From positions 310,001 through 374,000 of the forward strand of contig JAWMAR010000892.1 of the NCBI GenBank assembly GCA_036785375.1: a stretch of DNA of 64,000 nucleotides. Direction: 5' to 3'. The position numbers were made by a program, and so were the translations under genes. Numbering within the stretch: position 1 is the first letter of the stretch; each line of letters begins with the position of its first letter. A model generated the notes under the pieces. It made no database searches. It saw nothing but the letters and a program-made list of their open reading frames with translations, and had not been told where the DNA came from. Source of the stretch: Leucoraja ocellata. Its lineage: Eukaryota. Positions 1 to 64,000 of the stretch are shown here, piece by piece.

Positions 1-495
1 TTTTTCCCATTTTCTCCACAAATTTATTGTTTCACAAAGAGCAAGCCAAACATTTATCCCCGGCGGTTTGAAACAAGGCCTTCGACCCGATCTGAGACGA
101 CACTCTTAAATCAAACAACCCCTTCCCTGCTGTTCCCCGAAGAGCCTCCATTTTTCTGGAGCGTCACCATAATGGTCCCCCCCTCACCTACGATGCGGCC
201 ACCTGGGTGAGGGGTTCCTCCAGGTACTGGACTAAAGCCTCGGCCTTAGCCTGCAACATGCCGAATCCCACGGTCTCACGGGCGTACATACAGCAGCAGG
301 TTGGCCATCCTCGTGTTGGCCACTTGGCCCTCCATGCACTCCATGAGGATGAACCAGAGCGGGTCCTCGTTGAAGGCCATGTGCCCGTTCTTGGCGTACG
401 CTGCCCAGATGTTGCTGGCGATGGCGGCCGTTACCTGAGCGTCAGTGTTGCTGTAACCAGCGTAGGCCAGCAACGAACCCTCATTGTTCAACATC
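1..495 (-). pseudogene. LAMTOR2: Processed LAMTOR2 (p14/ROBLD3) retrocopy, copy 1: coding part 188-495 plus 3'UTR, poly(A) starting at window edge
   Basis: Minus strand encodes (M)[67 protein letters not shown]. After a 2-nt deletion it continues [33 protein letters not shown] (stop 188-190), matching LAMTOR2 residues ~24-125. No introns; AATAAA at 23-28 (minus); T-run at 1-5. Confidence 0.93.
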
Positions 496-1420
496 GTCCT
501 TCTAAACTCCACAGAGTACAGGCCCAGTGGAGGAGTAGGCCATTCGGCCCTTCGAGCCAGCACTGCCATTCAATATGATCATGGCTGATATTCCATAATC
601 AGTACCCCAATCCGGCTTTTTCCCCATATCCCTTGATTCCCTCAGCCCAAAGAGCTAAATCTAACTCACTTGAAAGCATCCAGTGAATTGGCCTCCACTG
701 CCTGCTGTGGCAGAGAATTCCACTGATTCACAACTCTCTGGGTGAAAAGTTTTTCCTCATCTCAGTCCTAACAGGCCAATCACTTATTCTTATACTGTGA
801 CCCCTGGTTCTGGACACCCCGAACACGTGGAATAGTGCTGCATCTAGCCTGTCCAAACCTTTAAGAATTTTATATGTTTCTATATGATATCCTCTCATCC
901 GTCTAAATTCCAGCGAATACAAGCCCAGTCGACCCATTCTTTCATCATATGTCAGTCCCGCCATCCCGGGAATTAACCTGGTGAACCTACGCTGCACTCC
1001 CTCATTAGCAATAATATCCTTTCTCAAATTAGGAGACAAAATTGCACACGATACTCCAGGTGCGGTCTCACCAGGGCCCTATACAACTGCAGTAGGACCT
1101 CCTTGCTCCTAAACTCAGATCCTCTCGCAATGAAGCTTTCTTCACTGCCTGCTGTATCTGCATGCTTACTTTCAGTGACTAATGTACAAGCACACGCAGG
1201 TCTCGTTGCACCTCCCCTTCTAAACTTGACAACATTCAGATAATAATCTGCCATCCTGTTCTTCCACCAAAGTGGATAACCTCACATTTATCCACATTAT
1301 ATTGCACCTGGCCATTCACCCAACCTATCCCAAATCACCCTGCAGCCACATAGCATCCTCCTTGCAGCTCACAGTGCCACCCAGCTTTGGGTCATCCGCA
1401 AACTTGGAGATTGCATTTAA
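496..1420 (-). mobile_element. Degenerate CR1 LINE 3' fragment (ORF2 C-terminus and 3'UTR), copy 1
   Basis: ORFs 1024-1254 and 728-1039 carry CR1 motifs LYRALVRPHLEY, EGVQRRFTRLIPGM and LGLYSLEFRRMRG; CR1-type 3'UTR at 510-720. Confidence 0.85.
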
Positions 1421-1957
1421 CTCCCTCGTCTGCTGCCCTTATCTCTACTCCAGCTCCCCACGGGCCTCCACCAGCAACTCCGCCGACCCCCGCCTCTCCA
1501 CCGGCCACCAGTGGGTTAGAACCGTCACCTCACCAGAGTTCCAGCACCAGGCCCACAACCTCCACCATGCAGACAGCACGTGGTCTGACTCTGCTGGGGC
1601 CTAGTGCTCTCCCCACACCTCCCCTTACAGGGAAAACCCATCAGTGGTGATGACTCTGCTGGGTCCTAGTGCCCCCCCCCCCCTCCTACACGGAAGACCC
1701 ATACAGGAAATTCCCAGCCCCTCTCCTTCAGCTCCCGGGCCCCCTTTTGGACTCCGGGCCCGGGTATGATGTACCCCCAGCAACCCCCCGCTCATAGGCC
1801 CTGTGTATACGTACACGCATATGTGAACAAAACACTGTGTGTGGTATGTATCTTTGTTAGGTTCCTAAAAATGAGCTCAACAAATTGATGTTATTTACAA
1901 CCACTTCATGACCACCGGAAAAACCCCAAACGACCCCCATGTGGGTCACGACTCCCA

Positions 1958-2907
1958 GGTTAAGACCCTTGCAAACCTCCAGACTCTCTTTGCAAATCCA
2001 CACTCTGCAAAGAGGTGGGCAACCGTCCCCTCTCCATAGCAGCCGTCCCGAGGGCAGCGTGCGCTGGTAGTGAGGATCCGACGGTGCAGGAAGGATCTGA
2101 CTGAGAGGGCTCCCCTCACCGCCAGCCAAGCCAGGTCTTGGTGCTTGTTGGGGAGTTCTGGCGATGAATCATTTTGCCAGACAAGCTGGGCAGTCTGCTC
2201 TGGGAACCACGCCACCGGATCCATGGAGTCATTTCCCTGCAGTGCCTGCAGGACATTCCGTGCTGACCACTTGTGGTCAAAGGTGTTGGTCCGGAAGAAG
2301 CTTTCCACAGGCGACAGATGGGGCGGCAATGTCCAGCTGACTGGCACATTGCATGGCATCTGCGCCAGGCCCATCCTTCGCAACACCGGGGACAGGTAGA
2401 ACCTCAGCAGGTAGTGACACTTGGTGCCCACGTGCCTTGGCTCTACACTCCGCCTGATGCAGCCACACACAAAGGTGGCCATCAGGGTGAGGGCGACGTT
2501 GGGCAAGTTTTTACCCCCGTTGTCTGGTGACTTGTACATTGTGGCCCGTCGCACCCGGTCCATCCTTGACCCCCAGATGAACTGGAAGACGGCCCGGGTG
2601 ATCCCTGTGGCGTAGGAGGGAGGGACAGGCCACACCTGCGCCAAGTACAGCAGCCCCAAGAGCACCTCACACCTGATGACCACATTTTTCCCCATTATAG
2701 AGGAATGTGCTTCCACAGCTCCAGTTTTTTCCCACCTTGGCTATCCGCTCCAGCCAATTCTTGTCACACGCCTCAACCCTCCCCCCGAGCCAGATCCCCA
2801 GCACCTTCAAGAAGTCAGGCTTGATGGTGAAGGAGAATGCAGATCAGTTGGGCCAGTTGCCAAAGAGCATGGCCTCGCTCTTCCTGCGGTTCACCCTGGC
2901 TCCGAGG
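1958..2907 (-). mobile_element. Tx1-clade (possibly Keno-like) non-LTR retrotransposon ORF2 C-terminal fragment
   Basis: ORF 1946-2716 (GKNVVIRCEVL..LLYLAQVWP..FQFIWG..QDLAWLAVRGAL..CPRDGC..TVAHLFAEC) is the post-RT/zinc-knuckle region typical of Tx1 elements. Homology breaks after FAKRVWR. Confidence 0.8.
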
Positions 2908-3904
2908 TATGTAAATAGTCGCCCACAAAGGACACTGACGAAGTTACAAATTCCCCCCTGCGTCAGATGCCCCTTTGTTCTTCCCCCTCCCCCTCATGGC
3001 GATCCCCCCATGCCAAGTCATCCTTTGTTCATTTCCCTTCCCTTTCCAGCTGAACCATGTTGCCACCCTTCTTCAGACCCAAACCAACCCAAAATATTAG
3101 GTGTCCATTCCCTCCACTGATGCTGCCTGACCCGCTGAGTTCCTCCAGCACTTTGCCCCTAGTGTATAGGATATAGAACTAGTGGTCAAAACACTCCAGT
3201 GATTTGCTCAAGATTCCACAACTGCAGTTCCTTGTGTCTCCATTACACCAACAGAAGGAAACACAACAAACTACAGCTGCTGGAATCTTACATCGAACAA
3301 ACGGTGGTGGAGTAACTCAGTGGGTCAGGCAGCACCTGAGGAGGGAAAGACAGATGACCTTTCGGGTTGAGCCCCTTCTTCAGACTCGTAGCACAGGAAA
3401 GGTGATTTGCAGTTCCTTCTTACACCCTGACTCGATCGCAGTTACCTGCAGTTCCACTTTACACCAACAGATGTCCCGCATGTCGCCGGGGGTCCGTTGC
3501 AGGTCTGGGTAAGTGAGGCCTGAAGTTCAGGGAGTGTAGATGTGAGTTCCGCATGTACAGGCGCTGGTGCTGGGAGGCAGCAGCACTACCTGCTGTGTCA
3601 CTGTGCTGCCCCCTTAGATAACAGAACCAGTGTGAACCGATGGTCGACGTGGACTTGATGGGCCAAAGGGCCTATTTCTAAGCTGTGCCTCTCGAATAAA
3701 GGGTCTTGACCCAAAAAATCGTCTGCCCTTTCCCGCCACAGATGGAAAGCCGCTGAGTTCCTCCAGCACTTTGTGTTTTGGATCTGTTGGTGTAAAGTGG
3801 GACTAACCTTGGCTGTGATAACGAGGAACTCTGTAAAGAGTAAAATGTAGAATTATGGGGAGTCATTGCAGTGTGAAAGGAGACCAGTCGGCACATTGAG
3901 CACA

Positions 3905-4333
3905 CCTCCTATACAGCATGGAAACAGGCCCTTCAGCCCAACTTGTCCACACCGGCCAACATGTCCCAGCCATGCTCGTCCCACCGGCCTGCAATTGGTC
4001 CATATCCCTCCAAACCTGTCCTATCCATGTACCTGTCTAACTGTTTCTTATACGTTGAGATAGTCCCTGCCTCAACTACCTCCTCTGGCAGCTCTTTCCA
4101 TACACCCACCACCCTTTGTGTGGAAAAAGTTACCCCTCAGATTCCTATAAAGTCAGTGAATATATGAATAAGTGAATATATTTAAGGCAGAGATAGATTC
4201 TTGATTAGTACGGGTGTCAGAGGTTATGGGGAGAAGGTAGGAGAATGGGATTAGCAGGAAGAGATAGATTAGCCATGATGGAATGGTGTAGATTTGATGG
4301 GCTGAATGGCCTAAATCTGCTCCTATTATTTAT
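3905..4333. mobile_element. CR1 3'-end fragments (minus 3905-4150, plus 4160-4333)
   Basis: CR1 3'UTR-like text; the plus-strand tail resumes at 8664 after the L1 insertion. Confidence 0.6.
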
Positions 4334-7300
4334 TTATTTATTTTATTATCATTTTTTAAAAATTTTATAAGAAGTTAATACAGCACAAAACAGTACAGTG
4401 GCACCTAATTTTAGGTGCCAACTATGTAATACCGTAATCCATTCTATGTACAACCTCTAGTTTTATGTTATAAGAAGGAAGTAAGCCGAACAAGAAAAAG
4501 AAAACAATAGAAAGGGGAAAAAGTGGAAAAATAGATGGTAGAGTAGAAAAACGTGAAGTGTGTATATAAAAAATAAAAAAAGGAAGAGAGAAAGTGGAAA
4601 GTAGAAATAGAAGAGAAGGCCCCTTAAAAGAGAATTTTTCAAATCTGTATTCGGAGATGTAACTCTATCCGCGTCATGAACTGAAATCAGCAATCCTTAC
4701 GGCACCGCTGCATCACATGATTCCAAAAAGTCGATGAAAGGAGACCAACTCTTTAAGAATTGGTCATATTTATCTATTAGTCGGAGTCTCATTTCTTCAA
4801 GGCGTGCTATGTCCATCATATTCCTAATCCACATTTTAACAGTTGGTGTGGTTGTATTTTTCCAAAATTTAAGTATCAATTTCTTTCCAATTATTAACCC
4901 ATAATTAAAAAAAACATTTTGATCTTTATTTAAATTGGTATCTTCTCCTATTATTCCAAATATAATCCATTCCGTTTTAGGTTCTATTCTTGACTTGAAA
5001 ATCTTTGTAAATATATCAAATATATCACTCCAAAATTTATTCAACTTTGTACATCCAGCAAATGAGTGTGTTATATTAGCGTTTTGAAACAAACATTTAT
5101 CGCATCTGGGAGAGACGTTTGGATAAAATTTATTCAACCTCGTTTTTGAATAATATAGTCTATGTAATAATTTGAATTGAATTAAATTATGTCTTGCATT
5201 AATAGAACAGTTATGTGTATTCATCAAATACTTTTCCCATCTATCCTTCGAGATCTTTATCATTAACTCTTGTTCCCAATCTTCCCTTAATGCTTCTGTT
5301 GAGGGTGATTCTCTATTTAATATATTATTATAAAAGTATGATATTAATTTTTGTGAATCAGCCTTAATATTCATTGCTTCTTCTAAAGGATCTAAAAATA
5401 TAGTTTGAAATCTATGTGTATATTTCTTCATAAAGTCACATACCTGTATATATTTAAAATATTGATTATCCTTCAATTTAAATTTTAATTTTAATTGTTG
5501 AAATGATAACAGTTTGCCCACTTCATACATGTCCCCTACTTTCCTAATCCCCAGTCTATCCCATTGTTGATATGTGTTGTCAATGAGAGAAGGTTTGAAT
5601 GCGGGGTTGTTCAATAGTGGAGTTAGTACTGATAAATTATTTAATTTCAAGGATACTTATATTTGTTTCCAAATTCTTATTATATTGTGAATAATTGTGT
5701 TCTTCTTATATATTATACTATTCAATTTTATCGGTGAGAGCAGGATCGTTCCTATATCGTGCGGATAGCACTCCTCTTTCTCCATTCTTATCCACTCCAA
5801 CTGCTGAGTGGAACTATCCAGCCAGTATATTATGTTCTTAATATGCACTGCCCAGTAGTAATATATAAAGTTAGGTAATGATAAACCCCCAACTTCTTTA
5901 GATTTGCACAAATGCTTTCGTTGAATTCTATGTGTTCTGTAGTCCCATATAAAATTAGTGATAGTGGAATCTAATTTTTTGAAGAAATATTTTGGAATAT
6001 ATATTGGGATCGCTTGAAACAAATATATTAATTGTGGTAAGAAAGTCATTTTTATAGCGTTAATTCTACCTATCAATGAGAGTGGAAGCGTTTTCCAAAA
6101 TTTAATCGTATCATTCAGTTTATTTAATAGTGGTGTAAAATTGGCACTAAATAATGATTTGTGTCTTCTCGTAATTTGAATACCCAGGTACTTGAATTTT
6201 TCTGTTGCAATTTTGAAGGGGAATTTTAGTAAGTGTCTCGAATCTTGTGGATTTAAAGACATAATTTCGCTTTTATTCCAATTTATTCTATATCCTGAAA
6301 AAGAGCCGAATTCCTCAATTAGTGTTAATAAGGTGGGTATACTCGTTTGTGTATTAGTAATATATAAAAGGATATCATCAGCGTATAATGAAATTTTATT
6401 CTTTGAGTCCTTACTGTTATATCCGTGAATATTCGGGTGATTTCTAATCCTTTCGGCCAGCGGTTCTATCATAAGGGCAAATAGCAATGGTGATAAGGCA
6501 CACCCTTGCCTATTACCCCTTGATAAGTAAAATTTTGGAGATAGCGTATTGTTAGTTAATATTCTTGCCGTAGGTCTATCATAAAGTAGTTTAATCCATC
6601 TAATAAAATTCTCTCCCATATTAAATTTTTGGAGTACCTTGTATAAATACTGCCATTCTACTTGATCAAATGCCTTCTCTGCATCCAACGTGACCACTGA
6701 GATATCTTCATTGTCCTTCTTATGAGAGTACATTATATTAAAAAGCCTTCTCAAATTATTAAATGATTGTCTTTTGGGTATAAATCCCGTTTGATCCGTA
6801 TTTATTAAATTGTTAATATAATTATTTAGCCTTCTAGCTAGAATCTTTGCTAAAATTTTCTGATCCGTATTTAGAAGTGATATAGCTCTATAAGAACCAG
6901 GCTCATCTAAATCTTTATCTTTTTTTGGTATAAGCGTTATTGTTGCTTCTGCTAGGGTTTCTGGTAGTTTATTTTCAGTAAAAGCCTGCGTGTATAAGTT
7001 AAATAATCTTGGTACAATTGACTCCTGAAATCTTTTATAAAATTCATTACTAAAGCCATCTGGTCCTGGGGTCTTCCCATTTTTCAATGAGTTTATTATT
7101 AGTTTTATTTCTTCACTAGTAATACGTGCTCCTAATTGCTCTTGTTCTAAATTATCCAATTTTGGCAGCTTGCAATTATCTAAAAAATTTGTAATTTTAC
7201 TTACATCTGTCTTTATTTTGGATGTGTATAAATTATGATAAAATTGGGCAAACCTCTTATTAATATCCTTAGGCAATGTTAGAAACTCACCCTTGTCCGA

Positions 7301-8663
7301 TTTAATTTTTGTAATAGTTTTTTCCTTTTCTCGTTGCTTCAGTTGCCTCGCAAGCAGTTTATGTGGCTTATCCCCAAATTCGAAGTGAGCTTGTTTTGTA
7401 ATTTGGAATAATCTTATTACTCTAGCCGATAATATTCTATTGACTTTATATTTCAGTAAAGTTATCTTATTATGTTTATTTATGGTTGGGTCAGTTGCAT
7501 TGTCCAGTTCTAGTAATTTTATCTTCTGTTCTATCCGCTGAAGTTCTCTTTTATTTTCCTTATTTTGAAAACTTTGGTAAGAGATTATGACACCGCGAAT
7601 ATATGCCTTGAAGGTTTCCCACAATAGCAGTGCAGAAATACCCGGTGTGTCATTTATTTCGAAAAAAAGGTTTGTTTGTTCTTTTATATACTCATAACCC
7701 TGCGGGTTATTTAATATGTGTGCATTGAACCTCCAAAAAGGCTTTATACTCGGCATTCCCTCAATTTTAAGTATAAAAGTCAATGGTGAGTGATCAGAAA
7801 TAATACTATTATGATATGAAGGTTTATTCGTATACGGGATCAATTTTGTGTCCAGTAAGAAATAGTCAATTCGCGAATAAGTTTTGTGAACTGATGAATA
7901 AAATGAGTATTCCCTACCACTTGGATTTGCTATTCTCCAAACATCAGCTATGTTATTATTTTTTATATAAGTATTTAAAAATTCACAGGTCTTGGTTTTA
8001 ACAAGACGCTTCCCTAGCTTTATTGATTTATCTAAATATGGATCTATAACACAATTGAAATCTCCCCCCATTATTATATTTTGAAAATTATGCTCTGCGA
8101 TTAAATCTATTATTTTCCTAAAAAATTGTGGGTTATCAAAATTAGGCGCGTAAATATTTATCATGGTTAATGGTGTATTGTAAATTTCTCCTGTGACTAT
8201 AACATATCTTCCCTCTTTATCAGATATGGAATTCTTTAATTTAAAAGGTATGCCCTTCCGAATTATAATGGCCGTGCCTCTTGCTTTAGAGGTGAATGAG
8301 GAGTAATAGGTTTGACCTATCCAATTTGCCCTTAATCTGAACTGAGTTTGTTGTTTCAAATGTGTCTCTTGTAAGAACGCAATATCCATATTTAATGATT
8401 TTAATTGTGCTAGAATTTTACCTCTTTTAATTGGCTCATTCGCACCTCTGATGTTCCAACTACAGAAGGTGAGACCTCCGGTATTTATTCGACTATTATC
8501 TTGCATTGGCTATTATTACCAGATTGTATTCTTCATGTGATGCAGCCAAGTACCTCAGAATCCCGAATCCAGAGTTGTCCTTCATAATTTCTACAATAGT
8601 TCTACATCTCCTGACATTATTAAACATAATTGAGGGGAAGAGAAAAACATAAAATAAAGTGTA
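4334..8663 (-). mobile_element. 5'-truncated L1-clade LINE with complete ORF2 and 17-bp TSD
   Basis: TSD CTGCTCCTATTATTTAT at 4317-4333 and 8664-8680; A-rich tail at the left end; truncated in the inter-ORF spacer. Confidence 0.95.
4697..8506 (-). pseudogene. L1 ORF2 (APE endonuclease, RT, zinc knuckle), ~1269 codons with one in-frame stop
   Basis: Motifs SWNIRG, FLQETH, GDFN, SRIDY, SDH (APE); QGCALSP, LYADD (RT); CDKC..THSFAGC. ORFs 5657-8506 and 4697-5650 are in the same frame, separated by TAA at 5657-5659. Confidence 0.93.
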
Positions 8664-8899
8664 CTGCTCCTATTATTTATGATCTTATGGGTGACGTTTC
8701 GGGTCAAGACCCTTCTTCAGACTGATTCAGGTCTCGGCCCGAAACGTCACCCATTCCTTCTCTCCAGAGATACAGCCTGTCCTACTGAGTTACTCCAGCA
8801 TTTTGTGTCTGTCTTCAATTTAAACCAGCATCTGCAGTTCTTTCCTGCACACTTATGATCTTATACCAGGCCCGTACGAAGCGTTCCAAAAAGGAGGGG

Positions 8900-10420
8900 G
8901 GAGAGTCCTACACAATCATAAACGCACACATATTCTTTTACATATTAAATATTGGAAGGAAAAACGTTCAGTAAAGTTAGTCCCTGGTGAGATAGGACTT
9001 TACAGTCTGAATGGCCTCTGGGAAGAAACTTCTTCTCAACCTCTCCGTTCTCACAGCATGGCAACGGAGGCGTTTGCCTGACCGTAGCAGCTGGAACGGT
9101 CCGTTGCAGGGGTGGAAGGGGTCTCCCATGATTTTAATGGCTCTGGAGTTGCACCTCCTGATGTATAGTTCCTGCAGGGGGGCGAGTGAAGGCTCTGCAA
9201 AGAGTCATAAAGACTGCAGAGAGGATTATCAGAACGGAACTCCCCTCCATGGATACAATCAATACACAGCGCTGTCAAAAACGAGCAGAGAGAATCATCA
9301 GAGACACACTACATCCAGCTCACTCCCTGCTCAAACACAAAAACTGCACATACAACCTCAGGCACAGACGAGCGGACAGCATCGTCACAAACAGAACACG
9401 CTTTTTTAAGAGCTTCTTCCCTGCCACAGTGAGACTCTTGGCCAAAACAAAATGAACTGATGTCCTGACCTACCTCATAGCACATCATATTATATTATAT
9501 TATATTGTCTCCTGGGCCTGTGCAATTTAAAATGCAATCGACACTTTTTTATATAGGGTTTGTGTAATTTACAATGCTCTCACTTTCCCCTTTATATAGG
9601 GTTCTAGGCATTTTCTTTCTTTTTTAGTTCTAAAGAAGTATATGTTTTTATAGATTATGTGTCTTCTGTGTGTCTTTTTAACTTGACTTGACTTGACTCT
9701 CTGAACAACCGCACAAGAGTTCCTATGTGTGTAAGCACAAATGGCAAATAAAGTTTTTGACCTTTGAAGTTCCCATAGTGCGTTCGGCCGAATGCACTAC
9801 TCTCTGCAGAGCATTCTTGTCCTGGGCAGAGCAGTTCCCAAAACAGATGGTAATATTTCCGGACAAGATGCTTTCCACAGCCGCTGAGTAGAAGCACTGG
9901 AGGATCCTCGGAGACACTCAGAATTTCCTCAATTGCCCGAGGTGGTAAAGGCGCTGCCTTGCCTTACTCACGAGTGCTGCGGCGTGTGATGTCCATGTCA
10001 TATCCTCAGAGATGTGGACTCCCAGATATTTAAAACAACTCACCCTATCCACAGTATCCCCATTTATCCTCAATGGTGTGTACGTCCTCGGATGATGTGC
10101 CCTCCTAAAGTCCATGATCAGCTCCTTAGTTTTTTTGATGTTCAAGAGGAGGTTGTTATCCTGGCACCAGTACCTGGGGCCTGGCGGTGAGAAAGTCCAG
10201 GGCCCAGGCACACAGGGAGGGTGTTGAGCCCTAATTCCAGTAGCTTCCCGGCAAGTCTGGTGGGGACTATCGTGTTGAAGGCTGAACTGAAGTCTATGAA
10301 CAGTATCCTCACATAGCCCCCCTTCTGGCTGTCAGGATGAGAGAGAGCGGTGTGCAAAACCTGGGAGACCGCATCGTCCGTGGATCTGTTCGGACGGTAT
10401 GCGAACTGCAATGGGTCCAT
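8900..10420. mobile_element. Cluster of rearranged Rex1-like LINE fragments (minus 8900-9185 and 9770-10420; plus 9186-9700)
   Basis: Minus pieces are near-identical to parts of the 13240-14870 element ([29 protein letters not shown]). The plus piece encodes ALQRVIKTAERII..HPAHSL. Confidence 0.8.
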
Positions 10421-10879
10421 GAGTATAGGCCCAGTGCCGTCAAAGATTCCTCTGAGACGATCTGTTAACGGTCACTGTTAAGCGCTTGTTAAATGTCACT
10501 ATTATCACCATATTAACACGATGTGAGGGAGAGAGAGACGAGGGCGGGCTGTTGCCTTTTGACCTCACATTAGAGAATCCAATGCTCACACCATCTTTGC
10601 GTTGGGGTGGGTCCTGATCGCTTGGGGCGAGCACAAATCGAAAGGTTTCAAAAAGGAGTGAACCCTGTGAGGTGAGGCCTGCCAGCCTGCGTCTCACAAA
10701 TACAGGCAAGGCAGCCCCTCCAAGGGAAGCACAGCCACTGAGCCATTGTAATGACACAGAGAAAAAAAGCAAACAAACAAAAAGGTGTGAACGGCTCCGT
10801 CTCATCTCCTTCAGTTGCAAATTCTGGCAAACACAACACCCCCACCGTGGCTTTCAGCATTCCTTGCAACTGGGATGGT

Positions 10880-11206
10880 TTTCTCTCGCCCCCTAGGAAC
10901 AGGGATTGTTTCATTTGCTTGTGTGCATGTATAAAATCGACATCTTTGCGCAATTTCTGTTGGTCTTGGTAAGAAGTGAGCATGTAAAGCCTCCTTACAT
11001 TCCTTGTTCGTTTTACTAGCCGGCTTAGCTGGCTGCAGCAATGCCCTTAGGGTGTGATAACCCTTGCTTCCTATGGAACAATGCTCTTTGCTTCTCTTCT
11101 GTAGTGATATCATTTGAAGTGAACCAAGCCTCTAAGACTTTGGTCCATTCCTCAAAGTATAACCAGATTCTAACTGGGGCACATTCCCTACTATTAGATT
11201 AGCCAT
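10880..11206 (-). mobile_element. Mag-type Ty3/Gypsy gag remnant
   Basis: ATG at 11206 (MANLIVGNVP..), then frameshifted SIGSKGYHTLRALLQPAKPASKTNKECKEALHAHFLPRPTEIAQRCRFY, the Mag gag N-terminal pattern. Confidence 0.65.
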
Positions 11207-11283
11207 GGTTACACTGTTGCTACTCAGGCACACAACGTGCCGTCCTCTGGCACAATGTTCTCTGCAATGGACTTAATTCCTTT

Positions 11284-12391
11284 TAGGCTGTGGGCCGAGG
11301 AGCTTTATTCCGCAGTTTCGTGACCCAAGTCACCAAACTACATGAAATTTTCACATATTGTGTAAAAAAAATTATATAAATCACCCCTGAAACTCGATAT
11401 GAAGAAGACTTGCACATTTTTATTAAATTAGAGAAAAACAGGAAACATTTCGGGTATTTTTTAGTCCAATCAAAGCACGTTTAACATTGAGTTGTCTGCC
11501 AGTTGGCCAATCACACGCTTTGTTTCAGGTTAGAACACAAAATGGCTGAGGGGGCTCCACAGATGCCTGTTTTACTGGAGATTCCGATTTGTTGTTCTGT
11601 GGAAACTTGCAGCAGGTAATTGTATTTAGTGGGAAAAGCATTAAAAAGGCTGAAGAAAGTGCTGCTAAGTTGATGGAAGTGTTGAAAGTGATGGAAGTCT
11701 TGAAAGCAAAGTCCCTGTTGAGGTCCTGGAACACAATGATTAAGAGCCAGGAACCAACTCTAACTAAAAGGTAAGATCTAAAGTCTGAATTTATGAAAAT
11801 CTATCTGTATGGAGTTTAATTAATTTAATTGCACCCTTTTATAATGTGAATAAATTCATTCATTCACTTACTTCATTCATGAAGTTGAGGGCCTAAACTA
11901 TATGTGTCCATAACAATCAATTAAATATTGTCACTAATGCCAGCCTGTTGTACAGTAATAAGTCTTTAACAGCTAATCTCGGAGCTGCCTGCGAAAACGT
12001 ACCGGGAAAAAGTGCTCCGATCGCGGGACATAGGTACTCGCGGTAAAGTGAAGCCGCGGTCTCAATTAATAAGCGGCCGATTCGCGAACGCGGAGCCGTG
12101 GATCGTCTCCGCGGGCGGGTGTGGGAGGCTGTACATAGTGCCGTCTATAGCGGCCGTTATCAGACCCCGACAACGGGAAAAAAACGGAATGGAATTCCAC
12201 TGAAATGGAAGCCTATAAATAGCAATCGATATCCCTCCGTTTTTTTTCCCGTTGTCGGGGTCTGATAACGAGTTTCAGGGGTGATTTATATAATTTTGTT
12301 TACACAATATGTGAAAATTTCATGTAGTTTGGTGACTTGGCTCACAAAATCCTTTTTCTAGACACATTTTTGATGCTCGGCCCACAACCTA
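11284..12391. mobile_element. Non-autonomous DNA transposon (~1.1 kb) with long terminal/subterminal inverted repeats
   Basis: Ends TAGGCTGTGGGCCGAG (11284) and CTCGGCCCACAACCTA (12391); ~75-bp inner inverted arms at about 11320-11396 and 12269-12345. Confidence 0.75.
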
Positions 12392-12807
12392 TTTCCAAAA
12401 ATCACTGAGCAGTTATCCAGTAAATTTACTACTAATAATCCTCTTATACTAATCGATTTATACTAATATACCATTGGTGGCGGTTCGGCCGTGGGCTGCA
12501 CGGCACTGGACACTCACTCGACGTCGGTGGCGATTACTGGACTTGGCCGTGGGCTGCACGGCACTGGAAAGCGTTTAAATTAAGCAACCGCCGTCATTGT
12601 TCTGCTTGCTGGGATTCTAGTTTCTAGCTTCTAGCTGCGCTGCCCCGCTACAGCACTGCTTGTTGCCTGGCCATCGTGCGTTACCGTTCCAACTTTTTGC
12701 CTGCCAAATACATACTTGTCTTTAACTATCTGTTTGATCTTGAGAAAAGCCTCAAAATGATCGCAATTCTGTTCCTGCTAACGGAATTTACACCCTCGTC
12801 TCCAAAT

Positions 12808-13042
12808 TGTTATGTATTGGTGCTGGAAACTGACTTAAATAAGACTCGGAACACACAGGTATTTAACAAGCTTCTTGTATTGAAATTGCCATCTTGAGTC
12901 TCTCTGCACATGCGTACAATTGCACAAGACATTCCAATATGCTAATCATATTCTCATACACAACATTTCCCCATCATAAATCCATGCTGACATCTCCACT
13001 GGGCACAGGAACACAGGTTCCGTAGCCCGACCAGGGATTGCA
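12808..13042 (-). mobile_element. Single Gypsy LTR (~235 bp) flanked by a PPT and a PBS
   Basis: Minus strand TGCAAT...ATAACA, preceded by purine tract AGGAAAGGAGAGGGGAAGAAA and followed by PBS-like TGGAGACGAG (12795-12804), then a leader leading to the gag remnant. Confidence 0.55.
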
Positions 13043-13239
13043 TTTCTTCCCCTCTCCTTTCCTTAGCCTAGCTTTCCAATTAAGTCCTGAAGACTTCTTG
13101 CAAACACGTGAGAGGCTTTGAAAAGTTGCTCACCTGGCCTTGCCTTTCCCCTTCACCAGCCAGCCAGCCATCCAGCTGCTTGCTGCCTCTCCTCCTCAGC
13201 CTTAAACCTGACTCGTGACAAATCCTTAAAGGCCTTGTC

Positions 13240-14870
13240 ATTACCTCTGGTGCCACCGAAGCCGAAGGGAGGAATGTGCACACATTCTCGCTGTCCGAGC
13301 ACGACGTGAGGAGGGCTCTGACACGGGTGAACACGAGAAAAGCTGCAGGCTCCGATGGCATCTCGGGGCGAGTACTCAAGTCCTGTGCTACGCAGCTAGC
13401 TCCAGTGCTCACTACATTATTCAACCTCTCCCTGGACAAGTCCGTGGTCCCTGCCTGCTTCAAAAAATCCATCATTGTACCGGTACCAAAAAATGCCTCC
13501 CCAGCCTGTCTGAATGACTACCGTCCGGTGGCCCTTACCTCGGTAGTCATGAAATGCTTTGAGAGGCTGGTGAAGAATCATATCTGCCCCTTCCTCCCTC
13601 GGAACATGGACCCATTGCAGTTCGCATACCGTCCGAACAGGTCCACGGACGATGCGGTCTCCCAGGTCTTGCACACCGCTCTCTCCCATCTGGACAGCCA
13701 GAAGGGGGGCTACGTGAGGATGCTGTTCATAGACTACAGTTCAGCCTTCAACACGATAGTCCCCACCAGACTGGCCGGGAAGCTAATGGAATTGGGGCTC
13801 AACACCTCCCTGTGTGCCTGGGTCCTGGACTTTCTCACCGCCAGGCCCCAGGTAGTCAAGATGGGAGGGAATACATCGGAGTCCCTCACCCTGAGCACAG
13901 AATCGCCCCAGGGTTGCGTCCTCAGCCCCCTATTGTACTCCCTGTACACACATGACTGTGTGGCTAGGTTCAGCTCCAATTCAATAATTAAGTTTGCTGA
14001 TGACACTGTGGTGGTGGGCCTGATCTCAGACAACGACGAGAAGGCCTACCGGGAGGAGGTGGCTGATCTAGCACTCTGGTGCCAGGATAACAGCCTCCTC
14101 TTGAACATCAAAAAAACGAAGGAGCTGATCATGGACTTTAGGAGGGCAAATCATCCGAGGACGTACACTCCATTGAGGATAAATGGGGATCCTGTGGATA
14201 GGGTGAACTGTTTTAAATATCTGGGAGTCCACATCTCTGAGGATATGACATGGGCATCACACGCCTCAGCACTCGTGAGTAAGGCAAGGCAGCGCCTTTA
14301 CCACCTCAGGCAATTGATGAAATTCAGAGTGTCTCCGAGGATCCTCCAGTGCTTCTACGCAGCGGCGGTGGAAAGCATCTTGTCCGGGAACATTACCATC
14401 TGGTTTGGGAATTGCTCTGCCAAGGACAAGAAGGCTCTGCAGAGAGTAGTGCGTTCGGCCGAACGCACTATGGGAACTTCACTCACCCCCCTGCAGGAAC
14501 TATACAACAGGAGGTGCAACTCCAGAGCAAACAAAATCATGGGAGACCCCTTCCACCCCTGCAACGGACTGTTCCAGCTGCTACGGTCAGGCAAACGCCT
14601 CCGTTGCCTGCGGTGAGAACAGAGAGGTTGAGAAGGAGTTTCTTCCCAGAGACAATTCGGACTGTAAACGCCTATCTCACCAGGGACTATCTCTACAGAA
14701 TGTTTTTCCTTCCACTATTTATTATGTAAAAGAATATGTGTGTTATGATTGTGTTTATAATTTGTTTGGTTGTTTTGTTGTTTGTCTTTTGCACAAAAGT
14801 CTGCGAGCATTGCCACTTTCATTTCACTGCACATCTCGTACGTGTATGTGACAAATAAATTTGACTTGAC
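13240..14870 (+). mobile_element. 5'-truncated Rex1/Babar-like LINE; RT ORF 13276-14616
   Basis: [50 protein letters not shown]; 3'UTR ends AATAAATTTGACTTGAC. Confidence 0.9.
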
Positions 14871-14909
14871 TAGACCCACGCACCCTCCGACCCATCCAGG
14901 CACACTAGC

Positions 14910-14910
<1 letters not shown>

Positions 14911-14955
<45 letters not shown>
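14911..14955 (+). repeat. (ACAG)n microsatellite
   Basis: About 11 tandem ACAG units. Confidence 0.95.
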
Positions 14956-15141
14956 GGCCTTGTCAATACACAGCCGACAGCACAGTGCGCCGGCCGCCCT
15001 CCAGACCACGCTCCCAGAACGTGCGGTCAGGGCTTCTGTCGGGGGGACGGGTCCGCCACATTGACCAAACCATGGCTGGCCCTCCGGCTGCTCAATGGTG
15101 CTAAATTCACCCCTGCCCCCGTCAGAGTCAGTGAGTCCTAC

Positions 15142-15330
15142 CTTAGCGGTGTGGTACTCGCTGTGGTTGACGTGCAGCTCAGTCTCATCTCTTCAGACCA
15201 ACATCACCCCGATTGTGGCGACTTGATTGGCAGAGTCGACAATTGTGACTTTGAAGAATTTGCTGAAGATTTTTTTCTCCTTCAGGAAGTTTGGGTTGAA
15301 ATGCGTCCTCTTTTCCCTTGAACGTATCCA
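15142..15330 (-). pseudogene. Candidate orphan 189-nt exon of an unidentified gene, one in-frame TGA
   Basis: Acceptor CCTTCCTTTATTTCACCAG, donor AAG|GTAGGA, length 63 codons: WIRSREKRTHFNPNFLKEKKIFSKFFKVTIVDSANQVATIGVMLV*RDETELHVNHSEYHTAK. No family recognised. Confidence 0.3.
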
Positions 15331-15470
15331 CTGGTGAAATAAAGGAAGGTTGACTTGAGCATTTGACTTGAGCAGTCCGTCAACACAGACACGCACGCAC
15401 ACAGACGCAGAGTGAGAGAGGGCAGCAGGCAGACACGCAGCTTTTGAGCAAGCGTGAGGAGGAATTTTTG

Positions 15471-15485
15471 TCTTTTCTTTTGAAC
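15471..15485 (-). terminator. snRNA 3' box-like element
   Basis: GTTCAAAAGAAAAGA about 21 nt downstream of the U2 3' end resembles the 3' box consensus GTTYN(0-3)AAARNNAGA. Confidence 0.55.
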
Positions 15486-15506
15486 TTTGAAAATCTCCCA
15501 AAAGGG

Positions 15507-15657
15507 AAGTGCACCGTTCCCAGAGGCACTGCAATACTGGGTCGATGCGTGGAGTGGACGGAGCAAGCCCCTATTCCATCTCCCTGTTCCAAAAATCAAT
15601 TTAATATATGGTCCCTAGATAAGGGACGTATCAGATATTAAACTGATAAGAACAGAT
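15507..15657 (-). ncRNA. RNU2: U2 snRNA gene, nt 38 to 3' end only (first 37 nt replaced by an insertion)
   Basis: Minus strand ATCTGTTCTTATCAGTTTAATATCTGATACGTCC...ATTTTTGG (Sm site)...GCTTGCTCCGTCCACTCCACGCATCGACC...ATTGCAGT...GAACGGTGCAC matches vertebrate U2 from A38 onward. Confidence 0.97.
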
Positions 15658-16169
15658 TTTTTTTTCTTTTTTCTTTTACCCCATTATCTCCACACATTTA
15701 TTGTTTCACAAAGAGCAAGCTAAACATTTATCCCCGGCGGTTTGAAACAAGGCCTTCGACCCGATCTGAGACGACACTCTTAAATCAAACAACCCCTTCC
15801 CTGCTGTTCCCCGAAGAGCCTCCATTTTTCTGGAGCGTCACCATAATGGTCCCCCCCTCACCTACGATGCGGCCACCTGGGTGAGGGGTTCCTCCAGGTA
15901 CTGGACTAAAGCCTCGACCTTAGCCTGCAACATGCCGAATCCCACGGTCTCACGGGCGTAGATACAGCAGCAGGTTGGCCATCCTCGTGTTGGCCACTTG
16001 GCCCTCCATGCAGTCCATGAGGATGAACCGGAGCGGGTCCTCGTTGAAGGCCATGTGCCCGTTCTTGGCGTACGCTGCCCAGATGTTGCTGGCGATGGCG
16101 GCCGTTACCCGAGCGTCAGTGTCGCTGTAACCAGCGTAGGCCAGCAACGAACCCTCATTGTTCAACATC
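15658..16169 (-). pseudogene. LAMTOR2: Processed LAMTOR2 retrocopy, copy 2 (coding part 15862-16169), poly(A) abutting U2 nt 38
   Basis: Same peptide and same 2-nt deletion as copy 1; AATAAA at 15697-15702; A-rich tail about 15657-15677. Confidence 0.93.
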
Positions 16170-17710
16170 GTCCTTCTAAACTCCACAGAGTACAGGCCCA
16201 GTGGAGGAGTAGGCCATTCGGCCCTTCGAGCCAGCACCGCCATTCAATATGATCATGGCTGATATTCCATAATCAGTACCCCGATCCGGCTTTTTCCCCA
16301 TATCCCTTGATTCCCTCAGCCCAAAGAGCTAAATCTAACTCACTTGAAAACATCCAGTGAATTGGCCTCCACTGCCTGCTGTGGCAGCGAATTCCACTGA
16401 TTCACAACTCTCTGGGTGAAAACGTTTTTCCTCATCTCAGTCCTAACAGGCCAATCACTATTCTTATACTGTGACTCCTGGTTCTGGATGCCCCCAACAC
16501 AGGGAATAGTGCTGCATCTAGCCTGTCCAAACCTTTAAGAATTTTATATGTTTCTATATGATATCCTCTCATCCTTCTAAATTCCAGCGAATACAAGCCC
16601 AGTCGACCCATTCTTTCATCATATGTCAGTCCCGCCATTCCGGGAATTAACCTGGTGAACCTACGCTGCACTCCCTCATTAGCAATAATATCCTTCCTCA
16701 AATTAGGAGACAAAATTGCACACGATACTCCAGGTGCGGTCTCACCAGGGCCCTATACAACTGCAGTAGGACCTCCTTGCTCCTAAACTCAGATCCTCTC
16801 ACAATGAAGCTTTCTTCACTGCCTGCTGTATCTGCATGCTTACTTTCAGTGACTAATGTACAAGCACACTCAGGTCTCGTTGCACCTCCCCTTCTAAACT
16901 TGACAACATTCAGATAATAATCTGCCATCCTGTTCTTCCACCAAAGTGGATAACCTCACATTTATCCACATTATATTGCACCTGGCCATTCACCCAACCT
17001 ATCCCAAATCACCCTGCAGCCACATAGCATCCTCCTTGCAGCTCACACTGCCACCCAGCTTTGGGTCATCCGCAAACTTGGAGATTGCATTTAACTCCCT
17101 CGTCTGCTGCCCTTATCTCTACTCCAGCTCCCCACGGGCCTCCACCAGCAACTCCGCCGACCCCCGCCTCTCCACCGGCCACCAGTGGGTTAGAACCGTC
17201 ACCTCACCAGAGTTCCAGCACCAGGCCCACAACCTCCACCATGCAGACAGCACGTGGTCTGACTCTGCTGGGGCCCAGTGCTCTCCCCACACCTCCCCTT
17301 ACAGGGAAAACCCATCAGTGGTGATGACTCTGCTGGGTCCTAGTGCCCCCCCCCCACAGGGAAGACCCATACAGGAAATTCCCAGCCCCTCTCCTTCAGC
17401 TCCCGGGCCCCCTTTTGGACTCCGGGCCCGGGTATGATGTACCCCCAGCAACCCCCCGCTCATAGGCCCTGTGTATACGTACACGCATATGTGAACAAAA
17501 CACTGTGTGTGGTATGTATCTTTGTTAGGTTCCTAAAAATGAGCTCAACAAATTTATGTTATTTACAACCCCTTCATGACCACCGGAAAAACCCCAAACG
17601 ACCCCCATGTGGGTCACGACTCCCAGGTTAAGACCCTTGCAAACCTCCAGACTCTCTTTGCAAATCCACACTCTGCAAAGAGGTGGGCAACCGTGTCCTC
17701 TCCATAGCAG
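15675..17710 (+). repeat. Direct duplicate of 1-2042 (LAMTOR2 + CR1 + unassigned segment + Tx1 tip)
   Basis: Colinear near-identity at offset ~15,674; homology ends at 2042/17710 (..CTCCATAGCAG). Confidence 0.95.
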
Positions 17711-18024
17711 GCTACTAATTAATCACCTGGACAGGAGTAAGTACAACCTTGCATTAGTTTCCTTGCCACTGGCTGCTCACTCTGACTGCTGTGCACATCA
17801 CCCATGATGAACTTCACCAGAACTGTGCCGTGCAAGGTCCTGGCCACAGACATAACATGTGCAGGAAAGAACTACAGATGATGGTTTAAATCGAAGATGG
17901 ACATGAAATGCTGGAGTAACTCTGCGGGACAGGCAGCATCTCTGGAGAGAAAGAATGGGTGACGTTTTGGGTCGAGACCCGTCTGCAGATGTCTGAAGAA
18001 AGGTTTCGACCTGAAACATCGCCC

Positions 18025-18238
18025 TGTAATGCGTGGGTCCCAAAATGAGGCAAGTAGTCTGAAGTTTGAGAAGCACTTTACTTTATTTCCTCCCGGTTCA
18101 GGGGAAGACGAAACCAGGGAAAGATGGCACCCAAACCCTGCCTTTTATACCCTCCGGCTAAGGACCGCCTCCGGACTGCGCCACTCCTGTGCCGAGGGGT
18201 TCGGCAGTATAATGGCACGACCCTTAGGAGCCGCCACA
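18025..18238 (-). repeat. 3' LTR
   Basis: Two visible mismatches versus 22404-22617; TATAAAA and AATAAA on the minus strand. Confidence 0.95.
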
Positions 18239-18239
18239 G

Positions 18240-21200
18240 GACCCCCCCCAGAACCAGAAGCACAAAACGCACCGGCGGGCGCACGACCCGGCCGGCCCGC
18301 GTGCGGAAGTCAGCAGATCCCGGGGCTTGCGGGGGCGTAGGTGGAGGGACAGGTCGAGGGGCCGGTGGGAGGACAGGTGGAGTGACAGGTGGAGGGAGTC
18401 GTGAGGGGGGGCGCCCTCGGGGCCGGGGTTGAGCAACCAGCACCGGCTGATCAATGTCCAGGCGCGCTGGCTTTAAACGGTCAATCGACTCGGCCTCCGG
18501 CCGGCTCCCCATGTCCAGGACAAAAGTCAACTGCCCGTGTTCCAGCACCCGGAACGGGCCCTCGTACGGCCTCTGGAGTGGCGTCCGGTGGGCATCACGG
18601 CGCAGGAAGACGTATGGGCAGTCCGTGAGGGCCATTGGCACGTGTGGGCGAAATGTCCCATGGCGGGACGTCGGGACGGGTGCGAGCCTGCCAACTCGCT
18701 CGCGAAGCCGTTGAAGGGTGGAGGAGGGCGTTTCCTGCTGCTCCGGCGCAGACGGCACGAACTCCCCGGGCACTGTGAGTGTCGACCCGTACACAAGCTC
18801 CGCCGATGATGAGGCCAAGTCTTCTTTGGGAGTGGTCCGGATGCCCAGCATGACCCACGGCAACTCGTCCATCCAGTCCGGGCCGGTGAGTCGCGCCTTC
18901 AATGCCGCCTTCAGCTGCCGGTGGAACCTCTCCACCAGACCGTTAGCCTGCGGGTGGTAAGCCGTGGTGTGGTGCAGCTGCACCCCCAGCAAGCGAGCCA
19001 TGGCTGACCACAGCTCGGAGGTGAACTGTGGCCCCCGGTCGGAGGAGATGTGCGCCGGCACCCCGAAGCGAGCAATCCAGTGCGCGGACAACGCACGAGC
19101 ACACGTAGCCGATGAGGTGTCAGCCAACGGAATGGCCTCCGGCCACCGCGTGAAGCGGTCCACCATGGTCAAAAGGTGGGTGATGCCCCGGGACGGTGGA
19201 AGGGGCCCCACAATGTCCACGTGGAGATGGTCGAACCGCCGGTGAGGTAGACTGAACTCCTGGAGAGGTGCGCGGACATGGCGCTGGATTTTTGCCGTCT
19301 GGCACGGGATGCAGGTGCGAGCCTAATGGGCAACTTGCTTGCGCAGACCGTGCCACATGAAGCGAGCTGCCACCAGTGCCGTTGTCGCCCGGATCGATGG
19401 GTGAGCCAGTCCGTGGATGACCTCGAACACTCTCCGGCGCCAGGTGGCAGGGACGATGGGGCGCGGCTGACCGGACGACACATCGCACAGGATTGTCACA
19501 ACCCCAGGACCGAGAGGGACATCCTCAAGACGGAGGCCGGAGATGGCAGTCCGGTAGGTGGGCACCTCGTCGTCCGTGAGCTGTGCCGCCGCCAGAGCAG
19601 AATAGTCCATTCCGGGCGCCACCTCGAACACGGCATTTATAGCAGGGCGGGACAATGCGTCGGCCACCCGGTTCTCTTTCCCCTTGACGTAGCAGATGGC
19701 TGTGGTGTACTCGGAGATGTAAGCCAACTGCCGCTGCTGACGTGCGGACCAGGGGTCGGAAACCTTTTGCAGGGCGAAAGTGAGCGGTTTATGGTCGGTG
19801 TAGGCGGTGAACGGGCGGCCCTCCAGGAAGTAACGAATATGGCGCACAGCCAGGTACAGAGCCAGGAGCTCACGATCGAACGCGCTGTACTTGGTCTGCG
19901 CGCGGTTGAGGTGCCGACTGAAGAAGGCCAGAGGCCGCCAAACTCCGCCTGTCAGCTGCTCCAGTACAGCACCAACTGCCGACTCCGAGGCGTCCACAGT
20001 GAGAGCAGTTGGGGCATCTTCCCGCGGGTGCACCAGCAGCACGGCCCGAGCAAGGGCCTCCTTCGCGCCGTCGAAAGTTGCCTCCGCCTCGTGGGTCCAC
20101 TCAACGCTCTTTTGCTGCCCACCCGCCAGAAGTTGATACAGGGGCCGCATGATGTGGGCCGCGGATGGCACAAAACGATGGTAGAATGCCACCATGCCGA
20201 CAAATTCCTGCAGGCCACGCACCGTGCGTGGGCGGGGAAACCGACGGATGGCGTCAACCCTGTCAGGCAGGGGAACCGCGCCTTGCGCAGTCACGCGGTG
20301 GCCGAGAAAGTCAATTTCGTTGACCCCAAAACGGCACTTGTCCAGGTTGATGGCCAAACCATGCTCGCTGAGCCGCTGACAGAGCTGTCGAAGGTGAGCG
20401 CAGTGTTCCTGCTGTGAGCGGCTGACCACCAGGATGACACGAATTCGAGGTCACGACACACCCCGTCCATGAGGCGCTGAAAGGCCTGTGCAGCGTTTTT
20501 GAGGCCGAACGGCATCCGAGTAAACTCGTAAAGCCCGAATGGCGTGATGATAGCCGTCTTGGGTACGTCATCCGGGTGAACCGGGATCTGATTATAACCC
20601 TGCACCAGATCCACTTTTGAAAAAAATGTGGCCCCAGCCAAATGGGCCGTGAAGTCCTGGATGTGGGGTACGGGGTATCGATCCGCTGTTGTTGCAGCGT
20701 TCAGCCGTCGGTAATCCCCACAAGGTCGCCAGCCCCCGCTTGACTTAGGGACCATGTGGAGTGGGGACGCCCAAGGGCTGCTCGAAGGGCGGACGATCCC
20801 CAAGGCCTCCATCGTGCGGAATTCCCGCCGTGCCAGATGCAGTTTATCTGGTGGCAGTCGTCGTGCTCGTGCATGGAGTGGTGGGCCGGTAGTCGGGATA
20901 TAATGTACAACTCCGTGGCTGGGGGTTGCTGAATGAAACTGCGGAGTGAGAATGTCCGGGAACGCAGCCAAGATTCGTGCGAATCGGGAGTCCACGGCCG
21001 CCAGTGGCCGTCCCACCGGTTGACCCAAGCGCAACGTGATCGGCTCCATTGTAGTGGCGTTGACCAAACGCTGACGCCCGACGTCCACCATGAGGGAATG
21101 CGTCCGGAGAAAATCGGCCCCGAGCAATGGTTGGGAGACGTCGGCAACGGTGAAGTTCCATGAAAAATGGCAGGAGCCGAGCACGATGGGAACCATGCGC

Positions 21201-21410
21201 AGTCCATATGTGCGGATGGGGCTGCCGTTCGCTGTGGTGAGGACGGGCCCCCGCTTACCGGAACGAATGTCGGCCAGCGAAGGGGGCAGGACGCTGAGCT
21301 CCGCTCCTGTATCCACGAGGAAGCGGGTCCCGGAGCGCCGACCCCAAGCGAAAAGGTGGTGAATTTGGCCGGCCACCGCGGGGACTATTGGCAGCCGGCC
21401 CAGGCGTTTC
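18240..21410 (-). pseudogene. Gypsy pol (protease-RT-RNaseH-integrase), disrupted
   Basis: [91 protein letters not shown] deletion at ~20436 removes YxDD and shifts frame; TAG at 19323-19325. Confidence 0.92.
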
Positions 21411-22374
21411 CCGGGAATGTGCATGGCTGGCGGCATTGTCGTGCTGCAGCACCCCAGCGCTGATGGAAATAGCACCAGCTCCTTGTGTTCGTGCTATTTG
21501 GAGCTTGCCTGCCCCTGCTGGTGATGCCTGCAGCTTGCTGGCGCTGGACTGCAGGTGCAGTACCCCTCACTGCCGCTGGGGGTAATCGAGCGGGCCGTCG
21601 GGCTGGAGCTGTCACTCCTTCCACAGCTCCCCCGCCCCACCGGAGGAAATCGGGAGCTGCTGGGGTGACGTCATCGGCGTGCCTGCCGACGGCCAGCGCG
21701 TTGACGTCATCGGCGTGCCTGCCGACGGCCAGCACGTTGACGTCATCGGCGTGCCTGCCGACGGCCAGCGCGTTGACGTCATTCGGGCGCGTCGACCTCA
21801 GCGCGACCTCGTCTCTGCTGACGCCCAGCGCGCTGACGTCATCAGGGCGCGCCATCCACATGGCGTCGGCGCGCCTCCCGAGGGCCCGAAGGTCGGCAAA
21901 CGAGGCGTCGGTGAGTTGCAACCTAATGTAGGCCGGCAGCAGATGCAGGTAAGTGTACTCGAACAACAGGCACGGCGTGTGCCCGTCTAATAACGCCACC
22001 ATTTCCTTTAGGAGGGTAGACGGCCGCCGGTCGCCCAGGCCACCCATATGCAGGATCCTACCTGCCCGCTCCATCCTACTTAGTCCATAAATTTGGAGCA
22101 GGAGCTGTTTCAGGCCGAGGTATTTATTATTGTCCGGGGGGGCTGCGAGGAAATCCGATACTTCTTCCACCGCATCCTGGTCGAGGGCTCCCACCAGGTA
22201 ATAGAAGCGGGTGGCATCGACCGTGATGCCCCGCAGGTTGAACTGGGCCTCCGCCTGCTGGAACCAGATGAGCGGCCGTGTGGTCCAGAAGCTGGGCAGT
22301 TTTACGGAGACCGCGTCCAGAGACAGGGTCGGGCTGGCGTGTGAGGAGGTAGGGCTTTGTTCTGTCTCCATCAT
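21385..22374 (-). CDS. Gypsy gag (open frame)
   Basis: [42 protein letters not shown]; in-phase G GGA AAC slippery site at 21406-21412 overlapping the start of pol. Confidence 0.85.
21667..21790. repeat. 36-bp tandem repeat within gag ([12 protein letters not shown] x~3)
   Basis: TTGACGTCATCGGCGTGCCTGCCGACGGCCAGCGCG units. Confidence 0.9.
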
Positions 22375-22403
22375 GATGCCAATGGAGCGTCGGGGGTCAC
22401 CAA

Positions 22404-22617
22404 TGTAGTGCGTGGGTCTCAAAATGAGGCAAGTAGTCTGAAGTTTGAGAAGCACTTTACTTTATTTCCTCCCGGTTCAGGGGAAGACGAAACCAGGGAA
22501 AGATGGCACCCAAACCCTGCCTTTTATACCCTCCGGCTAAGGACCGCCTCCGGACTGCGCCACTCCTGTGCCGAGGGGTTCGGCAGTATAATGGCACGAC
22601 CCTTAGGAGCCGCCACA
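22404..22617 (-). repeat. 5' LTR
   Basis: Pairs with 18025-18238; followed by the PBS on the minus strand. Confidence 0.95.
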
Positions 22618-22699
22618 GCCCATTCTTTCTGTCCACAGATGCTGCCTGTCCCGCTGAGTTACTCCAACATTTTGTGTCTACCTCCCAGTCTTTTTAATG

Positions 22700-22990
22700 T
22701 GTTTAGCTTTTAACTTTAGAGATACAGAGCAGAAACAGACCCTTCGGCCCACCATGTCCGTGCCACCCCGTACACTATCAAACACACGAGGGACAATTTA
22801 CAATTTTTACCAAAGACAATTAATTTACAAACATTCACGTCTTTGGAGTGTGGGAGGAAACTGGAGCACCCGGAGAAAACCCACGTGGTCATGGGGAGAA
22901 AGTACAAACTCCACACAGACAGCACCCGTAGTCAGGATCGAACCCGGGTCTCTGGCGCTGGAAGGCAGCAACTCTACCGCTACACCACCG
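22700..22990 (-). mobile_element. HE1-type tRNA-derived V-SINE
   Basis: A/B-box head (GGTGGTGTAGCGGTAGAG..GGTTCGATCC), V-domain GGGTGCTCCAGTTTCCTCCCACA, CR1-like tail. Confidence 0.8.
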
Positions 22991-23209
22991 AGTTTTACTG
23001 AGATTCACCATGGATTCCTGTAACTGCGGTTGCGAGCTAAAACCACTAGAGGGGGTATGTTACCCAGCCCTCAATATCTCCAATCATTGTTTCCATTTTA
23101 CTCTCAAACTTGCCTGAATAAAATCAGTAATCCCTATTGTATGTTGGCAATCATTATTTGAATCATGCTACATCAATAATGTTCATGGATTCAATGATTG
23201 CATTTCAAT

Positions 23210-23600
23210 TATATCAATGATATGGATGGGAACATACAGGGCAAGATTCGCAAGTTTGCAGATGATACAAAAGAGGGTGGTTTTACAGTGAAGATGGGTG
23301 TGAAAAATTGCAGCAGGAACTTGATCGATTGGCCAGGTGGGCGGAGGAATGGTTGATGCAATTTAAAACAGAGAAGTGTGAGGTGTTGCATTTTGGGAAG
23401 TTTAACATGGGCAGGACCTACACAGTGAATGGTCGGGCTGTGGCTAGTGTTGTAGAGCAGAGGGATCTAGGAGTACAGGTGCATGGTTCCTTGAAGGAGG
23501 AGCCGCAGGTAGATAGGGAGGTCAAAAAGGCTTTTGGCACATTGGCCTTCATCAGTCAGAGTATTGAGTATAAAAGTTAGGAGATTATGTTCATAAGGTC
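23210..23600 (+). mobile_element. CR1 RT fragment
   Basis: KFADDTK..QQELDRLARWAEEWLMQF..KCEVLHFG..RDLGV. Confidence 0.8.
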
Positions 23601-24097
23601 ATAAGTGATAGGATTAGAATTAGGCCATTTGGCCCAACAAGTCTACTCTGCCATTCAATCATGGCTGATCTATCTCTGCCACCTAACCCCATTCTCACGC
23701 CTTCTCCCCATAACTCCTGATACCCGTACTAATCAAGAATCTATCTATCTCTGCCTTAAAAATATACATGGATTTGGCCTCCAAATGGGAGGGTGCCCAC
23801 TCCCATTGGTACGGAACATTTGCATTTTTCAGCTTAAAATTGTGCAATATGGTGCATACTGTAGCGAGTCTTATAACTTACACTTGAATGCAATATATAT
23901 GCTTTAAATTGGATTGGAGCGTTTTTGAAAGGGGGAGGCTGTGCGATCACTGATCACTGGCCTCGGGGGTACCCGGTGAGGGAGTGGAGCAACCGAGTGG
24001 GGAGAGGGTGTGGAAGAAGGGTAGGAACTTTTTGAAATCTCATGTTTTAGTGCACTGTAGAAGTATGATTTCAATGTTTTTTGTATGAAGTATTTTT

Positions 24098-27000
24098 TTT
24101 TTTTTTTTAAATATTTTATTTTATTAGAAGTAAGCACAGTCATATGGCACCAAAGTGCCTAATATATATTTTCATAATACATTTTATGTACAACTTCTTT
24201 TTTTTTTTTGTTACATTGAAAAAAGATGAGCATAAGAAAAAGAAGTTAGATAGTAAAGGATAGAAAGATGTGAAATATATAGTGTGTGAAGAAAGAAAAC
24301 GAGTAAATGAAGAAAGTTGAGAGAGAAAATAGTGAAAAGAAAAGGAGATCATTATTTATAATCTTGACCAACCCTCGTCCAGTCCTGAAACAGTTATTTT
24401 TTACAATTGTGTTGCACCATATGATTCCAAAAAAACGACGAATGGAGACCAACTCGTTATGAATTGGTCTGGTTTATCCATTAGGAGGAATCGCATTTCC
24501 TCAAGATGAGCGGTGTCCAACATACTTGCAATCCACATTTTAAGCGTTGGTATTGATGTACCCTTCCAAAATTTAAGTATTAATTTTTTTGCTATTATTA
24601 AACCATAGTTAAGGAATAGATTTTGAGATGTGTTCAATTTATTCCCATCTTCCATTACACCAAATATAATCATTTCAGTATTAGGTTCCATTCTTGTCTT
24701 GAATAATTTTGTAAGTATTTCAAAAATATCATTCCAAAATCTATAAAGTTTTATGCAGGAAACTAAGGAGTGTGTTATAGTTGCCTTTTGGGCTAGACAT
24801 TTATCACAAGTGGCGGATATATTTGGGTAAAATTTGTTCAATCTTGTTTTTGAATAATATAATCTATGTACAATTTTAAATTGAATTAGATTATGTCTTA
24901 CATTAATTGAACATTTGTGAATATATATCAGGTATTTTTCCCATTTAACCTTCGTAATTTTTATCATTAATTCCCGTTCCCACTCTTCTCTAAGTACCTC
25001 TGTCGATGGTAGGTCTATATTTAGAATACTATTATATAAATAGGATATTAATTTTTGTGAGTCAGCTTCAATATTCATTGCTTCTTCCAATAAGTCAGGA
25101 GTTACTTTTTGATATCCTTGTATATATTTTTTCACAAAGTCGCAAATCTGAAGATATTTAAAATATTGGTTGTTTTTCAATTTAAATTTTAATTGTAGTT
25201 GTTGGAATGATAGTAGGTTTCCCATTTCGTACATATCCCTGATCCTTCTAATTCCGAGACTTTCCCATTGGTTATATGTCTTATCAATAAGAGATGGTTT
25301 AAATAAAGGGTTATTCGCAATTGGCATTAACAGTGATAGATTTCTTAATTTTAAAGATAATTTTATTTGTTTCCAAATTCTTATTGTACCATATATAATT
25401 GGGTTCTTCTTATATATTGTGTTATTCAGTTTTTTTGGGGAAAAGAGGATCGTTCCTATATTTCAAGGATGACAATCCTCCTTCTCCATTTTTATCCATT
25501 CTGTCTGTTGTGTAGAACTATCCAACCAATAAATCATATTCTTAATATGCACTGCCCAGTAATAATACATAAAATTCGGAAGTGAAAGTCCCCCGACCTC
25601 TTTTGGTTTACATAAGTGTTTTTTTGTGATTCTATGTGATTTATAGTCCCAAATATAATTTGTAATGTTAGAGTCTAATTTTTTTTTAAAATATTTTGGT
25701 ATATATACCGGTATAGACTGAAATAGGTATAGTAATTGTGGTAGGAAGATCATTTTTATTGCATTTATTCTACCTAATAATGATAAGGGAAGTGTTTTCC
25801 AAAATTTAATCCGTGTATTAAGTTTATTTAATAAAGGTATGAAATTAGCATTGAATAATGCTTTATATTTTCTAGTAATCTGAATACCCAAATATTTAAA
25901 TTTTTCTGTTGCGATTTTAAAGGGGAACTTCAGTAAGTGTGTAGGTTCTTGAGGTTTTAATGTCATGATTTCGCTTTTGTTCCAGTTTATTCTATATCCA
26001 GAAAAAGACCCAAATTCCTCTATTAAGTTTAATAAATTTGGTATGCTCGTTTGTGACTTTGTAATATATAAAAGTATATCGTCTGCATATAATGAGATTT
26101 TATTCTTTGAGTCCCTGGTATTATAGCCCTGAATATTCGGATGAATTCTTATACTTTCAGCCAGGGGTTCTATCATAAGGGCAAATAGCAGGGGTGATAG
26201 TGCACATCCCTGCCTATTACCCCTTGATAGTTGAAATTTTTGAGATAACATGTTATTAGTTAAAATTCTTGCCATCGGTTTATCATATAATAATTTTACC
26301 CATGTTATAAAATTCTCTCCTATATTAAATTTTTGTAGTACTTTATATAAGTATTGCCACTCTACCTGATCAAATGCTTTCTCTGCATCCAAAGAAATAA
26401 TTGATATATGTTCTTCCTCTACTTTATGCGAGTACATTATATTAAACAGGCGTCTCAGATTATTAAATGAGTATCTTTTAGGTATAAACCCCGTTTGATC
26501 AGGGTTTATCAGTTTACTAATATATTTGCTTAATCTACTTGCTAAAATCTTTGCTAAAATTTTCTGATCTGTATTTAAAAGTGATATAGCTCTGTACGAG
26601 CCCGGATCTTCTAAATCTTTATCTTTTTTTGGAATAAGCATAATAGTTGATTCTGTTAGTGTTTCAGGTAGTTTGTTTTCTTTAAAAGCATGGGAGTATA
26701 AATTAAATAAATAAGGGGCCGTTATCTCCTGAAATTTTTTATAAAATTCATTATTAAAACCATCTGGTCCATTTTTACCATTTTTCAACGATTTTATTGT
26801 TTCACCTATTTCTTTGATTGTAATTTGAGCTCCTAGTTCCTCTTGTTCCAAAGGGTCCAGTATTGGAAGATTACAGTTATCTAGAATTTTTTTTATTTTA
26901 CTATCTTCTATTTTAATTTTAGATGTATATAAGTTTTGGTAAAATTGGGCAAATCTATTATTAATATCTTTAGGTAGTATTAGTAATTTGCCTTTCTCTG

Positions 27001-30000
27001 ATTTAATTTTGGTTATAGTATTTTCCCTTTCTTGTTTTTTCAATTGGCAGGCTAAAAGTTTATGTGGCTTGTCACCAAACTCAAAATGTTCCTGTTTTGT
27101 AATTTGGAATAGTCTTATTACTCTTGCCGATAAAATTCGATTAAGTTTAAATTTCAGTAATACTATCTTATTGTGTTTATCTGTCGTGGAATCTTTGGCA
27201 TTATCCAACTCTAACTGTCTGATTTCTTGTTCTAACAACAATTGTTCTGTCTTATTCTTTTTATTTTGAAAACTTTGATATGAAATTATAATTCCTCTCA
27301 TAAATGCCTTAAAAGTTTCCCATAATAAAGAAGGCGAAGTACCTGGTATATCATTTGTATCGAAAAAAAGTTTCATTTGTTGTTTTAAATATTGATAGCC
27401 TTGCACGTCATTTAAAATATGTGTAGTAAACCTCCAAAAAAATTTTTTACCCGGCATTCCCTCAAATTTTACTGAGAATGTCAACGGAGAGTGATCTGAG
27501 ATACTACTAATGTGGTATGTTGGGTTGTTTGTATAAGGCATTAATTTCATGTCCACTAAACAATAATCAATTCTTGAATAAGTTTTATGCACCGAGAGTA
27601 AAACGAGTATTCCCTTCCAACTGGATTAGCAGATCTCCATACATCTATTATATTAGTATTTTTTATATATGTATTTAGAAGTTCCCTAGTTTTAGATTTT
27701 AAATTACTCTTCTTTTGTTTTTATGATTTATCTAAATATGAATCTAAAAAACAGTTAAAGCCCCCCCCCTATTATCACATTTTGGTAATTAAACTCTGAT
27801 ATTATATCAATAATTTTATCAAAAAATTGGGGGTTGTCAAAATTCGGAGCATAAATATTTATCAAAGTTAGTGGGGTTGCATAAATTTCACCCGAGACTA
27901 TGATATACCTTCCCTCTTTATCTGATATAGTATTCTTTAATTTAAAAGGAATACCTTTCCTAATAAGAATAGCTGTACCCCTAGATTTAGAAGTAAATGA
28001 GTAGTACGTTTGGCCTATCCGATTCGCCTTTAATCTTATTTGTGTTTGTTGTTTCATGTGGGTCTCCTGCAAAAACATTATGTCGCTTTTCAACGATTTT
28101 AGTTGGGCAAAAATTTTACCCCTCTTAATTGGTTCGTTGGCACCCCTTATATTCCAACTACAAAATGGAATTCCTCCATTCTTTATTTGTCTATCGTCTT
28201 GCATTGTAATCAGGGTAATATTCCTGAATCATATGGTGCAACCAAATACCTCAGAATTTTAGGAGTTGGGTGGTCATCCCGGTTTATTAGATTTATATTG
28301 CATCTCCTTCTTGTAAAGTGCCTTAGAAAAAGAAAAAAAGAATGTGATATACAATTACTTTCAAAAAAATTAAACAGATAAAAATCTTGATTGTGCTTTA
28401 AAAAAAAAGGTGCTATTAAGGTATCTAAGGGAAGATACCTTAAGGACGAATAGCCATCAATGATGGCAAAAAATGTATCGACCTCCGTGATGTTGTTATA
28501 CATTGAGCTCCTCCCCCTTGGTGAATCCTCATAAAAAGTTACATACCGTTTCATATTTTGTCTTTTCTTATATGAGTTTATCAAACCAGTGCGTGACAGC
28601 CGAGAGAAAAAATAAAAAAAATATTTAAAAAAAGTTACCAGGAAGAGACATAAGGAGTAAAAAAAAACCCAAAACAAATATAGAACATAACATATACACG
28701 ATTATATAAGTATATATGTCCTTCCAATTATCCAATCTTAATCTAATCTAAACTTTCCAATATATATCCCCCCAGGATTCTTACATAATATTCCATTCTA
28801 TAACTACCGTACATCATACAGGCCGGTACCAAAGGGTTAACTACCGTACAGGCAGGTGCCAAGGGGTTAAACTTTGAGCTTTTCATCCAAGGTTGAATAT
28901 AACCAAGCTCTCTGAATAACACATTCCAACGAGATAAGCTTTTTAATTGACTGGTTAGCTCGGCCATTTTATTCAGTTCAAAGCTCTGTAAAAAGTTCAA
29001 TCTTCTTCTTTGTCGGCAGCTTGCCCCGATGTTTTCTTAACGATGTCCTCTGCATACTTTAAAGCTTTTCCGGGCTCTGCAAATGAGCGTTCAACGCCGT
29101 TATAAGATACCTTCATTTTTCCGGGAAAGTAAATTCCATATCTTACTCCCGGGACATCCCTCAAAGTGTGTCTTGCCGGTGTAAACAATCTCATTTTCTG
29201 GACTACCTCAGGAGAGTAATCGCGAAATATTCACACATTATCCCCACGGTATGTTAGCTTCTTGCCATGAATGATCTTTTTCAATATAAATTCCACTGAA
29301 GAGATGTCACGGAATTTCACGATTATCTGTCTTGAATAATTTTTTCCTCTTGCAACATACCCAACTCGGTTAGCGACGTCTATTCTTGGTTCTTCTGACA
29401 GTTCAAAGACATCTTTGAGCAAATCAGTAACGAAAGTACATGCTTGAGATTCATGTCCTTCACGTCCTTCCTTTACTCCAAGAATCCTCAAGTTATATCT
29501 CCGAGTTCTTGATTCCAGGTCCAGCCATTTATCAGTCATTCTTCCAAGTTTTTCCTCTTCAGTTTTCTGTGATTGTTTCAAACTCTTTATTTCCGAGACA
29601 ATCTCTTTTATCTCATTCTCCATCTCTTCCATTATCTAATCCAGCTTTCCGAAATCATACTTTACATCTTTAAATTTCTTGTTGTAATCATTTTCAATTC
29701 TGACACACTCTGATTTTAATCTCTTATCAAATTCCTTATCCTGCTTTTTCAGTTCTTTTAACTCACTGCAAGTATTATCAATTTTTTGAGAAAGTTTCTC
29801 CATGCTAGCCTCCATACTCTGCTTGTTACTTTCCATGTGAGACTCCATACTTTGCATCTTCTTCAGTGTAATGTTAATTGTAGCATTCATATCTAAAAGC
29901 AATTGCTTCACTTCTTTCTCCTTCTTGTCTCCTTTTGTTGCCATTTCAAACAGAGACCCTTGTCTGTATGAATCTTCTTCTTCTGAACCTTCTTCTGTCG

Positions 30001-30286
30001 TTTGCAGAGTATCCAATACTTTCTCGAGCTGAAAGCTGATAGTGTTTTTCTCTGGCGCCCTTGAACGATTATCTCTGCTCATTTAAACTAATTTAAACAC
30101 CCGATTTCACCATTAATCTCCCCGATGTTCACGTCTTCTTCTGATGATATCACCCTTACACAACACCAGGCAACTTCGGTGAGTTTTTTAAAAAAATCGG
30201 TGCTGACTTAAAACGGCTTTTACAATTTTTTACGGGGGAGAAGCTCAATGCCGCGCCTTAATTCTCCATGACGCCGCCGGAAGTCC
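24098..30286 (-). mobile_element. Full-length L1-clade LINE (related to 4334-8663); ORF1 ~28997-30082 and ORF2 ~24401-28204, both disrupted
   Basis: 15-bp TSD GTATGAAGTATTTTT (24083-24097, 30287-30301); poly(A) at the left end; 5' end GGACTTCCGG; ORF1 coiled coil plus LESRTRRYNLRILG; ORF2 APE/RT (LYADD) in several frames. Confidence 0.95.
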
Positions 30287-30304
30287 GTATGAAGTATTTT
30301 TAAG

Positions 30305-30960
30305 AGGTAACTTTTTAAGGGGTAACTTTATCCACACAAAGGGTGATGGGTGTATGGAACAAGCTGCCCGAGGAGGTAGTTGAGGCAGGGACCATCCCAA
30401 TATTTAAGAAAAAGTTAGACTGATACATGGATAGGACAGGTTTGGAGGTATGGACCAAAAGCAGGTAGCGTAGCTGGGACATGTTGGCGGGTGAGGGCAA
30501 GTTGCACCGAAGGGCTTGTTTTCACACTGTATCACTCTATGACTACATTATACCTCCACCATGCATGAATGCTTCAAAATCAAGTGATCGAGTTTTATTG
30601 CCATATACTCAAGCATAGAAACATAGAAAATAGGTGCAGGAATAGGCCATTTGGCCCTTCGAGCCAGCACTGCCATTCAATATGATCATGGCTATTCATC
30701 TAATATCAGTACCTCTTTCCTGTTTTCTCCCCATAACCCATGATGTCGTTAGCCCCAAGAACTAAATGTAACTCTCTCTTGAAAACATCCAGTGAATTGA
30801 CCTGCACTGCCTTCTGTGGCAGAGAATTCCACAGATTCACAACTCTCTGCATGAAGAAAGTTTGTCCTCATCTCAGTCCTAACTGCCCCCCCCCCTTTAT
30901 TCTTAAACTGTGACCCATGGTTCTGAACGCCCCCAACATCGGGAACATTTTTCCTGCAGT
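30305..30960. mobile_element. Two CR1 3'-end fragments (plus 30305-30545, minus 30615-30960)
   Basis: CR1 3'UTR text with (CATAGAAA) tail. Confidence 0.65.
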
Positions 30961-31056
30961 TACAGTAAGTGAATATCTAGCAGGAAAGCAGGATGCTTTC
31001 TCCAACCACCCCCATTTGAAGTCCACTATCTTCCACCGTATCTACCCAGTGCTTGG

Positions 31057-31922
31057 TAATAATAATAATAATAAATTTTATTTATGGGCGCCTTTCAAGA
31101 GTCTCAAGGACACCTTACAAAAATTTAGCAGGTAGAGGAAAAACATGTAAGGGGAATGAAATAAATAGTAGAGACATGACTAGTACACAAAGTAAAGACA
31201 GAATTCAATACAAAACACAATATGAGGCAATTCAAGCACAGATGAGAAGGGAGGGGGACGTGGGGCTAAGGATAGGCAGAGGTGAAGAGATGGGTCTTGA
31301 AGCAGGACTGGAAGATGGTGACGGACACGGAATTGTGGATCTGTTGGGGGAGGGAGTTCCAGAGCCTGGGAGCTGCCTTGGAGAAGGCTCTGTCGCCAAA
31401 ACTGTGGAGGTTGGACTTGTGGTTGGAGAGGAGACCGGCTGATGTGGATCTGAGGGACCGTGAGGGTTGGTAGGGGGAGAGGAGGTCAGTGAGATATGGG
31501 GGGGCCAGATGGTGGAGGGCTTTGTAGGTGAGGATCAGGATTTTGTAGGTGATCTGGTGGGAGATGGGAAGCCAGTGAAGTTGTTTGAGGACTGGAGTGA
31601 TGTGATGCCAGGATTTGGTGGGGGTGATGAGTCGGGCGGCTGCGTTCTGGACCAGTTGGAGTCGGATGATGTAGGTGGAGCTGATGCCAAGGAGAAGTGA
31701 GTTGCAATAGTCCAGTCGGGAGGAGATGAAGGCATGGATGAGTCATTCAGCAGCAGGAGGTGTGAGAGAGGGTCTGAGTTTGGCGATGTTGCGGAGATGA
31801 AAGAAGGAGGTTTTAATGACATGGCGGATGTGAGGCTCAAGGGAGAGGGTGGAATCGAAGATCACGCCAAGGTTGCGGGCCTGGGGAGATGGTGAGACAG
31901 TGGTGCCGTCGATGGTGAGAGT
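31057..31922 (-). mobile_element. L2-clade LINE 3' fragment
   Basis: Minus strand RNLGVIFD..FHLRNIAKLRP..IHAFISSRLDYCN..LQLVQNAAARL..HITPVLKQLHWLP; (ATT)n tail at 31057-31075. Confidence 0.85.
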
Positions 31923-31969
31923 GGGTACTTACTTCCAGCAGCCACTGGTTGTCGTCCAGGATCCACAGA

Positions 31970-32720
31970 GACTCTCTCTCTCTCCCCCCTCTTTTCCGCT
32001 CTCTCCTCTCAACCCCCTATCTCTCCCCTCCCTCTCTCTTTTCCCTCTCTCTCTCCTCTCGCCCTCTCTCTCTCTCTCCTCTCACCCCCTCTCTCCCGTC
32101 TTCCCCTCTCACTCTCTCCCCTTCCCTCTCTTCTCTCTTCCCCCCTCTCTCCCCCTCATTCCCCCCTCTCTCCCTCCCACTTTACTCTTCCCCCTCTCTC
32201 TTGCCCCCTCTCTTCTCTCTATCTCCCCCTCTCTCTCCCCTCTCTCTCTCCCCCTCGCTTTCTTCTCTCTCCCCCTCTCTCCTCTCTCCCCCTCGCTTCC
32301 CCTCAACCTCTTTCTCCCTCCCTCTCTATCTCCCCCTCTCCACACCCCCCTCTCTCTTTCTCCTCTCTCTCTGTCTCTCCTCTCACTTCTCTCTCTTCCC
32401 CATTTCTCCCTCCTACCTCACTCTCCCCCTCTCCCCTCTCTTTCTCCTCTGTCTCTATCTCTTTTTCTTTGCCCCCCTATCTCTCTTTCCCTGTTTCTCT
32501 TTCCCCCTCTCTTTTACCACCTCTCTCTTCCCCTTCTCTCCCATTCTCTCCTACCCTCTCCACCCCCTCTCTCTCTTCCCTTTCTTCCCTCTCACCCCTC
32601 TCTCACTTCCCCCCCTCTCTCCCCCACCTCCATTCACTCCCCTCTCTCTCCTCTCACTCTCTCCTCTCTCTCTCCCCTGTCTCCCTGTCTCCTTCCTCTT
32701 TCTCTCTCTCCACCTCCCTT
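31970..32720. repeat. CT-rich low-complexity polypyrimidine tract
   Basis: About 750 bp almost entirely C/T on the plus strand. Confidence 0.95.
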
Positions 32721-33099
32721 TGAGAGTCTGTCCCTTCGGCACAGAGACTCTGGCGGCAGCGGCAGCAGCTCAACGTTTCTGACGCCTCCGACGCCCGGGA
32801 CTTGCACTGTCCGGAATGCTCCATGGCCAGAGCTGCAGCGAGCGACACGCCGGCCCCGGCAAACACTGGTCCGTCCCGGCTCCCCGCATCTGTTCCGGCC
32901 GCTGGTTCTGCTCCCATCCCTCCCGCAGCCTCTTCTCTCCAATACCCGCGGACCGTGCAGTTTATCCGAGTTTTGACATTTTCGTTGATCACAAAATTTC
33001 TCACCACTGAGCGTGAGAAATTTCTGATGAGCGTGAGGGCGTGAGAGTTTGCTTGAGGGCGTGAGTCTCACGCTCAAAGCGTGAGAGTTGGCAGCCCTG
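32720..33099. mobile_element. Probable hAT-like non-autonomous element end
   Basis: CpG-rich segment with GCGTGAG subterminal repeats ending GTTGGCAGCCCTG (CAGGG-type terminus); the other end was not found. Confidence 0.4.
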
Positions 33100-33492
33100 A
33101 TATGTATACAATCATGAGAGGAATAGATCGGGTAGATGCACAGAGTAGGGGAATCGAGAACAAGAGAACAATAGGTTTAACGTGAAGGGGAAAAGATTTA
33201 ATAGGAATCTGAGGGGTAACTTTTTTACACAAAGGATAGTGGGTGTATGGAACTAGCTGCCAGAGGGGGTAGTTGAGGCAGGGACTATCCCAACGTTAAG
33301 AAACAGTTAGACAGGTCCATAGATAGGACAGGTTTAGAGGGACATGGGCCAAATGCAAGCAGGTGGGACTGGTGTAGCTGGGACATGTTGGCCGGTGTGG
33401 GCAAGTTGGGCCAAAGGGCCTGTTTCCATACTGTGACTATGATTAATGGGATTAACCTCTATCAGGCAATTCACCATGGACTTGACACTCAC

Positions 33493-33556
33493 TCTGCATC
33501 TTGGCTTTGATGTGCAGTGGGAACACTCGGTCTAACCCACCCTTCTGTTAACTGGG
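33493..33556 (-). CDS. B7-like gene: candidate cytoplasmic-tail exon
   Basis: Non-repeat island with TTCCATCAG acceptor and GTGAGT donor; 64 nt, phase 1 to 2; in frame with the TM exon: AQLTEGWVRPSVPTAHQSQDA. Confidence 0.45.
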
Positions 33557-33599
33557 CTGATGGAATATTTTGTGTAGGAATTATAATAATTGAATATTG

Positions 33600-34530
33600 T
33601 CAAATTCCTGGGCGTGTATATTTCCGACAATCTTTCATGGACCCAGCACAATGATGCAATCATAAAGAAAGCACAACAATGCCTCTACTTCCTGATAAGA
33701 TTACGGAAATTCAGTATGTCAAAGAGGATTGCATCGTGGCCTGGTTCGGCAACTTGAACCTCCAGGAGCAGAAAAGACGGCAAGAAGTTGTAAACACTGC
33801 CCAGGCCATCACCGGTTCTGACCTCCCCACCATCGAAGGGATCTATCATAGTCGCCTTCTCAAAAAGACAACCAACATCATCAAAGACTCACACCATCCT
33901 GGCCACACACTCATCTCACCACTGCCATCGGGAAGAAGGTACAGGAGCCTGAGAACTGTAACATCCAGGTTCAGGAACAGCTTCTTCCCTACAGCCATCA
34001 GGCTATTAAACACAACAACCTCATATGCAATGATGATTATTATTATTATTACACTGTTATTGTTTGTTCTTTTTTTCCGGAGTTTTTGTTATTATTTATT
34101 ATGATTACATATTCTGTTGTGCTGCAGCAAGTAAGAATTTCATTGTTCTATCTGGGACATATGACAATAAACACTCTTGACTAGATTGAATAAGTTTATT
34201 GGCCAAGTATGTTCACATACAAGGAATTTGCCTTGGTGCTACGCTCACAAGTGACAACATGACACACAGTGACAATTAAGAATGACACATAAAACATTAA
34301 GCATTAAGAAGAAAACATTATCGATTAAACATGTGAATTAAATAAAATACCAGAACAAAAGGAGGCTACATATTTTTGGTTATTCAGTAGAGCTACTACT
34401 CATGGAAAAAAGCTATTTTTATGTCTGGCTGTGGCAGCTTTGAAAGTCCGGAGTCGCCTTCCAGAAGGAAGTGATTCAAAGAGTTTGTGGCCAGGGTGAG
34501 AGGGGTCAGAGATGATCGCATAGGAATGAT
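33600..34530. mobile_element. Rex1-like LINE 3' fragments (plus 33600-34180, minus 34180-34530)
   Basis: CIVAWFGN..HPGHTLISPLPSGRRYRS..FRNSFFPTAIRLLN and associated tails. Confidence 0.7.
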
Positions 34531-34534
34531 CCAT

Positions 34535-36745
34535 AGGAATGAAGGGGCTGTCGTGAAAAAATAGTCTATTCTGGAAAAAGAACGGTGAACATGAGAAAAA
34601 GAGAATTGTCTAGCAGTTGGGTTCAGGAATCTCCAGGGGTCCACATAACCATTTTGTTGCATAAACAGTGAGAAGGCCTTTGCCAAACCAGAAGGTGTCA
34701 CCTTAGAACTAGACCTATCAAGCAGTGGATTAATAGCACAGATCAGGTCTCCGGAAAAAATTAGTTGGTGCGTGGTCAGATCGGGTATTAATGACAAAAC
34801 CTTATTTGCAAAGTGAACATCATCCCAATTAGTGGCATAAACATTCACTAAGACGACAGGTTTTTGAAAAAGACACCCGGAAACTATAATAAACCGGCCA
34901 TTAGGGTCACTGACTATGTCGGACGGTGTAAACTGTATTCTTTTGATGATTAATATTGCCACACCCCTGGACCTGCTATTAAATCTGGAGTGAAAGATCT
35001 GACTAACCCACGTTTTACACAGTCTATTATGATCTTCCAGTCTTAAGCGAGTTTCTTGTAGGAGTAGTATATCTGTTTTTAGTTGTTTCAGATGAGAAAA
35101 AACTGTAGCTTTTAACAGGACCATTAAGCCCCTTTACATTCCAAGATATAAACCTCACAGTCTCCATCAATATCACCATTAGCCATATTTCAAAATATAC
35201 GTTTCAAAAATACATACAAGGTCTGCCATCCAAAACAACGCAAAGGTTGCATGTGAGAGCCCACAATGGGGAAAAAAAGAAAAAAGAAAGTCGAGCGCAT
35301 TTGTAACTATCAAAGAATAAGCTGCCATTACCCCAAAACCTTTCCCTCATCCCCCTTACAATATCAAAAAAAACATTTAACCCCCAAAAACCTAGATCTT
35401 CTTCCCCAACTGAGGACAATCGCAGGCATTACAAAACAAAAAACTTCCAAAGTGTTCCCTAACTAAAATTTTAGATCCAATTGAGGGTGGCTCCCTTCTT
35501 TGAAAGTTGTACAGTCGTTTGTTCTACTTTTAAGATATATAGCCTAAATATAACCCCGGACAAGCAAAGCATTACGAGAAAGAAGGAAGTAAAAAATTGT
35601 ATCCCAGAGAGCAATTTAAAAGTCCTCAACTCACTACTCAAATTCTGTAGCATGGCAGTTCAGCTCAGTCGAGTTCCACAAATTAAACTGAAGAATGAAC
35701 AAATCTTACAAAGATGACCAGTTTACTGCCGCAGGAGGCCGTGCCAATGCCGCGTGGATATCCTAAAAGGTCATTGTTATTCACGGCCGTCACCTCCCCA
35801 GCGCGAGTAATTAAACATTTTGGCAGCCTCTTGTGTATCGAAGTAGTGCTTTTTACCTTCATGAGTGACCTGGAGCCGGGCAGGATACAGGAGGCAAAAC
35901 CAAACCCCTTTCTCGTAGAGCAGGGATTTTATTTCACTAAAAGTTACACGTTTTCTTCCCAGCTCCGCGCTGAAATCCTCATGAAAAAACACCCAGTGCC
36001 CTGGGAAGGACAGTTCCTGCCTCCGTTTGGTGATGATACGATATTGATCCTGGAAGTAATGAAAGAGAACCAGGAACATTCTTGGCTTAGATGGCTTGAT
36101 ATTCGGGACGTTCGTTAGTGTTGGTCCAATTCGGTGGGCACGCGAATGCATAAAAGGTCTTGGGAAGAAATCAGCCCCCAGCACTTCTTCAAAAAACTCA
36201 GTCATAAATTTAACAGGGTCCGAACCTTCCAACTTTTTGGGAATCCCGACCACCTTTAGGTTGGATCTCCGCGAGCGGTTCTTGAGGTCATCTAGCTTCA
36301 CTTTCAGAAGCACATTTTCACTCCGTTGTAGCTATGGCAGTTTCAGCGCTCACCAGTCTGTCACTGTGGTCATTCAGGCCGTCTTCAACCTCGCGAATGT
36401 GTTCATCATGCATTTCGTAATAGGATTTAACTTGCTCCAGACTGGTGTTCACCGGCGACAAAGCCACTTCAAGTTCTCTTTTTAGGACAGAGTTAACCGC
36501 TTGTGTCATATCGGCAAGGAGTGCTGAACGAAGCCTCTCGAGATCCTCTGGTAGTTCAAGGCCAGATTCAGGCAGCGGTACCAAAGCTGCAGCACCCTTG
36601 CTTGAGATTTTGCCGTCTTTTCCTCCAGTTTTAGCTCGACGGCTCATTTATTGTATCAGGTGCTTAATACTGCCTCGAGTCCTTCATAGTGTTTAATAGT
36701 GGCTTATCTCAAAAATTGTTCATTCCATGTTCAACCCGGAAGTCC
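34535..36745 (-). mobile_element. L1-clade element (different family): 5' end, ORF1 and APE domain only
   Basis: 5' GGACTTCCGG at ~36745; ORF1 split into 36318-36647 and 35777-36313 (LKNRSRRSNLKVVGIP); APE motifs LLQET, NVYA, DPWR, SRIDYF. Confidence 0.85.
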
Positions 36746-36904
36746 ACTCCAGCATTTTGTATCTATCTCAAGGATGTGCAGATGTGGTTTACACTGAAGA
36801 TGATGGAGTCCAGCATTACTCCAGAATTTTGTGTCTACCAAGTCAAACCTTCTAGCCTGCTCTTATGTCTAATTTCGCTAAATTATAGAGTTTAAAACAC
36901 TCAC

Positions 36905-37030
36905 CATGTAGTAAGACATTTCGTAGAAAGAGGCAGAGCAGCAGCAGCACTATCATAGCAGCGATGGCAATCAGCTCAACCCACCAGAAACGTTTGGCTC
37001 TCTTCGACACAACCATTCCCTTCGTATTCT
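36905..37030 (-). CDS. B7-like gene: transmembrane exon
   Basis: Acceptor TCTTTCCTGCTAG, donor G|GTGAGT; 126 nt, phase 1-1; NTKGMVVSKRAKRFWWVELIAIAAMIVLLLLCLFLRNVLLH. Confidence 0.8.
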
Positions 37031-37440
37031 CTAGCAGGAAAGACACCGACACAGAAACATCCACTCAATATTGATGCAAATATTAAAAATCAGAAACCAA
37101 AAAAACTTTCATGCAATTTTCCACAGAATCCTTGGAGGTATGAGGAATACATTGTAGTTTAGTGGTTTAGAGATACAGTGCGGAAACAGGCCCTTGGGCC
37201 CACCGAGTCTGCACCGACCAGCGATCCCCACACATTAGCACTATCCCACACTAGGAACAATTTACATTTATACCAAGCCAATTAACCTGTACGTCTTTAG
37301 AGTGTGGGGGGAAACTGGAAATCTCGGAAAAAACCCCAGCATCTGCAGTTCCTTCACACACAGAACAGTACAGCACAGGAATAGGCCCTTCGGCCCATAA
37401 TGTCTGTGCCAAACACGATGCCATGTTAAACTAATCCCTT

Positions 37441-37740
37441 AGTTTTAGTTTAGTTTAGAGATACAGCGCAGAAACAGGCCCTTCAGCCCAACACGTCCGC
37501 GGTGACCAGTGATCCCCGCACACTAACACACTAGGGACAATTTACAATTATACCAAGCCATTTAGCCTACAAACCTGTACGTCTTTGGAGTGTAGGGGGA
37601 AACTGGAGATCCCGGAGAAAACCAACACAGGTCACAGGGAGAACGTACAAACTCCGTACAGACAGCACCCGTAGTCAGATTTGTCCCCGGGTCTCTGGTG
37701 CTGTGAGGCAGCAACTCTACCGCTGCGCCACTGTGCCACC
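37441..37740 (-). mobile_element. HE1-type SINE ('SINE b', distal recombination partner)
   Basis: Its right part and flank CCCCGGTGTTTCACAACTG are shared with the SINEs at 39283 and 49111. Confidence 0.85.
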
Positions 37741-37892
37741 CCGGTGTTTCACAACTGTGGTATATCAAGCTGTATCACTAAACTAAACTAAACTAAACTT
37801 CCTAAGTATGCTTACATTTGACAACTTCCACTTGTCACCACCATTGTGTAGTAAGGAACTGCAGATGCTGGTTTACACAGAAGACAGACAAA

Positions 37893-38662
37893 ATATAACC
37901 ATGTAACCATATAATAACTATATAACAATTACAGCACAGAAACAGGCCATCTCGACCCTTCTAGTCCGTGCCGAACACATAATCTCCCCTAGTCCCATAT
38001 ACCTGCGCTCAGACCATAACCCTCCATTCCCTTCCCATCCATATAACTATCCAATTTATTTTTAAATGATAAAAACGAACCTGCCTCCACCACCTTCACT
38101 GGAAGCTCATTCCACATCGCTACCACTCTCTGAGTAAAGAAGTTCCCCCTCATGTTACCCCTAAACTTCAGTCCCTTAATTCTCAAGTCATGTCCCCTTG
38201 TTTGAATCTTCCCTACTCTCAGTGGGAAAAGCTTTTCCACGTCAACTCTGTCTATCCCTCTCATCATTTTAAAAACCTCTATCAAGTCCCCCCTTAACCT
38301 TCTGCGCTCCAAAGAATAAAGCCCTAACTTATTCAACCTTTCTCTGTAACTTAGTTGCTGAAACCCAGGCAACATTCTAGTAAATCTCCTCTGTACTCTC
38401 TCTATTTTGTTGACATCCTTCCTATAATTAGGTGACCAAAATTGTACACCATACTGCAGAATTGGCCTCACCAATGCCTTGTACAATTTTAACATTACAT
38501 CCCAACTTTTCTACTCAATGCTCTGATTTATAAAGGCCAGCATACCAAAAGCTTTCTTTACCACCCTATCTACATGAGATTCCACTTTCAGGGAACTATG
38601 CACGGTTATACCCAGATCCCTCTGTTCACCTACATTCTTCAATTCCCTACCATTTACCATGT
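37893..38662 (-). mobile_element. 5'-truncated CR1 copy, same young family as 45780-47408
   Basis: ORF 37989-38495 is near-identical to the C-terminus of 45808-47322; absent at the homologous sites near 48495 and 55155; AAAATAT on both sides. Confidence 0.9.
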
Positions 38663-38791
38663 AAAATATGCTGGAGTAACTTAGCGGGACAGGCAGCATC
38701 TCTGGAGAGAAGGAATGGGTGAGACCCTTCTCCAGACACCACCGCTGTTATTACAAAGAAAAGCTTAAAAACAAAGATCATGAATCTTTAC

Positions 38792-39136
38792 CTGCTATTT
38801 GTAGTGTGACTGTAACTCGTAGAACCACGCTGTTGCCCTCAGTGGGGAGTTTCAACTGAATGAGGCATGTGTACGTGGCTGCGTCGCTCACTCGGAGGTC
38901 GGTGAGAAGAAGGGAGAAGTTGCCGTGTTTGAACTCTGCGGTGAACAGCCTTGCCCTGGTGCCCAGGCCCAATGTGTTGTCCTCTCTGCCCTTATGGAAG
39001 GAATGGATTAACTGAGTGGCCACCTGCCAGTAAACACGAATATCATTGTTGGCTTGTTTCCCCACGTTGGTGTCCAGACAGGGCAGGAGGGCACTTTCAC
39101 CCACAATCCCCGTCACTGTGAGGCTAGACGGCGACA
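38792..39136 (-). CDS. B7-family (ICOSL/CD86-like) IgV exon, copy V3
   Basis: 345 nt, phase 1-1, CAG/GTAAAG splice sites; GIVGESALLPC..IRVYWQ..FKHGNFSLLL..LRVSDAATYTC..VTLQIA. Confidence 0.9.
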
Positions 39137-40479
39137 CTGGGGGTAAAATAAGGACAAAATAATCCCGGGTCTCGTCCACTCCTTCTCCCCAGAGAAGCTG
39201 CCTGTCCCGCTGAGTTACTCCAGCATTTTTTCTATCTTCGGCTTAAACCAGCATCTGTAGTTCCTTCCTACACATTTTTTTTTAGTTTAGAGATACAGCG
39301 CAGAAACAGGTCCTTTGGCCCATCGAGTCCACGCCGACCAGCGATCCCCGCACACTAACACACTAGGGACAATTTACAATTATACCAAGCCATTTAGCCT
39401 ACAAACCTGTACGTCTTTGGAGTGTAGGAGGAAACTGGGGATCCCGGAGAAAACCAACACAGGTCACAGGGAGAACGTACAAACTCCGTACAGACAGCAC
39501 TCGTAGTCAGGATCGTCCCCGGGTCTCTGGTGCTGTGAGGCAGCAACTCTATCGCTGCGCCACCGTGCCACCCCGGTGTTTCACAACTGCGCTGAATGCC
39601 ATTTTAAATTCTCAATGGCCCTTTCACTACTTCCAATTGTTTTACTGCCCTTGATTGCCCAAAATAGGTGAGAGGGGGAAAGTTTAAAGGAGAAGTGAGA
39701 GGTCAGTTTTATTACAGAGTGTGGTGGGCGTCTGGAATGTGCTGCCAGGGGTGGTGGTGGAGGCTGATACGATAGTGGTGTTGAAGAGGCTTTTAGTTAG
39801 GCACAGGGATATGCAGGGAACGGAGGGATATGGATCATGAGAAGGCAGGGGAGATCGGTTTTACTTTGCATCATGCTTGGCACAGACATTGTGGGCCGAA
39901 GGGCCTGTTCTGTGCTGGATCTTCATAAGTTCACAAGTGATAGGAGCAGAATGAGGCCATTCGGCCCATCAAGTCTACTCCGCCACTCAATCATGGCTGA
40001 TCTATCTCTCCCTCCTAAACCCATTCTCCTGCCTTCTCCCCATAACCCCTGACATCTTCTATAACTTTGCCACCAGCTACAGCCGGTGATGGCATAGTTA
40101 TGGGGCGTGAAATAGGAGCTCAACAAATCAAAGAATTATGACAGAACGGAATCGTCATCTCAGTGAAAGACAATACAAGTTTTTTTATTCTATGGATCCC
40201 AGAAATAACAAATAGAAAATACTTAGCAGGTCAGGCAGCATCTATGGGAAGAGAAGTATTCAACGTTTCAGGTTGAATAGCCAAGAGACATTTAGTTTAG
40301 TTTAGTTTAGTTTATTGTCACGTGTATCGAGGTACATTGGAAAGCTGTTTTTGTTGCGTGCTATCCAGCCAGCGGAAAGACTATACATGATTACAATGGA
40401 AGAAATCTCTCAATCCGAAACGTCACCTGTCCCTATTCTCCAGAGATGCTGCCTGATCCGCTGAGTTACTCCAGCAATT

Positions 40480-41410
40480 ACTCATGACTGCGTAGCCGGT
40501 CAAAGTGCGAACTCCATCATCAAGTTCGCTGACGACACCACTGTTGTGGGACGTATCACTGATGGGGACGAGTCAGAGTATAGAAGTGAGATCGACCGAC
40601 TGACCAAATGGTGCTAGCACAATCTCATGGCCCTCAACACCAGCAAAACCAAGGAACTGATTGTGGACTTTGGAAGGGGTAGGATGGGGACCCACAGTCA
40701 CGTTTATATCAACGGGTCGAAGGTGGAAAGGGTCGAGAGCTTCAAATTCCTGGGCGTGCACATCTCTGAAGATCTCTCCTGGTCCGAGAACACTGATGCT
40801 ATTATAAAGAAAGCTCATCAGCGCCTCTACTTCCTGAGAAGATTATGGAGAGTCGGTATGTCAAGGAGGACTCTCTCTAACTTGTACAGGTGCACAGTAG
40901 AGAGCATGCTGACCGGTTGCATCGTGGCTTGGTCTGGCAACTGGAGTGCCCAGGAGCGAAAAAGCAGTAAACACTGCCCAGTCCATCATCGGCTCTGACC
41001 TCCCTACCATCGAGGGGATCTATCGCAGTCGCTGCCCCAAAAAGGCTGGCAGTATCATCAAGGACCCACATCATCCTGGCCACACACTCATCTCCCCGCT
41101 ACCTTCAGGTAGAAGGTACAGGAGCCTGAAGACTGCAACCTCCAGGTTCAGAAACAGCTGCTTCCCCACAGCCATCAGGCTATTGAACTCAACTCAAACA
41201 AAACTCTGAAAATTAATAGCCCATTATCTGTTTATTTGCACTTTATCTGTTTTATTTATTCATGTGTGTATATATTCATACAATGGTATATGTACACACT
41301 GATCTGGTCAGTATTCATGCCTTCTATATTCTGTTGTGCTGAAGCAAAGCAAGAATTTCATTGTCCTATCTGGGACACATGACAATAAACTCTCTTGAAT
41401 CTTGAATCTT
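40480..41410 (+). mobile_element. Rex1-like LINE 3' fragment (duplicated at 50310-51215)
   Basis: IIKFADDTT..LNTSKTKELIVDF..FKFLGVHIS..LPSGRRYRS; tail AATAAACTCTCTTGAATCTTGA. Confidence 0.85.
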
Positions 41411-41602
41411 GAATTTGTGTCTATCTTCAGTGTAAACCAGCATCTGCAGTTCCTTCCTATACATGATTACAATGTACGGATACAGGATAAAGGGAATAAC
41501 CTTTAGTGCAAGATAAAGTCCAGTAAAGTCAACTTGACTTTAAAAGTTTGTTGTCTATATTGAGGGCGTTTTTCAAGGAGAGAGATGTTTTTTTCCCACT
41601 TA

Positions 41603-43114
41603 GAAACATAGAAACATAGAAAATAGGTGCAGGAGTAGGCCATTCGGCCCTTCGAGTCTGCACCGCCATTCAATATGATCATGGCTGATCATCCAACTCA
41701 GTATCCTGTACCTGCCTTCTCTCCATACCCCCTGATCCCTTTAGCCACATCTAACTCCCTCTTAAATATAGCCAATGAACTGGCCTCAACTACCTTCTGT
41801 GGCAGAGAATTCCACAAATTCACCACTCTCTGTGTAATTCTTGGCTATCTTACCCTCGTACCTCATCTTTTCTTCCTGTATTGTCTTTTGGGTTATCTTC
41901 TGTTGTTCTTTAAACATTACCCAATCCTCTTGCTTCCCGCTCATCTTTGCTACGTTATACTTCTTCACTTTAATTTTTATACTAACCCTGACGTCCCTTG
42001 TCAGCCATGGTTGTCCCTTTCTCCCCTTGGAATCTTTCTTCCTCCTAGGAATGAACTGATCCTGCACCTTCTGTATTATTCCAAATAACACCAGCCATTT
42101 TTGTTTCACTGTCATCCCTGCGTGTGTGTCTTTCCAGTCAACTTTGGCCAGCTCCTCCCTCATGGCCTTATAGTTCTCTTTATTCGACTGCAACACTGAC
42201 ACCTCCAATCTACTCATCTCCCTCTCCAATTGTAGATTAAACCTGACCATGTTATGGTCACTGCCTCCTAATGGTTCATTAATCTAATGCCTCCTAATGG
42301 TTCATTACATAACACTAAATCACTTCCCCTCTCACAATTGGCCCTGATTTCCTTCCCTTTAAGTCGAGAATCTTTTGTAATTTTTCCTGTAGCCACTTCC
42401 CCTTCAACATCTTTATACTCCCAATTTGTCAATCCCTCCCCCCCACTATTTATTTTAAACCCACATGTGTAGCCCTGGCAAACCTGCCTGCCAGAATGTG
42501 GATCAGTTTGTTATTTGGATACATTGGATGTTTTAAAAAAATGTTTAGCCTTTTCTTAAGAATGGGACAGATGTTTAGATCTAACAATTGAATTTAGATG
42601 AATTTAATTGATTTCATGACACTGATGAATATTAATTTTTTGTTGGGTATTTACTATTTGTTTTAACGTTACAATAATATTAAAGTTCTGATCTTGGGAA
42701 TATCATATTTTTGAATTTTCAAGGCTGGGTATTTATTACTACCATAGTTTATTACTAGTTTTATTACTAGTTTATTACTAAAATAGAAAATGTTTATTAC
42801 TATTTCCGTCAATTTGCAATAATTTGTAATTAGCTACAATTAGGTGCTTTCATTATATGCTTTAATTTCAGGTCATTCAAATAAGATGTATCATATTTGT
42901 TTCAGAATGCTTCAATCTACAATAACTGAACATTTCATTCAGTTCTCTTAATTTTTAAGAAAGTTATGGGCTTTTGACACTCCTCGATCACAGCTTTTGT
43001 GTTAACTCAATGGGAAAGCAGTAGGGGGGTTTCACGCAAGGTCACTGGGTCATAGGGCTCGACGCACAGAGCCGCTAAATCCAGCTGGAAGACATCCGTC
43101 ACTTCCAGTATATG
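41603..43114. mobile_element. Compound insertion at the IgC2 donor site (CR1 pieces, hAT-like fragment, unassigned ~95 bp)
   Basis: Absent at the homologous site 51402; begins with a (GAAACATA) CR1 tail; 42500-43020 resembles the element at 54060-55078. Confidence 0.75.
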
Positions 43115-43410
43115 TGCGGTAAAGGTTTCAGTTTGTTTCTCCTTCAGCCTGGTGTTGTGAATGCTACATGTGATGCAGTGTACTCCAGCGGACACCCACA
43201 GGAACGAGGTTACGTTGCACAGTCTCTGCGGGGAGCAGTCGGTGTGGGTTGTGGCCGTGCTGTTCGGATCTAGGTTCAGGGACCCGCAGGTCCAGCCCAC
43301 CGCTGGGGCTGGATACCCTCCCCAGGAGGAGCAGGTCAGCCTCAGCACCCCTCCTACACCTTGCTGTCCCTCCGACAGATGCGTACTCAGGGTCGGCTTG
43401 GCAAAGTGAG
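43115..43410 (-). pseudogene. B7-like IgC exon copy C2: open frame but both splice sites lost
   Basis: HFAKPTLS..LTCSSWGGYPAPAVGW..NVTSFLW..ITCSIHN. A ~14-bp deletion removes the TTCCATTCCAG acceptor seen at 51701; the donor is broken by the insertion. Confidence 0.85.
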
Positions 43411-43479
43411 CAGCGTTAACATTAACAAGACAGTGCTGACTGGCTAGCACCCAACAAAAGCTTTTCACTGTTCCTCGAC

Positions 43480-44465
43480 ACACTTTTATTTTACATTTCA
43501 AAATATACTTTCTTCGAGAAATAAATATATCCAACACATGATCCTTACAAGTCTCCATCCAACATTGTCAGAGGCTATACATACATTCAATACTGTTTAC
43601 ACAAGTCACACAATTTTACCCCACACCCTTGCCACTCATGTGGCCCACTTGCATGGAATCCCTTCCCTTATTTTAAGGGGCGTCTCCACCACACCCTGCC
43701 CCCCATGTCCAGCAGCAGAAGGACCCTAGACTGTGGTCCTCCCCCACCGAGCCTTGGCGTTGGCTGCACCGAGCTTCAGTGCGTCCCTTAGCACGTACCA
43801 CTGCAGTCTGCAGCGGGCCAGTCGGCAACATTCCCCAACGGACATCTTGCTCTGCTGGGTGGTCAACAACGCTCGGGCAGACCAAAGAGCGTCTTTCACC
43901 GAGTTGATGACCTTCCAGCAGCTTTCGATGTCAGTCTCTGAATGTGTCCCTGGGAACAGTCCGTAAATCACAGAGTCCTCTGTGACGGAGCTGTTCAGAA
44001 TAAATCATGACAGATGGGTCTCCAATTCTTTATATCCTTCATCTCCCCCTTCTGTTTGTAGATTAGGGTGATGCTGCCCTTCCTCATGGAGTCTGACATG
44101 CTGCCGGCTAGAAGCATGTCGTTGTACATTTCCAGCAGGTCCGGGCCCACCCAGTCTCACAGAGCCGAATACAACTCGGCCGGTAAGCCATCATTTCCAG
44201 GAATTTTACTCGTCAAAGGAACGGATGGAGCCAGTCAGCTCCTCTAGGGTCAGTGGTTGGTCCAGACTCTCCCGCTTGCTGTCCTCCAAGACCTCCGTGA
44301 TGGAGGACAGGAAATTCTGGGAGGCTCTGAATGTGGCGGTGGTGCTGTCCGTGGCCTTTCTGGTGCACAAATCTGTTTAAAAGGTTTTGCAGATCCTCAG
44401 CATGTCCGTCAGCAAGGATGTTACTGAGCCGTCGTCCTCCCTAAGGCTGTTGATCACAGAGCTTT
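43480..44465 (-). mobile_element. Internally deleted Tx1-clade fragment with 3' end (duplicated at 51785-52756)
   Basis: The RT start (PGNDGLPAELY..IKNWRPI) is joined directly to the C-terminus (IYGLFPGTH..LRDALKLGAANAKARWGRTTV*) and 3'UTR. Confidence 0.8.
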
Positions 44466-45447
44466 GGTTTAAACCAAAGATAGACACAAACTAGCAGGAG
44501 GAATCAGTGTCAGGAGGAATCAGAGGGATTGTGTGTCTATCTTTATGTACTTGTATCCCACGGTCTCTCAGTTCTAAGAATCTCCCTTTCATTCACTGTG
44601 TACCTGCTGGCGTAGCTTTGGGTTAAATGTACAAAATGTTGCATTCCATTGAATTAAATTGCAGCTGAGTTTGAGTTTAGTTTATTGTCACGTGTACTGA
44701 GGTACAAGGAAAAGAGTTCTGTAGAGAGCTCTGCCATTCGCTTGCCCATTTCCCCAGTTGAACTTGACCCTGGTACAACTATAAACTACCTTCCTCACTG
44801 TCCACCACACCTACAATTTTGGTGCCATCTACACACTTGATCATCTATATTCTCTTCCACACTGCAAACAAAGACCAGCCAGTCCTAATCGGTGCCATTT
44901 TTAAATTGGTGAAGAGAGAAGATTGTTCATGACATGTTTTTTTTGTCTCTGGAGCGTCAGAGACAGATTGGAGATCTGTTAGGAAGTAAATAAAATTCCA
45001 AAAGCTTTAGTGTTGACAGTCAAACCCTTTATCCCCAGGGCGGGAATGTCAAAGACTAGATGGCGTAGCTTTCAGGTGAGAGGGGCAAAGTTTAAAGGAG
45101 ATGTGCGGGGCAAGTTGTGTCACACAGACACAGGGTGGTGGGTGCCTGGAACACGCTGCCAGGGGTGGTGGTGGAGGCAGATACGACAGTGGTGTTTGAC
45201 ATGGTAGTGCAGGGATTAGATCGATGTGGATCAAGTGCAGGCAGATGAGATTAGTTTAGCTGGGTATCATGTTTGCTGGGTCGAAAGGTCCGTTCCTGTG
45301 CTGTACTGTTCTATGTTCCACCTATCAGCTACTGTTGGGTCCTGAAGAATATCTGCAGACGATGACGATCTTGAGTGTACGGAGCAACGATCAGGGAAAC
45401 GAGTCGGTCACAACCATTACGAGTAATATAGAAGGAACTAGTCCATT

Positions 45448-45745
45448 GGGCAGCACGGTGGCGCAGCGGTAGAGTTGCTGTCTCACAGCGCCAGAGACCC
45501 AGGTTCGATCCTGACTACGGTCACTGTCTGTACGGAGTTTGTACGTTATCCCCGTGACCTGCGTGGGTTTTCTCTGGAAGCTCCGGTTTCCTCCCACATT
45601 CCAAAGTTGTACAGGTTTGTAGGTTAATGGGCTTGGTATAAATGTGAAATTGTCCCTAGTATTATTGTGCGGGGATTGCTGGTCGGCATGGACTCGGTGG
45701 GCCAAAGGGCCTGTTTCCAAGCTGTATCACTAAACTAAACTAAAT
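45448..45745 (+). mobile_element. HE1-type SINE (duplicated at 53740-54035)
   Basis: GGGCAGCACGGTGGCGCAGCGGTAG..GGTTCGATCC..GGTTTCCTCCCACA..(CTAAA)n tail. Confidence 0.9.
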
Positions 45746-45779
45746 TTCCTAAGTATGCTTACATTTTATAGGTATGTAC

Positions 45780-47408
45780 TGACACTTATGAAAAAGTACT
45801 GACACTTTTGAAAAATATAAAAGTGGATAAGTCTCCAGGTCCTGACAGGATATTCCCTAGGACATTGAGGGAAGTTAGTGTAGAAATAGCCGGGGCTATG
45901 ACAGAAATATTTCAAATGTCATTAGAAACGGGAATAGTCCCCGAGGATTGGCGTACTGCGCATGTTGTTCCATTGTTTAAAAAGGGTTCTAAGAGTAAAC
46001 CTAGCAATTATAGACCTGTTAGTTTGACTTCAGTGGTGGGCAAATTAATGGAAAATATACTTAGAGACAATATATATAAGCATCTAGATAAACAGGGTCT
46101 GATTAGGAACAGTCAACATGGATTTGTGCCTGGAAGGTCATGTTTGACTAATCTTCTTGAATTTTTTGAAGAGGTTACTAGGGAAATTGACGAGGGTAAA
46201 GCAGTGGATGTTGTCTATATGGACTTTAGTAAGGCCTTTGACAAGGTTCCTCATGGAAGGTTGGTTAAGAAGGTTCAACTGTTGGGTATAAATGCAGGAA
46301 TAGCAAGATGGATTCAACAGTGGCTGAATGGGAGAAGCCAGAGGGTAATGGTGGATGGCTGTTTATCGGGTTGGAGGCAGGTGACTAGTGGGGTGCCTCA
46401 GGGATCTGTGTTGGGTCCTTTGTTGTTTGTCATGTACATCAATGATCTGGATGAAGGTGTGGTAAATTGGATTAGTAAGTATGCAGATGATACCAAGATA
46501 GGGGGTGTTGTGGATAATGAAGAGGATTTCCAAAGTCTACAGAGTGATTTAGGCCATTTGGAAAAATGGGCTGAAAGATGGCAGATGGAGTTTAATGCTG
46601 ATAAATGTGAGGTGCTACACCTTGGCAGGACAAATCAAAATAGGACGTACATGGTAAATGTAAGGGAATTGAAGAATACAGTTGAACAGAGGGATCTGGG
46701 TATAACCGTGCATAGTTCCTTGAAGGTGGAATCTCATATAGATAGGGTGGTAAAGAAAGCTTTTGGTATGCTAGCCTTTATAAATCAGAGCATTGAGTAT
46801 AGAAGCTGGGATGTAATGTTAAAATTGTACAAGGCATTGGTGAGACCAAATCTGGAGTATGGGGTACAATTTTGGTCGCCAAATTATAGGAAGGATGTCA
46901 ACAAAATAGAGAGAGTTCAGAGGAGATTTACTAGAATGTTGCCTGGGTTTCAACAACTAAGTTACAGAGATAGGTTGAATAAGTTAGGTCTTTATTCTCT
47001 GGAGCGCAGAAGGTTAAGGGGGGACCTGATAGAGGTCTTTAAAATGATGAGAGGGATAGACAGAGTTGATGTGGACAAGCTTTTCGCTTTGAGAATAGGG
47101 AAGATTCAAACAAGAGGACATGACTTCAGAATTAAGGGACAGAAGTTTAGGGGTAATATGAGGGGGAACTTCTTTACGCAGAGAGTGGTGGCGGTGTGGA
47201 ATGAGCTCCCAGTGGAAGTGGTGGAGGCAGGTTCATTGGTATCATTTAAAAATAAATTGGATAGGCATATGGATGAGAAGGGAATGGAGGGTTATGGTAC
47301 GAGTGCAGGCAGGTGGGACTAAGGGGAAAAAAATTTGTTCGGCATGGACTTGTAGGGCCGAGATGGCCTGTTTCCGTGCTGTAATTGTTATATGGTTATA
47401 TGGTTATA
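45780..47408 (+). mobile_element. Young 5'-truncated CR1 LINE; uninterrupted RT ORF 45808-47322
   Basis: NYRPVSLTS, QHGF, YMDFSKAFDKV, GVPQGSVLGP, KYADD; (TATGGTTA) tail; inserted in the left terminus of the hAT-like element. Confidence 0.93.
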
Positions 47409-48419
47409 TGTTACAAAACTTACCTTCAGCAGCGCTGCAGTTCTGCCACTGGCCGTGTGCGCGACTTTGGCGCCTTTGAGGGGGGAGGGCGGGGTTAAAA
47501 TGCCGTTTTCTCCTGCCTGTCTGAGATATATTTTCTCGGGCTGCAAGCTAATGCTGAAGAATTGATCCGACTGCCTTTCTGTGATTTTTTTTGAAACCGC
47601 GGGACAATTTCAGCGCTGGAGTAAAATAAAAATCCACTTCTAATGCCGTCAACGCCGACAACAAGACAGATCTCCCATACGGGACAGTTAAAGGAAAGCC
47701 GTTTATTTTACATATAAACGTTCTTCTTAGAATTACCTTAATCCAAATTTTACGTTGCGAAAATGTGATTTAGGCCCCATACGAACCGGCAGTGTTTTTC
47801 CTGCCGATATGGGGTTTAAATTCACAGCTAACCGCAACGTTCCAATCGATCGCATTCCACAAAATCCCACTCACAAGATGATTTAAATGGCCATTAATTT
47901 ACAGGAATTTAACACTAAATTCCTTCCATTTGGCCTATAAATTCATGACAATGAGATTTAAAAATCATGTTATATTGTGAATTCTTGTGTGAATGTTATT
48001 TGGACAGACTATTTAAAATTCTTAAGAAATGGATAGATGTTGAGATCTAGTAATTGAATTTTGTAATTAGGTAACTAACTAATTATATGCTTTAATTTCA
48101 GGTCATCCAAGTAAGATTGTTTCATATTTGTTTCAGAATGCTTCAATCTATAATAACTGAAAATTTATTTCAGTTCTCTTAATTTTTAAGAAAGTTATGG
48201 GCTTTTGACTGTCCTCAATCACAGCTTTTGTGTTAAGTCAATGGAAAAGCAATTGGGAACAAGATGCTAACTTCCGAGTATGAAAATGGCCATATCTTTT
48301 TTAATATTGAAGATATGAAAGTGAATTAGGTGTCAAATTAAACTTCTTTTTATGCTTTATCTGATGGGATCAATTGCAGACTTGATTTTTAAAATCTCAA
48401 AAATGTTGTAACATTGCTA
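47408..48419. mobile_element. Non-autonomous hAT-like DNA element (~1 kb), CR1-interrupted copy
   Basis: Homologous to 54061-55079; its left terminus lies at 45769. Confidence 0.7.
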
Positions 48420-48623
48420 CATTTGACAACTTCCACTTGTCACCACCATTGTGTAGGAAGGAACTGCAGATGCTGGTTTACACAGAAGACAGACATAAAA
48501 TGCTGGAGTAACTTAGCGGGACAGGCAGCATCTCTGGAGAGAAGGAATGGGTGAGACCCTTCTCCAGACACCACCGCTGTTATTACAAAGAAAAGCTTAA
48601 AAACAAAGATCATGAACCTTTAC

Positions 48624-48968
48624 CTGCTATTTGTAGTGTGGCTGTAACTCGTAGAACCACGCTGTTGCCCTCAGTGGGGAGTTTCAACTGAATGAGGCAT
48701 GTGTACGTGGCTGCGTCGCTCACTCGGAGGTCGGTGAGAAGAAGGGAGAAGTTGCCGTGTTTGAACTCTGCGGTGAACAGCCTTGCCCTGGTGCCCAGGC
48801 CCAATGTGTTGTCCTCTCTGCCCTTATGGAAGGAATGGATTAACCGAGTGGCCACCTGCCAGTAAACACGAATATCATTGTTGGCTTGTTTCCCCACGTT
48901 GGTGTCCAGACAGGGCAGGAGGGCACTTTCACCCACAATCCCCGTCACTGTGAGGCTAGACGGCGACA
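48624..48968 (-). CDS. B7-family IgV exon, copy V2
   Basis: 345 nt, intact splice sites and frame; two amino-acid differences from V1/V3 (ATRLIH, VTATLQ). Confidence 0.9.
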
Positions 48969-51403
48969 CTGGGGATAAAATAAGGACAAAATAAGCCCGG
49001 GTCTCGTCCACTCCTTCTCCCCAGAGAAGCTGCCTGTCCCGCTGAGTTACTCCAGCATTTTGTCTATCTTCGACTTAAACCAGCATCTGCAGTTCCTTCC
49101 TACACATTTTGTTTAGTTTAGAGATACAGCGCGGAAACAGGCCCTTTGGCTCACCGAGTCCACGCCGACCAGCGATCCCCGCACACTAACACACTAGGGA
49201 CAATTTACAATTATACCAAGCCATTTAGCCTACAAACCTGTACGTCTTTGGAGTGTAGGAGGAAACTAGGGATCCCGGAGAAAGCCAACACAGGTCACAG
49301 GGAGAACGTACAAACTCCGTACAGACAGCACTCGTAGTCAGGATCATCCCCGGGTCTCTGGTGCTGTGAGGCAGCAACTCTATCGCTGCGCCACCGTGCC
49401 ACCCCGGTGTTTCACAACTGCGCTGAATGCCATTTTAAATTCTCAATGGCCCTTTCACTACTTCCAATTGTTTTACTACCCTTGAGTGCCCAAAATAGGT
49501 GAGAGGGGGAAAGTTTAAAGGAGAAGTGAGAGGTCAGTTTTATTACAGAGTGTGGTGGGCGTCTGGAATGTGCTGCCAGGGGTGGTGGTGGAGGCTGATA
49601 CGATAGTGGTGTTGAAGAGGCTTTTAGTTAGGCACAGGGATATGCAGGGAACAGAGGGATATGGATCATGAGAAGGCACGGGAGATCGGTTTTACTTTGC
49701 ATCATGCTTGGCACAGACATTGTGGGCTGAAGGGCCTGTTCTGTGCTGGATCTTCATAAGTTCACAAGTGATAGGAGCAGAATGAGGCCATTTGGCCCAT
49801 CAAGTCTACTCCGCCACTCAATCATGGCTGATCTATCTCTCCCTCCTAAACCCATTCTCCTGCCTTCTCCCCATAACCCCTGACATCTTCTATAACTTTG
49901 CCACCAGCTACAGCCGGTGATGGCATAGTTATGGGGCGTGAAATAGGAGCTCAACAAATCAAAGAATTATGACAGAACGGAACCGTCATCTCAGTGAAAG
50001 ACAATACAAGTTTTTTTATTCTATGGATCCCAGAAATAACAAATAGAAAATACTTAGCAGGTCAGGCAGCATCTATGGGAAGAGAAGTATTCAACGTTTC
50101 AGGTTGAATAGCCAAGAGACATTTAGTTTAGTTTAGTTTAGTTTATTGTCACGTGTATCGAGGTACATTGGAAAGCTGTTTTTGTTGCGTGCTATCCAGC
50201 CAGCGGAAAGACTATACATGATTACAATGGAAGAAATCTCTCAATCCAAAACGTCACCTGTCCCTATTCTCCAGAGATGCTGCCTGATCCGCTGAGTTAC
50301 TCCAGCAATTACTCATGACTGCGTAGCCGGTCAAAGTGTGAACTCCATCATCAAGTTCGCTGACGACACCACTGTTGTGGGACGTATCACTGATGGGGAC
50401 GAGTCAGAGTATAGAAGTGAGATCGACCGACTGACCAAATGGTGCCAGCACAATCTCATGGCCCTCAACACCAGCAAAACCAAGGAACTGATTGTGGACT
50501 TTGGAAGGGGTAGGATGGGGATCCACAGTCACGCTTATAATGGTGGAAAGGGTCGAGAGCTTCAAATTACTGGGCGTGCACATCTCTGAAGATCTCTCCT
50601 GGTCTTTCTTATAAAGAAAGCTCATCAGCGCCTCTACTTCCTGAGAAGATTATGGAGAGTCGGTATGTCAAGGAGGACTCTCTCTAACTTCTACAGGTGC
50701 ACAGTAGAGAGCATGCTGATCGGTTGCATCGTGGCTTGGTCTGGCAACTGGAGTGCCCAGGAGCGAAAAAGCAGTAAACACTGCCCAGTCCATCATCGGC
50801 TCTGACCTCCCTACCATCGAGGGGATCTATCGCAGTCGCTGCCCCAAAAAGGCTGGCAGTATCATCAAGGACCCACATCATCCTGGCCACACACTCATCT
50901 CCCCGCTACCTTCAGGTAGAAGGTACAGGAGCCTGAAGACTGCAACGTCCAGGTTCAGAAACAGCTGCTTCCCCACAGCCATCAGGCTATTGAACTCAAC
51001 TCAAACAAAACTCTGAACATTAATAGCCCATTATCTGTTTATTTGCACTTTATCTGTTTTATTTAATCATGTGTGTATATATTCATACACTGGTATATGT
51101 ACACACTGATCTGGTCAGTATTCATGCCTTCTATATTCTGTTGTGCTGAAGCAAAGCAAGAATTTCATTGTCCTATCTGGGACACATGACAATAAACTCT
51201 CTTGAATCTTGAATTTGTGTCTATCTTCAGTGTAAACCAGCATCTGCAGTTCCTTCCTCTACATGATTACAATGTATGGATACAGGATAAAGGGAATAAC
51301 CTTTAGTGCAAGATAAAGTCCAGTAAAGTCAACTTGACTTTAAAAGTTTGTTGTCTATATTGAGGGCGTTTTTCAAGGAGAGAGATGTTTTTTTCCCACT
51401 TAC

Positions 51404-51700
51404 TTGCGGTAAAGGTTTCAGTTTGTTTCTCCTTCAGCCTGGTGTTGTGAATGCTACAGGTGATGCAGTGTACTCCAGCAGACACCCACAGGAACGAGGT
51501 TACGTTGCACAGTCTCTGCGGGGAGCAGTCGGTGTGGGTTGTGGCCGTGCTGTTCGGATCTAGGTTCAGGGACCCGCAGGTCCAGCCCACCGCTGGGGCT
51601 GGATACCCTCCCCAGGAGGAGCAGGTCAGCCTCAGCACCCCTCATGCACCTTGCTGTTCCTCCGACAGATGCGTACTCAGGGTCGGCTTGGCAAAGTGGG
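51404..51700 (-). pseudogene. B7-like IgC exon copy C1: splice sites intact, in-frame TGA
   Basis: 297 nt, phase 1-1 (TTCCATTCCAG / GTAAGT); the codon at 51642-51644 is TGA where C2 has GGA. Confidence 0.88.
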
Positions 51701-54060
51701 CTGGAATGGAACAGCAGCGTTAACATTAACAAGACAGCGCTGACTGGCTAGCACCCAACAAAAGCTTTTCACTGTTCCTCGACACACTTTTATTTTACAT
51801 TTCAAAATATACTTTCTTCGAGAAATAAATATATCCAACACATGATCCTTACAAGTCTCCATCCAACATTGTCGGAGGCTATACATACATTCAATACTGT
51901 TTACACAAATCACACAATTTTACCCCACACCCTTGCCACTCATGTGGCCCACTTGCATGGAATCCCTTCCCTTATTTTAAGGGGCGTCTCCACCACACCC
52001 TGCCCCCCATGTCCAGCAGCAGAAGGACCCTAGACTGTGGTCCTCCCCCACCGAGCCTTGGCGTTGGCTGCACCGAGCTTCAGTGCGTCCCTTAGCACGT
52101 ACTCCTGCAGTCTGCAGCGGGCCAGTCGGCAACATTCCCCGACGGACAACTCGCTCCGCTGGGTGGTGAGCAACGCTCGGGCAGACCAAAGAGCGTCTTT
52201 CACCGAGTTGATGACCTTCCAGCAGCACTCGATGTCAGTCTCTGAATGTGTCCCTGGGAACAGACCGTAAATCACAGTCCTCTGTGACGGAGCTGTTGAG
52301 AATAAATCGTGACAGAGATGGGTCTCCAATTCTTTATATCCTTCATCTCCCCCTTCTGCTTGTAGATTAGGGTAATGCTGCCCTTCCTCATGGAGTCTGA
52401 CATGCTGCCTGCTAGAAGCATGTCGTTGTACATTTCCAGCAGGTCCAGGCCCACCCAGTCCCACAGAGCCGAATACAACTCGGCCGGTAAGCCATCATTT
52501 CCAGGAGTTTTACTCGTCAAAGGAACGGATGGAGCCAGTCAGCTCCTCTAGGGTCAGTGGTTGGTCCAGACTCTCCCGCTTGCTGTCCTCCAAGACCTCC
52601 GTGATAGAGGACAGGAAATTCTGGGAGGCGGTGGTGCTGTCCGTGGCCTTTCTGGTGCACAAATCTGTTTAAAAGGTTTTGCAGATCCTCAGCATGTCCG
52701 TCAGTAAGGATGTTACCGAGCCGTCCTCCTCTCTAAGGCTGTTGATCACAGAGCTTTGGTTTAAACCAAAGATAGACACAAACTAGCAGGAGGAATCAGT
52801 GTCAGGAGGAATCAGAGGGATTGTGTGTCTATCTTTATGTACTTGTATCCCACGGTCTCTCAGTTCTAAGAATCTCCCTTTCATTCACTGTGTACCTGCT
52901 GGCGTAGCTTTGGGTTAAATGTACAAATTGTTGCATTCCATTGAATTAAATTGCAGCTGAGTTTGAGTTTAGTTTATTGTCACGTGTACTGAGGTACAAG
53001 GAAAAGAGTTCTGTAGAGAGCTCTGCCATTCGCTTGCCCATTTCCCCAGTTGAACTTGACCCTGGTGCAACTATAAACTACCTTCCTCACTGTCCACCAC
53101 ACCTACAATTTTGGTTCCATCTACACACTTGATCATCTATATTCTCTTCCACACTGCAAACAAAGACCAGCCAGTCCAAATCGGTGCCATTTTTAAATTG
53201 GTGAAGAGAGAAGATTGTTCATGACATGGTTTTTTTGTGTCTGGAGCATCAGAGACAGATTGAAGATCTGTTAGGAAGTAAATAACATTCCAAGAGCTTT
53301 AGTGTTGACAGTCAAACCCTTTATCCCCAGGGTGGGAATGTCAAAGACTAGATGGCGTAGCTTTCAGGTGAGAGGGGCAAAGTTTAAAGGAGATGTGAAG
53401 AACAAGTTGTGTCACACAGACACAGGGTGGTGGGTGCCTGGAACACGCTGCCAGGGGTGGTGGTGGAGGCAGATACGACAGTGGTGTTTGACATGGTAGT
53501 GCAGGGATTAGATCGATGTGGATCAAGTGCAGGCAGATGAGATTAGTTTAGCTGGGTATCATGTTTGCTGGGCCGAAAGGTCCATTCCTGTGCTGTACTG
53601 TTCTATGTTCCACCTATCAGCTACTGTTGGGTCCTGAAGAATATCTGCAGACGATGACGATCTTGAGTGTACGGAGCAACGATCAGGGAAACGAGTCGGT
53701 CACAACCATTACGAGTAATATAGAAGGAACAAGTCCATTGGGCAGCACGGTGGCGCAGCGGTAGAGTTGCTGTCTCACAGCGCCAGAGACCCAGGTTCGA
53801 TCCTGACTACGGTCACTGTCTGTACGGAGTTTGTACGTTCTCCCCGTGACCTGCGTGGGTTTTCTCTGGAAGCTCCGGTTTCCTCCCACATTCCAAAGTT
53901 GTACAGGTTTGTAGGTTAATGGGCTTGGTATAAATGTGAAATTGTCCCTAGTATTATTGTGCGGGGATTGCTGGTCGGCATGGACTCGGTGGGCCAAAGG
54001 GCCTGTTTCCAAGCTGTATCACTAAACTAAACTAAATTTCCTAAGTATGCTTACATTTTA

Positions 54061-55079
54061 TAGGTATGTTACAAAACTTACCTTCAGCGGTGCTGCAGTT
54101 CTGCCACTGGCCGTGTGCGCGACTTTGGTGCCTTTGAGGGGGGAGGGCGGGGTTAAAATGCCGTTTTCTCCTGCCTGTCTGAGATATATTTTCTCGGGCT
54201 GCAAGCTAATGCTGAAGAATTGTTCCGACCGCCCTTCTGTGAATTTTTTTTTAAACCGCGGGACAATTTCAGCGCTGGAGTAAAATAAAATTCCACTGCT
54301 AATGCCGTCAACGCCGACAACGGGACGGATCTCCCGTACGGGACAGTTAAAGGTAAGCCGTTTATTTTACATATAAACGTTCTTCTTAGAATTACCTTAA
54401 TCCAAATTTTACGTTGCGAAAATGTGATTTAGGCCCCATACGAACCGGCAGTGTTTTTCCTGACGATATGGGGTTTAAATTCACAGCTAACCGCAACGTT
54501 CCAATCGATCGCATTCCACAAAATCCCACTCACAAGATGATTTAAATTGCCATTAATTTACAGGAATTTAACACTAAATTCCTTCCATTTGGCCTATAAA
54601 TTCATGACAATGAGATTTAAAAATCATGTTATATTGTGAATTCTTGTGTGAATGTTATTTGGACACAGACTATTTAAAATTCTTAAGAAATGGATAGATG
54701 TTGAGATCTAGTAATTGAATTTTGTAATTAGGTAACTAACTAATTATATGCTTTAATTTCAGGTCATCCAAGTAAGATTGTTTCATATTTGTTTCAGAAT
54801 GCTTCAATCTATAATAACTGAAAATTTATTTCAGTTCTCTTAATTTTTAAGAAAGTTATGGGCTTTTGACTGTCCTCAATCACAGCTTTTGTGTTAAGTC
54901 AATGGAAAAGCAATTAGGAACAAGATGCTAACTTCCGAGTATGAAAATGGCCATATCTTTTTTAATACTGAAGATATGAAAGTGAATTAGGTGTCAAATT
55001 AAACTTCTTTTTATGCTTTATCTGATGCGATAAATTGCAGACTTGATTTTTAAAATCTCAAAATGTTGTAACATTGCTA
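54061..55079. mobile_element. Non-autonomous hAT-like DNA element (~1 kb)
   Basis: Imperfect TIRs TAGGTATGTTACAAAA / TGTTGTAACATTGCTA; CATTT(T/G)A duplicated at the flanks; empty site CTTACATTTGACAAC at 37811. Confidence 0.7.
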
Positions 55080-55283
55080 CATTTGACAACTTCCACTTGT
55101 CACCACCATTGTGTAGGAAGGAACTGCAGATGCTGGTTTACACAGAAGACAGACATAAAATGCTGGAGTAACTCAGCGGGACAGGCAGCATCTCTGGAGA
55201 GAAGGAATGGGTGAGACCCTTCTCCAGACACCACCGCTGTTATTACAAAGAAAAGCTTAAAAACAAAGATCATGAACCTTTAC

Positions 55284-55628
55284 CTGCTATTTGTAGTGTG
55301 ACTGTAACTCGTAGAACCACGCTGTTGCCCTCAGTGGGGAGTTTCAACTGAATGAGGCATGTGTACGTGGCTGCGTCGCTCACTCGGAGGTCGGTGAGAA
55401 GAAGGGAGAAGTTGCCATGTTTGAACTCTGCGGTGAACAGCCTTGCCCTGGTGCCCAGGCCCAATGTGTTGTCCTCTCTGCCCTTATGGAAGGAATGGAT
55501 TAACTGAGTGGCCACCTGCCAGTAAACACGAATATCATTGTTGGCTTGTTTCCCCACGTTGGTGTCCAGACAGGGCAGGAGGGCACTTTCACCCACAATC
55601 CCCGTCACTGTGAGGCTAGACGGCGACA
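55284..55628 (-). CDS. B7-family IgV exon, copy V1
   Basis: 345 nt, phase 1-1, intact; protein identical to V3 within the exon. Confidence 0.9.
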
Positions 55629-55769
55629 CTGGGGATACAATAAGGACAAAATAATCCCGGGTCTCGTCCACTCCTTCTCCCCAGAGAAGCTGCCTGTCCC
55701 GCTGAGTTACTCCAGCATTTTGTCTATCTTCGGCTTAAACCAGCATCTGTAGTTCCTTCCTACACATTT

Positions 55770-56068
55770 TGTTTAGTTTAGAGATACAGCACGGAAACAG
55801 GCCCTTTGGCCCATCGAGTCCACGCCGACCAGCGATCCCCGCACACTAACACTATCCTACATACACTAGGGACAATTTACAATTGTTACCGAAGCCAATT
55901 AACCTACTAACATGTATGTCTTTGGAGTGTGAGAGGAAACCGGAGCACCCGGAGAAAAGCCACACGGGTCATGAGGAGAAGATACAAACTCCGTACACAC
56001 AGCACCCATAGTCAGGATTGAACACGGGTCTCTGGCGCTGCGAGGCAGTAACTCTACCGTGGCTCCAC
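55770..56068 (-). mobile_element. HE1-type SINE ('SINE a', proximal recombination partner)
   Basis: Its left part matches the SINEs at 39283 and 49111; its right part does not. Confidence 0.85.
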
Positions 56069-56477
56069 CCTCTTTTTCTGAAGAAAAAGTATAACATACA
56101 ATATTTCTAAGGAACGCAACTATTGTGTTATGGCAGCACTGCAGCTCAAAGTCCCCCTCTTCATCTCCCAGGGTTATTGCGGGTCCGTCTGTCCTAGAGT
56201 CACGGCTGCCACTAAGTCTGGGCACTCGCAGTCGAGAACCTTCTGGCCACTGGCAATCCCTGAGGACTGGGATCTGAAACTATAACTTTGTCACTCACAT
56301 GGAGGAAGGCTGAAATGACTGAGGCTTGGATTGAGTCCTCTCCGGGCGTGCTTCCCACAGGCTGGGGTTGCCCCACCACTGGTGTACGTGTGGGACAGGC
56401 TGTCGACAGACAGATGAAGCATAACTGCCTTTTCTCAGACACAACAGAGGTGATCCGTGCATCTTTTTAGAGTTACA

Positions 56478-57042
56478 GAGGGTGGTGCAGCGGTAGAGTT
56501 GCTGACTTACAGCGCCAGAGACCCAGGTCTGGTCCTGACTATGGGTGCTGCCTGTACGGAGTTTGCACGTTCTCCCCGTGACCACGTGGATTTTCTCCGG
56601 GTGCTCCGGATTCCTCCCACACTCCAAAGATTCAGGTTTGTAGGTTAATTGGCATCTATAAAGTGTAAATTGTCCCTAGTATGTAGGTTGGTGCTAGTAT
56701 GCGGGGTGATCGCTGGTCTGTGTGGACTCGGTGGGCCAAAACATACACTGTATCTCTAAACTAAACATGAAATCAAACCCCTTGGTCCACAGAGCCCACA
56801 CCGACCATCGATCACCCATTCACACTAGTTCCATGTTATCCCACTTTCCCATCCACTCCGTACACATTAGGGGTAATTTTACAGAGGGCCAATTAACCTA
56901 CAAACCCGCACGTCTTTGGGATGTGGGAGGAAACCGGAGCACCCGGAGAAAATCCACATGGTCACATGGAGAACGTGCAAACTCCACACAGGCAACACCC
57001 AAGGTCATGGTCGAACCCGGGTCTCTGGCGCTGTGAGGCAGT
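56478..57042. mobile_element. Two HE1-type SINEs, tail to tail
   Basis: Plus copy 56478-56766, minus copy 56780-57042. Confidence 0.8.
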
Positions 57043-57098
57043 GGCTTTAGTTCATGAAACTAATGGACCTTTTCAGAGAAGTGGAAATGAATTCTTAC

Positions 57099-57160
57099 CT
57101 GTTCTGCAACACAAAAGCAGCAAAGCACATTGGAGCAGCCCAGCCACCCGTCTTGTCACC
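57099..57160 (-). CDS. B7-like gene: signal-peptide exon
   Basis: Acceptor TGTGTTGCAG, donor CAG|GTAAGA; 62 nt, phase 2 to 1; VTRRVAGLLQCALLLLCCRT joins in frame to V1. Confidence 0.75.
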
Positions 57161-57219
57161 CTGCAACACAGTGAATGCATTGATATTTCAACGGTGAACC
57201 CGTTTACAAGTTACTGACA

Positions 57220-57640
57220 ATAGCCACACGCAAATTGGAGGAATAGCATCTCATATTTCACTTGGGCAGCTTACAACCAGCGGTATGAATATTGATTTCT
57301 CTAATTTCAAGTAAGCCTTGCATCCCCTCTCTCTCTCTCCATCCCTCCTCCACCCTAGTTATCCTGCTAGTTTCACTGTTTGTATCCCTTTGTTATCACC
57401 CCCTCCACAGCCAACAATGGACCATTGTGGGCTCTTTGGCTGACGGTCCCAGCTCTGATTTCTTCTGTACATTTTCATACCTCCAGTTTCCCTCTTCCCT
57501 GACTCTCAGTCTGAAGAAGGGTCTCCACCCGAAACATCACCCATTCCTTCTCTCCACAGATGCTGCCTGATCTGCTGAGTTACTCCAGCTATTTGTGTCT
57601 GTCTTCAGTTTAAACCAGCATCTGTAGTTCTGTCCAACAC
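57220..57640 (+). mobile_element. Penelope-like element 3' fragment (GIY-YIG C-terminus plus terminal repeat)
   Basis: Degenerate RKLEE-HLIFHLGSLQP-GMNIDFSNFK*, then the CTGAAGAAGGGTC..CCCGAAAC terminal segment, which recurs as short copies across the window. Confidence 0.7.
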
Positions 57641-58254
57641 ATCTCAACTTCCTTATCTTTAGTCAGACTTTAATGGACTTTATCTTGCACTAAACATTAT
57701 TCCCTTTATCCTGTACCTGCATCTGACGGCTTGGTTGTAATCACATATAGACTTCCTGCTGATGGAATAACAAAAACAGTTTGCATTGTATCTTGGTAAA
57801 CGTGACAATAATAAACTAAACCAAAGTTTATTTTTTAGTTTAGTTTAGTGATACAGCGTATAAACATTTCCTTCAGCTCACCGAGTCCATGCGACCAGTG
57901 ATCCCCGCACACTAACACTAAGCTACACACACACACACACACGAGGGATCATTTCCACGCTGTATCTCTAAACTAAACTAAACACCATACAAACAGCACC
58001 CACAGTCAGGAACTCGGGTCTCTGGCGCTGTGAGGCAGCTACTCAAATTGAATAAGGAAATGCTGCAGAGACACATCAGGTGAGGCCGGGTGTGAAGCGG
58101 TTAATGATTCAGGTTGACGGCTTTTCAACAGAACCGAAAGATGACTTCATCTCCTGGAAACTTTCCCAGCACTTTCAGCACAGCTTGAACCAGAGGAGCC
58201 ATACACGGCCTTCCCTCTCCCCAGCCGCTGCCCGGCCCCATCACACTCACTCAC

Positions 58255-58268
58255 TCTCCTGGATCCAC
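58255..58268 (-). CDS. B7-like gene: candidate 14-nt first coding exon with GTG in place of ATG
   Basis: GTG GAT CCA GGA GA|GTGAGT, phase 2, compatible with the leader exon; abuts a SINE-derived cluster at 58269-58690. Confidence 0.45.
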
Positions 58269-59149
58269 TAACACTTACTTTACTTCAGTTTAGTACAGCA
58301 CAGAATCTGGCCATTCGGCCCATCGAGTTCGTGCCGACCAGCGATCCACGCACATTAATTGGCTTGGTATTAATGTAAATTGTCCCTAGTGTGTGTAGGA
58401 TAGTGTTAGTGTGCAGGAATCGCTGGTCGCCGCGGACTCGGTGGGCCAAAGGCCTGTTTCCGTGCTGTATCTCTAAACTAAACTAAAAATTAACTATCTA
58501 CACACACTAGGGACAATTTACTTTTTTTTATACCAAGCCAATGAACTGACAAACCTGTACGTCTTTGGAGTGTGGGAGGAAAGTGAAGATCTCGGAGAAA
58601 ACCCACGCAAGTCACGGGGAGAACGTAAAACTCTCTCTCTTCTATGTTCGGTCACAGATAGAGCATGCAAACTCCACACAGACAGCGGCAGATATCCCGA
58701 TCAAATCCTGCCCACAACAGCGCCACCTGCTGAACCACTGCACCACCCAGTGGTCGGAGGACTGTTCACCGGTGAGCTCAGACTCGAGACATTCAGCTGA
58801 AATAAATGTGCCCATTGCGAAAAAAATCCCTGATTCTCTAATAATAAACTTGTTGACACAAATCTACCAAGAAAGTAGTACTTATTTTCACGAAAGAGTC
58901 CCAGGGTAATACCCTGAATGAAAAATGGTGCTCGGTGAAAAAAAAGAAAATGTCATTTATTGCAGGGGGATTTTCTGATGGTCACTAGGAATGAGAAAAG
59001 AATATTAGTTCCCTGCCCCTAACCACTTATTTTCCTTCCTCCGGCTCTTCCTATTCACTTCTGAACTGTGAGCAGTGCAGCGTACTTTTTGCACAAGTGC
59101 TCAGGGCAGTGTGTGTCAGCATTAGAACATAGAGCAGTACAACAAAGAA

Positions 59150-60060
59150 CAGGGTGGTACGTTGGCTCAGCGGTAGAGTTGCTGCCTTACGGCGCCAGAG
59201 AGCCGGGTTCGATCATGGCTACAGGTGCTTGTCTGTGTGGAGTTTGTACATTCTCCTCGTGATCGTGTGTTTTTTCTCCAGGAACTCTGGTTATCCCCAC
59301 ACTCCAAAGATGTACAGGTTTGTAGGTTAATTGGCTTCAGTAAAATTGTAAATTGTCCCTAATGTGCGCGTGTAGGATAGTGTTAGTGTGTGGGGATCGC
59401 TGGTTGGTGCAAACTCGTGGGCTGAAGGGCCTGTTTCCACGCTGTATCTCTTAACTAAACTAAAATTAAATCAGATAATACAATACATAAATACAATCAC
59501 GCCAAACTCAAGTACACCAGGTAGAACAAAGGGGAAGGTACAGAGTGCAGAATATAGTTCTCGGCATTGTAGCGCATCAGTTCCAGAGACAAAGTCTAGT
59601 GTCTGCAATGGAGCAGAGGTGAATCGAAAAGTACCATAGATTATGGATGGACCATTCAAAGCCTGATAACAGAGGGGAAGAAGCGGTTCCTGAGTCTGGT
59701 GGGCGCGCTTTCAAGCTTCTGTGCCTTGTGCCGGATGGGAGAAGTTGGATTAACCTGGGCGGGACAAGTCTTTGATTATGTTGGCTGCTTTCCCGAGGTA
59801 ACGTGAAGTGAAGATGGAATAAATTGTGAGGTTTGTCTGGTGTGACGGACTGGGCTACATCTATAACTCTCTGCTATTTCTTGCAGTTTGTGCCAAACTG
59901 TTCTGAAACCAAGCTGTGATGCAGCCCAACTGCGTGCTTTCTGTGGTGCATCCGTAGAAGAGTCACTGGAGACTTGCTGAACTTCTTCAGTGTCCACTTG
60001 AAGTAGAGGCATTGGTGTGCCTCCTGGAGTGTTGCATCAATGTGGATGGTCCACGACAGA
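59150..60060. mobile_element. HE1-type SINE (plus, 59150-59460) followed by a degenerate Rex1-like tail (minus)
   Basis: SINE head and V-domain; minus-strand AHQCLYF and 3'UTR-like text. Confidence 0.6.
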
Positions 60061-60835
60061 TCACAGATTGTATTCATGGAGTCCATGTAGAACAACGAAT
60101 GCAAGCCCCCATCACTCTTTCTGTAACAAAAAGAACGTGCCCCGCACATCTCCATGAAACTTTCCCCCTCTCACCACATAGCTATGCCCTCTAATGTTGG
60201 ACATTTCCACACCGGGAAAAGGGTTCTGACTGTCTACCCTATCTAATGCCTTTCATAATTTTATATACTTCTACCAAGTCTCCGCACAATCCTCAACGTT
60301 CCAGAGAAAGCAATCCAAGTTTATCCAACCTCTCCTTCCAACTAAAACCCTCTAATCCATGCCCCCTTCTGTTAAACCTCATCCGGACTCTCCCCAATCT
60401 CCACATCCTTCCTGTAATGCTGCCAACCAGAACTGCACACAATACTATAAATGTGGCCTGATCAAAGTCTTACAGAACTGCATCCTGACTCTTGTACTCA
60501 ATGCCCCCAGTAACAAAGGCCAAGTCAAGAGAGTTTTATTGTCATGTGTCCAAGATAGGACAATGAAATTCTTACAAGTATTGAAACATGGCTTGAAGAG
60601 GAACTGGTGGATGTTGTTCTTTACAGGAGGTGTGGAGTGACCTCCATAAACATGTCGCAGTCAATCATGGAACAATAATCAAGTTGCAGCAGCCAACCTT
60701 TGATCCATTCATCTGCAGAAAATCAATTGTTCTTTCTTTTCATTCATTTCTCTATCGACTGGTGGTCGTCGAGGAGCTCGTTGCGGCGGATGCTGAGGGC
60801 ATCGGTGATCGAGGTCAGGCCACGTGGGAGCCGTC

Positions 60836-60995
60836 GGGAACAAAGGGGGACCCAGCGTGGGGGAGGGGGAGGGGATGGGGATGGGGGGTGGAGAACAAAG
60901 GGGGTCCCAGCGTGGGGGAGGGGGAGGGGATGGGGGGTGGAGAACAAAGGGGGACCCAGCGTGGGGGAGGGGGAGGGGATGGGGATGGGGGAGGC
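60836..60995 (+). repeat. G-rich ~55-bp tandem repeat x3
   Basis: AACAAAGGGGG(A/T)CCCAGCGTGGGGGAGGGGGAGGGGATGGGG units. Confidence 0.9.
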
Positions 60996-61419
60996 AGAAC
61001 TAAGGAGGACTTGGCACGGGATACTTTGTGTGGGGATTGTTGGTGGGCATGGACTCGGTGGGCCGAAGGGCCAGTTTCTGAGCTATGTCTCTAAACTAAT
61101 CTAAATGTGTCCTTCCTTATTTGATCAGTAAAGTGTGTCGGATAGAACCAGCGAGCGGGCAAGCGCTGGTCAGTGTGGACTTGGACACTTCATCACGCCA
61201 CAGCACAGGTAGCGCACAGATCCTAGTCTGACGTTGGTGGGACCTTCAGCCATCTTGTTGGCTCCGTTGCTAATTTCCACTTTCTGTTTCCTTGTTAGTT
61301 CACAGCCTTGTCTTTTGTAACCTCAGTGCAGTTCCATGGCCAAGAACGTTCCTTCAGAAAGGAGATATGGAGGATTTTTTATAGTCAGAGGGTGGTCAAT
61401 CTGTGGAATTCATTGTGGA

Positions 61420-62200
61420 TAAAGCACAGAAACAGGCCCTTCGGCCCACTGAGTACCCGCCAAGCTGCGATCTAGCACTATCCTACACACACGAGGGACA
61501 ATTTTACCCATGCAAAGTAACCTACAAACCTGTACGTCTTTGGGGTACGGGAGGAAACCTGAGCACCTGGAGAAAATCCATGCAGTCACTGGGAGAATGT
61601 ACAAACTCCGTACAGACAGCACATGTAGACAGGATCAAACACGGGTCTCTGGCGCTGTGAGGCAGCAGATCTAATGCCTTAAATGTGTCACTTGGTTCCA
61701 TCTATGACACACCAGCCCCTGTCTCACCGCTCACCCTCATATCTTCTATCACACCCCTCACCCTCATATCTTTACACTACCTTACACTGACTAAAGTAAA
61801 CATGTCATTGTTCCGTTTCGGGACATATGACAATAAAACTCTTGACACTTGACTCCCTCCCTCTAAACACGCAGTCCTGGTCCCGATGTCGGGAGAGTCC
61901 AGAACCAGGGGCCACAGTTTAAGAATAAGCCTTTTAAAACAGAGACGAGGAAAAACTTATTCTCACAGAGAGTTGTGAGTCTGTGGAATTCTCTGCCTCA
62001 GAGGGCAGTGGAGGCCGGTTCTCTGGATACTTTCAAGAGAGAGCTAGATAGGGCTCTTAATGATTGCGGAGTCAGGGGATATGGGGAGAAGGAAGGAATG
62101 TGGTACTGACTGGGGATGATCAGCCATGATCACATTGAATGGCGGTGCTGGCTCGAAGGGTCGGATGGCCTATTCCTGCACCTGTTGTCTATTGTCTATT
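61420..62200. mobile_element. HE1-type SINE (minus 61420-61670) and CR1 3' end (plus 61880-62200)
   Basis: SINE V-domain; CR1 SRTRGHSLRI / LWNSLPQRAVEA and 3'UTR. Confidence 0.7.
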
Positions 62201-63941
62201 GCAAGATCCTGAGCCGAAACGTCGATTGTCTGTTTGCCTCCACAGATGCTGTCTGTCCCACAAGCCCTCATCACTCAACGTGTACAAACACTAGCCGTCC
62301 CATCCTTTAAACGTTGCCCCTCTCACCTGAACGCTACGGCCTCTGATTCACCCTGATGATGCCTCATAAACAAGTAAGAATACATTTCAAACAAGATGGA
62401 CTTTTTCAGTGAAAGACCGACTCAGTAAAGACTGATACATAAAGAAGTAAACAAATTGTACCCACCCCATCACTTCACACCAGCCACTCCCTCTTCTCCC
62501 TTCTCCCATCAGGTAATATAGAAGTGTGAAAACGCACACCACCAGAGATACAGCGCGGAAACAGGCCCTTCAGCCCACTGAGTTCGCACCGCACATTAAC
62601 TCTATCCTACAGAAGCCAATCCCGGGGAAAACCCACGCAGGTCACAGGGAGAATAGAAACATAGAAAATAGGTGCAGGACGAGGCCATTTGGCCCTTCGA
62701 GCCAGCACCGTCATTCAATGTGATCATGGTTGATCATCCACAATCAACAACCCGTGCCTGCCTTCTCCCCATATCCCTTGATTCCGAATGTGCAAACTCC
62801 GTACAGACAGCACCTGAAGTCGGGATGGATTGCGGGTGTGTGGCGCTGCTGTCTACCTGCGCTTCATCCCGGGTTATCCTACCTTGCTGCTCGCCAAATC
62901 CCTGGATCCATCCGTGCGGGACAGATGCACGACTCCGCAGCTGAAAGGCGCTTGTTCAAAACAACAACAAAATAGGCTTCTAAAGCAAAATAATCAATGT
63001 TTTAATCTTGATATTCTGTTACTAGGAGTCAATGTCAGTTTCACTCTCTGCTCTGGAGACCGAAACTGTCTTCCTGGAGTGAAATTGTCAATTGAAAGTA
63101 TTGAGAATGTTTTCTGAACTTTCAATGGACAAAAGGCGGGGGCGGCGCCGCAAATTTACCGCCGAGCTTTCCGGACTTTTTTCTGGTAATCTGACTTTTC
63201 ATGTGGCCGTTCACTGGCAATTATAAACGGGTGGAAAAGTCCCCGGTGATGTGTTCCCTAGTGTATGTAGGATAGTGTTCATGTGCGGGGAATCGCTGGT
63301 CAGTGTGGACTCCGCGTTTCCGCGCTGTCTCTCTAAACGTCGAGTTATGGAGCAATGAATATTGTGTAGTCTAATCAGGGTAGGACACATACCTCAAATG
63401 GAAGGGTCCAGGGGAGTACTGAGGAACTCGTGTACCTTGCTGGCCCTGAAGGTGGCAGGACATGTAGATCAGGTGGTGAAGAAAGCAGATGGAATGCTAG
63501 TTTCATTTACACATGGCATACTGTAGAACTGGCTCTTGCCCCTCCACTCTTCATTTTTCTTTCACCCCACCCCTGCAATCAGTCTGAAGATGGGTCCCAA
63601 CCCAAAATGTCACCCATCCATGTTTGGCACGTTCATAAGTTCTAGGTGTAGAATTAGGCCCCATCAAGTCTACTCCGCCATTCAATCTTGGCTGACCTAT
63701 CTTTCCCTCTCAATCTCATTCTCCTGCCTTCTCCCCATAACCCCTGACACCCGTACTAATGTTTTCCAGGGATGCTGAGCCACTGAGTTACTCCGGCATT
63801 TCATATCTTTCCATAGCATGGAGGTCTGTCAACAACTTTGTAAAACATTGGTTAGGCTGCACAAAAACCCAGTTTTTAAAACAATTTAAAACAGTAAGGA
63901 CAAGGAGTTAATAACATAAAAAGCACAGATTTATATAACTA

Positions 63942-64000
63942 CTAGACTAAGTGGGACCCAACGGGAGGCCTGGTCCCCCAACGCAATATTCCCCCTCTCC
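63942..64000 (-). mobile_element. Possible Helitron 3' terminus
   Basis: Minus strand GGGACC..GGTCCC hairpin, short spacer, CTAG, then T. Confidence 0.35.

Follow-up and report, generated by a model that had tools for sequence, protein, structure and literature searches.

Two independent lineages of non-LTR retrotransposons insert specifically into U2 snRNA genes. Keno, a member of the Tx1 clade with an apurinic-type endonuclease, has a U2 20-mer as its 3' target (PMC4640811, PMC4494074, PMC6136364), and it is reported from vertebrates, lancelet and cnidarians (PMC4494074). Utopia encodes a restriction-like endonuclease, and the U2 sequence downstream of its insertions begins at nucleotide 39; its host table lists no fish (PMC4640811). 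The site-specific non-LTR elements studied so far (R1, R2 and SART1) are described as needing their own 3' ends; mammalian L1 is portrayed as exceptional in mobilizing any poly(A) RNA. Retrocopies are scarcer outside mammals. No case of a host mRNA copy at the Keno/Utopia U2 site was found in a literature search whose coverage excluded the original Keno paper, the Repbase reports and most subscription journals.

A host mRNA copy at this site is seen in the skate Leucoraja ocellata, in a 64-kb stretch of contig JAWMAR010000892.1 (the whole 64,000 nucleotides are referred to here as the window). It forms the 3' end of a chimeric unit that is present twice in the window:

1..187, minus strand: putative 3'UTR, copy 1; AATAAA at 28-23, first 5 A of the tail at the window edge
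188..496, minus strand: processed LAMTOR2 pseudogene, copy 1; spans codons 24-125 with exons 2-4 fused and a frameshift at 292-293
497..530, minus strand: 35-nt internal CR1-like piece, copy 1, between the CR1 end and LAMTOR2
531..1428, minus strand: decayed CR1 3' fragment, copy 1; last ~25 nt absent, 78-83% identity to four local CR1 3' ends
1429..1975, minus strand: middle stretch of ~540 bp, copy 1; internal direct repeat 1586-1641 / 1651-1702
1976..2905, minus strand: Tx1-clade ORF2 fragment, copy 1, from the RT end to the zinc finger; both ends broken, zf-RVT E 2.5e-10
15473..15485, minus strand: candidate snRNA 3' box following the U2 gene; 1 mismatch to the consensus
15504..15656, minus strand: U2 snRNA gene, nucleotide 39 through the last, the insertion target; Rfam RF00004, 118.5 bits, E 2.2e-23
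15657..15861, minus strand: putative 3'UTR, copy 2; AATAAA at 15702-15697, interrupted A-tail at 15677-15657
15862..16170, minus strand: processed LAMTOR2 pseudogene, copy 2; same frameshift
16171..17643, minus strand: middle stretch, CR1 fragment plus the 35-nt piece, copy 2
17644..17710, minus strand: Tx1 remnant at the 5' edge of copy 2; ~65 nt kept
17711..17856, no strand: 146 bp upstream of copy 2, matched nowhere else in the window

The two copies, co-oriented and 15.7 kb apart, align from 6-2042 to 15680-17710 on the same strand with 98.1% identity over 2038 alignment columns, far above chance, and differ by 29 substitutions in 2012 aligned bases (1.44%). Alignment and homology searches bear out the order of pieces on the minus strand given in the original prediction for both copies (Tx1 piece, ~540-bp stretch, CR1 3' fragment, LAMTOR2, AATAAA and A-tail) and add the 35-nt CR1-like piece between CR1 and LAMTOR2. 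Every junction is common to both copies, as had been claimed, and so is the LAMTOR2 frameshift (292-293 / 15966-15967). The 5' ends are indeed unequal, with Tx1 homology in copy 1 extending to ~2905 and copy 2 stopping at 17710, which corresponds to position 2042 of copy 1. The predicted AATAAA and poly(A) are both present in copy 2, while in copy 1 the AATAAA is followed by only 5 visible A before the window edge. With two copies, one of which has its 3' end beyond the window, a fixed 3' end combined with a variable 5' end cannot be demonstrated.

The LAMTOR2 part matches the PDB entry for LAMTOR2 (E 1.5e-30), and copy 2 shares 49/54 residues (91%) with exon 2 of another skate (Rhinoraja). 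With exon limits taken from fish and bird proteins (P0163, P0167, P0154 and P0157), introns 2 and 3 are absent and the boundaries after codons 77 and 107 are crossed gaplessly; codons 1-23 are absent from the unit. The 165 nt past the stop codon would be LAMTOR2's own 3'UTR. These features support an origin of the unit's 3' end by reverse transcription of a spliced host mRNA. Processed pseudogenes made by L1 are likewise intron-less, 5'-truncated, supplied with AATAAA and an A-tail, and decayed (PMC3747384, PMC13320880), but they lie at A/T-rich L1 sites and not, like the unit, at a site-specific target, and no duplication was found here. The LAMTOR2 sequence begins within ~5 nt of the start of exon 2, which has a chance of 1-4%. 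(An exonized CR1 spliced to LAMTOR2 exon 2 would explain this start, but the letters at the junction do not fit a clean splice.)

How did this mRNA come to lie next to U2? In copy 2, the A-tail runs directly into the U2 snRNA gene at nucleotide 39, and the first 37-38 nt of U2 are missing. The exact Keno 3' target 20-mer lies at 15656-15637 on the same strand, its only match in the window. Since nucleotide 39 is the insertion point of Keno and Utopia, the host-mRNA-tailed RNA was most likely inserted by a U2-targeting reverse transcriptase, and we regard insertion by a U2-specific enzyme as highly probable. As in Keno, the 3' junction is at this U2 20-mer, the orientation is the same and the target is destroyed (copy 2). 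Unlike Keno, the unit inserts a host mRNA copy, has no Keno ORF or recognizable Keno end, and lacks the U2 5' part. With Utopia the unit shares the 3' junction at U2 nucleotide 39, and loss of the U2 5' part at Utopia insertions has been described in oomycetes; on the other hand, the unit contains no Utopia sequence, and the 20-bp duplications of reptile Utopia are not seen here (PMC4640811). Neither copy has a long ORF besides the Tx1 piece, and thus no reverse transcriptase with a restriction-like endonuclease of the Utopia type. No Keno element was found in the 64-kb window.

The 146 bp upstream of copy 2 gave no snRNA match at E 10 for U2 nucleotides 1-38, and the U2 5' motif is absent at 3 mismatches. 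Near the 5' edges of both copies there is neither a U2 5' part nor a promoter (the promoter scan is for bacterial-type signals and uninformative), nor a target-site duplication, the longest word shared with the 3' flank being 5 nt (copy 2). The original 5' flank was probably lost. The candidate snRNA 3' box past U2 is weak evidence alone: the motif occurs 10 times in the window, where chance would give 6.8.

The shared lesions indicate a long common history. The copies have 8 non-reference LAMTOR2 residues in common (2.6-3.4% per non-synonymous site), whereas only 4 and 1-2 are found in one copy alone, and together with the shared frameshift this implies that the copies parted long after retroposition. 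Judged from these changes, the retrocopy had decayed by ~3% before the copies split. The same evidence supports a single origin of the chimera, as originally proposed, and two separate insertions of LAMTOR2 mRNA are ruled out by the lesions common to both copies. The stacked insertions that had been offered as one route to the chimera are rejected, since the Tx1 and CR1 pieces have both lost their natural 3' ends. The natural CR1 end is visible in 4 other local copies, and the CR1 of the unit stops ~25 nt before it; the Tx1 piece has no 3' end of its own preserved and lies 1.9 kb from the tail.

The upstream pieces are themselves decayed. The Tx1 piece of copy 1 is 90% identical to residues 188-433 of P0001 and carries 2 frameshifts, 1 stop and a 12-nt deletion; its frame continues through 2042 in copy 1 and is cut at 17710 in copy 2. 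None of its protein matches, which are unlabeled, was seen to bear the name Keno, so that the piece is not placed in a lineage. Its family is dispersed, with relics at 43729-44034 and 52033-52338 whose ends lie away from U2 (these count as one independent event), which would set it apart from Keno. The CR1 fragment has 54% amino acid identity to the local CR1 ORF, with 6-7 frameshifts and a stop common to both copies. Its load of 6-7 frameshifts in 810 nt, compared with 3 in 1236 nt of Tx1 and LAMTOR2 (P 0.05-0.10), suggests that it was probably dead DNA prior to joining. The 35-nt piece has 6-7 mismatches in 35 to a CR1 coding stretch at 932 / 16606, with 0 matches in 20 shuffles. The middle stretch of copy 1 has copy 2 as its sole match in the window, and a coding or RNA-gene identity finds no support in Pfam (on plus-strand frames, nothing at E 0.5 in one and a single match at E 0.16 in another), Atlas (best score 0.76, at chance level) or Rfam (nothing reaching the gathering score). 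A tRNA head is absent from the unit, and there are 0 tRNA genes in the whole window. (A 35-nt likeness between the unit's end and an L1 ORF2 at 26772-26805, E 1.8e-4, was taken as an A-rich chance match.)

In the best explanation, a non-LTR retrotransposon specific for U2, Keno being the likeliest candidate, would have reverse-transcribed a spliced, polyadenylated LAMTOR2 RNA in trans. Keno would nick the U2 gene just before nucleotide 39 and prime on the A-tail of the RNA, giving a 5'-truncated LAMTOR2 cDNA and killing the target U2 gene. The DNA upstream (the 35-nt piece, CR1, middle stretch and Tx1) would be older repeat debris, joined by a deletion or repair that would also have removed the first 38 nt of U2 and its promoter. 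The locus would then have decayed by ~3% and been copied once at the DNA level, either by a local segmental duplication or with the inserted U2 gene serving as template for the repair of a break in a neighboring U2 gene; the 5' edge at 17710 would be either where the copied tract stopped or the result of a subsequent deletion. Taken as a whole, from insertion in trans to a single DNA-level copying, this account has about an even chance of being right. The absent U2 5' part, the lack of a target-site duplication and the absence of Keno from the window are counted against it.

Why are there two copies? The divergence of the unit's copies equals that of DNA-level duplications nearby: tandem duplicates of Ig exons in the window differ by 42/2906 (1.45%) and 51/2649 (1.93%), compared with 29/2012 for the unit (Fisher P 1.0 and 0.21). 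A plain tandem duplication with a 15.7-kb period is ruled out, since 2043-15659 and 17711-64000 share 0 blocks of at least 93% identity over 60 bp. This, and the Tx1 frame cut at 17710, requires an extra deletion or a non-tandem event. (The two upstream L1s, considered as old duplicates of one block, are ruled out as such; they share 77% identity, and 287 of their 465 differences lie at third codon positions.) A parallel is the degenerate R2 of Bacillus rossius, which is reported to have been multiplied by unequal recombination of its target array (PMC4370867). There too an inactive insert in an RNA gene of many copies was duplicated at the DNA level, and it provides a model for copy 2, but it is a true R2 in an rDNA array, while the window shows no U2 repeats in an array. 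Given a U2-specific insertion, we consider DNA-level copying the somewhat better bet for the second copy. Counted against our preferred explanation are also the exclusion of a plain tandem duplication, the undamaged U2 part and four differences in the last 23 nt.

The original prediction was that the unit may have been re-mobilized. In a more specific form of this idea, the old copy 1 locus would have been transcribed from upstream, with polyadenylation directed by the LAMTOR2 signal, and the RNA inserted by Keno-type machinery into a fresh U2 gene, with 5' truncation at 17710 and loss of the upstream target DNA. An arrangement that does not fit a plain tandem and a U2 part that looks younger than the retrocopy speak for it, but the unit has only two copies, local and co-oriented, and their age is that of the neighboring DNA duplicates. 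All of copy 2 lies within the extent of copy 1: it starts at the tail and breaks off at an arbitrary place where sharing ends inside the unit, with unrelated DNA beyond 17710. The A-tails of the two copies differ, and four copy differences fall within the final 23 nt (P 4e-4, calculated post hoc, and 0.025 when the A-run is left out), but the tail of copy 2 is interrupted, like aged tails. The U2 part appears undamaged, retaining 45/45 upper-case consensus letters and 34/38 standard model pairs. Compared with a retrocopy decay of 3.3-4.2%, this has a P of 0.03-0.06, rising to 0.13-0.21 if up to three of the existing non-standard pairs count as lesions, and gene conversion from working U2 genes could have kept it clean. 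(Free folding of the U2 part, with z -5.1 and stems IIb, III and IV recovered, adds no dating.) Loss of the U2 5' part is known for Utopia in Phytophthora (PMC4640811), and large upstream deletions have been described for R2. No promoter was found, and no protein of the unit is among 118 matches (the best at 91%), the latter being weak evidence. Non-autonomous passengers of site-specific elements do exist: R2 SIDEs as well as R2/R1 hybrid SIDEs are, like the unit, passengers without coding sequence that sit at a site-specific retrotransposon's target. However, SIDEs are multi-copy and keep the 3' end of their partner and a ribozyme (PMC3414825), whereas the unit has an apparent host mRNA 3' end, which matches no local Tx1, L1 or CR1, and two copies. 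At least one such RNA-level re-insertion into a fresh U2 gene, by Keno-type machinery without any Keno sequence, is a less probable reading, and a true multi-copy, U2-targeted non-autonomous family is improbable.

A stricter view of substrate recognition would make the last 20-165 nt before the tail a Keno 3' end, the enzyme having started on its own RNA and jumped to LAMTOR2 mRNA and perhaps to further RNAs. R1 and R2 are described as requiring their own 3'UTR, R2 as jumping templates in vivo, and U2-targeting Utopia ends also have an AATAAA shortly before the junction. Here, however, the sequence passes from stop codon to AATAAA without a visible seam and is unlike the 3'UTR of the local Tx1 family, and the CR1 piece seems older than the remainder. 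The AATAAA-to-tail distance is ~20 nt; such a spacing is typical of mRNAs. We consider this view rather unlikely. Chimeras of snRNA with mRNA or L1 made by template switching also join U2 to retroposed sequence, and SINEU illustrates the mobilization of other RNAs in trans by Tx1-clade machinery; in both, the snRNA is a 5' head (PMC4494074), whereas here U2 is the 3' target with genomic flank. Least probable is an ordinary L1 retrocopy with no site-specific enzyme, the U2 junction being due to chance, later deletion or an assembly join: two L1 elements are present in the window, the U2 5' part is absent and the region is heavily rearranged, but the junction falls on the one nucleotide of ~190 that two independent U2-specific lineages use, the 3' flank is not the A-rich one typical of L1 cuts, and the copies differ at 29 scattered sites, unlike a false duplication. 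(3' transduction from the L1 at 4330-8560 is unlikely as well, as there is no ORF1 match in the window and L1 would not choose the U2 site.)

Should the second copy be a duplicate made at the DNA level, the locus represents one dead insertion that has no function of its own. An insertion of this kind, if true, would provide evidence from nature that cellular mRNA can be taken up in trans by a U2-specific enzyme, and if the re-insertion is true as well, a site-specific Tx1 enzyme would accept any A-tailed RNA. This would bear on the use of site-specific retrotransposons for gene insertion, and such enzymes would be a candidate source of retrocopies outside mammals.

The window is vertebrate DNA, dense in repeats, and a self-comparison aligns 6-2042 with 15680-17710 on the same strand as one block of 2038 columns at 98.1% identity. 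Copy 1 reads as follows:

2905-1976, minus: Tx1 ORF2 piece with a zf-RVT domain, 90% identity to the database protein P0001
1975-1429, minus: unassigned stretch
1428-531, minus: CR1 piece
530-497, minus: 35-nt CR1-like internal piece
494-188, minus: LAMTOR2 codons 24-125
after LAMTOR2, minus: 3' stretch of 165 nt, AATAAA at 28-23, five A at the window edge

The pieces follow in the same order in copy 2 from 17710 onward, and since that copy begins there, its Tx1 portion is just 65 nt. The order described in the original prediction thus holds for both copies, with the A-tail of copy 1 visible only as five A at the window edge.

The LAMTOR2 piece is by structure a processed pseudogene, without a target-site duplication. 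Both exon limits (after codons 77 and 107) are traversed without a gap in the window, and the piece is therefore a copy of a spliced mRNA. Its nearest relatives are proteins of cartilaginous fish: exon 2 of the skate Rhinoraja matches it at 49 of 54 residues, and the proline at codon 68 is found in Rhinoraja and absent from the other four references. The host is thus probably a skate or ray. (The Chiloscyllium model begins at codon 24 and runs into the intron past codon 77, those of Ameca and Crotophaga read through into the intron past codon 107, and the Rhinoraja X2 isoform lacks codons 78-107.) The copies have in common a LAMTOR2 frameshift and eight residues absent from all five named references, two of which may be lineage differences rather than decay; private residues number four in copy 1 and one in copy 2 (two if codon 93 is counted). 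Decay per non-synonymous site amounts to 2.6-3.4% before the copies split and 0.9-1.7% after. The common frameshift and residues show that both copies descend from one insertion that had decayed before the split, bearing out the single origin proposed for the chimera. The piece starts (494-497 and 16168-16171) about 5 nt or less from the start of exon 2 (chance 1-4%). Just before that start, CR1-like letters partly resemble the codons ending exon 1, and the seam is possibly a microhomology junction.

Where did the unit insert? U2, the sole Rfam family to reach its gathering score in the window (118.5 bits), lies immediately after the tail of copy 2. The 3' target of Keno, a U2-specific retrotransposon of the Tx1 clade, is a defined U2 20-mer, according to PMC6136364; it stands directly after this tail and occurs once in the window. 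As described in PMC4640811, Keno and Utopia, also U2-specific, have a common 3' flank in which U2 resumes at nucleotide 39, the 5' junctions vary, and Phytophthora copies lack the U2 5' part upstream. A comparison by eye of the window with the U2 row there, starting from nucleotide 38, shows agreement at all 34 letters. Template-switch chimeras carry the snRNA at their leading end (PMC4494074); the order here (mRNA, tail, U2) is the opposite, and U2 is thus target, not template. The window was searched for a U2 5' part and held none, and no target-site duplication was found. A 3'-box-like word 20-odd nt past U2 fits a genomic U2 gene; with 10 window matches against 6.8 by chance, it is not significant alone. 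The enzyme is likelier to have been Keno than Utopia, because Keno is reported from vertebrates, fish included (PMC4640811 and PMC4494074), whereas the Utopia host table in PMC4640811 has zero fish. Neither element was found in the window.

Some 180 bp downstream of U2 is an exon-like stretch (15139-15329, minus) whose ends resemble an acceptor and a donor and which contains a single in-frame stop; its only match is a weak one to a MULE transposase (E 0.058). A perfect (GACA)11.5 microsatellite follows at 14910-14955, about 550 bp downstream of U2; primate U2 repeats likewise contain a microsatellite. The last 35 nt of the unit (1-35) resemble an L1 ORF2 stretch at 26772-26805, minus (30/35, E 1.8e-4), probably through A-rich chance.

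The Tx1 piece ends about 100 codons short of the C-terminal end of P0001. The missing end survives in a relic, present at both 43729-44034 and 52033-52338 (one event, duplicated), where it has a normal 3'UTR but is not followed by U2. This relic (43500-44450 and 51790-52750, minus) is internally deleted, belongs to the Tx1 family of the unit's piece and keeps its natural 3' end. Since that end lies away from U2, the Tx1 piece belongs to a dispersed family, and the unit gets neither 3' end nor enzyme from it; none of the matches from protein searches carried a Keno label. The CR1 piece falls ~25 bases short of the 3' end found in four other local CR1 copies. Common frameshifts number 6-7 in 810 nt of CR1, whereas Tx1 and LAMTOR2 together have 3 in 1236 nt (P 0.05-0.10); with a CR1 reference of just 54% identity, the count is rough. 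The lost end and excess frameshifts favor a reading in which the upstream pieces are old debris of the genome, brought together by deletion or repair, rather than the product of the single chain of template jumps put forward originally; they rule out the other route put forward, stacked complete insertions. The unassigned stretch matched no family in sequence and family searches.

The neighborhood is crowded. A near-complete Gypsy-type LTR retrotransposon (18025-22618, minus; gag, protease, RT, integrase) interrupts a repeat that lies immediately upstream of copy 2; its LTRs have 2 differences in 215 bases, it has a 4-bp target duplication, and its pol is disrupted close to 20440 and 19323. 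L1 elements at 4330-8560 (without ORF1) and 24090-30080 (both minus) each lie upstream of one copy on the same strand; at 77% identity, with differences mainly at third codon positions, they are independent insertions. The roughly 1 kb between inverted repeats of 85 bp (11316-11400 and 12265-12349, 95% identity) is probably a DNA transposon of the non-autonomous kind. A non-LTR element (13219-14850, plus), RT-like and with an open frame of 465 codons, has a rearranged inverted copy at 8910-10421 (minus, 91-95%), and 31972-32710 is a degenerate CT-rich tract of 740 bp. A B7-like gene cluster occupies 37800-56070: tandem duplicates (93-97.5%) with Ig V-set exons at 38778, 48610 and 55270 and, at 43007 and ~51400, exons of the C2-set (butyrophilin/CD80-like) type.

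How did the second copy arise? DNA-level copying has about an even chance. The window holds two copies, on the same strand and 15.7 kb apart, and their divergence (29/2012 bases, 1.44%) is like that of the Ig-exon duplicates (42/2906 and 51/2649; Fisher P 1.0 and 0.21). Dead R2 copies, too, multiply via unequal recombination of the target array (PMC4370867). On the other hand, no part of 2043-15659 recurs beyond 17710 at 93% identity or above, and the Tx1 frame, intact at 2042, is cut at 17710, the reverse of what a plain tandem duplication would give; such a duplication is contradicted on both counts. Re-insertion of the chimeric RNA, as originally suggested, is possible but rather unlikely. 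In the U2 part all 45 upper-case letters of the consensus are retained, as are 34 of the 38 pairs in the model, and at the decay of the retrocopy (3.3-4.2%) an undamaged U2 has a chance of 0.03-0.06, rising to 0.13-0.21 if up to three odd pairs are damage; however, conversion from working U2 genes would equally leave U2 clean. Four differences between the copies cluster, post hoc, in the last 23 nt, a point weakened because A-tails mutate fast. A Keno 3' end before the tail, followed by a template jump onto LAMTOR2 RNA, is improbable. That no site-specific enzyme acted at the U2 junction, where the tail abuts the Keno target, is very doubtful. The unit resembles a Keno insertion in mode of working but is not a Keno: no ORF and no Keno end are seen.

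The unit is at most a candidate for the non-autonomous retroelement of the original prediction: SIDEs, known passengers of site-specific elements, retain their partner's 3' end and are multi-copy (PMC3414825). Neither a host-mRNA retrocopy at a Keno or Utopia site nor a LAMTOR2 element was found in the literature covered, weak absences with most subscription journals and Repbase outside that coverage. Mammalian L1 has been described as relaxed in its use of poly(A) RNAs (PMC3747384 and PMC7245038), and SINEU shows that Tx1-clade enzymes are able to move A-tailed non-Tx1 RNAs (PMC4494074). Retrocopies are present in all vertebrate lineages, if fewer outside mammals, according to PMC13320880.

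What the first reader, a model, noticed from the sequence alone, without database searches (positions are those of the whole stretch)
15471..16169. A host mRNA (LAMTOR2) retro-inserted precisely at the Keno/Utopia target site of a U2 snRNA gene
Seen: the poly(A) of an intronless LAMTOR2 copy joins U2 directly at A38/T39 (..AAAA|TCTGTTCTTATCAG), just after the branch-point recognition sequence. The U2 remainder is complete and followed by a 3' box-like motif, so it looks like a genomic gene and not a U2 retrocopy. Known: Keno (Tx1 clade) and Utopia non-LTR elements insert sequence-specifically at this U2 position. A Tx1 fragment lies ~1.5 kb upstream in the same orientation. Inference: trans-mobilisation of a cellular mRNA by a site-specific retrotransposon, giving an address-targeted processed pseudogene. 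I do not recall this being described for U2. Caveat: U2 nt 1-37 and a TSD were not found in the window.
Basis: partly seen in the sequence, partly recalled or inferred. Interest (0 to 1): 0.85.

Follow-up and report, generated by a model that had tools for sequence, protein, structure and literature searches.

The report
LAMTOR2 retrocopy at U2 insertion site
A skate genome holds dead, intron-less copies of the host gene LAMTOR2 whose poly(A) tail is fused to a U2 snRNA gene at the exact base where U2-specific jumping genes insert, which suggests that such an element once copied a host message to its own address.

Summary
On the minus strand, an intron-less, frameshifted LAMTOR2 copy (residues 24-125, 3'UTR, AATAAA, 21-nt A-rich tail) abuts U2 at nt 39. 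Two papers give this as the 3' junction of Keno and Utopia.

The interpretation needs three corrections.
- The LAMTOR2 piece is not a free-standing processed pseudogene. It is the 3' module of a co-linear block of about 2.05 kb (this copy) and about 2.96 kb (a second copy at window 1-2960). The block runs: L1/Tx1-type ORF2 internal fragment, unknown, CR1-like 3' part, 34-nt CR1-like snippet, LAMTOR2.
- LAMTOR2 starts at the exon 1/2 boundary. The template was therefore an alternative or chimeric transcript, or template switching took place.
- Both window copies (1.6% apart) and an annotated Leucoraja erinacea protein share eight derived residues. That points to one ancestral insertion, later multiplied.

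No U2 nt 1-38 and no TSD were found. No U2-targeting LINE could be shown.

Best reading (0.6): one insertion of a polyadenylated LAMTOR2-containing RNA by a U2-site-specific LINE. How it multiplied is open. The scan noted the same junction on another piece of this genome (s1-884652, unchecked).

The parts
15471..15485 (-). 3'-box-like A-rich motif about 20 nt downstream of the U2 end
   Evidence: Located and read. The likeness to the snRNA 3' box is recalled, not tested.
15504..15656 (-). U2 snRNA gene part, nt 39 to the 3' end; stems and Sm site look intact in the Rfam alignment
   Evidence: Homology starts at the Keno/Utopia junction.
15657..15677 (-). A-rich tail, 21 nt with 2 G, joined directly to U2 nt 39
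15678..15861 (-). LAMTOR2 3'UTR with AATAAA at 15702-15697, ending 19 nt before the tail
   Evidence: Shared with copy 1.
15862..16166 (-). LAMTOR2 coding part, residues 24-125 plus stop; intron-less; 2-nt deletion at residues 92-93; starts at the exon 1/2 border
16167..16200 (-). 34-nt snippet matching an internal stretch of the CR1-like repeat (26 of 31 positions by my own comparison of the letters, no alignment run), placed out of order between the repeat's 3' part and LAMTOR2
16201..17104 (-). About 0.9 kb 3' part of a CR1-like interspersed LINE, in sense, lacking the last ~20 nt of the repeat's usual 3' end
   Evidence: The four other copies in the window that I aligned continue into a common 3' terminus. 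ORF remnants. The name CR1 is recalled: Pfam and the Atlas gave no family.
17105..17643 (-). Unidentified G-rich stretch of about 0.54 kb
   Evidence: No Pfam family and no Rfam match.
17644..17710 (-). Last 67 nt of an L1/Tx1-type ORF2 internal fragment (zinc-knuckle region); 5' end of copy 2
   Evidence: Copy 1 carries the longer version.
1..2960 (-). Copy 1 of the same block: A tail cut by the window start, LAMTOR2 (CDS about 497->190), snippet, CR1-like part, unknown, and a longer L1/Tx1-type ORF2 fragment (about 1976->2960; zf-RVT ORF at 1946-2716)

Best explanation
One ancestral retro-insertion was made by the machinery of a U2-gene-specific non-LTR retrotransposon. This could be a Keno-type element with an APE endonuclease or a Utopia-type element with a restriction-like endonuclease.

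The enzyme nicked a U2 gene at its usual site, between nt 38 and 39. It then primed reverse transcription on the poly(A) tail of a LAMTOR2-containing RNA instead of on its own RNA.

The template was not the canonical mRNA. Exons 2-4 are spliced together, but exon 1 is replaced by at least 2.9 kb of TE-derived sequence. That sequence was either an alternative TE-derived 5' exon spliced onto exon 2, or it was added by template switches of the reverse transcriptase.

The 5' part of U2 was lost at integration or later. The dead copy collected about eight amino-acid changes. It then multiplied to at least two copies here, 15.7 kb apart and 1.6% diverged, plus one more copy or divergent allele annotated in Leucoraja erinacea.

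Shown: the anatomy, the junction position, the poly(A) signal and tail, the absence of introns, the shared derived changes, and the two copies with different 5' ends.

Inferred: which enzyme acted, that the target was a live U2 gene, and how the copies multiplied. On the last point I put re-transcription and re-insertion at neighbouring U2 genes at about 50-55%, and DNA duplication at about 45-50%.
For: Junction:
- U2 homology starts at the model position of nt 39, directly after the A tail.
- This is the published shared 3' junction of Keno and Utopia (PMC4640811; PMC6136364).
- By my own estimate, a random poly(A) insertion would hit this one position among roughly 150 in U2, and hit a U2 gene at all, with negligible probability.

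mRNA origin:
- AATAAA ends 19 nt before a 21-nt A tail.
- LAMTOR2 residues 24-91 and 94-125 are continuous over two exon borders.

Gene context of U2:
- The sequence runs past the U2 3' end into a 3'-box-like motif, not into an A tail.
- Loss of the U2 5' fragment on integration is reported for Utopia (PMC4640811).

One ancestor:
- Eight residues unique to the chimera among the 12 aligned LAMTOR2 sequences are shared by both window copies.

A single unit:
- All internal junctions are identical in both copies, and divergence is fairly even: 33 substitutions in 2032 aligned positions.

Hints of re-insertion rather than DNA copying:
- The 5' ends differ, at 17710 against about 2960, and the flanks are unrelated.
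- The last ~28 nt before and into the tail differ at 4-5 positions, against 1.6% overall.
- The two copies have the same orientation and lie 15.7 kb apart, as clustered targets would give.
- The U2 part shows no visible decay in the Rfam alignment.

Precedent for the principle:
- Tx1-Mar LINEs carry SINEU to their own target (PMC4494074).
Against: - No U2 nt 1-38 at either 5' flank or anywhere in the window. No TSD.
- Only one junction can be seen here. Copy 1 runs off the window. The junction on another piece is an unchecked note of the scan (s1-884652).
- No U2-targeting LINE was shown in this genome.
- The L1/Tx1-type fragment in the block is an internal piece without its own 3' end. It may be mere cargo of an alternative transcript, in which case it says nothing about the enzyme.
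- Its clade rests on relatives with APE + RT + zf-RVT domains, and on one relative (Danio, 40% identical to a 41%-identical relative) that a source names TX1.
- The 3' box reading is recalled, not tested.
Word holdings in 14 runs of 6 studies show that the content exists, not that the junction does.
- The two copies are close together, which also fits a local DNA duplication.
Confidence: 0.6

Rival explanations
1. Nested insertion. A Keno-type element already sat in this U2 gene with its own A tail. An ordinary L1-type LINE then inserted the LAMTOR2-bearing cDNA into that tail, in the same orientation, and deleted the resident element's ORF2 end and 3'UTR. On this reading the L1/Tx1-type fragment is the resident element, and the address was not chosen for the LAMTOR2 RNA.
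For: - A tails are preferred L1 targets and force the same orientation (established knowledge of L1 endonuclease preference).
- The L1/Tx1-type fragment lies at the 5' end of the block and lacks about 95 codons plus its UTR, as a target-site deletion would leave it.
- A near-intact L1-like LINE with an A-rich tail lies in the same window, at 4697-8561.
Against: - No A run and no LINE 3'UTR remnant lies between the ORF2 fragment and the next module.
- It needs a deletion of several hundred bases that ends exactly at the insertion.
- It leaves the different 5' ends of the two copies to a further DNA rearrangement.
- It does not explain the short out-of-order CR1-like snippet any better.
Confidence: 0.15
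2. No site-specific enzyme was involved. An L1-type reverse transcriptase first copied U2 snRNA from its 3' end, stalled in the heavily modified 5' region, and jumped to the end of the LAMTOR2 RNA's poly(A) tail. This would give a template-switch chimera that is not in a U2 gene at all.
For: - snRNA-containing chimeric retrocopies and tailless snRNA retropseudogenes are known. They are cited in PMC4494074 (passages).
- U2 nt 1-38 and a U2 promoter are absent.
- No other U2 gene lies in the 64 kb.
Against: - The break would have to fall by chance on the Keno/Utopia junction, one position in about 150.
- The sequence continues past the mature U2 end into a 3'-box-like motif, which a copy of mature U2 RNA should lack.
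- No TSD.
- In the known chimeras the snRNA sits at the 5' end, not the 3' end (PMC4494074, passages).
Confidence: 0.05
3. The junction is a product of DNA rearrangement, misassembly or chance, and no reverse transcription at a U2 site took place.
For: - The region is dense with repeats and duplications.
- Read support could not be obtained.
Against: - The junction joins a poly(A) tail to the one known LINE target base in U2.
- The block's content is held by 14 DNA runs from 6 studies at 0.63-0.70 of sampled words.
- A near-identical chimeric ORF is annotated independently in L. erinacea.
- The scan noted the same junction on another piece (unchecked).
Confidence: 0.04

Closest known systems
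Keno (Tx1-clade, APE-type non-LTR retrotransposons specific for U2 snRNA genes)
   Same: - Identical 3' junction: the downstream U2 begins with the same 20 letters, at nt 38/39 (PMC6136364; PMC4640811).
- The insertion destroys the U2 gene.
- An L1/Tx1-type ORF2 fragment is present in the inserted block.
   Different: - The 3' end of the insert is a host mRNA 3'UTR with its own poly(A) signal, not a LINE 3'UTR.
- The ORF2 piece is an internal fragment.
- No Keno reference sequence was available, so kinship is untested.
- The papers read report Keno from frogs, fish, lancelet and hydra. Cartilaginous fish are not mentioned in the passages I read.
Utopia (restriction-like-endonuclease non-LTR retrotransposons specific for U2 genes)
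   Same: - Same junction at nt 39.
- Variable 5' junctions, and loss of the U2 5' fragment on integration is reported (PMC4640811). This fits the missing nt 1-38 here.
   Different: - No RLE-type element or ORF was seen in the window.
- The cargo is host RNA.
SINEU mobilised by Tx1-Mar LINEs (crocodilians)
   Same: A target-specific Tx1-clade LINE mobilises a non-autonomous RNA in trans to the LINE's own target. Template switching is invoked to explain the composite 5' parts (PMC4494074, passages).
   Different: - There the cargo is a SINE family with snRNA-derived heads and the target is a Mariner transposon.
- Here the cargo is a polyadenylated host-gene transcript and the target is the U2 gene.
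L1-made processed pseudogenes, semi-processed retrocopies and chimeric retrocopies
   Same: - Intron loss.
- Poly(A) tail after AATAAA.
- Truncated or variable 5' ends.
- Co-linear fusion of unrelated RNAs without tails between them.
   Different: - The insertion site is the fixed base of a site-specific element, not an A/T-rich random site.
- No TSD.

Membership tests
Processed (retro-)copy of LAMTOR2 | Coding sequence homologous to LAMTOR2 | tested here: met
   Residues 24-91 at E 5e-33 and residues 94-125 at E 3e-13 to solved LAMTOR2 chains. Robl_LC7 domain.
Processed (retro-)copy of LAMTOR2 | Introns absent | tested here: met
   One of 12 gene models skips the exon between ..DCM and ..AK, and three diverge right after ..AK. 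The window reads through both borders. The first intron cannot be judged, because exon 1 is absent.
Processed (retro-)copy of LAMTOR2 | Poly(A) tail following a polyadenylation signal | tested here: met
   AATAAA at 15702-15697; 21-nt A-rich tail at 15677-15657.
Processed (retro-)copy of LAMTOR2 | Target-site duplication | tested here: not met
   No shared word longer than 7 nt between the 80 nt at the 5' flank and the 200 nt after U2.
Insertion at the Keno/Utopia site of a U2 gene | 3' junction at U2 nt 38/39 | tested here: met
   Searches set against PMC4640811 and PMC6136364.
Insertion at the Keno/Utopia site of a U2 gene | U2 nt 1-38 at the 5' junction | tested here: not met
   The paper reports the same absence for oomycete Utopia.
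Insertion at the Keno/Utopia site of a U2 gene | The target is a real U2 gene (gene-type 3' flank, 3' box) | tested here: inconclusive
   A 3'-box-like motif lies at 15485-15471. No intact U2 gene of the species could be compared.
Insertion at the Keno/Utopia site of a U2 gene | A U2-specific LINE exists in this genome | not testable with these tools
Tx1 clade / Keno (the ORF2 fragment) | APE + RT + zinc-knuckle ORF2 architecture | tested here: met
   zf-RVT in the fragment. Full-length relatives carry Exo_endo_phos, RVT_1 and zf-RVT. This defines the L1/Tx1 superfamily only.
Tx1 clade / Keno (the ORF2 fragment) | Placement with named Tx1/Keno references in an RT tree | not testable with these tools
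   No Repbase references were available. Only one relative carries a source name 'transposon TX1...' (Danio, 40% to P0171). The fragment is 41% identical to P0171 and barely alignable to the L1-like LINE in the window (one 32-residue match at the zinc knuckle, E 0.024).
Non-autonomous retroelement family | Several copies with a common 3' end and different 5' ends | tested here: met
   Two copies in the window end at 17710 and at about 2960. A third ORF-level copy or divergent allele is P0183.
Non-autonomous retroelement family | Independent insertion sites (own tails, own flanks or TSDs) | tested here: inconclusive
   The tail border differs between the copies. But copy 1's tail and 3' flank lie outside the window.

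The most novel reading that the evidence does not exclude
The block is a living or recently living non-autonomous retroelement. On this reading it is a TE-plus-host-gene transcript that ends in the LAMTOR2 polyadenylation signal. A U2-specific LINE recognises it only by its poly(A) tail and writes it repeatedly into U2 genes, so that it behaves as a retrogene with a fixed genomic address. At least one copy still has an intact 127-codon open frame and is annotated as a LAMTOR2-like gene. If true, a site-specific Tx1- or Utopia-type enzyme has relaxed, L1-like template recognition.
Probability: 0.3. Interest if true: 0.75.

Novelty: new variant of a known kind. Interest (0 to 1): 0.55.

Why it matters
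Site-specific LINEs are studied as natural tools for writing genes at a safe address. How strictly they choose their RNA template is a central open point.

A host transcript written into the exact Keno/Utopia base of U2 would be natural evidence that such an enzyme can accept any polyadenylated RNA. Retrocopies could then be address-targeted. If the block re-inserted several times, it would also show a new route to a non-autonomous element, built on a host mRNA tail.

I found no report of an mRNA-derived insertion at this site in six full-text searches. That absence covers only the held library. The supplements of PMC4640811 and PMC4494074, and the original Keno paper (not held), were not seen.

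Tried and rejected
Things that led nowhere:
- A named Tx1 phylogeny was not possible. The representative search, cluster look-ups, the Atlas and a third homology search gave many APE+RT+zf-RVT relatives, but only one TX1-type name among animal hits and no Keno reference. A flax protein carries the same TX1 name, which shows that the name is loosely applied.
- A tool-based name for the CR1-like module was not obtained. Pfam gave none and the Atlas scored 0.77, a lead only. The RT ORF at 13276-14616 is a different LINE and gave no tblastn match to the block.

Ideas rejected:
- A tandem 15.7-kb U2 array unit. The intervals upstream of the two copies share only scattered repeats and a 77% LINE pair.
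- A Gypsy insertion hiding the continuation of copy 2. The ORF2 continuation has no second match in the window.
- Retained intron 1 as the source of the upstream block. The two letters before the exon-2 start are not AG (read). An upstream exon spliced onto exon 2 remains possible.
- A degenerate U2 5' half at the 5' flank of copy 2. By eye it looked slightly similar, but Rfam gave nothing.
Full report
WHAT IS THERE

Everything lies on the minus strand. Rfam finds a single U2 snRNA match in the 64 kb, at 15504-15719, scoring 118.5 bits against a gathering score of 46. Its alignment shows that true homology begins where the model reads ...AUCUGUUCU. Everything 5' of that is A's and gaps.

Directly 5' of it lies a 21-nt A-rich tail with two G's (15677->15657). 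An AATAAA at 15702-15697 ends 19 nt before the tail.

Upstream follow about 184 nt of 3'UTR and a LAMTOR2 reading frame. Residues 24-91 match solved LAMTOR2 chains at E 5e-33, and residues 94-125 at E 3e-13. Pfam finds Robl_LC7. A 2-nt deletion breaks the frame at residues 92-93.

In an alignment of 12 LAMTOR2 proteins and gene models, one model skips the exon between ..DCM and ..AK, and three diverge right after ..AK. The window reads straight through both borders. The copy therefore lacks introns there.

After the U2 end the sequence does not turn into an A tail. It carries GTTCAAAAGAAAAGA at 15485-15471. I recall this as resembling an snRNA 3' box, but I did not test that.

THE JUNCTION IS THE PUBLISHED ONE

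In passages of PMC4640811, the U2 sequence downstream of Utopia starts at nucleotide 39 and is identical to that flanking Keno. The 5' junctions vary, and in oomycetes the U2 5' fragment is deleted on integration. In passages of PMC6136364, the Keno 3' target is given as the same 20 letters that follow the tail here.

Because U2 nt 38 is an A, the border can be counted as 37/38 or 38/39.

IT IS NOT A FREE-STANDING PROCESSED PSEUDOGENE

The stretch 15680-17710 recurs at window 6-2042 with 98.1% identity. All pieces have the same orientation, and no tails or duplications lie between them. Reading the minus strand of the copy in question, in 5'->3' order (coordinates):

1. 17710->17644: the end of an L1/Tx1-type ORF2 fragment.
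2. 17643->17105: an unidentified G-rich stretch.
3. 17104->16201: about 0.9 kb of the 3' part of a CR1-like interspersed LINE.
4. 16200->16167: a 34-nt snippet.
5. LAMTOR2, its 3'UTR and tail, then U2.

On item 3: the four other copies of this repeat that I aligned from the window run on into a common 3' terminus, whereas the block's copy stops about 20 nt short of it. Pfam and the Atlas gave no family.

On item 4: by my own comparison of the letters, without an alignment run, the snippet matches an internal stretch of the same repeat family at 26 of 31 positions. It stands out of order.

Copy 1 carries the same junctions. It extends further 5', through a 256-codon zf-RVT ORF (1946-2716) to about 2960. 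Aligned with seven elasmobranch relatives, this ORF2 breaks off just after the zinc knuckle. Six of the seven relatives continue past the break, and five of them run about 95 further codons to a shared C-terminus. The piece is therefore an internal fragment with neither its own C-terminus nor its own 3'UTR.

WHERE LAMTOR2 BEGINS

In the same 12-sequence alignment, five gene models with aberrant N-termini all diverge immediately before LLNNEGS (Esox, Hypanus, Callorhinchus, Serinus, Dendropsophus). Six others keep the canonical start. The twelfth sequence is the chimera itself. This marks the exon 1/exon 2 border.

The LAMTOR2 part of the block starts at that same point, within one codon. The two letters in front are not AG, so a retained intron 1 is unlikely.

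Two readings remain:
- An upstream TE-derived exon was spliced onto exon 2, so the whole block copies an alternative transcript.
- The reverse transcriptase switched templates several times.

The short out-of-order snippet and the truncated 3' ends of two LINE pieces favour switching. The exact exon border favours splicing. I cannot decide here.

ONE ANCESTOR, THEN MULTIPLICATION

A homology search with the 97-codon chimeric ORF found XP_055522045.1, annotated 'LAMTOR2-like isoform X2' of Leucoraja erinacea. Its features:
- 127 residues, 99% identical to the query over 96% of its length.
- The repeat-derived N-terminus is included.
- It lacks the frameshift.
- It lies on a 222-kb contig.

It equals neither window copy, so it is a third copy or a divergent allele.

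Eight residues occur only in the chimera among the 12 aligned sequences, several of them at columns otherwise at least 90% conserved. Both window copies carry them. The true gene of another skate, Rhinoraja (P0245), does not carry those that fall in the part its model covers. So a single inserted copy decayed for some time before it multiplied. The mRNA was not captured repeatedly.

The two window copies differ by 33 substitutions in 2032 aligned positions (1.6%) plus 8 gap positions. The differences are spread fairly evenly over the modules, and seven of them are CpG-type.

HOW THE COPIES MULTIPLIED IS OPEN

For re-transcription and re-insertion at U2 genes:
- The 5' ends differ and the flanks are unrelated.
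- The last ~28 nt up to and into the tail differ at 4-5 positions, against 1.6% overall. A-rich sequence also mutates fast, so this is weak evidence.
- The copies share orientation and lie 15.7 kb apart, as clustered targets would give.
- The U2 part has intact stems in the Rfam alignment.

For DNA duplication:
- The copies are close together.
- Copy 1's tail and any U2 lie outside the window.
- Neither 5' flank holds U2 nt 1-38 or shared U2-upstream sequence.

A simple tandem unit is excluded, because the intervals upstream of the two copies share only scattered repeats and a 77% LINE pair.

The scan's notes say that the same LAMTOR2-U2 junction stands on another piece of this genome (s1-884652). 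I could not check that.

THE ENZYME

The relatives of the ORF2 fragment that could be named are elasmobranch, the best being Rhinoraja at 88%. Full-length kin carry APE, RT and zf-RVT domains.

One Danio relative is named 'transposon TX1 uncharacterized 149 kDa protein' by its source. It is 40% identical to P0171, and P0171 is 41% identical to the fragment.

The near-intact, low-GC L1-like LINE in the window (4697-8561) is only 28% identical to P0171 in the RT region. It is barely alignable to the fragment: one 32-residue match at the zinc knuckle, E 0.024.

This places the fragment in the L1/Tx1 superfamily, on the side that sources call TX1. It does not show that the fragment is Keno. No restriction-like-endonuclease LINE was seen among the 20 large ORFs scanned.

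MECHANISM AND ODDS

Best reading (0.6): a U2-specific LINE's endonuclease nicked a U2 gene at its usual base, and its reverse transcriptase primed on the poly(A) tail of a LAMTOR2-containing RNA. The U2 5' part was lost. The copy decayed and then multiplied.

Rivals:
- Insertion by an ordinary L1 into the A tail of a resident Keno, with a deletion: 0.15.
- A template-switch chimera that began on U2 RNA: 0.05.
- Rearrangement, misassembly or chance: 0.04.

The remainder stays unassigned.

COMPARISON AND NOVELTY

That a target-specific Tx1 LINE carries non-autonomous RNAs to its own address is described for SINEU and Tx1-Mar (PMC4494074, passages). A host-gene transcript at the U2 site did not turn up in six full-text searches.

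These searches cover only the held library. The original Keno paper is not held. The supplements of the two Kojima papers, which list junctions, were not seen. I rate this a new variant of a known kind.

LIMITS

From then on I worked beside the U2 part, and no read evidence exists for the junction.
- The species is inferred only from the best protein matches: a skate, with Leucoraja erinacea at 99% and Rhinoraja at 88%.

Noticed in passing
window 4697-8561 and 24413-28257 (minus strand): Two low-GC (about 0.30-0.32) L1-like LINEs, 77% identical over 3.86 kb. The first is nearly intact: its ORF2 is split by one stop into 949 and 317 codons with APE, RT and zf-RVT, and it ends in an (AAAT)n-like A-rich tail near 4340. 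Each lies a few kb upstream of one copy of the LAMTOR2 block, in the same orientation. Coincidence or not is unexplained.
   Followed up: partly
outside the window: XP_055522045.1 (P0183), Leucoraja erinacea, on a 222-kb contig: A copy or divergent allele of the chimeric repeat-LAMTOR2 ORF with an intact 127-codon frame. It is annotated as 'LAMTOR2-like isoform X2' and has a repeat-derived N-terminus in place of exon 1. Whether it is expressed or functional is unknown.
   Followed up: partly
window 18025-22579 (minus strand): Gypsy-type LTR retrotransposon. Its ORFs carry a gag-like DUF7041, aspartyl protease, RT, RNase H and integrase. The LTR ends are 98.9% identical over the 176 bp compared. 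It lies 315 bp upstream of copy 2.
   Followed up: partly
window 37443-56069: Several 2-3 kb direct duplications at 95.8-97.6% identity, for example 38664-41602 with 48497-51402 and 43115-45777 with 51405-54069. This matches the scan's note s1-885693.
   Followed up: no
window 43007-43558 (minus strand): 183-codon ORF with an immunoglobulin C2-set domain (butyrophilin/CD80-like). It is possibly an exon of a host immune-type gene inside the duplicated region.
   Followed up: no
window 12133-12319: Sub-threshold Rfam matches to several plant miRNA-precursor families on both strands (best E 0.0003, far below gathering). Most likely a long hairpin or inverted repeat such as a MITE.
   Followed up: no
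window 9765-10170 and 14076-14481: A 406-bp inverted repeat pair at 94.8% identity lies between the two copies of the block. A (GACA)n microsatellite lies at about 14913-14955.
   Followed up: no
other pieces of the same genome (scan notes s1-884863, s1-884898, s1-885076 and others): Seven unchecked notes describe U2 snRNA 5' domains or fragments carried inside DIRS retrotransposons. Here the U2 3' part is left behind without its 5' part. Whether the two observations are connected was not examined.
   Followed up: no

What the first reader, a model, noticed from the sequence alone, without database searches (positions are those of the whole stretch)
36905..58268. B7/ICOSL-like gene with triplicated V-C module in which every IgC exon is disabled by a different lesion while all IgV exons stay intact
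Seen (minus): leader, V1, C1 (TGA at 51642), V2, C2 (acceptor deleted and donor disrupted), V3, C3 absent (~4.6-kb deletion at ~37760), TM. The V exons total 1035 nt with no disabling change, and all Ig exons are phase 1-1, so skipping keeps frame. Predicted products are membrane V-V-V-TM, or, if C1 is included, a secreted V plus ~19 aa (or NMD). Known: B7 members are V-C, V-C-V-C (CD276) or V-C-V (HHLA2), and the V domain binds receptor. Inference: selection for a multivalent V-only costimulatory ligand or decoy. Decay of a young pseudogene is the alternative.
Basis: partly seen in the sequence, partly recalled or inferred. Interest (0 to 1): 0.85.

Follow-up and report, generated by a model that had tools for sequence, protein, structure and literature searches.

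The report
Decaying skate B7-H3-like gene copy
This is a recently amplified, transposon-riddled copy of a skate B7-H3 (CD276)-like immune-ligand gene that looks like a null or decaying copy rather than an engineered "V-only" ligand, because intact relatives are annotated and the only spliced RNA seen joins V to an undamaged C exon.

Summary
The sequence facts largely hold. On the minus strand there are three near-identical 345-nt IgV exons, all intact. C1 carries TGA at 51644-51642. C2 has lost its acceptor, and a LINE sits at its donor. There is no third C exon. A TM exon follows, and every exon is phase 1-1. The leader lies at 57180-57099, not 58268.

The gene is closest to CD276/B7-H3, not ICOSL. 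It is 99-100% identical to RefSeq "CD276 antigen-like" proteins of the little skate. Those models come from three other contigs: one canonical L-V-C-TM-tail gene and two L-V-C-V-TM models with an intact C.

Two spliced contigs from likely RNA runs join the V donor exactly to the C acceptor and read GGA where the window has TGA. With its splice sites intact, C1 should therefore be included, which gives a premature stop.

The copies differ by only about 1-2%. Intact V exons are expected by chance (P about 0.3-0.9), and the lesion pattern is not significant (P 0.05-0.13).

My verdict is a young null or decaying copy made by SINE-mediated unequal crossing-over. Selection for a V-V-V ligand is unsupported but not excluded. 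The scan also noted this stretch as s1-885693.

The parts
57099..57180 (-). Leader (signal-peptide) exon. ATG at 57180, an internal acceptor at about 57161/57160 used by some RefSeq models, donor GT at 57098-57097, phase 1.
   Evidence: One search gives the sequence. In one search, P0153 residues 1-27 match at 100% and P0001 residues 6-26 at 100%.
55766..56069 (.). SINE_a upstream of V1. The crossover point of the duplication lies between 55814 and 55885.
   Evidence: In some searches, divergence from copies B and C jumps from about 3-5% to about 20% past 55865, while B and C stay alike.
55284..55628 (-). IgV exon V1, 345 nt, phase 1-1, intact.
   Evidence: Pfam V-set 2.9e-11. RNA-type contigs cover 55284-55631.
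51404..51700 (-). IgC exon C1, 297 nt, phase 1-1, splice sites intact, in-frame TGA at 51644-51642.
   Evidence: In one search, spliced contigs enter this exon exactly at 51700 but read G at 51644.
49107..49420 (.). Hybrid SINE upstream of V2, at the junction between units.
48624..48968 (-). IgV exon V2, intact, with two amino-acid differences from V1 and V3 (Q>R, V>A).
45778..47406 (+). LINE insertion in the V2-C2 intron with a 504-aa reverse-transcriptase ORF (45808-47322).
   Evidence: Pfam RVT_1 1.4e-34.
43115..43408 (-). IgC exon C2. The frame is open, but a 14-bp deletion removed the acceptor and the first 2 exon bases, and the donor is lost.
   Evidence: Pfam C2-set_3 7.7e-8.
41603..43114 (-). 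1512-bp LINE-type insertion abutting the last base of C2, separating it from the old donor.
39275..39589 (.). Hybrid SINE upstream of V3.
38792..39136 (-). IgV exon V3, intact, same protein as V1. The intron after it reads GKDS-stop, as at the end of RefSeq isoform P0151.
37896..38663 (-). 5'-truncated LINE inserted 128 nt downstream of V3. Unit intron sequence resumes at 37893-37809.
37443..37808 (.). SINE_b with its simple-repeat end. The junction of the roughly 5.6-kb C3 loss lies at 37808/37809.
36905..37030 (-). Stalk and transmembrane exon, 126 nt, phase 1-1. Reading through its donor reaches a stop at 36854-36852, as in RefSeq models P0001 and P0153.

Best explanation
The locus is one copy, either an allele or a very recent paralogue, of an elasmobranch-specific B7 gene closest to CD276/B7-H3. 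It most likely comes from the little skate or a very close relative.

Inferred history: unequal crossing-over between a SINE upstream of the V exon and a SINE downstream of the C exon amplified the 6.66-kb V-C unit. The last C exon was lost in a roughly 5.6-kb deletion, probably already in a V-C-V-TM ancestor. This copy then gained an extra unit, two LINE insertions, a 14-bp deletion at the C2 acceptor and a G>T nonsense change in C1.

Expected behaviour: C1 keeps the splice sites that transcripts of this family use, so the default mRNA is leader-V1-C1(stop)-V2-V3-TM. That message should be degraded by nonsense-mediated decay, or at most give a secreted V1 stub. As assembled, this copy is therefore a null or decaying gene. 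Function rests with intact relatives, the V-C-TM-tail gene and possibly the V-C-V-TM genes.

Shown: the anatomy, the family, the relatives, and V-to-C splicing with an intact C. Inferred: the order of events, inclusion of C1 in this copy, decay of its mRNA, and the species.
For: - The tandem units are 96-98% alike, with copy-specific transposon insertions. The crossover lies inside hybrid SINEs.
- V and C are both closest to CD276 among solved structures. The intact paralogue P0152 scores 5e-17 against CD276, 6e-13 against ICOSL and 3e-10 against CD80.
- RefSeq little-skate proteins from three other contigs are 99-100% identical exon by exon. P0152 and P0158 are L-V-C-TM-tail. P0001 and P0153 are L-V-C-V-TM and have G where the window has the stop.
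- P0151 ends in the V3-type intron read-through, so a last V without a following C is shared with another locus.
- Two of two spliced contigs (X15, 572 nt; X16, 633 nt) join 55284 to 51700 and read GGA, not TGA.
- The cytoplasmic-tail exon of P0152 is not found in the window.
- All 15 of 15 word-indexed homologues are elasmobranch, and most are single V-C proteins of 246-350 aa.
- There is no robust exon-specific conservation, and the statistics are not significant.
Against: - All lesions fall in C exons and none in V exons. By length alone the chance is 0.05 for three hits and 0.13 for two.
- V exons vary less than their immediate non-SINE flanks, 3 of 345 columns against 9 of 264 (p=0.037).
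- RefSeq models with V spliced directly to TM, and horn-shark models with V-V-C, show that V-rich forms are at least predicted in this lineage.
- No read was shown to come from this copy, so its silence or decay is not demonstrated.
- The TGA was not checked in independent DNA. Run X7 had no coverage there.
- I could not fetch the RefSeq loci, so allele versus paralogue is unresolved.
Confidence: 0.6

Rival explanations
1. The locus is functional in the population, and the TGA is a private or polymorphic null allele, or a base error. Other alleles would encode an L-V-C-V-V-TM or L-V-C-V-TM membrane protein with a working C1, as RefSeq models for sister loci.
For: - C1 differs from the C domain of P0153 and P0001 only by the stop.
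- RNA-type contigs have V1-type letters at 55417 and GGA at the stop position.
- The leader and V1 are 100% identical to P0153.
Against: - The RNA contigs also differ from the window at 51658 and 55463, so they may come from another locus.
- This copy carries extra transposon damage and lacks the tail exon.
- No DNA run was shown to lack the TGA.
Confidence: 0.2
2. One reading: selection is removing C exons to make a multivalent V-V-V-TM ligand or decoy, or a secreted V1. C1 would be skipped in the mature mRNA.
For: - All exons are phase 1-1, so skipping keeps the frame.
- Lesions hit only C exons.
- There is a weak excess conservation of V against its immediate flanks.
- V-to-TM joins appear in RefSeq models, V-V-C in horn shark, and a V-TM fragment in Chiloscyllium.
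Against: - No V-to-V or V-to-TM joint was seen among the records listed. The lists were truncated, so this is weak.
- The C1 splice sites are intact and are the ones in use.
- The V substitutions are 2 nonsynonymous to 1 synonymous, and the divergence is too small to show constraint.
- An intact canonical paralogue exists.
Confidence: 0.07
3. Assembly artefact: two haplotypes or sister loci of a V-C-V-TM gene were stitched in tandem. The three-unit array, or one of its lesions, would then not exist on a single chromosome.
For: - RefSeq holds near-identical genes on small separate contigs of 76, 222 and 518 kb. This is typical of unresolved haplotigs or repeats.
- The region is repeat-rich.
Against: - The units differ by 1-4% and by unit-specific LINE insertions and a deletion.
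- The hybrid SINE junctions are coherent.
- No N runs occur in the window.
Confidence: 0.1

Closest known systems
CD276 / B7-H3, including the human 4Ig (V-C-V-C) form
   Same: - It is the best solved-structure match for V, for C and for the intact skate paralogue.
- The layout is one Ig domain per phase-1 exon, with a type I TM.
- The V-C exon pair is duplicated in tandem inside the gene. The review PMC9597993 describes human 4IgB7-H3 as two identical V-C pairs. I read passages of it through the find mode.
   Different: - Alignments show only about 30-35% identity.
- Orthology was not tested, and source names vary between CD276-like, ICOS ligand-like and BTNL2.
- Here the duplicated C exons are broken or missing, the unit is triplicated, the duplication is independent and SINE-mediated, and no tail exon is found.
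RefSeq 'CD276 antigen-like' genes of Leucoraja erinacea (XP_055487413.1, XP_055487388.1, XP_055522047.1/048.1)
   Same: Exon-by-exon identity is 99-100%, with the same leader, V, C and TM exons and the same junction codons.
   Different: - The window has a third unit, a stop in C1, a dead C2, and F/H instead of S/N in the TM exon.
- None of the four proteins is encoded exactly by the window.
HHLA2 (B7-H7), a V-C-V B7 member
   Same: The V-C-V ectodomain order matches that predicted for sister loci P0001 and P0153.
   Different: - HHLA2 does not appear among the 60 best of 77 solved-structure matches.
- The resemblance is in architecture only, and it arose here by loss of a C exon.
Young duplicated pseudogenes and null alleles in copy-number-variable immune gene clusters
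   Same: There is recent tandem and segmental duplication, transposon insertions, a nonsense change, loss of a 3' exon, and intact paralogues.
   Different: Loss of expression of this copy is not shown. The lesions spare the receptor-binding-type V exons.

Membership tests
B7 family (CD276/B7-H3-like branch) | N-terminal IgV domain with the canonical Cys, Trp and D-x-A-x-Y-x-C pattern | tested here: met
   Pfam V-set 2.9e-11, above its cut-off. The best solved match is CD276.
B7 family (CD276/B7-H3-like branch) | Membrane-proximal IgC (C2-set) domain that is intact in the product | tested here: not met
   The exon sequence is of the right kind: C2-set_3 7.7e-8 and CD80-like C2-set 1.5e-6, with CD276 as the best match. 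In this copy, however, C1 has a stop, C2 cannot be spliced, and C3 is absent.
B7 family (CD276/B7-H3-like branch) | One domain per exon, all in phase 1 | tested here: met
   Leader, V (three times), C1 and TM are all phase 1.
B7 family (CD276/B7-H3-like branch) | Type I transmembrane segment followed by a cytoplasmic tail exon | tested here: inconclusive
   The TM exon is present. The tail exon of paralogue P0152 is not found anywhere in the window. Read-through gives a 17-residue tail, as in RefSeq P0001 and P0153.
B7 family (CD276/B7-H3-like branch) | Orthology to CD276 by synteny and phylogeny | not tested
   Only E-value ranking was done: CD276 5e-17, ICOSL 6e-13, CD80 3e-10. No neighbouring genes were identified, and no tetrapod sequences were fetched.
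4Ig-B7-H3-type exon-pair duplication | Tandem duplication of the V-C exon pair within one gene | tested here: met
   The period is 6658 nt and the units are 96-98% alike.
4Ig-B7-H3-type exon-pair duplication | All duplicated exons are retained and expressed in one reading frame | tested here: not met
   C1 has a stop, and C2 lacks acceptor and donor. RNA-type contigs show only a first V-to-C join.
Pseudogene or null copy | Disabling lesion in an exon that normal splicing includes | tested here: met
   TGA lies 238 nt before the C1 donor. The same V donor and C acceptor are used in 2 of 2 spliced contigs.
Pseudogene or null copy | An intact paralogue or allele carries the function | tested here: met
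   P0152 and P0158 are L-V-C-TM-tail, and P0001 and P0153 have an intact C. This holds at annotation level only.
Pseudogene or null copy | This copy is not expressed, or its mRNA is degraded | not testable with these tools
   The single read-laying run is used. The contigs seen do not carry this copy's letters at 51644 or 51658.

The most novel reading that the evidence does not exclude
In skates and sharks this CD276-like lineage may be actively remodelling the number of its receptor-binding V domains. SINE-mediated unit amplification followed by C-exon loss would give V-C-V in little skate sister loci, V-V-C in horn shark, and V-C(dead)-V-V here. The window would then be a copy-number allele caught on the way to a V-rich membrane ligand or decoy. 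C1-skipped V-V-V-TM, or a secreted V1, would be real products under selection.
Probability: 0.1. Interest if true: 0.6.

Novelty: new member of a known kind. Interest (0 to 1): 0.3.

Why it matters
If the ordinary reading holds, the window is a clean, datable example of how SINEs drive exon-unit amplification and loss in an immune-ligand gene. It runs independently parallel to the human 4Ig-B7-H3 duplication. It also warns annotators that near-identical CD276-like loci in the little skate differ in domain number.

If the bold reading held, it would show natural selection tuning the valency of a B7 ligand by discarding its C domains. That would interest comparative immunologists and people who engineer checkpoint ligands. 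The present evidence does not favour it.

Tried and rejected
- **ICOSL-like label.** Rejected in favour of CD276-like. ICOSL ranks behind CD276 for V (5.6e-4 against 1.4e-7 for the 2Ig chain) and for the intact paralogue.
- **Leader at 58268.** Rejected.
- **LINE piece 37896-38663 as the cause of the C3 loss.** I first thought so and then rejected it. Unit intron sequence resumes after the LINE, and the junction lies at 37808/37809.
- **Strong V-exon conservation.** The first tests gave p=0.002 and p=6e-9. I rejected them as an artefact of the non-homologous SINE part beyond the crossover.
- **Short transcript-derived proteins with V-V or V-TM joins.** Nothing found at E below 1e-20 among proteins of 63-200 aa. 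This is a blank with little weight.
- **Long multi-V hits P0003-P0011.** These are automated lungfish and teleost models named perlecan-like, hemicentin-like or BTNL2. They are not informative.
- **Literature.** Three searches listed no paper on this elasmobranch gene lineage. I saw only the listings, plus passages of PMC9597993. Supplementary files were not consulted.
- **Notes of the scan.** Searches by words and by sequence gave nothing on paralogues.
Full report
**Anatomy**

A self-comparison of 33-64 kb shows a tandem repeat with a period of 6658 nt. Segment 47407-49395 matches 54065-56069 at 95.8%. Segment 38664-41602 matches 48497-51402 at 97.6%. Segment 43115-45777 matches 51405-54069 at 97.0%. 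The window has no N runs.

Read on the minus strand, each unit holds one IgV exon and one IgC exon. The three V exons are 55628-55284, 48968-48624 and 39136-38792. Each is 345 nt with a CAG acceptor and a GTAAAG donor, in phase 1-1. They differ at 3 of 345 columns: Q/R, a silent His codon, and V/A.

- **C1 (51700-51404).** It has both splice sites and an in-frame TGA at 51644-51642.
- **C2 (43408-43115).** Its frame is open. A 14-bp deletion removes the acceptor and two exon bases. A 1512-bp LINE-type insertion (41603-43114) begins at the position of the donor.
- **Other Ig exons.** tblastn with the V, C and TM translations finds 3, 2 and 1 places, and nothing else with E below 0.5. There is therefore no third C exon.
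- **TM exon (37030-36905).** It is phase 1-1. Reading through its donor reaches a stop at 36854-36852.
- **Leader.** The true leader is at 57180/57160-57099.

**How the array arose**

The SINE upstream of V1 (55766-56069) is about 80% like the SINE before the TM exon (37443-37757). The SINEs upstream of V2 and V3 are about 93% like the TM-side SINE.

In a three-way alignment, copies B and C stay alike throughout. Copy A diverges sharply beyond a point between 55814 and 55885. This is the signature of unequal crossing-over between two SINEs. It agrees with the scan's other note on this stretch, s1-885693.

After V3 the unit intron runs for 128 nt. It is then interrupted by a 5'-truncated LINE (38663-37896) and resumes for 85 nt (37893-37809, 96.5% like 55159-55075). 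It then abuts the simple-repeat end of the TM-side SINE. The loss of the third C is therefore a roughly 5.6-kb deletion with its junction at 37808/37809. The LINE is a separate event.

**Family**

I searched the exons apart and did not join them.

- The V exon matches Pfam V-set at 2.9e-11. The C2 frame matches C2-set_3 at 7.7e-8 and CD80-like C2-set at 1.5e-6.
- Among solved structures the best match for V is CD276: 2e-17 for the 4Ig chain and 1.4e-7 for a 2Ig chain. PD-L1 follows at about 1e-5, CD86 at 4e-5 and ICOSL at 5.6e-4.
- CD276 is also best for C: 4.4e-10 for the 4Ig chain and 5.7e-4 for a 2Ig chain. BTN2A1 follows at 0.014.

**Relatives**

A full-library phmmer search with the V exon found 765 proteins at E up to 1e-3 and 12 at E up to 1e-30. 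The best hit, P0001 (99% identity), is XP_055522047.1, 'CD276 antigen-like isoform X1 [Leucoraja erinacea]'.

Its 90% cluster has four little-skate proteins from three contigs of 222, 518 and 76 kb.

- P0152, and isoform P0158 (sequence printed), are canonical leader-V-C-TM plus a 17-residue tail from a further exon.
- P0001 and P0153 are leader-V-C-V-TM and end in the read-through after the TM exon.
- P0151 ends in GKDS-stop. That is the read-through of the V3-type intron, whereas V1 and V2 give GKGS.

Mapped on the window, P0153 matches the leader and V1 at 100%. Comparing its sequence with the C1 translation, the only real difference in C is Gly in place of the stop. None of the four proteins is encoded exactly by the window: the second V and the TM exon differ at a few residues.

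From this I infer that the window is little skate or a very close relative. It is either an allele or a very recent paralogue of those loci. The V-then-TM arrangement without a last C predates this copy. The tail exon of P0152 is not found in the window.

A word-indexed search with P0152 gave 15 hits, all 15 from elasmobranchs. They are named CD276-like, ICOS ligand-like, BTNL2-like or uncharacterized, and most are single V-C proteins of 246-350 aa. Horn-shark models have V-V-C with two identical V domains. P0152 against solved structures scores 5e-17 for CD276 2Ig, 6e-13 for ICOSL, 3e-10 for CD80 and 1.5e-9 for PD-L1.

**RNA evidence**

The V1 exon is held by 20 of the 24 listed runs. Six of the holders are guessed to be RNA. 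I laid X15, X16, X17 (RNA guesses) and X7 (kind unknown, another organism label) on 51350-55700. All four runs are kept as contigs.

- **Spliced contigs.** X15 record 1 (572 nt) lies on 55631-55284 and then directly on 51700-51538. X16 record 8 (633 nt) lies on 55631-55284 and then on 51700-51526. These are V-donor to C-acceptor joins at exactly the predicted bases. The three extra matching bases before V fit the end of the leader exon, which is my inference.
- **Letters in those contigs.** Both read, on the minus strand, G instead of T at 51644, giving GGA rather than TGA. Both read G instead of A at 51658. They agree with C1 at 51646 and with V1 at 55417, and they have one private change at 55463.
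- **What this shows.** They come from a copy or allele with an intact C, at least over the first 163-175 nt of the C exon. They do not come from the window sequence as assembled.
- **X17.** It holds a V piece with the V2/V3 letter at 55417.
- **X7.** It has no coverage at the stop. Its V contig has depth 642, against 228-330 for the six listed intron pieces (records 23-28), which suggests more than one V copy there.
- **Limits.** No V-to-V or V-to-TM joint appears among the records shown. However, 797 joints and 1237 loose ends were not listed, so that absence is weak. The exact exon joins argue that X15 and X16 are RNA, although the tool marks this as a guess.

**Selection or decay?**

Raw comparisons suggested that V exons are far more conserved than non-exon sequence. 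That came from the SINE part beyond the crossover, which is not homologous. Without it the counts are as follows.

| Comparison | Exon differences | Non-exon differences | p |
|---|---|---|---|
| A against B | 3/345 | 28/1440 | 0.25 |
| A against C | 1/345 | 10/351 | 0.011 |
| B against C | 2/345 | 15/579 | 0.04 |
| B against C, all exons | 7/639 | 85/4916 | 0.32 |

As variable columns in the three-way alignment, the exon has 3/345 and the non-SINE flanks 9/264 (p=0.037). Yet 900 nt of the A-B intron (54365-55264) differ at only about 0.8%, the same as the exon.

The V changes are two nonsynonymous to one synonymous. The C changes are three nonsynonymous, including the stop, to two synonymous.

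Only 29 of 1026 possible single changes in a V exon make a stop. The chance of no nonsense change is 0.92 for the 3 changes seen and 0.71 for 12 changes. The chance of no indel is about 0.39 at the intronic rate. The chance that all lesions fall in C by length alone is 0.048 for three hits and 0.13 for two. The pattern is suggestive at most and was noticed after the fact.

**Mechanism I commit to**

This is a young, unstable copy made by SINE-mediated unequal crossing-over and now decaying. C1 keeps the splice sites that the family uses, so the default message carries a stop 238 nt before the C1 donor, with further exon junctions downstream. By the established rule for nonsense-mediated decay, such a message should be degraded. 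At most, V1 plus 19 residues would be secreted.

Function lies with intact relatives. My confidence is about 0.6.

**What is known**

The human 4Ig form of B7-H3 consists of two identical V-C pairs. I read passages of the review PMC9597993 for this. Three literature searches listed nothing on this elasmobranch lineage.

RefSeq already annotates the sister loci. I therefore rate the finding as a new member of a known kind, of modest interest.

**Limits**

- Read laying allowed one call, so the TM side and the stop in independent DNA were not examined.
- Supplementary files were not seen.

Noticed in passing
window 45808-47322 (+): There is an uninterrupted 504-aa reverse-transcriptase ORF (Pfam RVT_1 1.4e-34) in a LINE inserted in the V2-C2 intron. 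A 5'-truncated copy that is 90.9% alike lies inverted at 37896-38663. The family may have been active recently.
   Followed up: partly
window 55000-55291, and equivalents at 48340-48630 and 38664-38790: The short repeat just downstream of each V exon is extremely abundant in the RNA-type runs. Summed contig depth is 44,000-90,000 in bin 55146-55291, against 3-7 on the V exon, and there are many loose ends at 55110-55214. It appears to be a highly transcribed SINE-like element.
   Followed up: no
P0151 (XP_055522048.1), residues 1-15, against window 55191-55150, 48531-48490, 57560-57601, 22639-22683: The N-terminus of one RefSeq isoform of the sister locus matches SINE-like repeat copies in the window at about 70%. 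That predicted alternative first exon is probably repeat-derived.
   Followed up: no
P0155, P0002, P0156, P0157 (Heterodontus francisci): Horn-shark 'CD276 antigen-like' models carry two V domains that are identical at the protein level, followed by one C (V-V-C-TM). Isoform X5 is V-C-TM. This is either an independent, very recent V-exon duplication or a false duplication in that assembly.
   Followed up: no
window 35777-36647 (-): Two adjacent retroelement-like ORFs of 109 and 178 aa lie directly downstream of the TM exon. They have no Pfam family above cut-off. A transposon sits where a cytoplasmic-tail exon might be expected.
   Followed up: partly
run X7 on window 55301-55700: A contig from a run labelled as another organism carries a mosaic of V1-type and V2-type letters: V2-type at 55638 and 55655, V1-type at 55417 and 55505. 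This hints at allelic shuffling or gene conversion among V copies.
   Followed up: no
window 18000-22000: This stretch has 63% G+C, far above its neighbours at 29-50%. I did not examine it.
   Followed up: no
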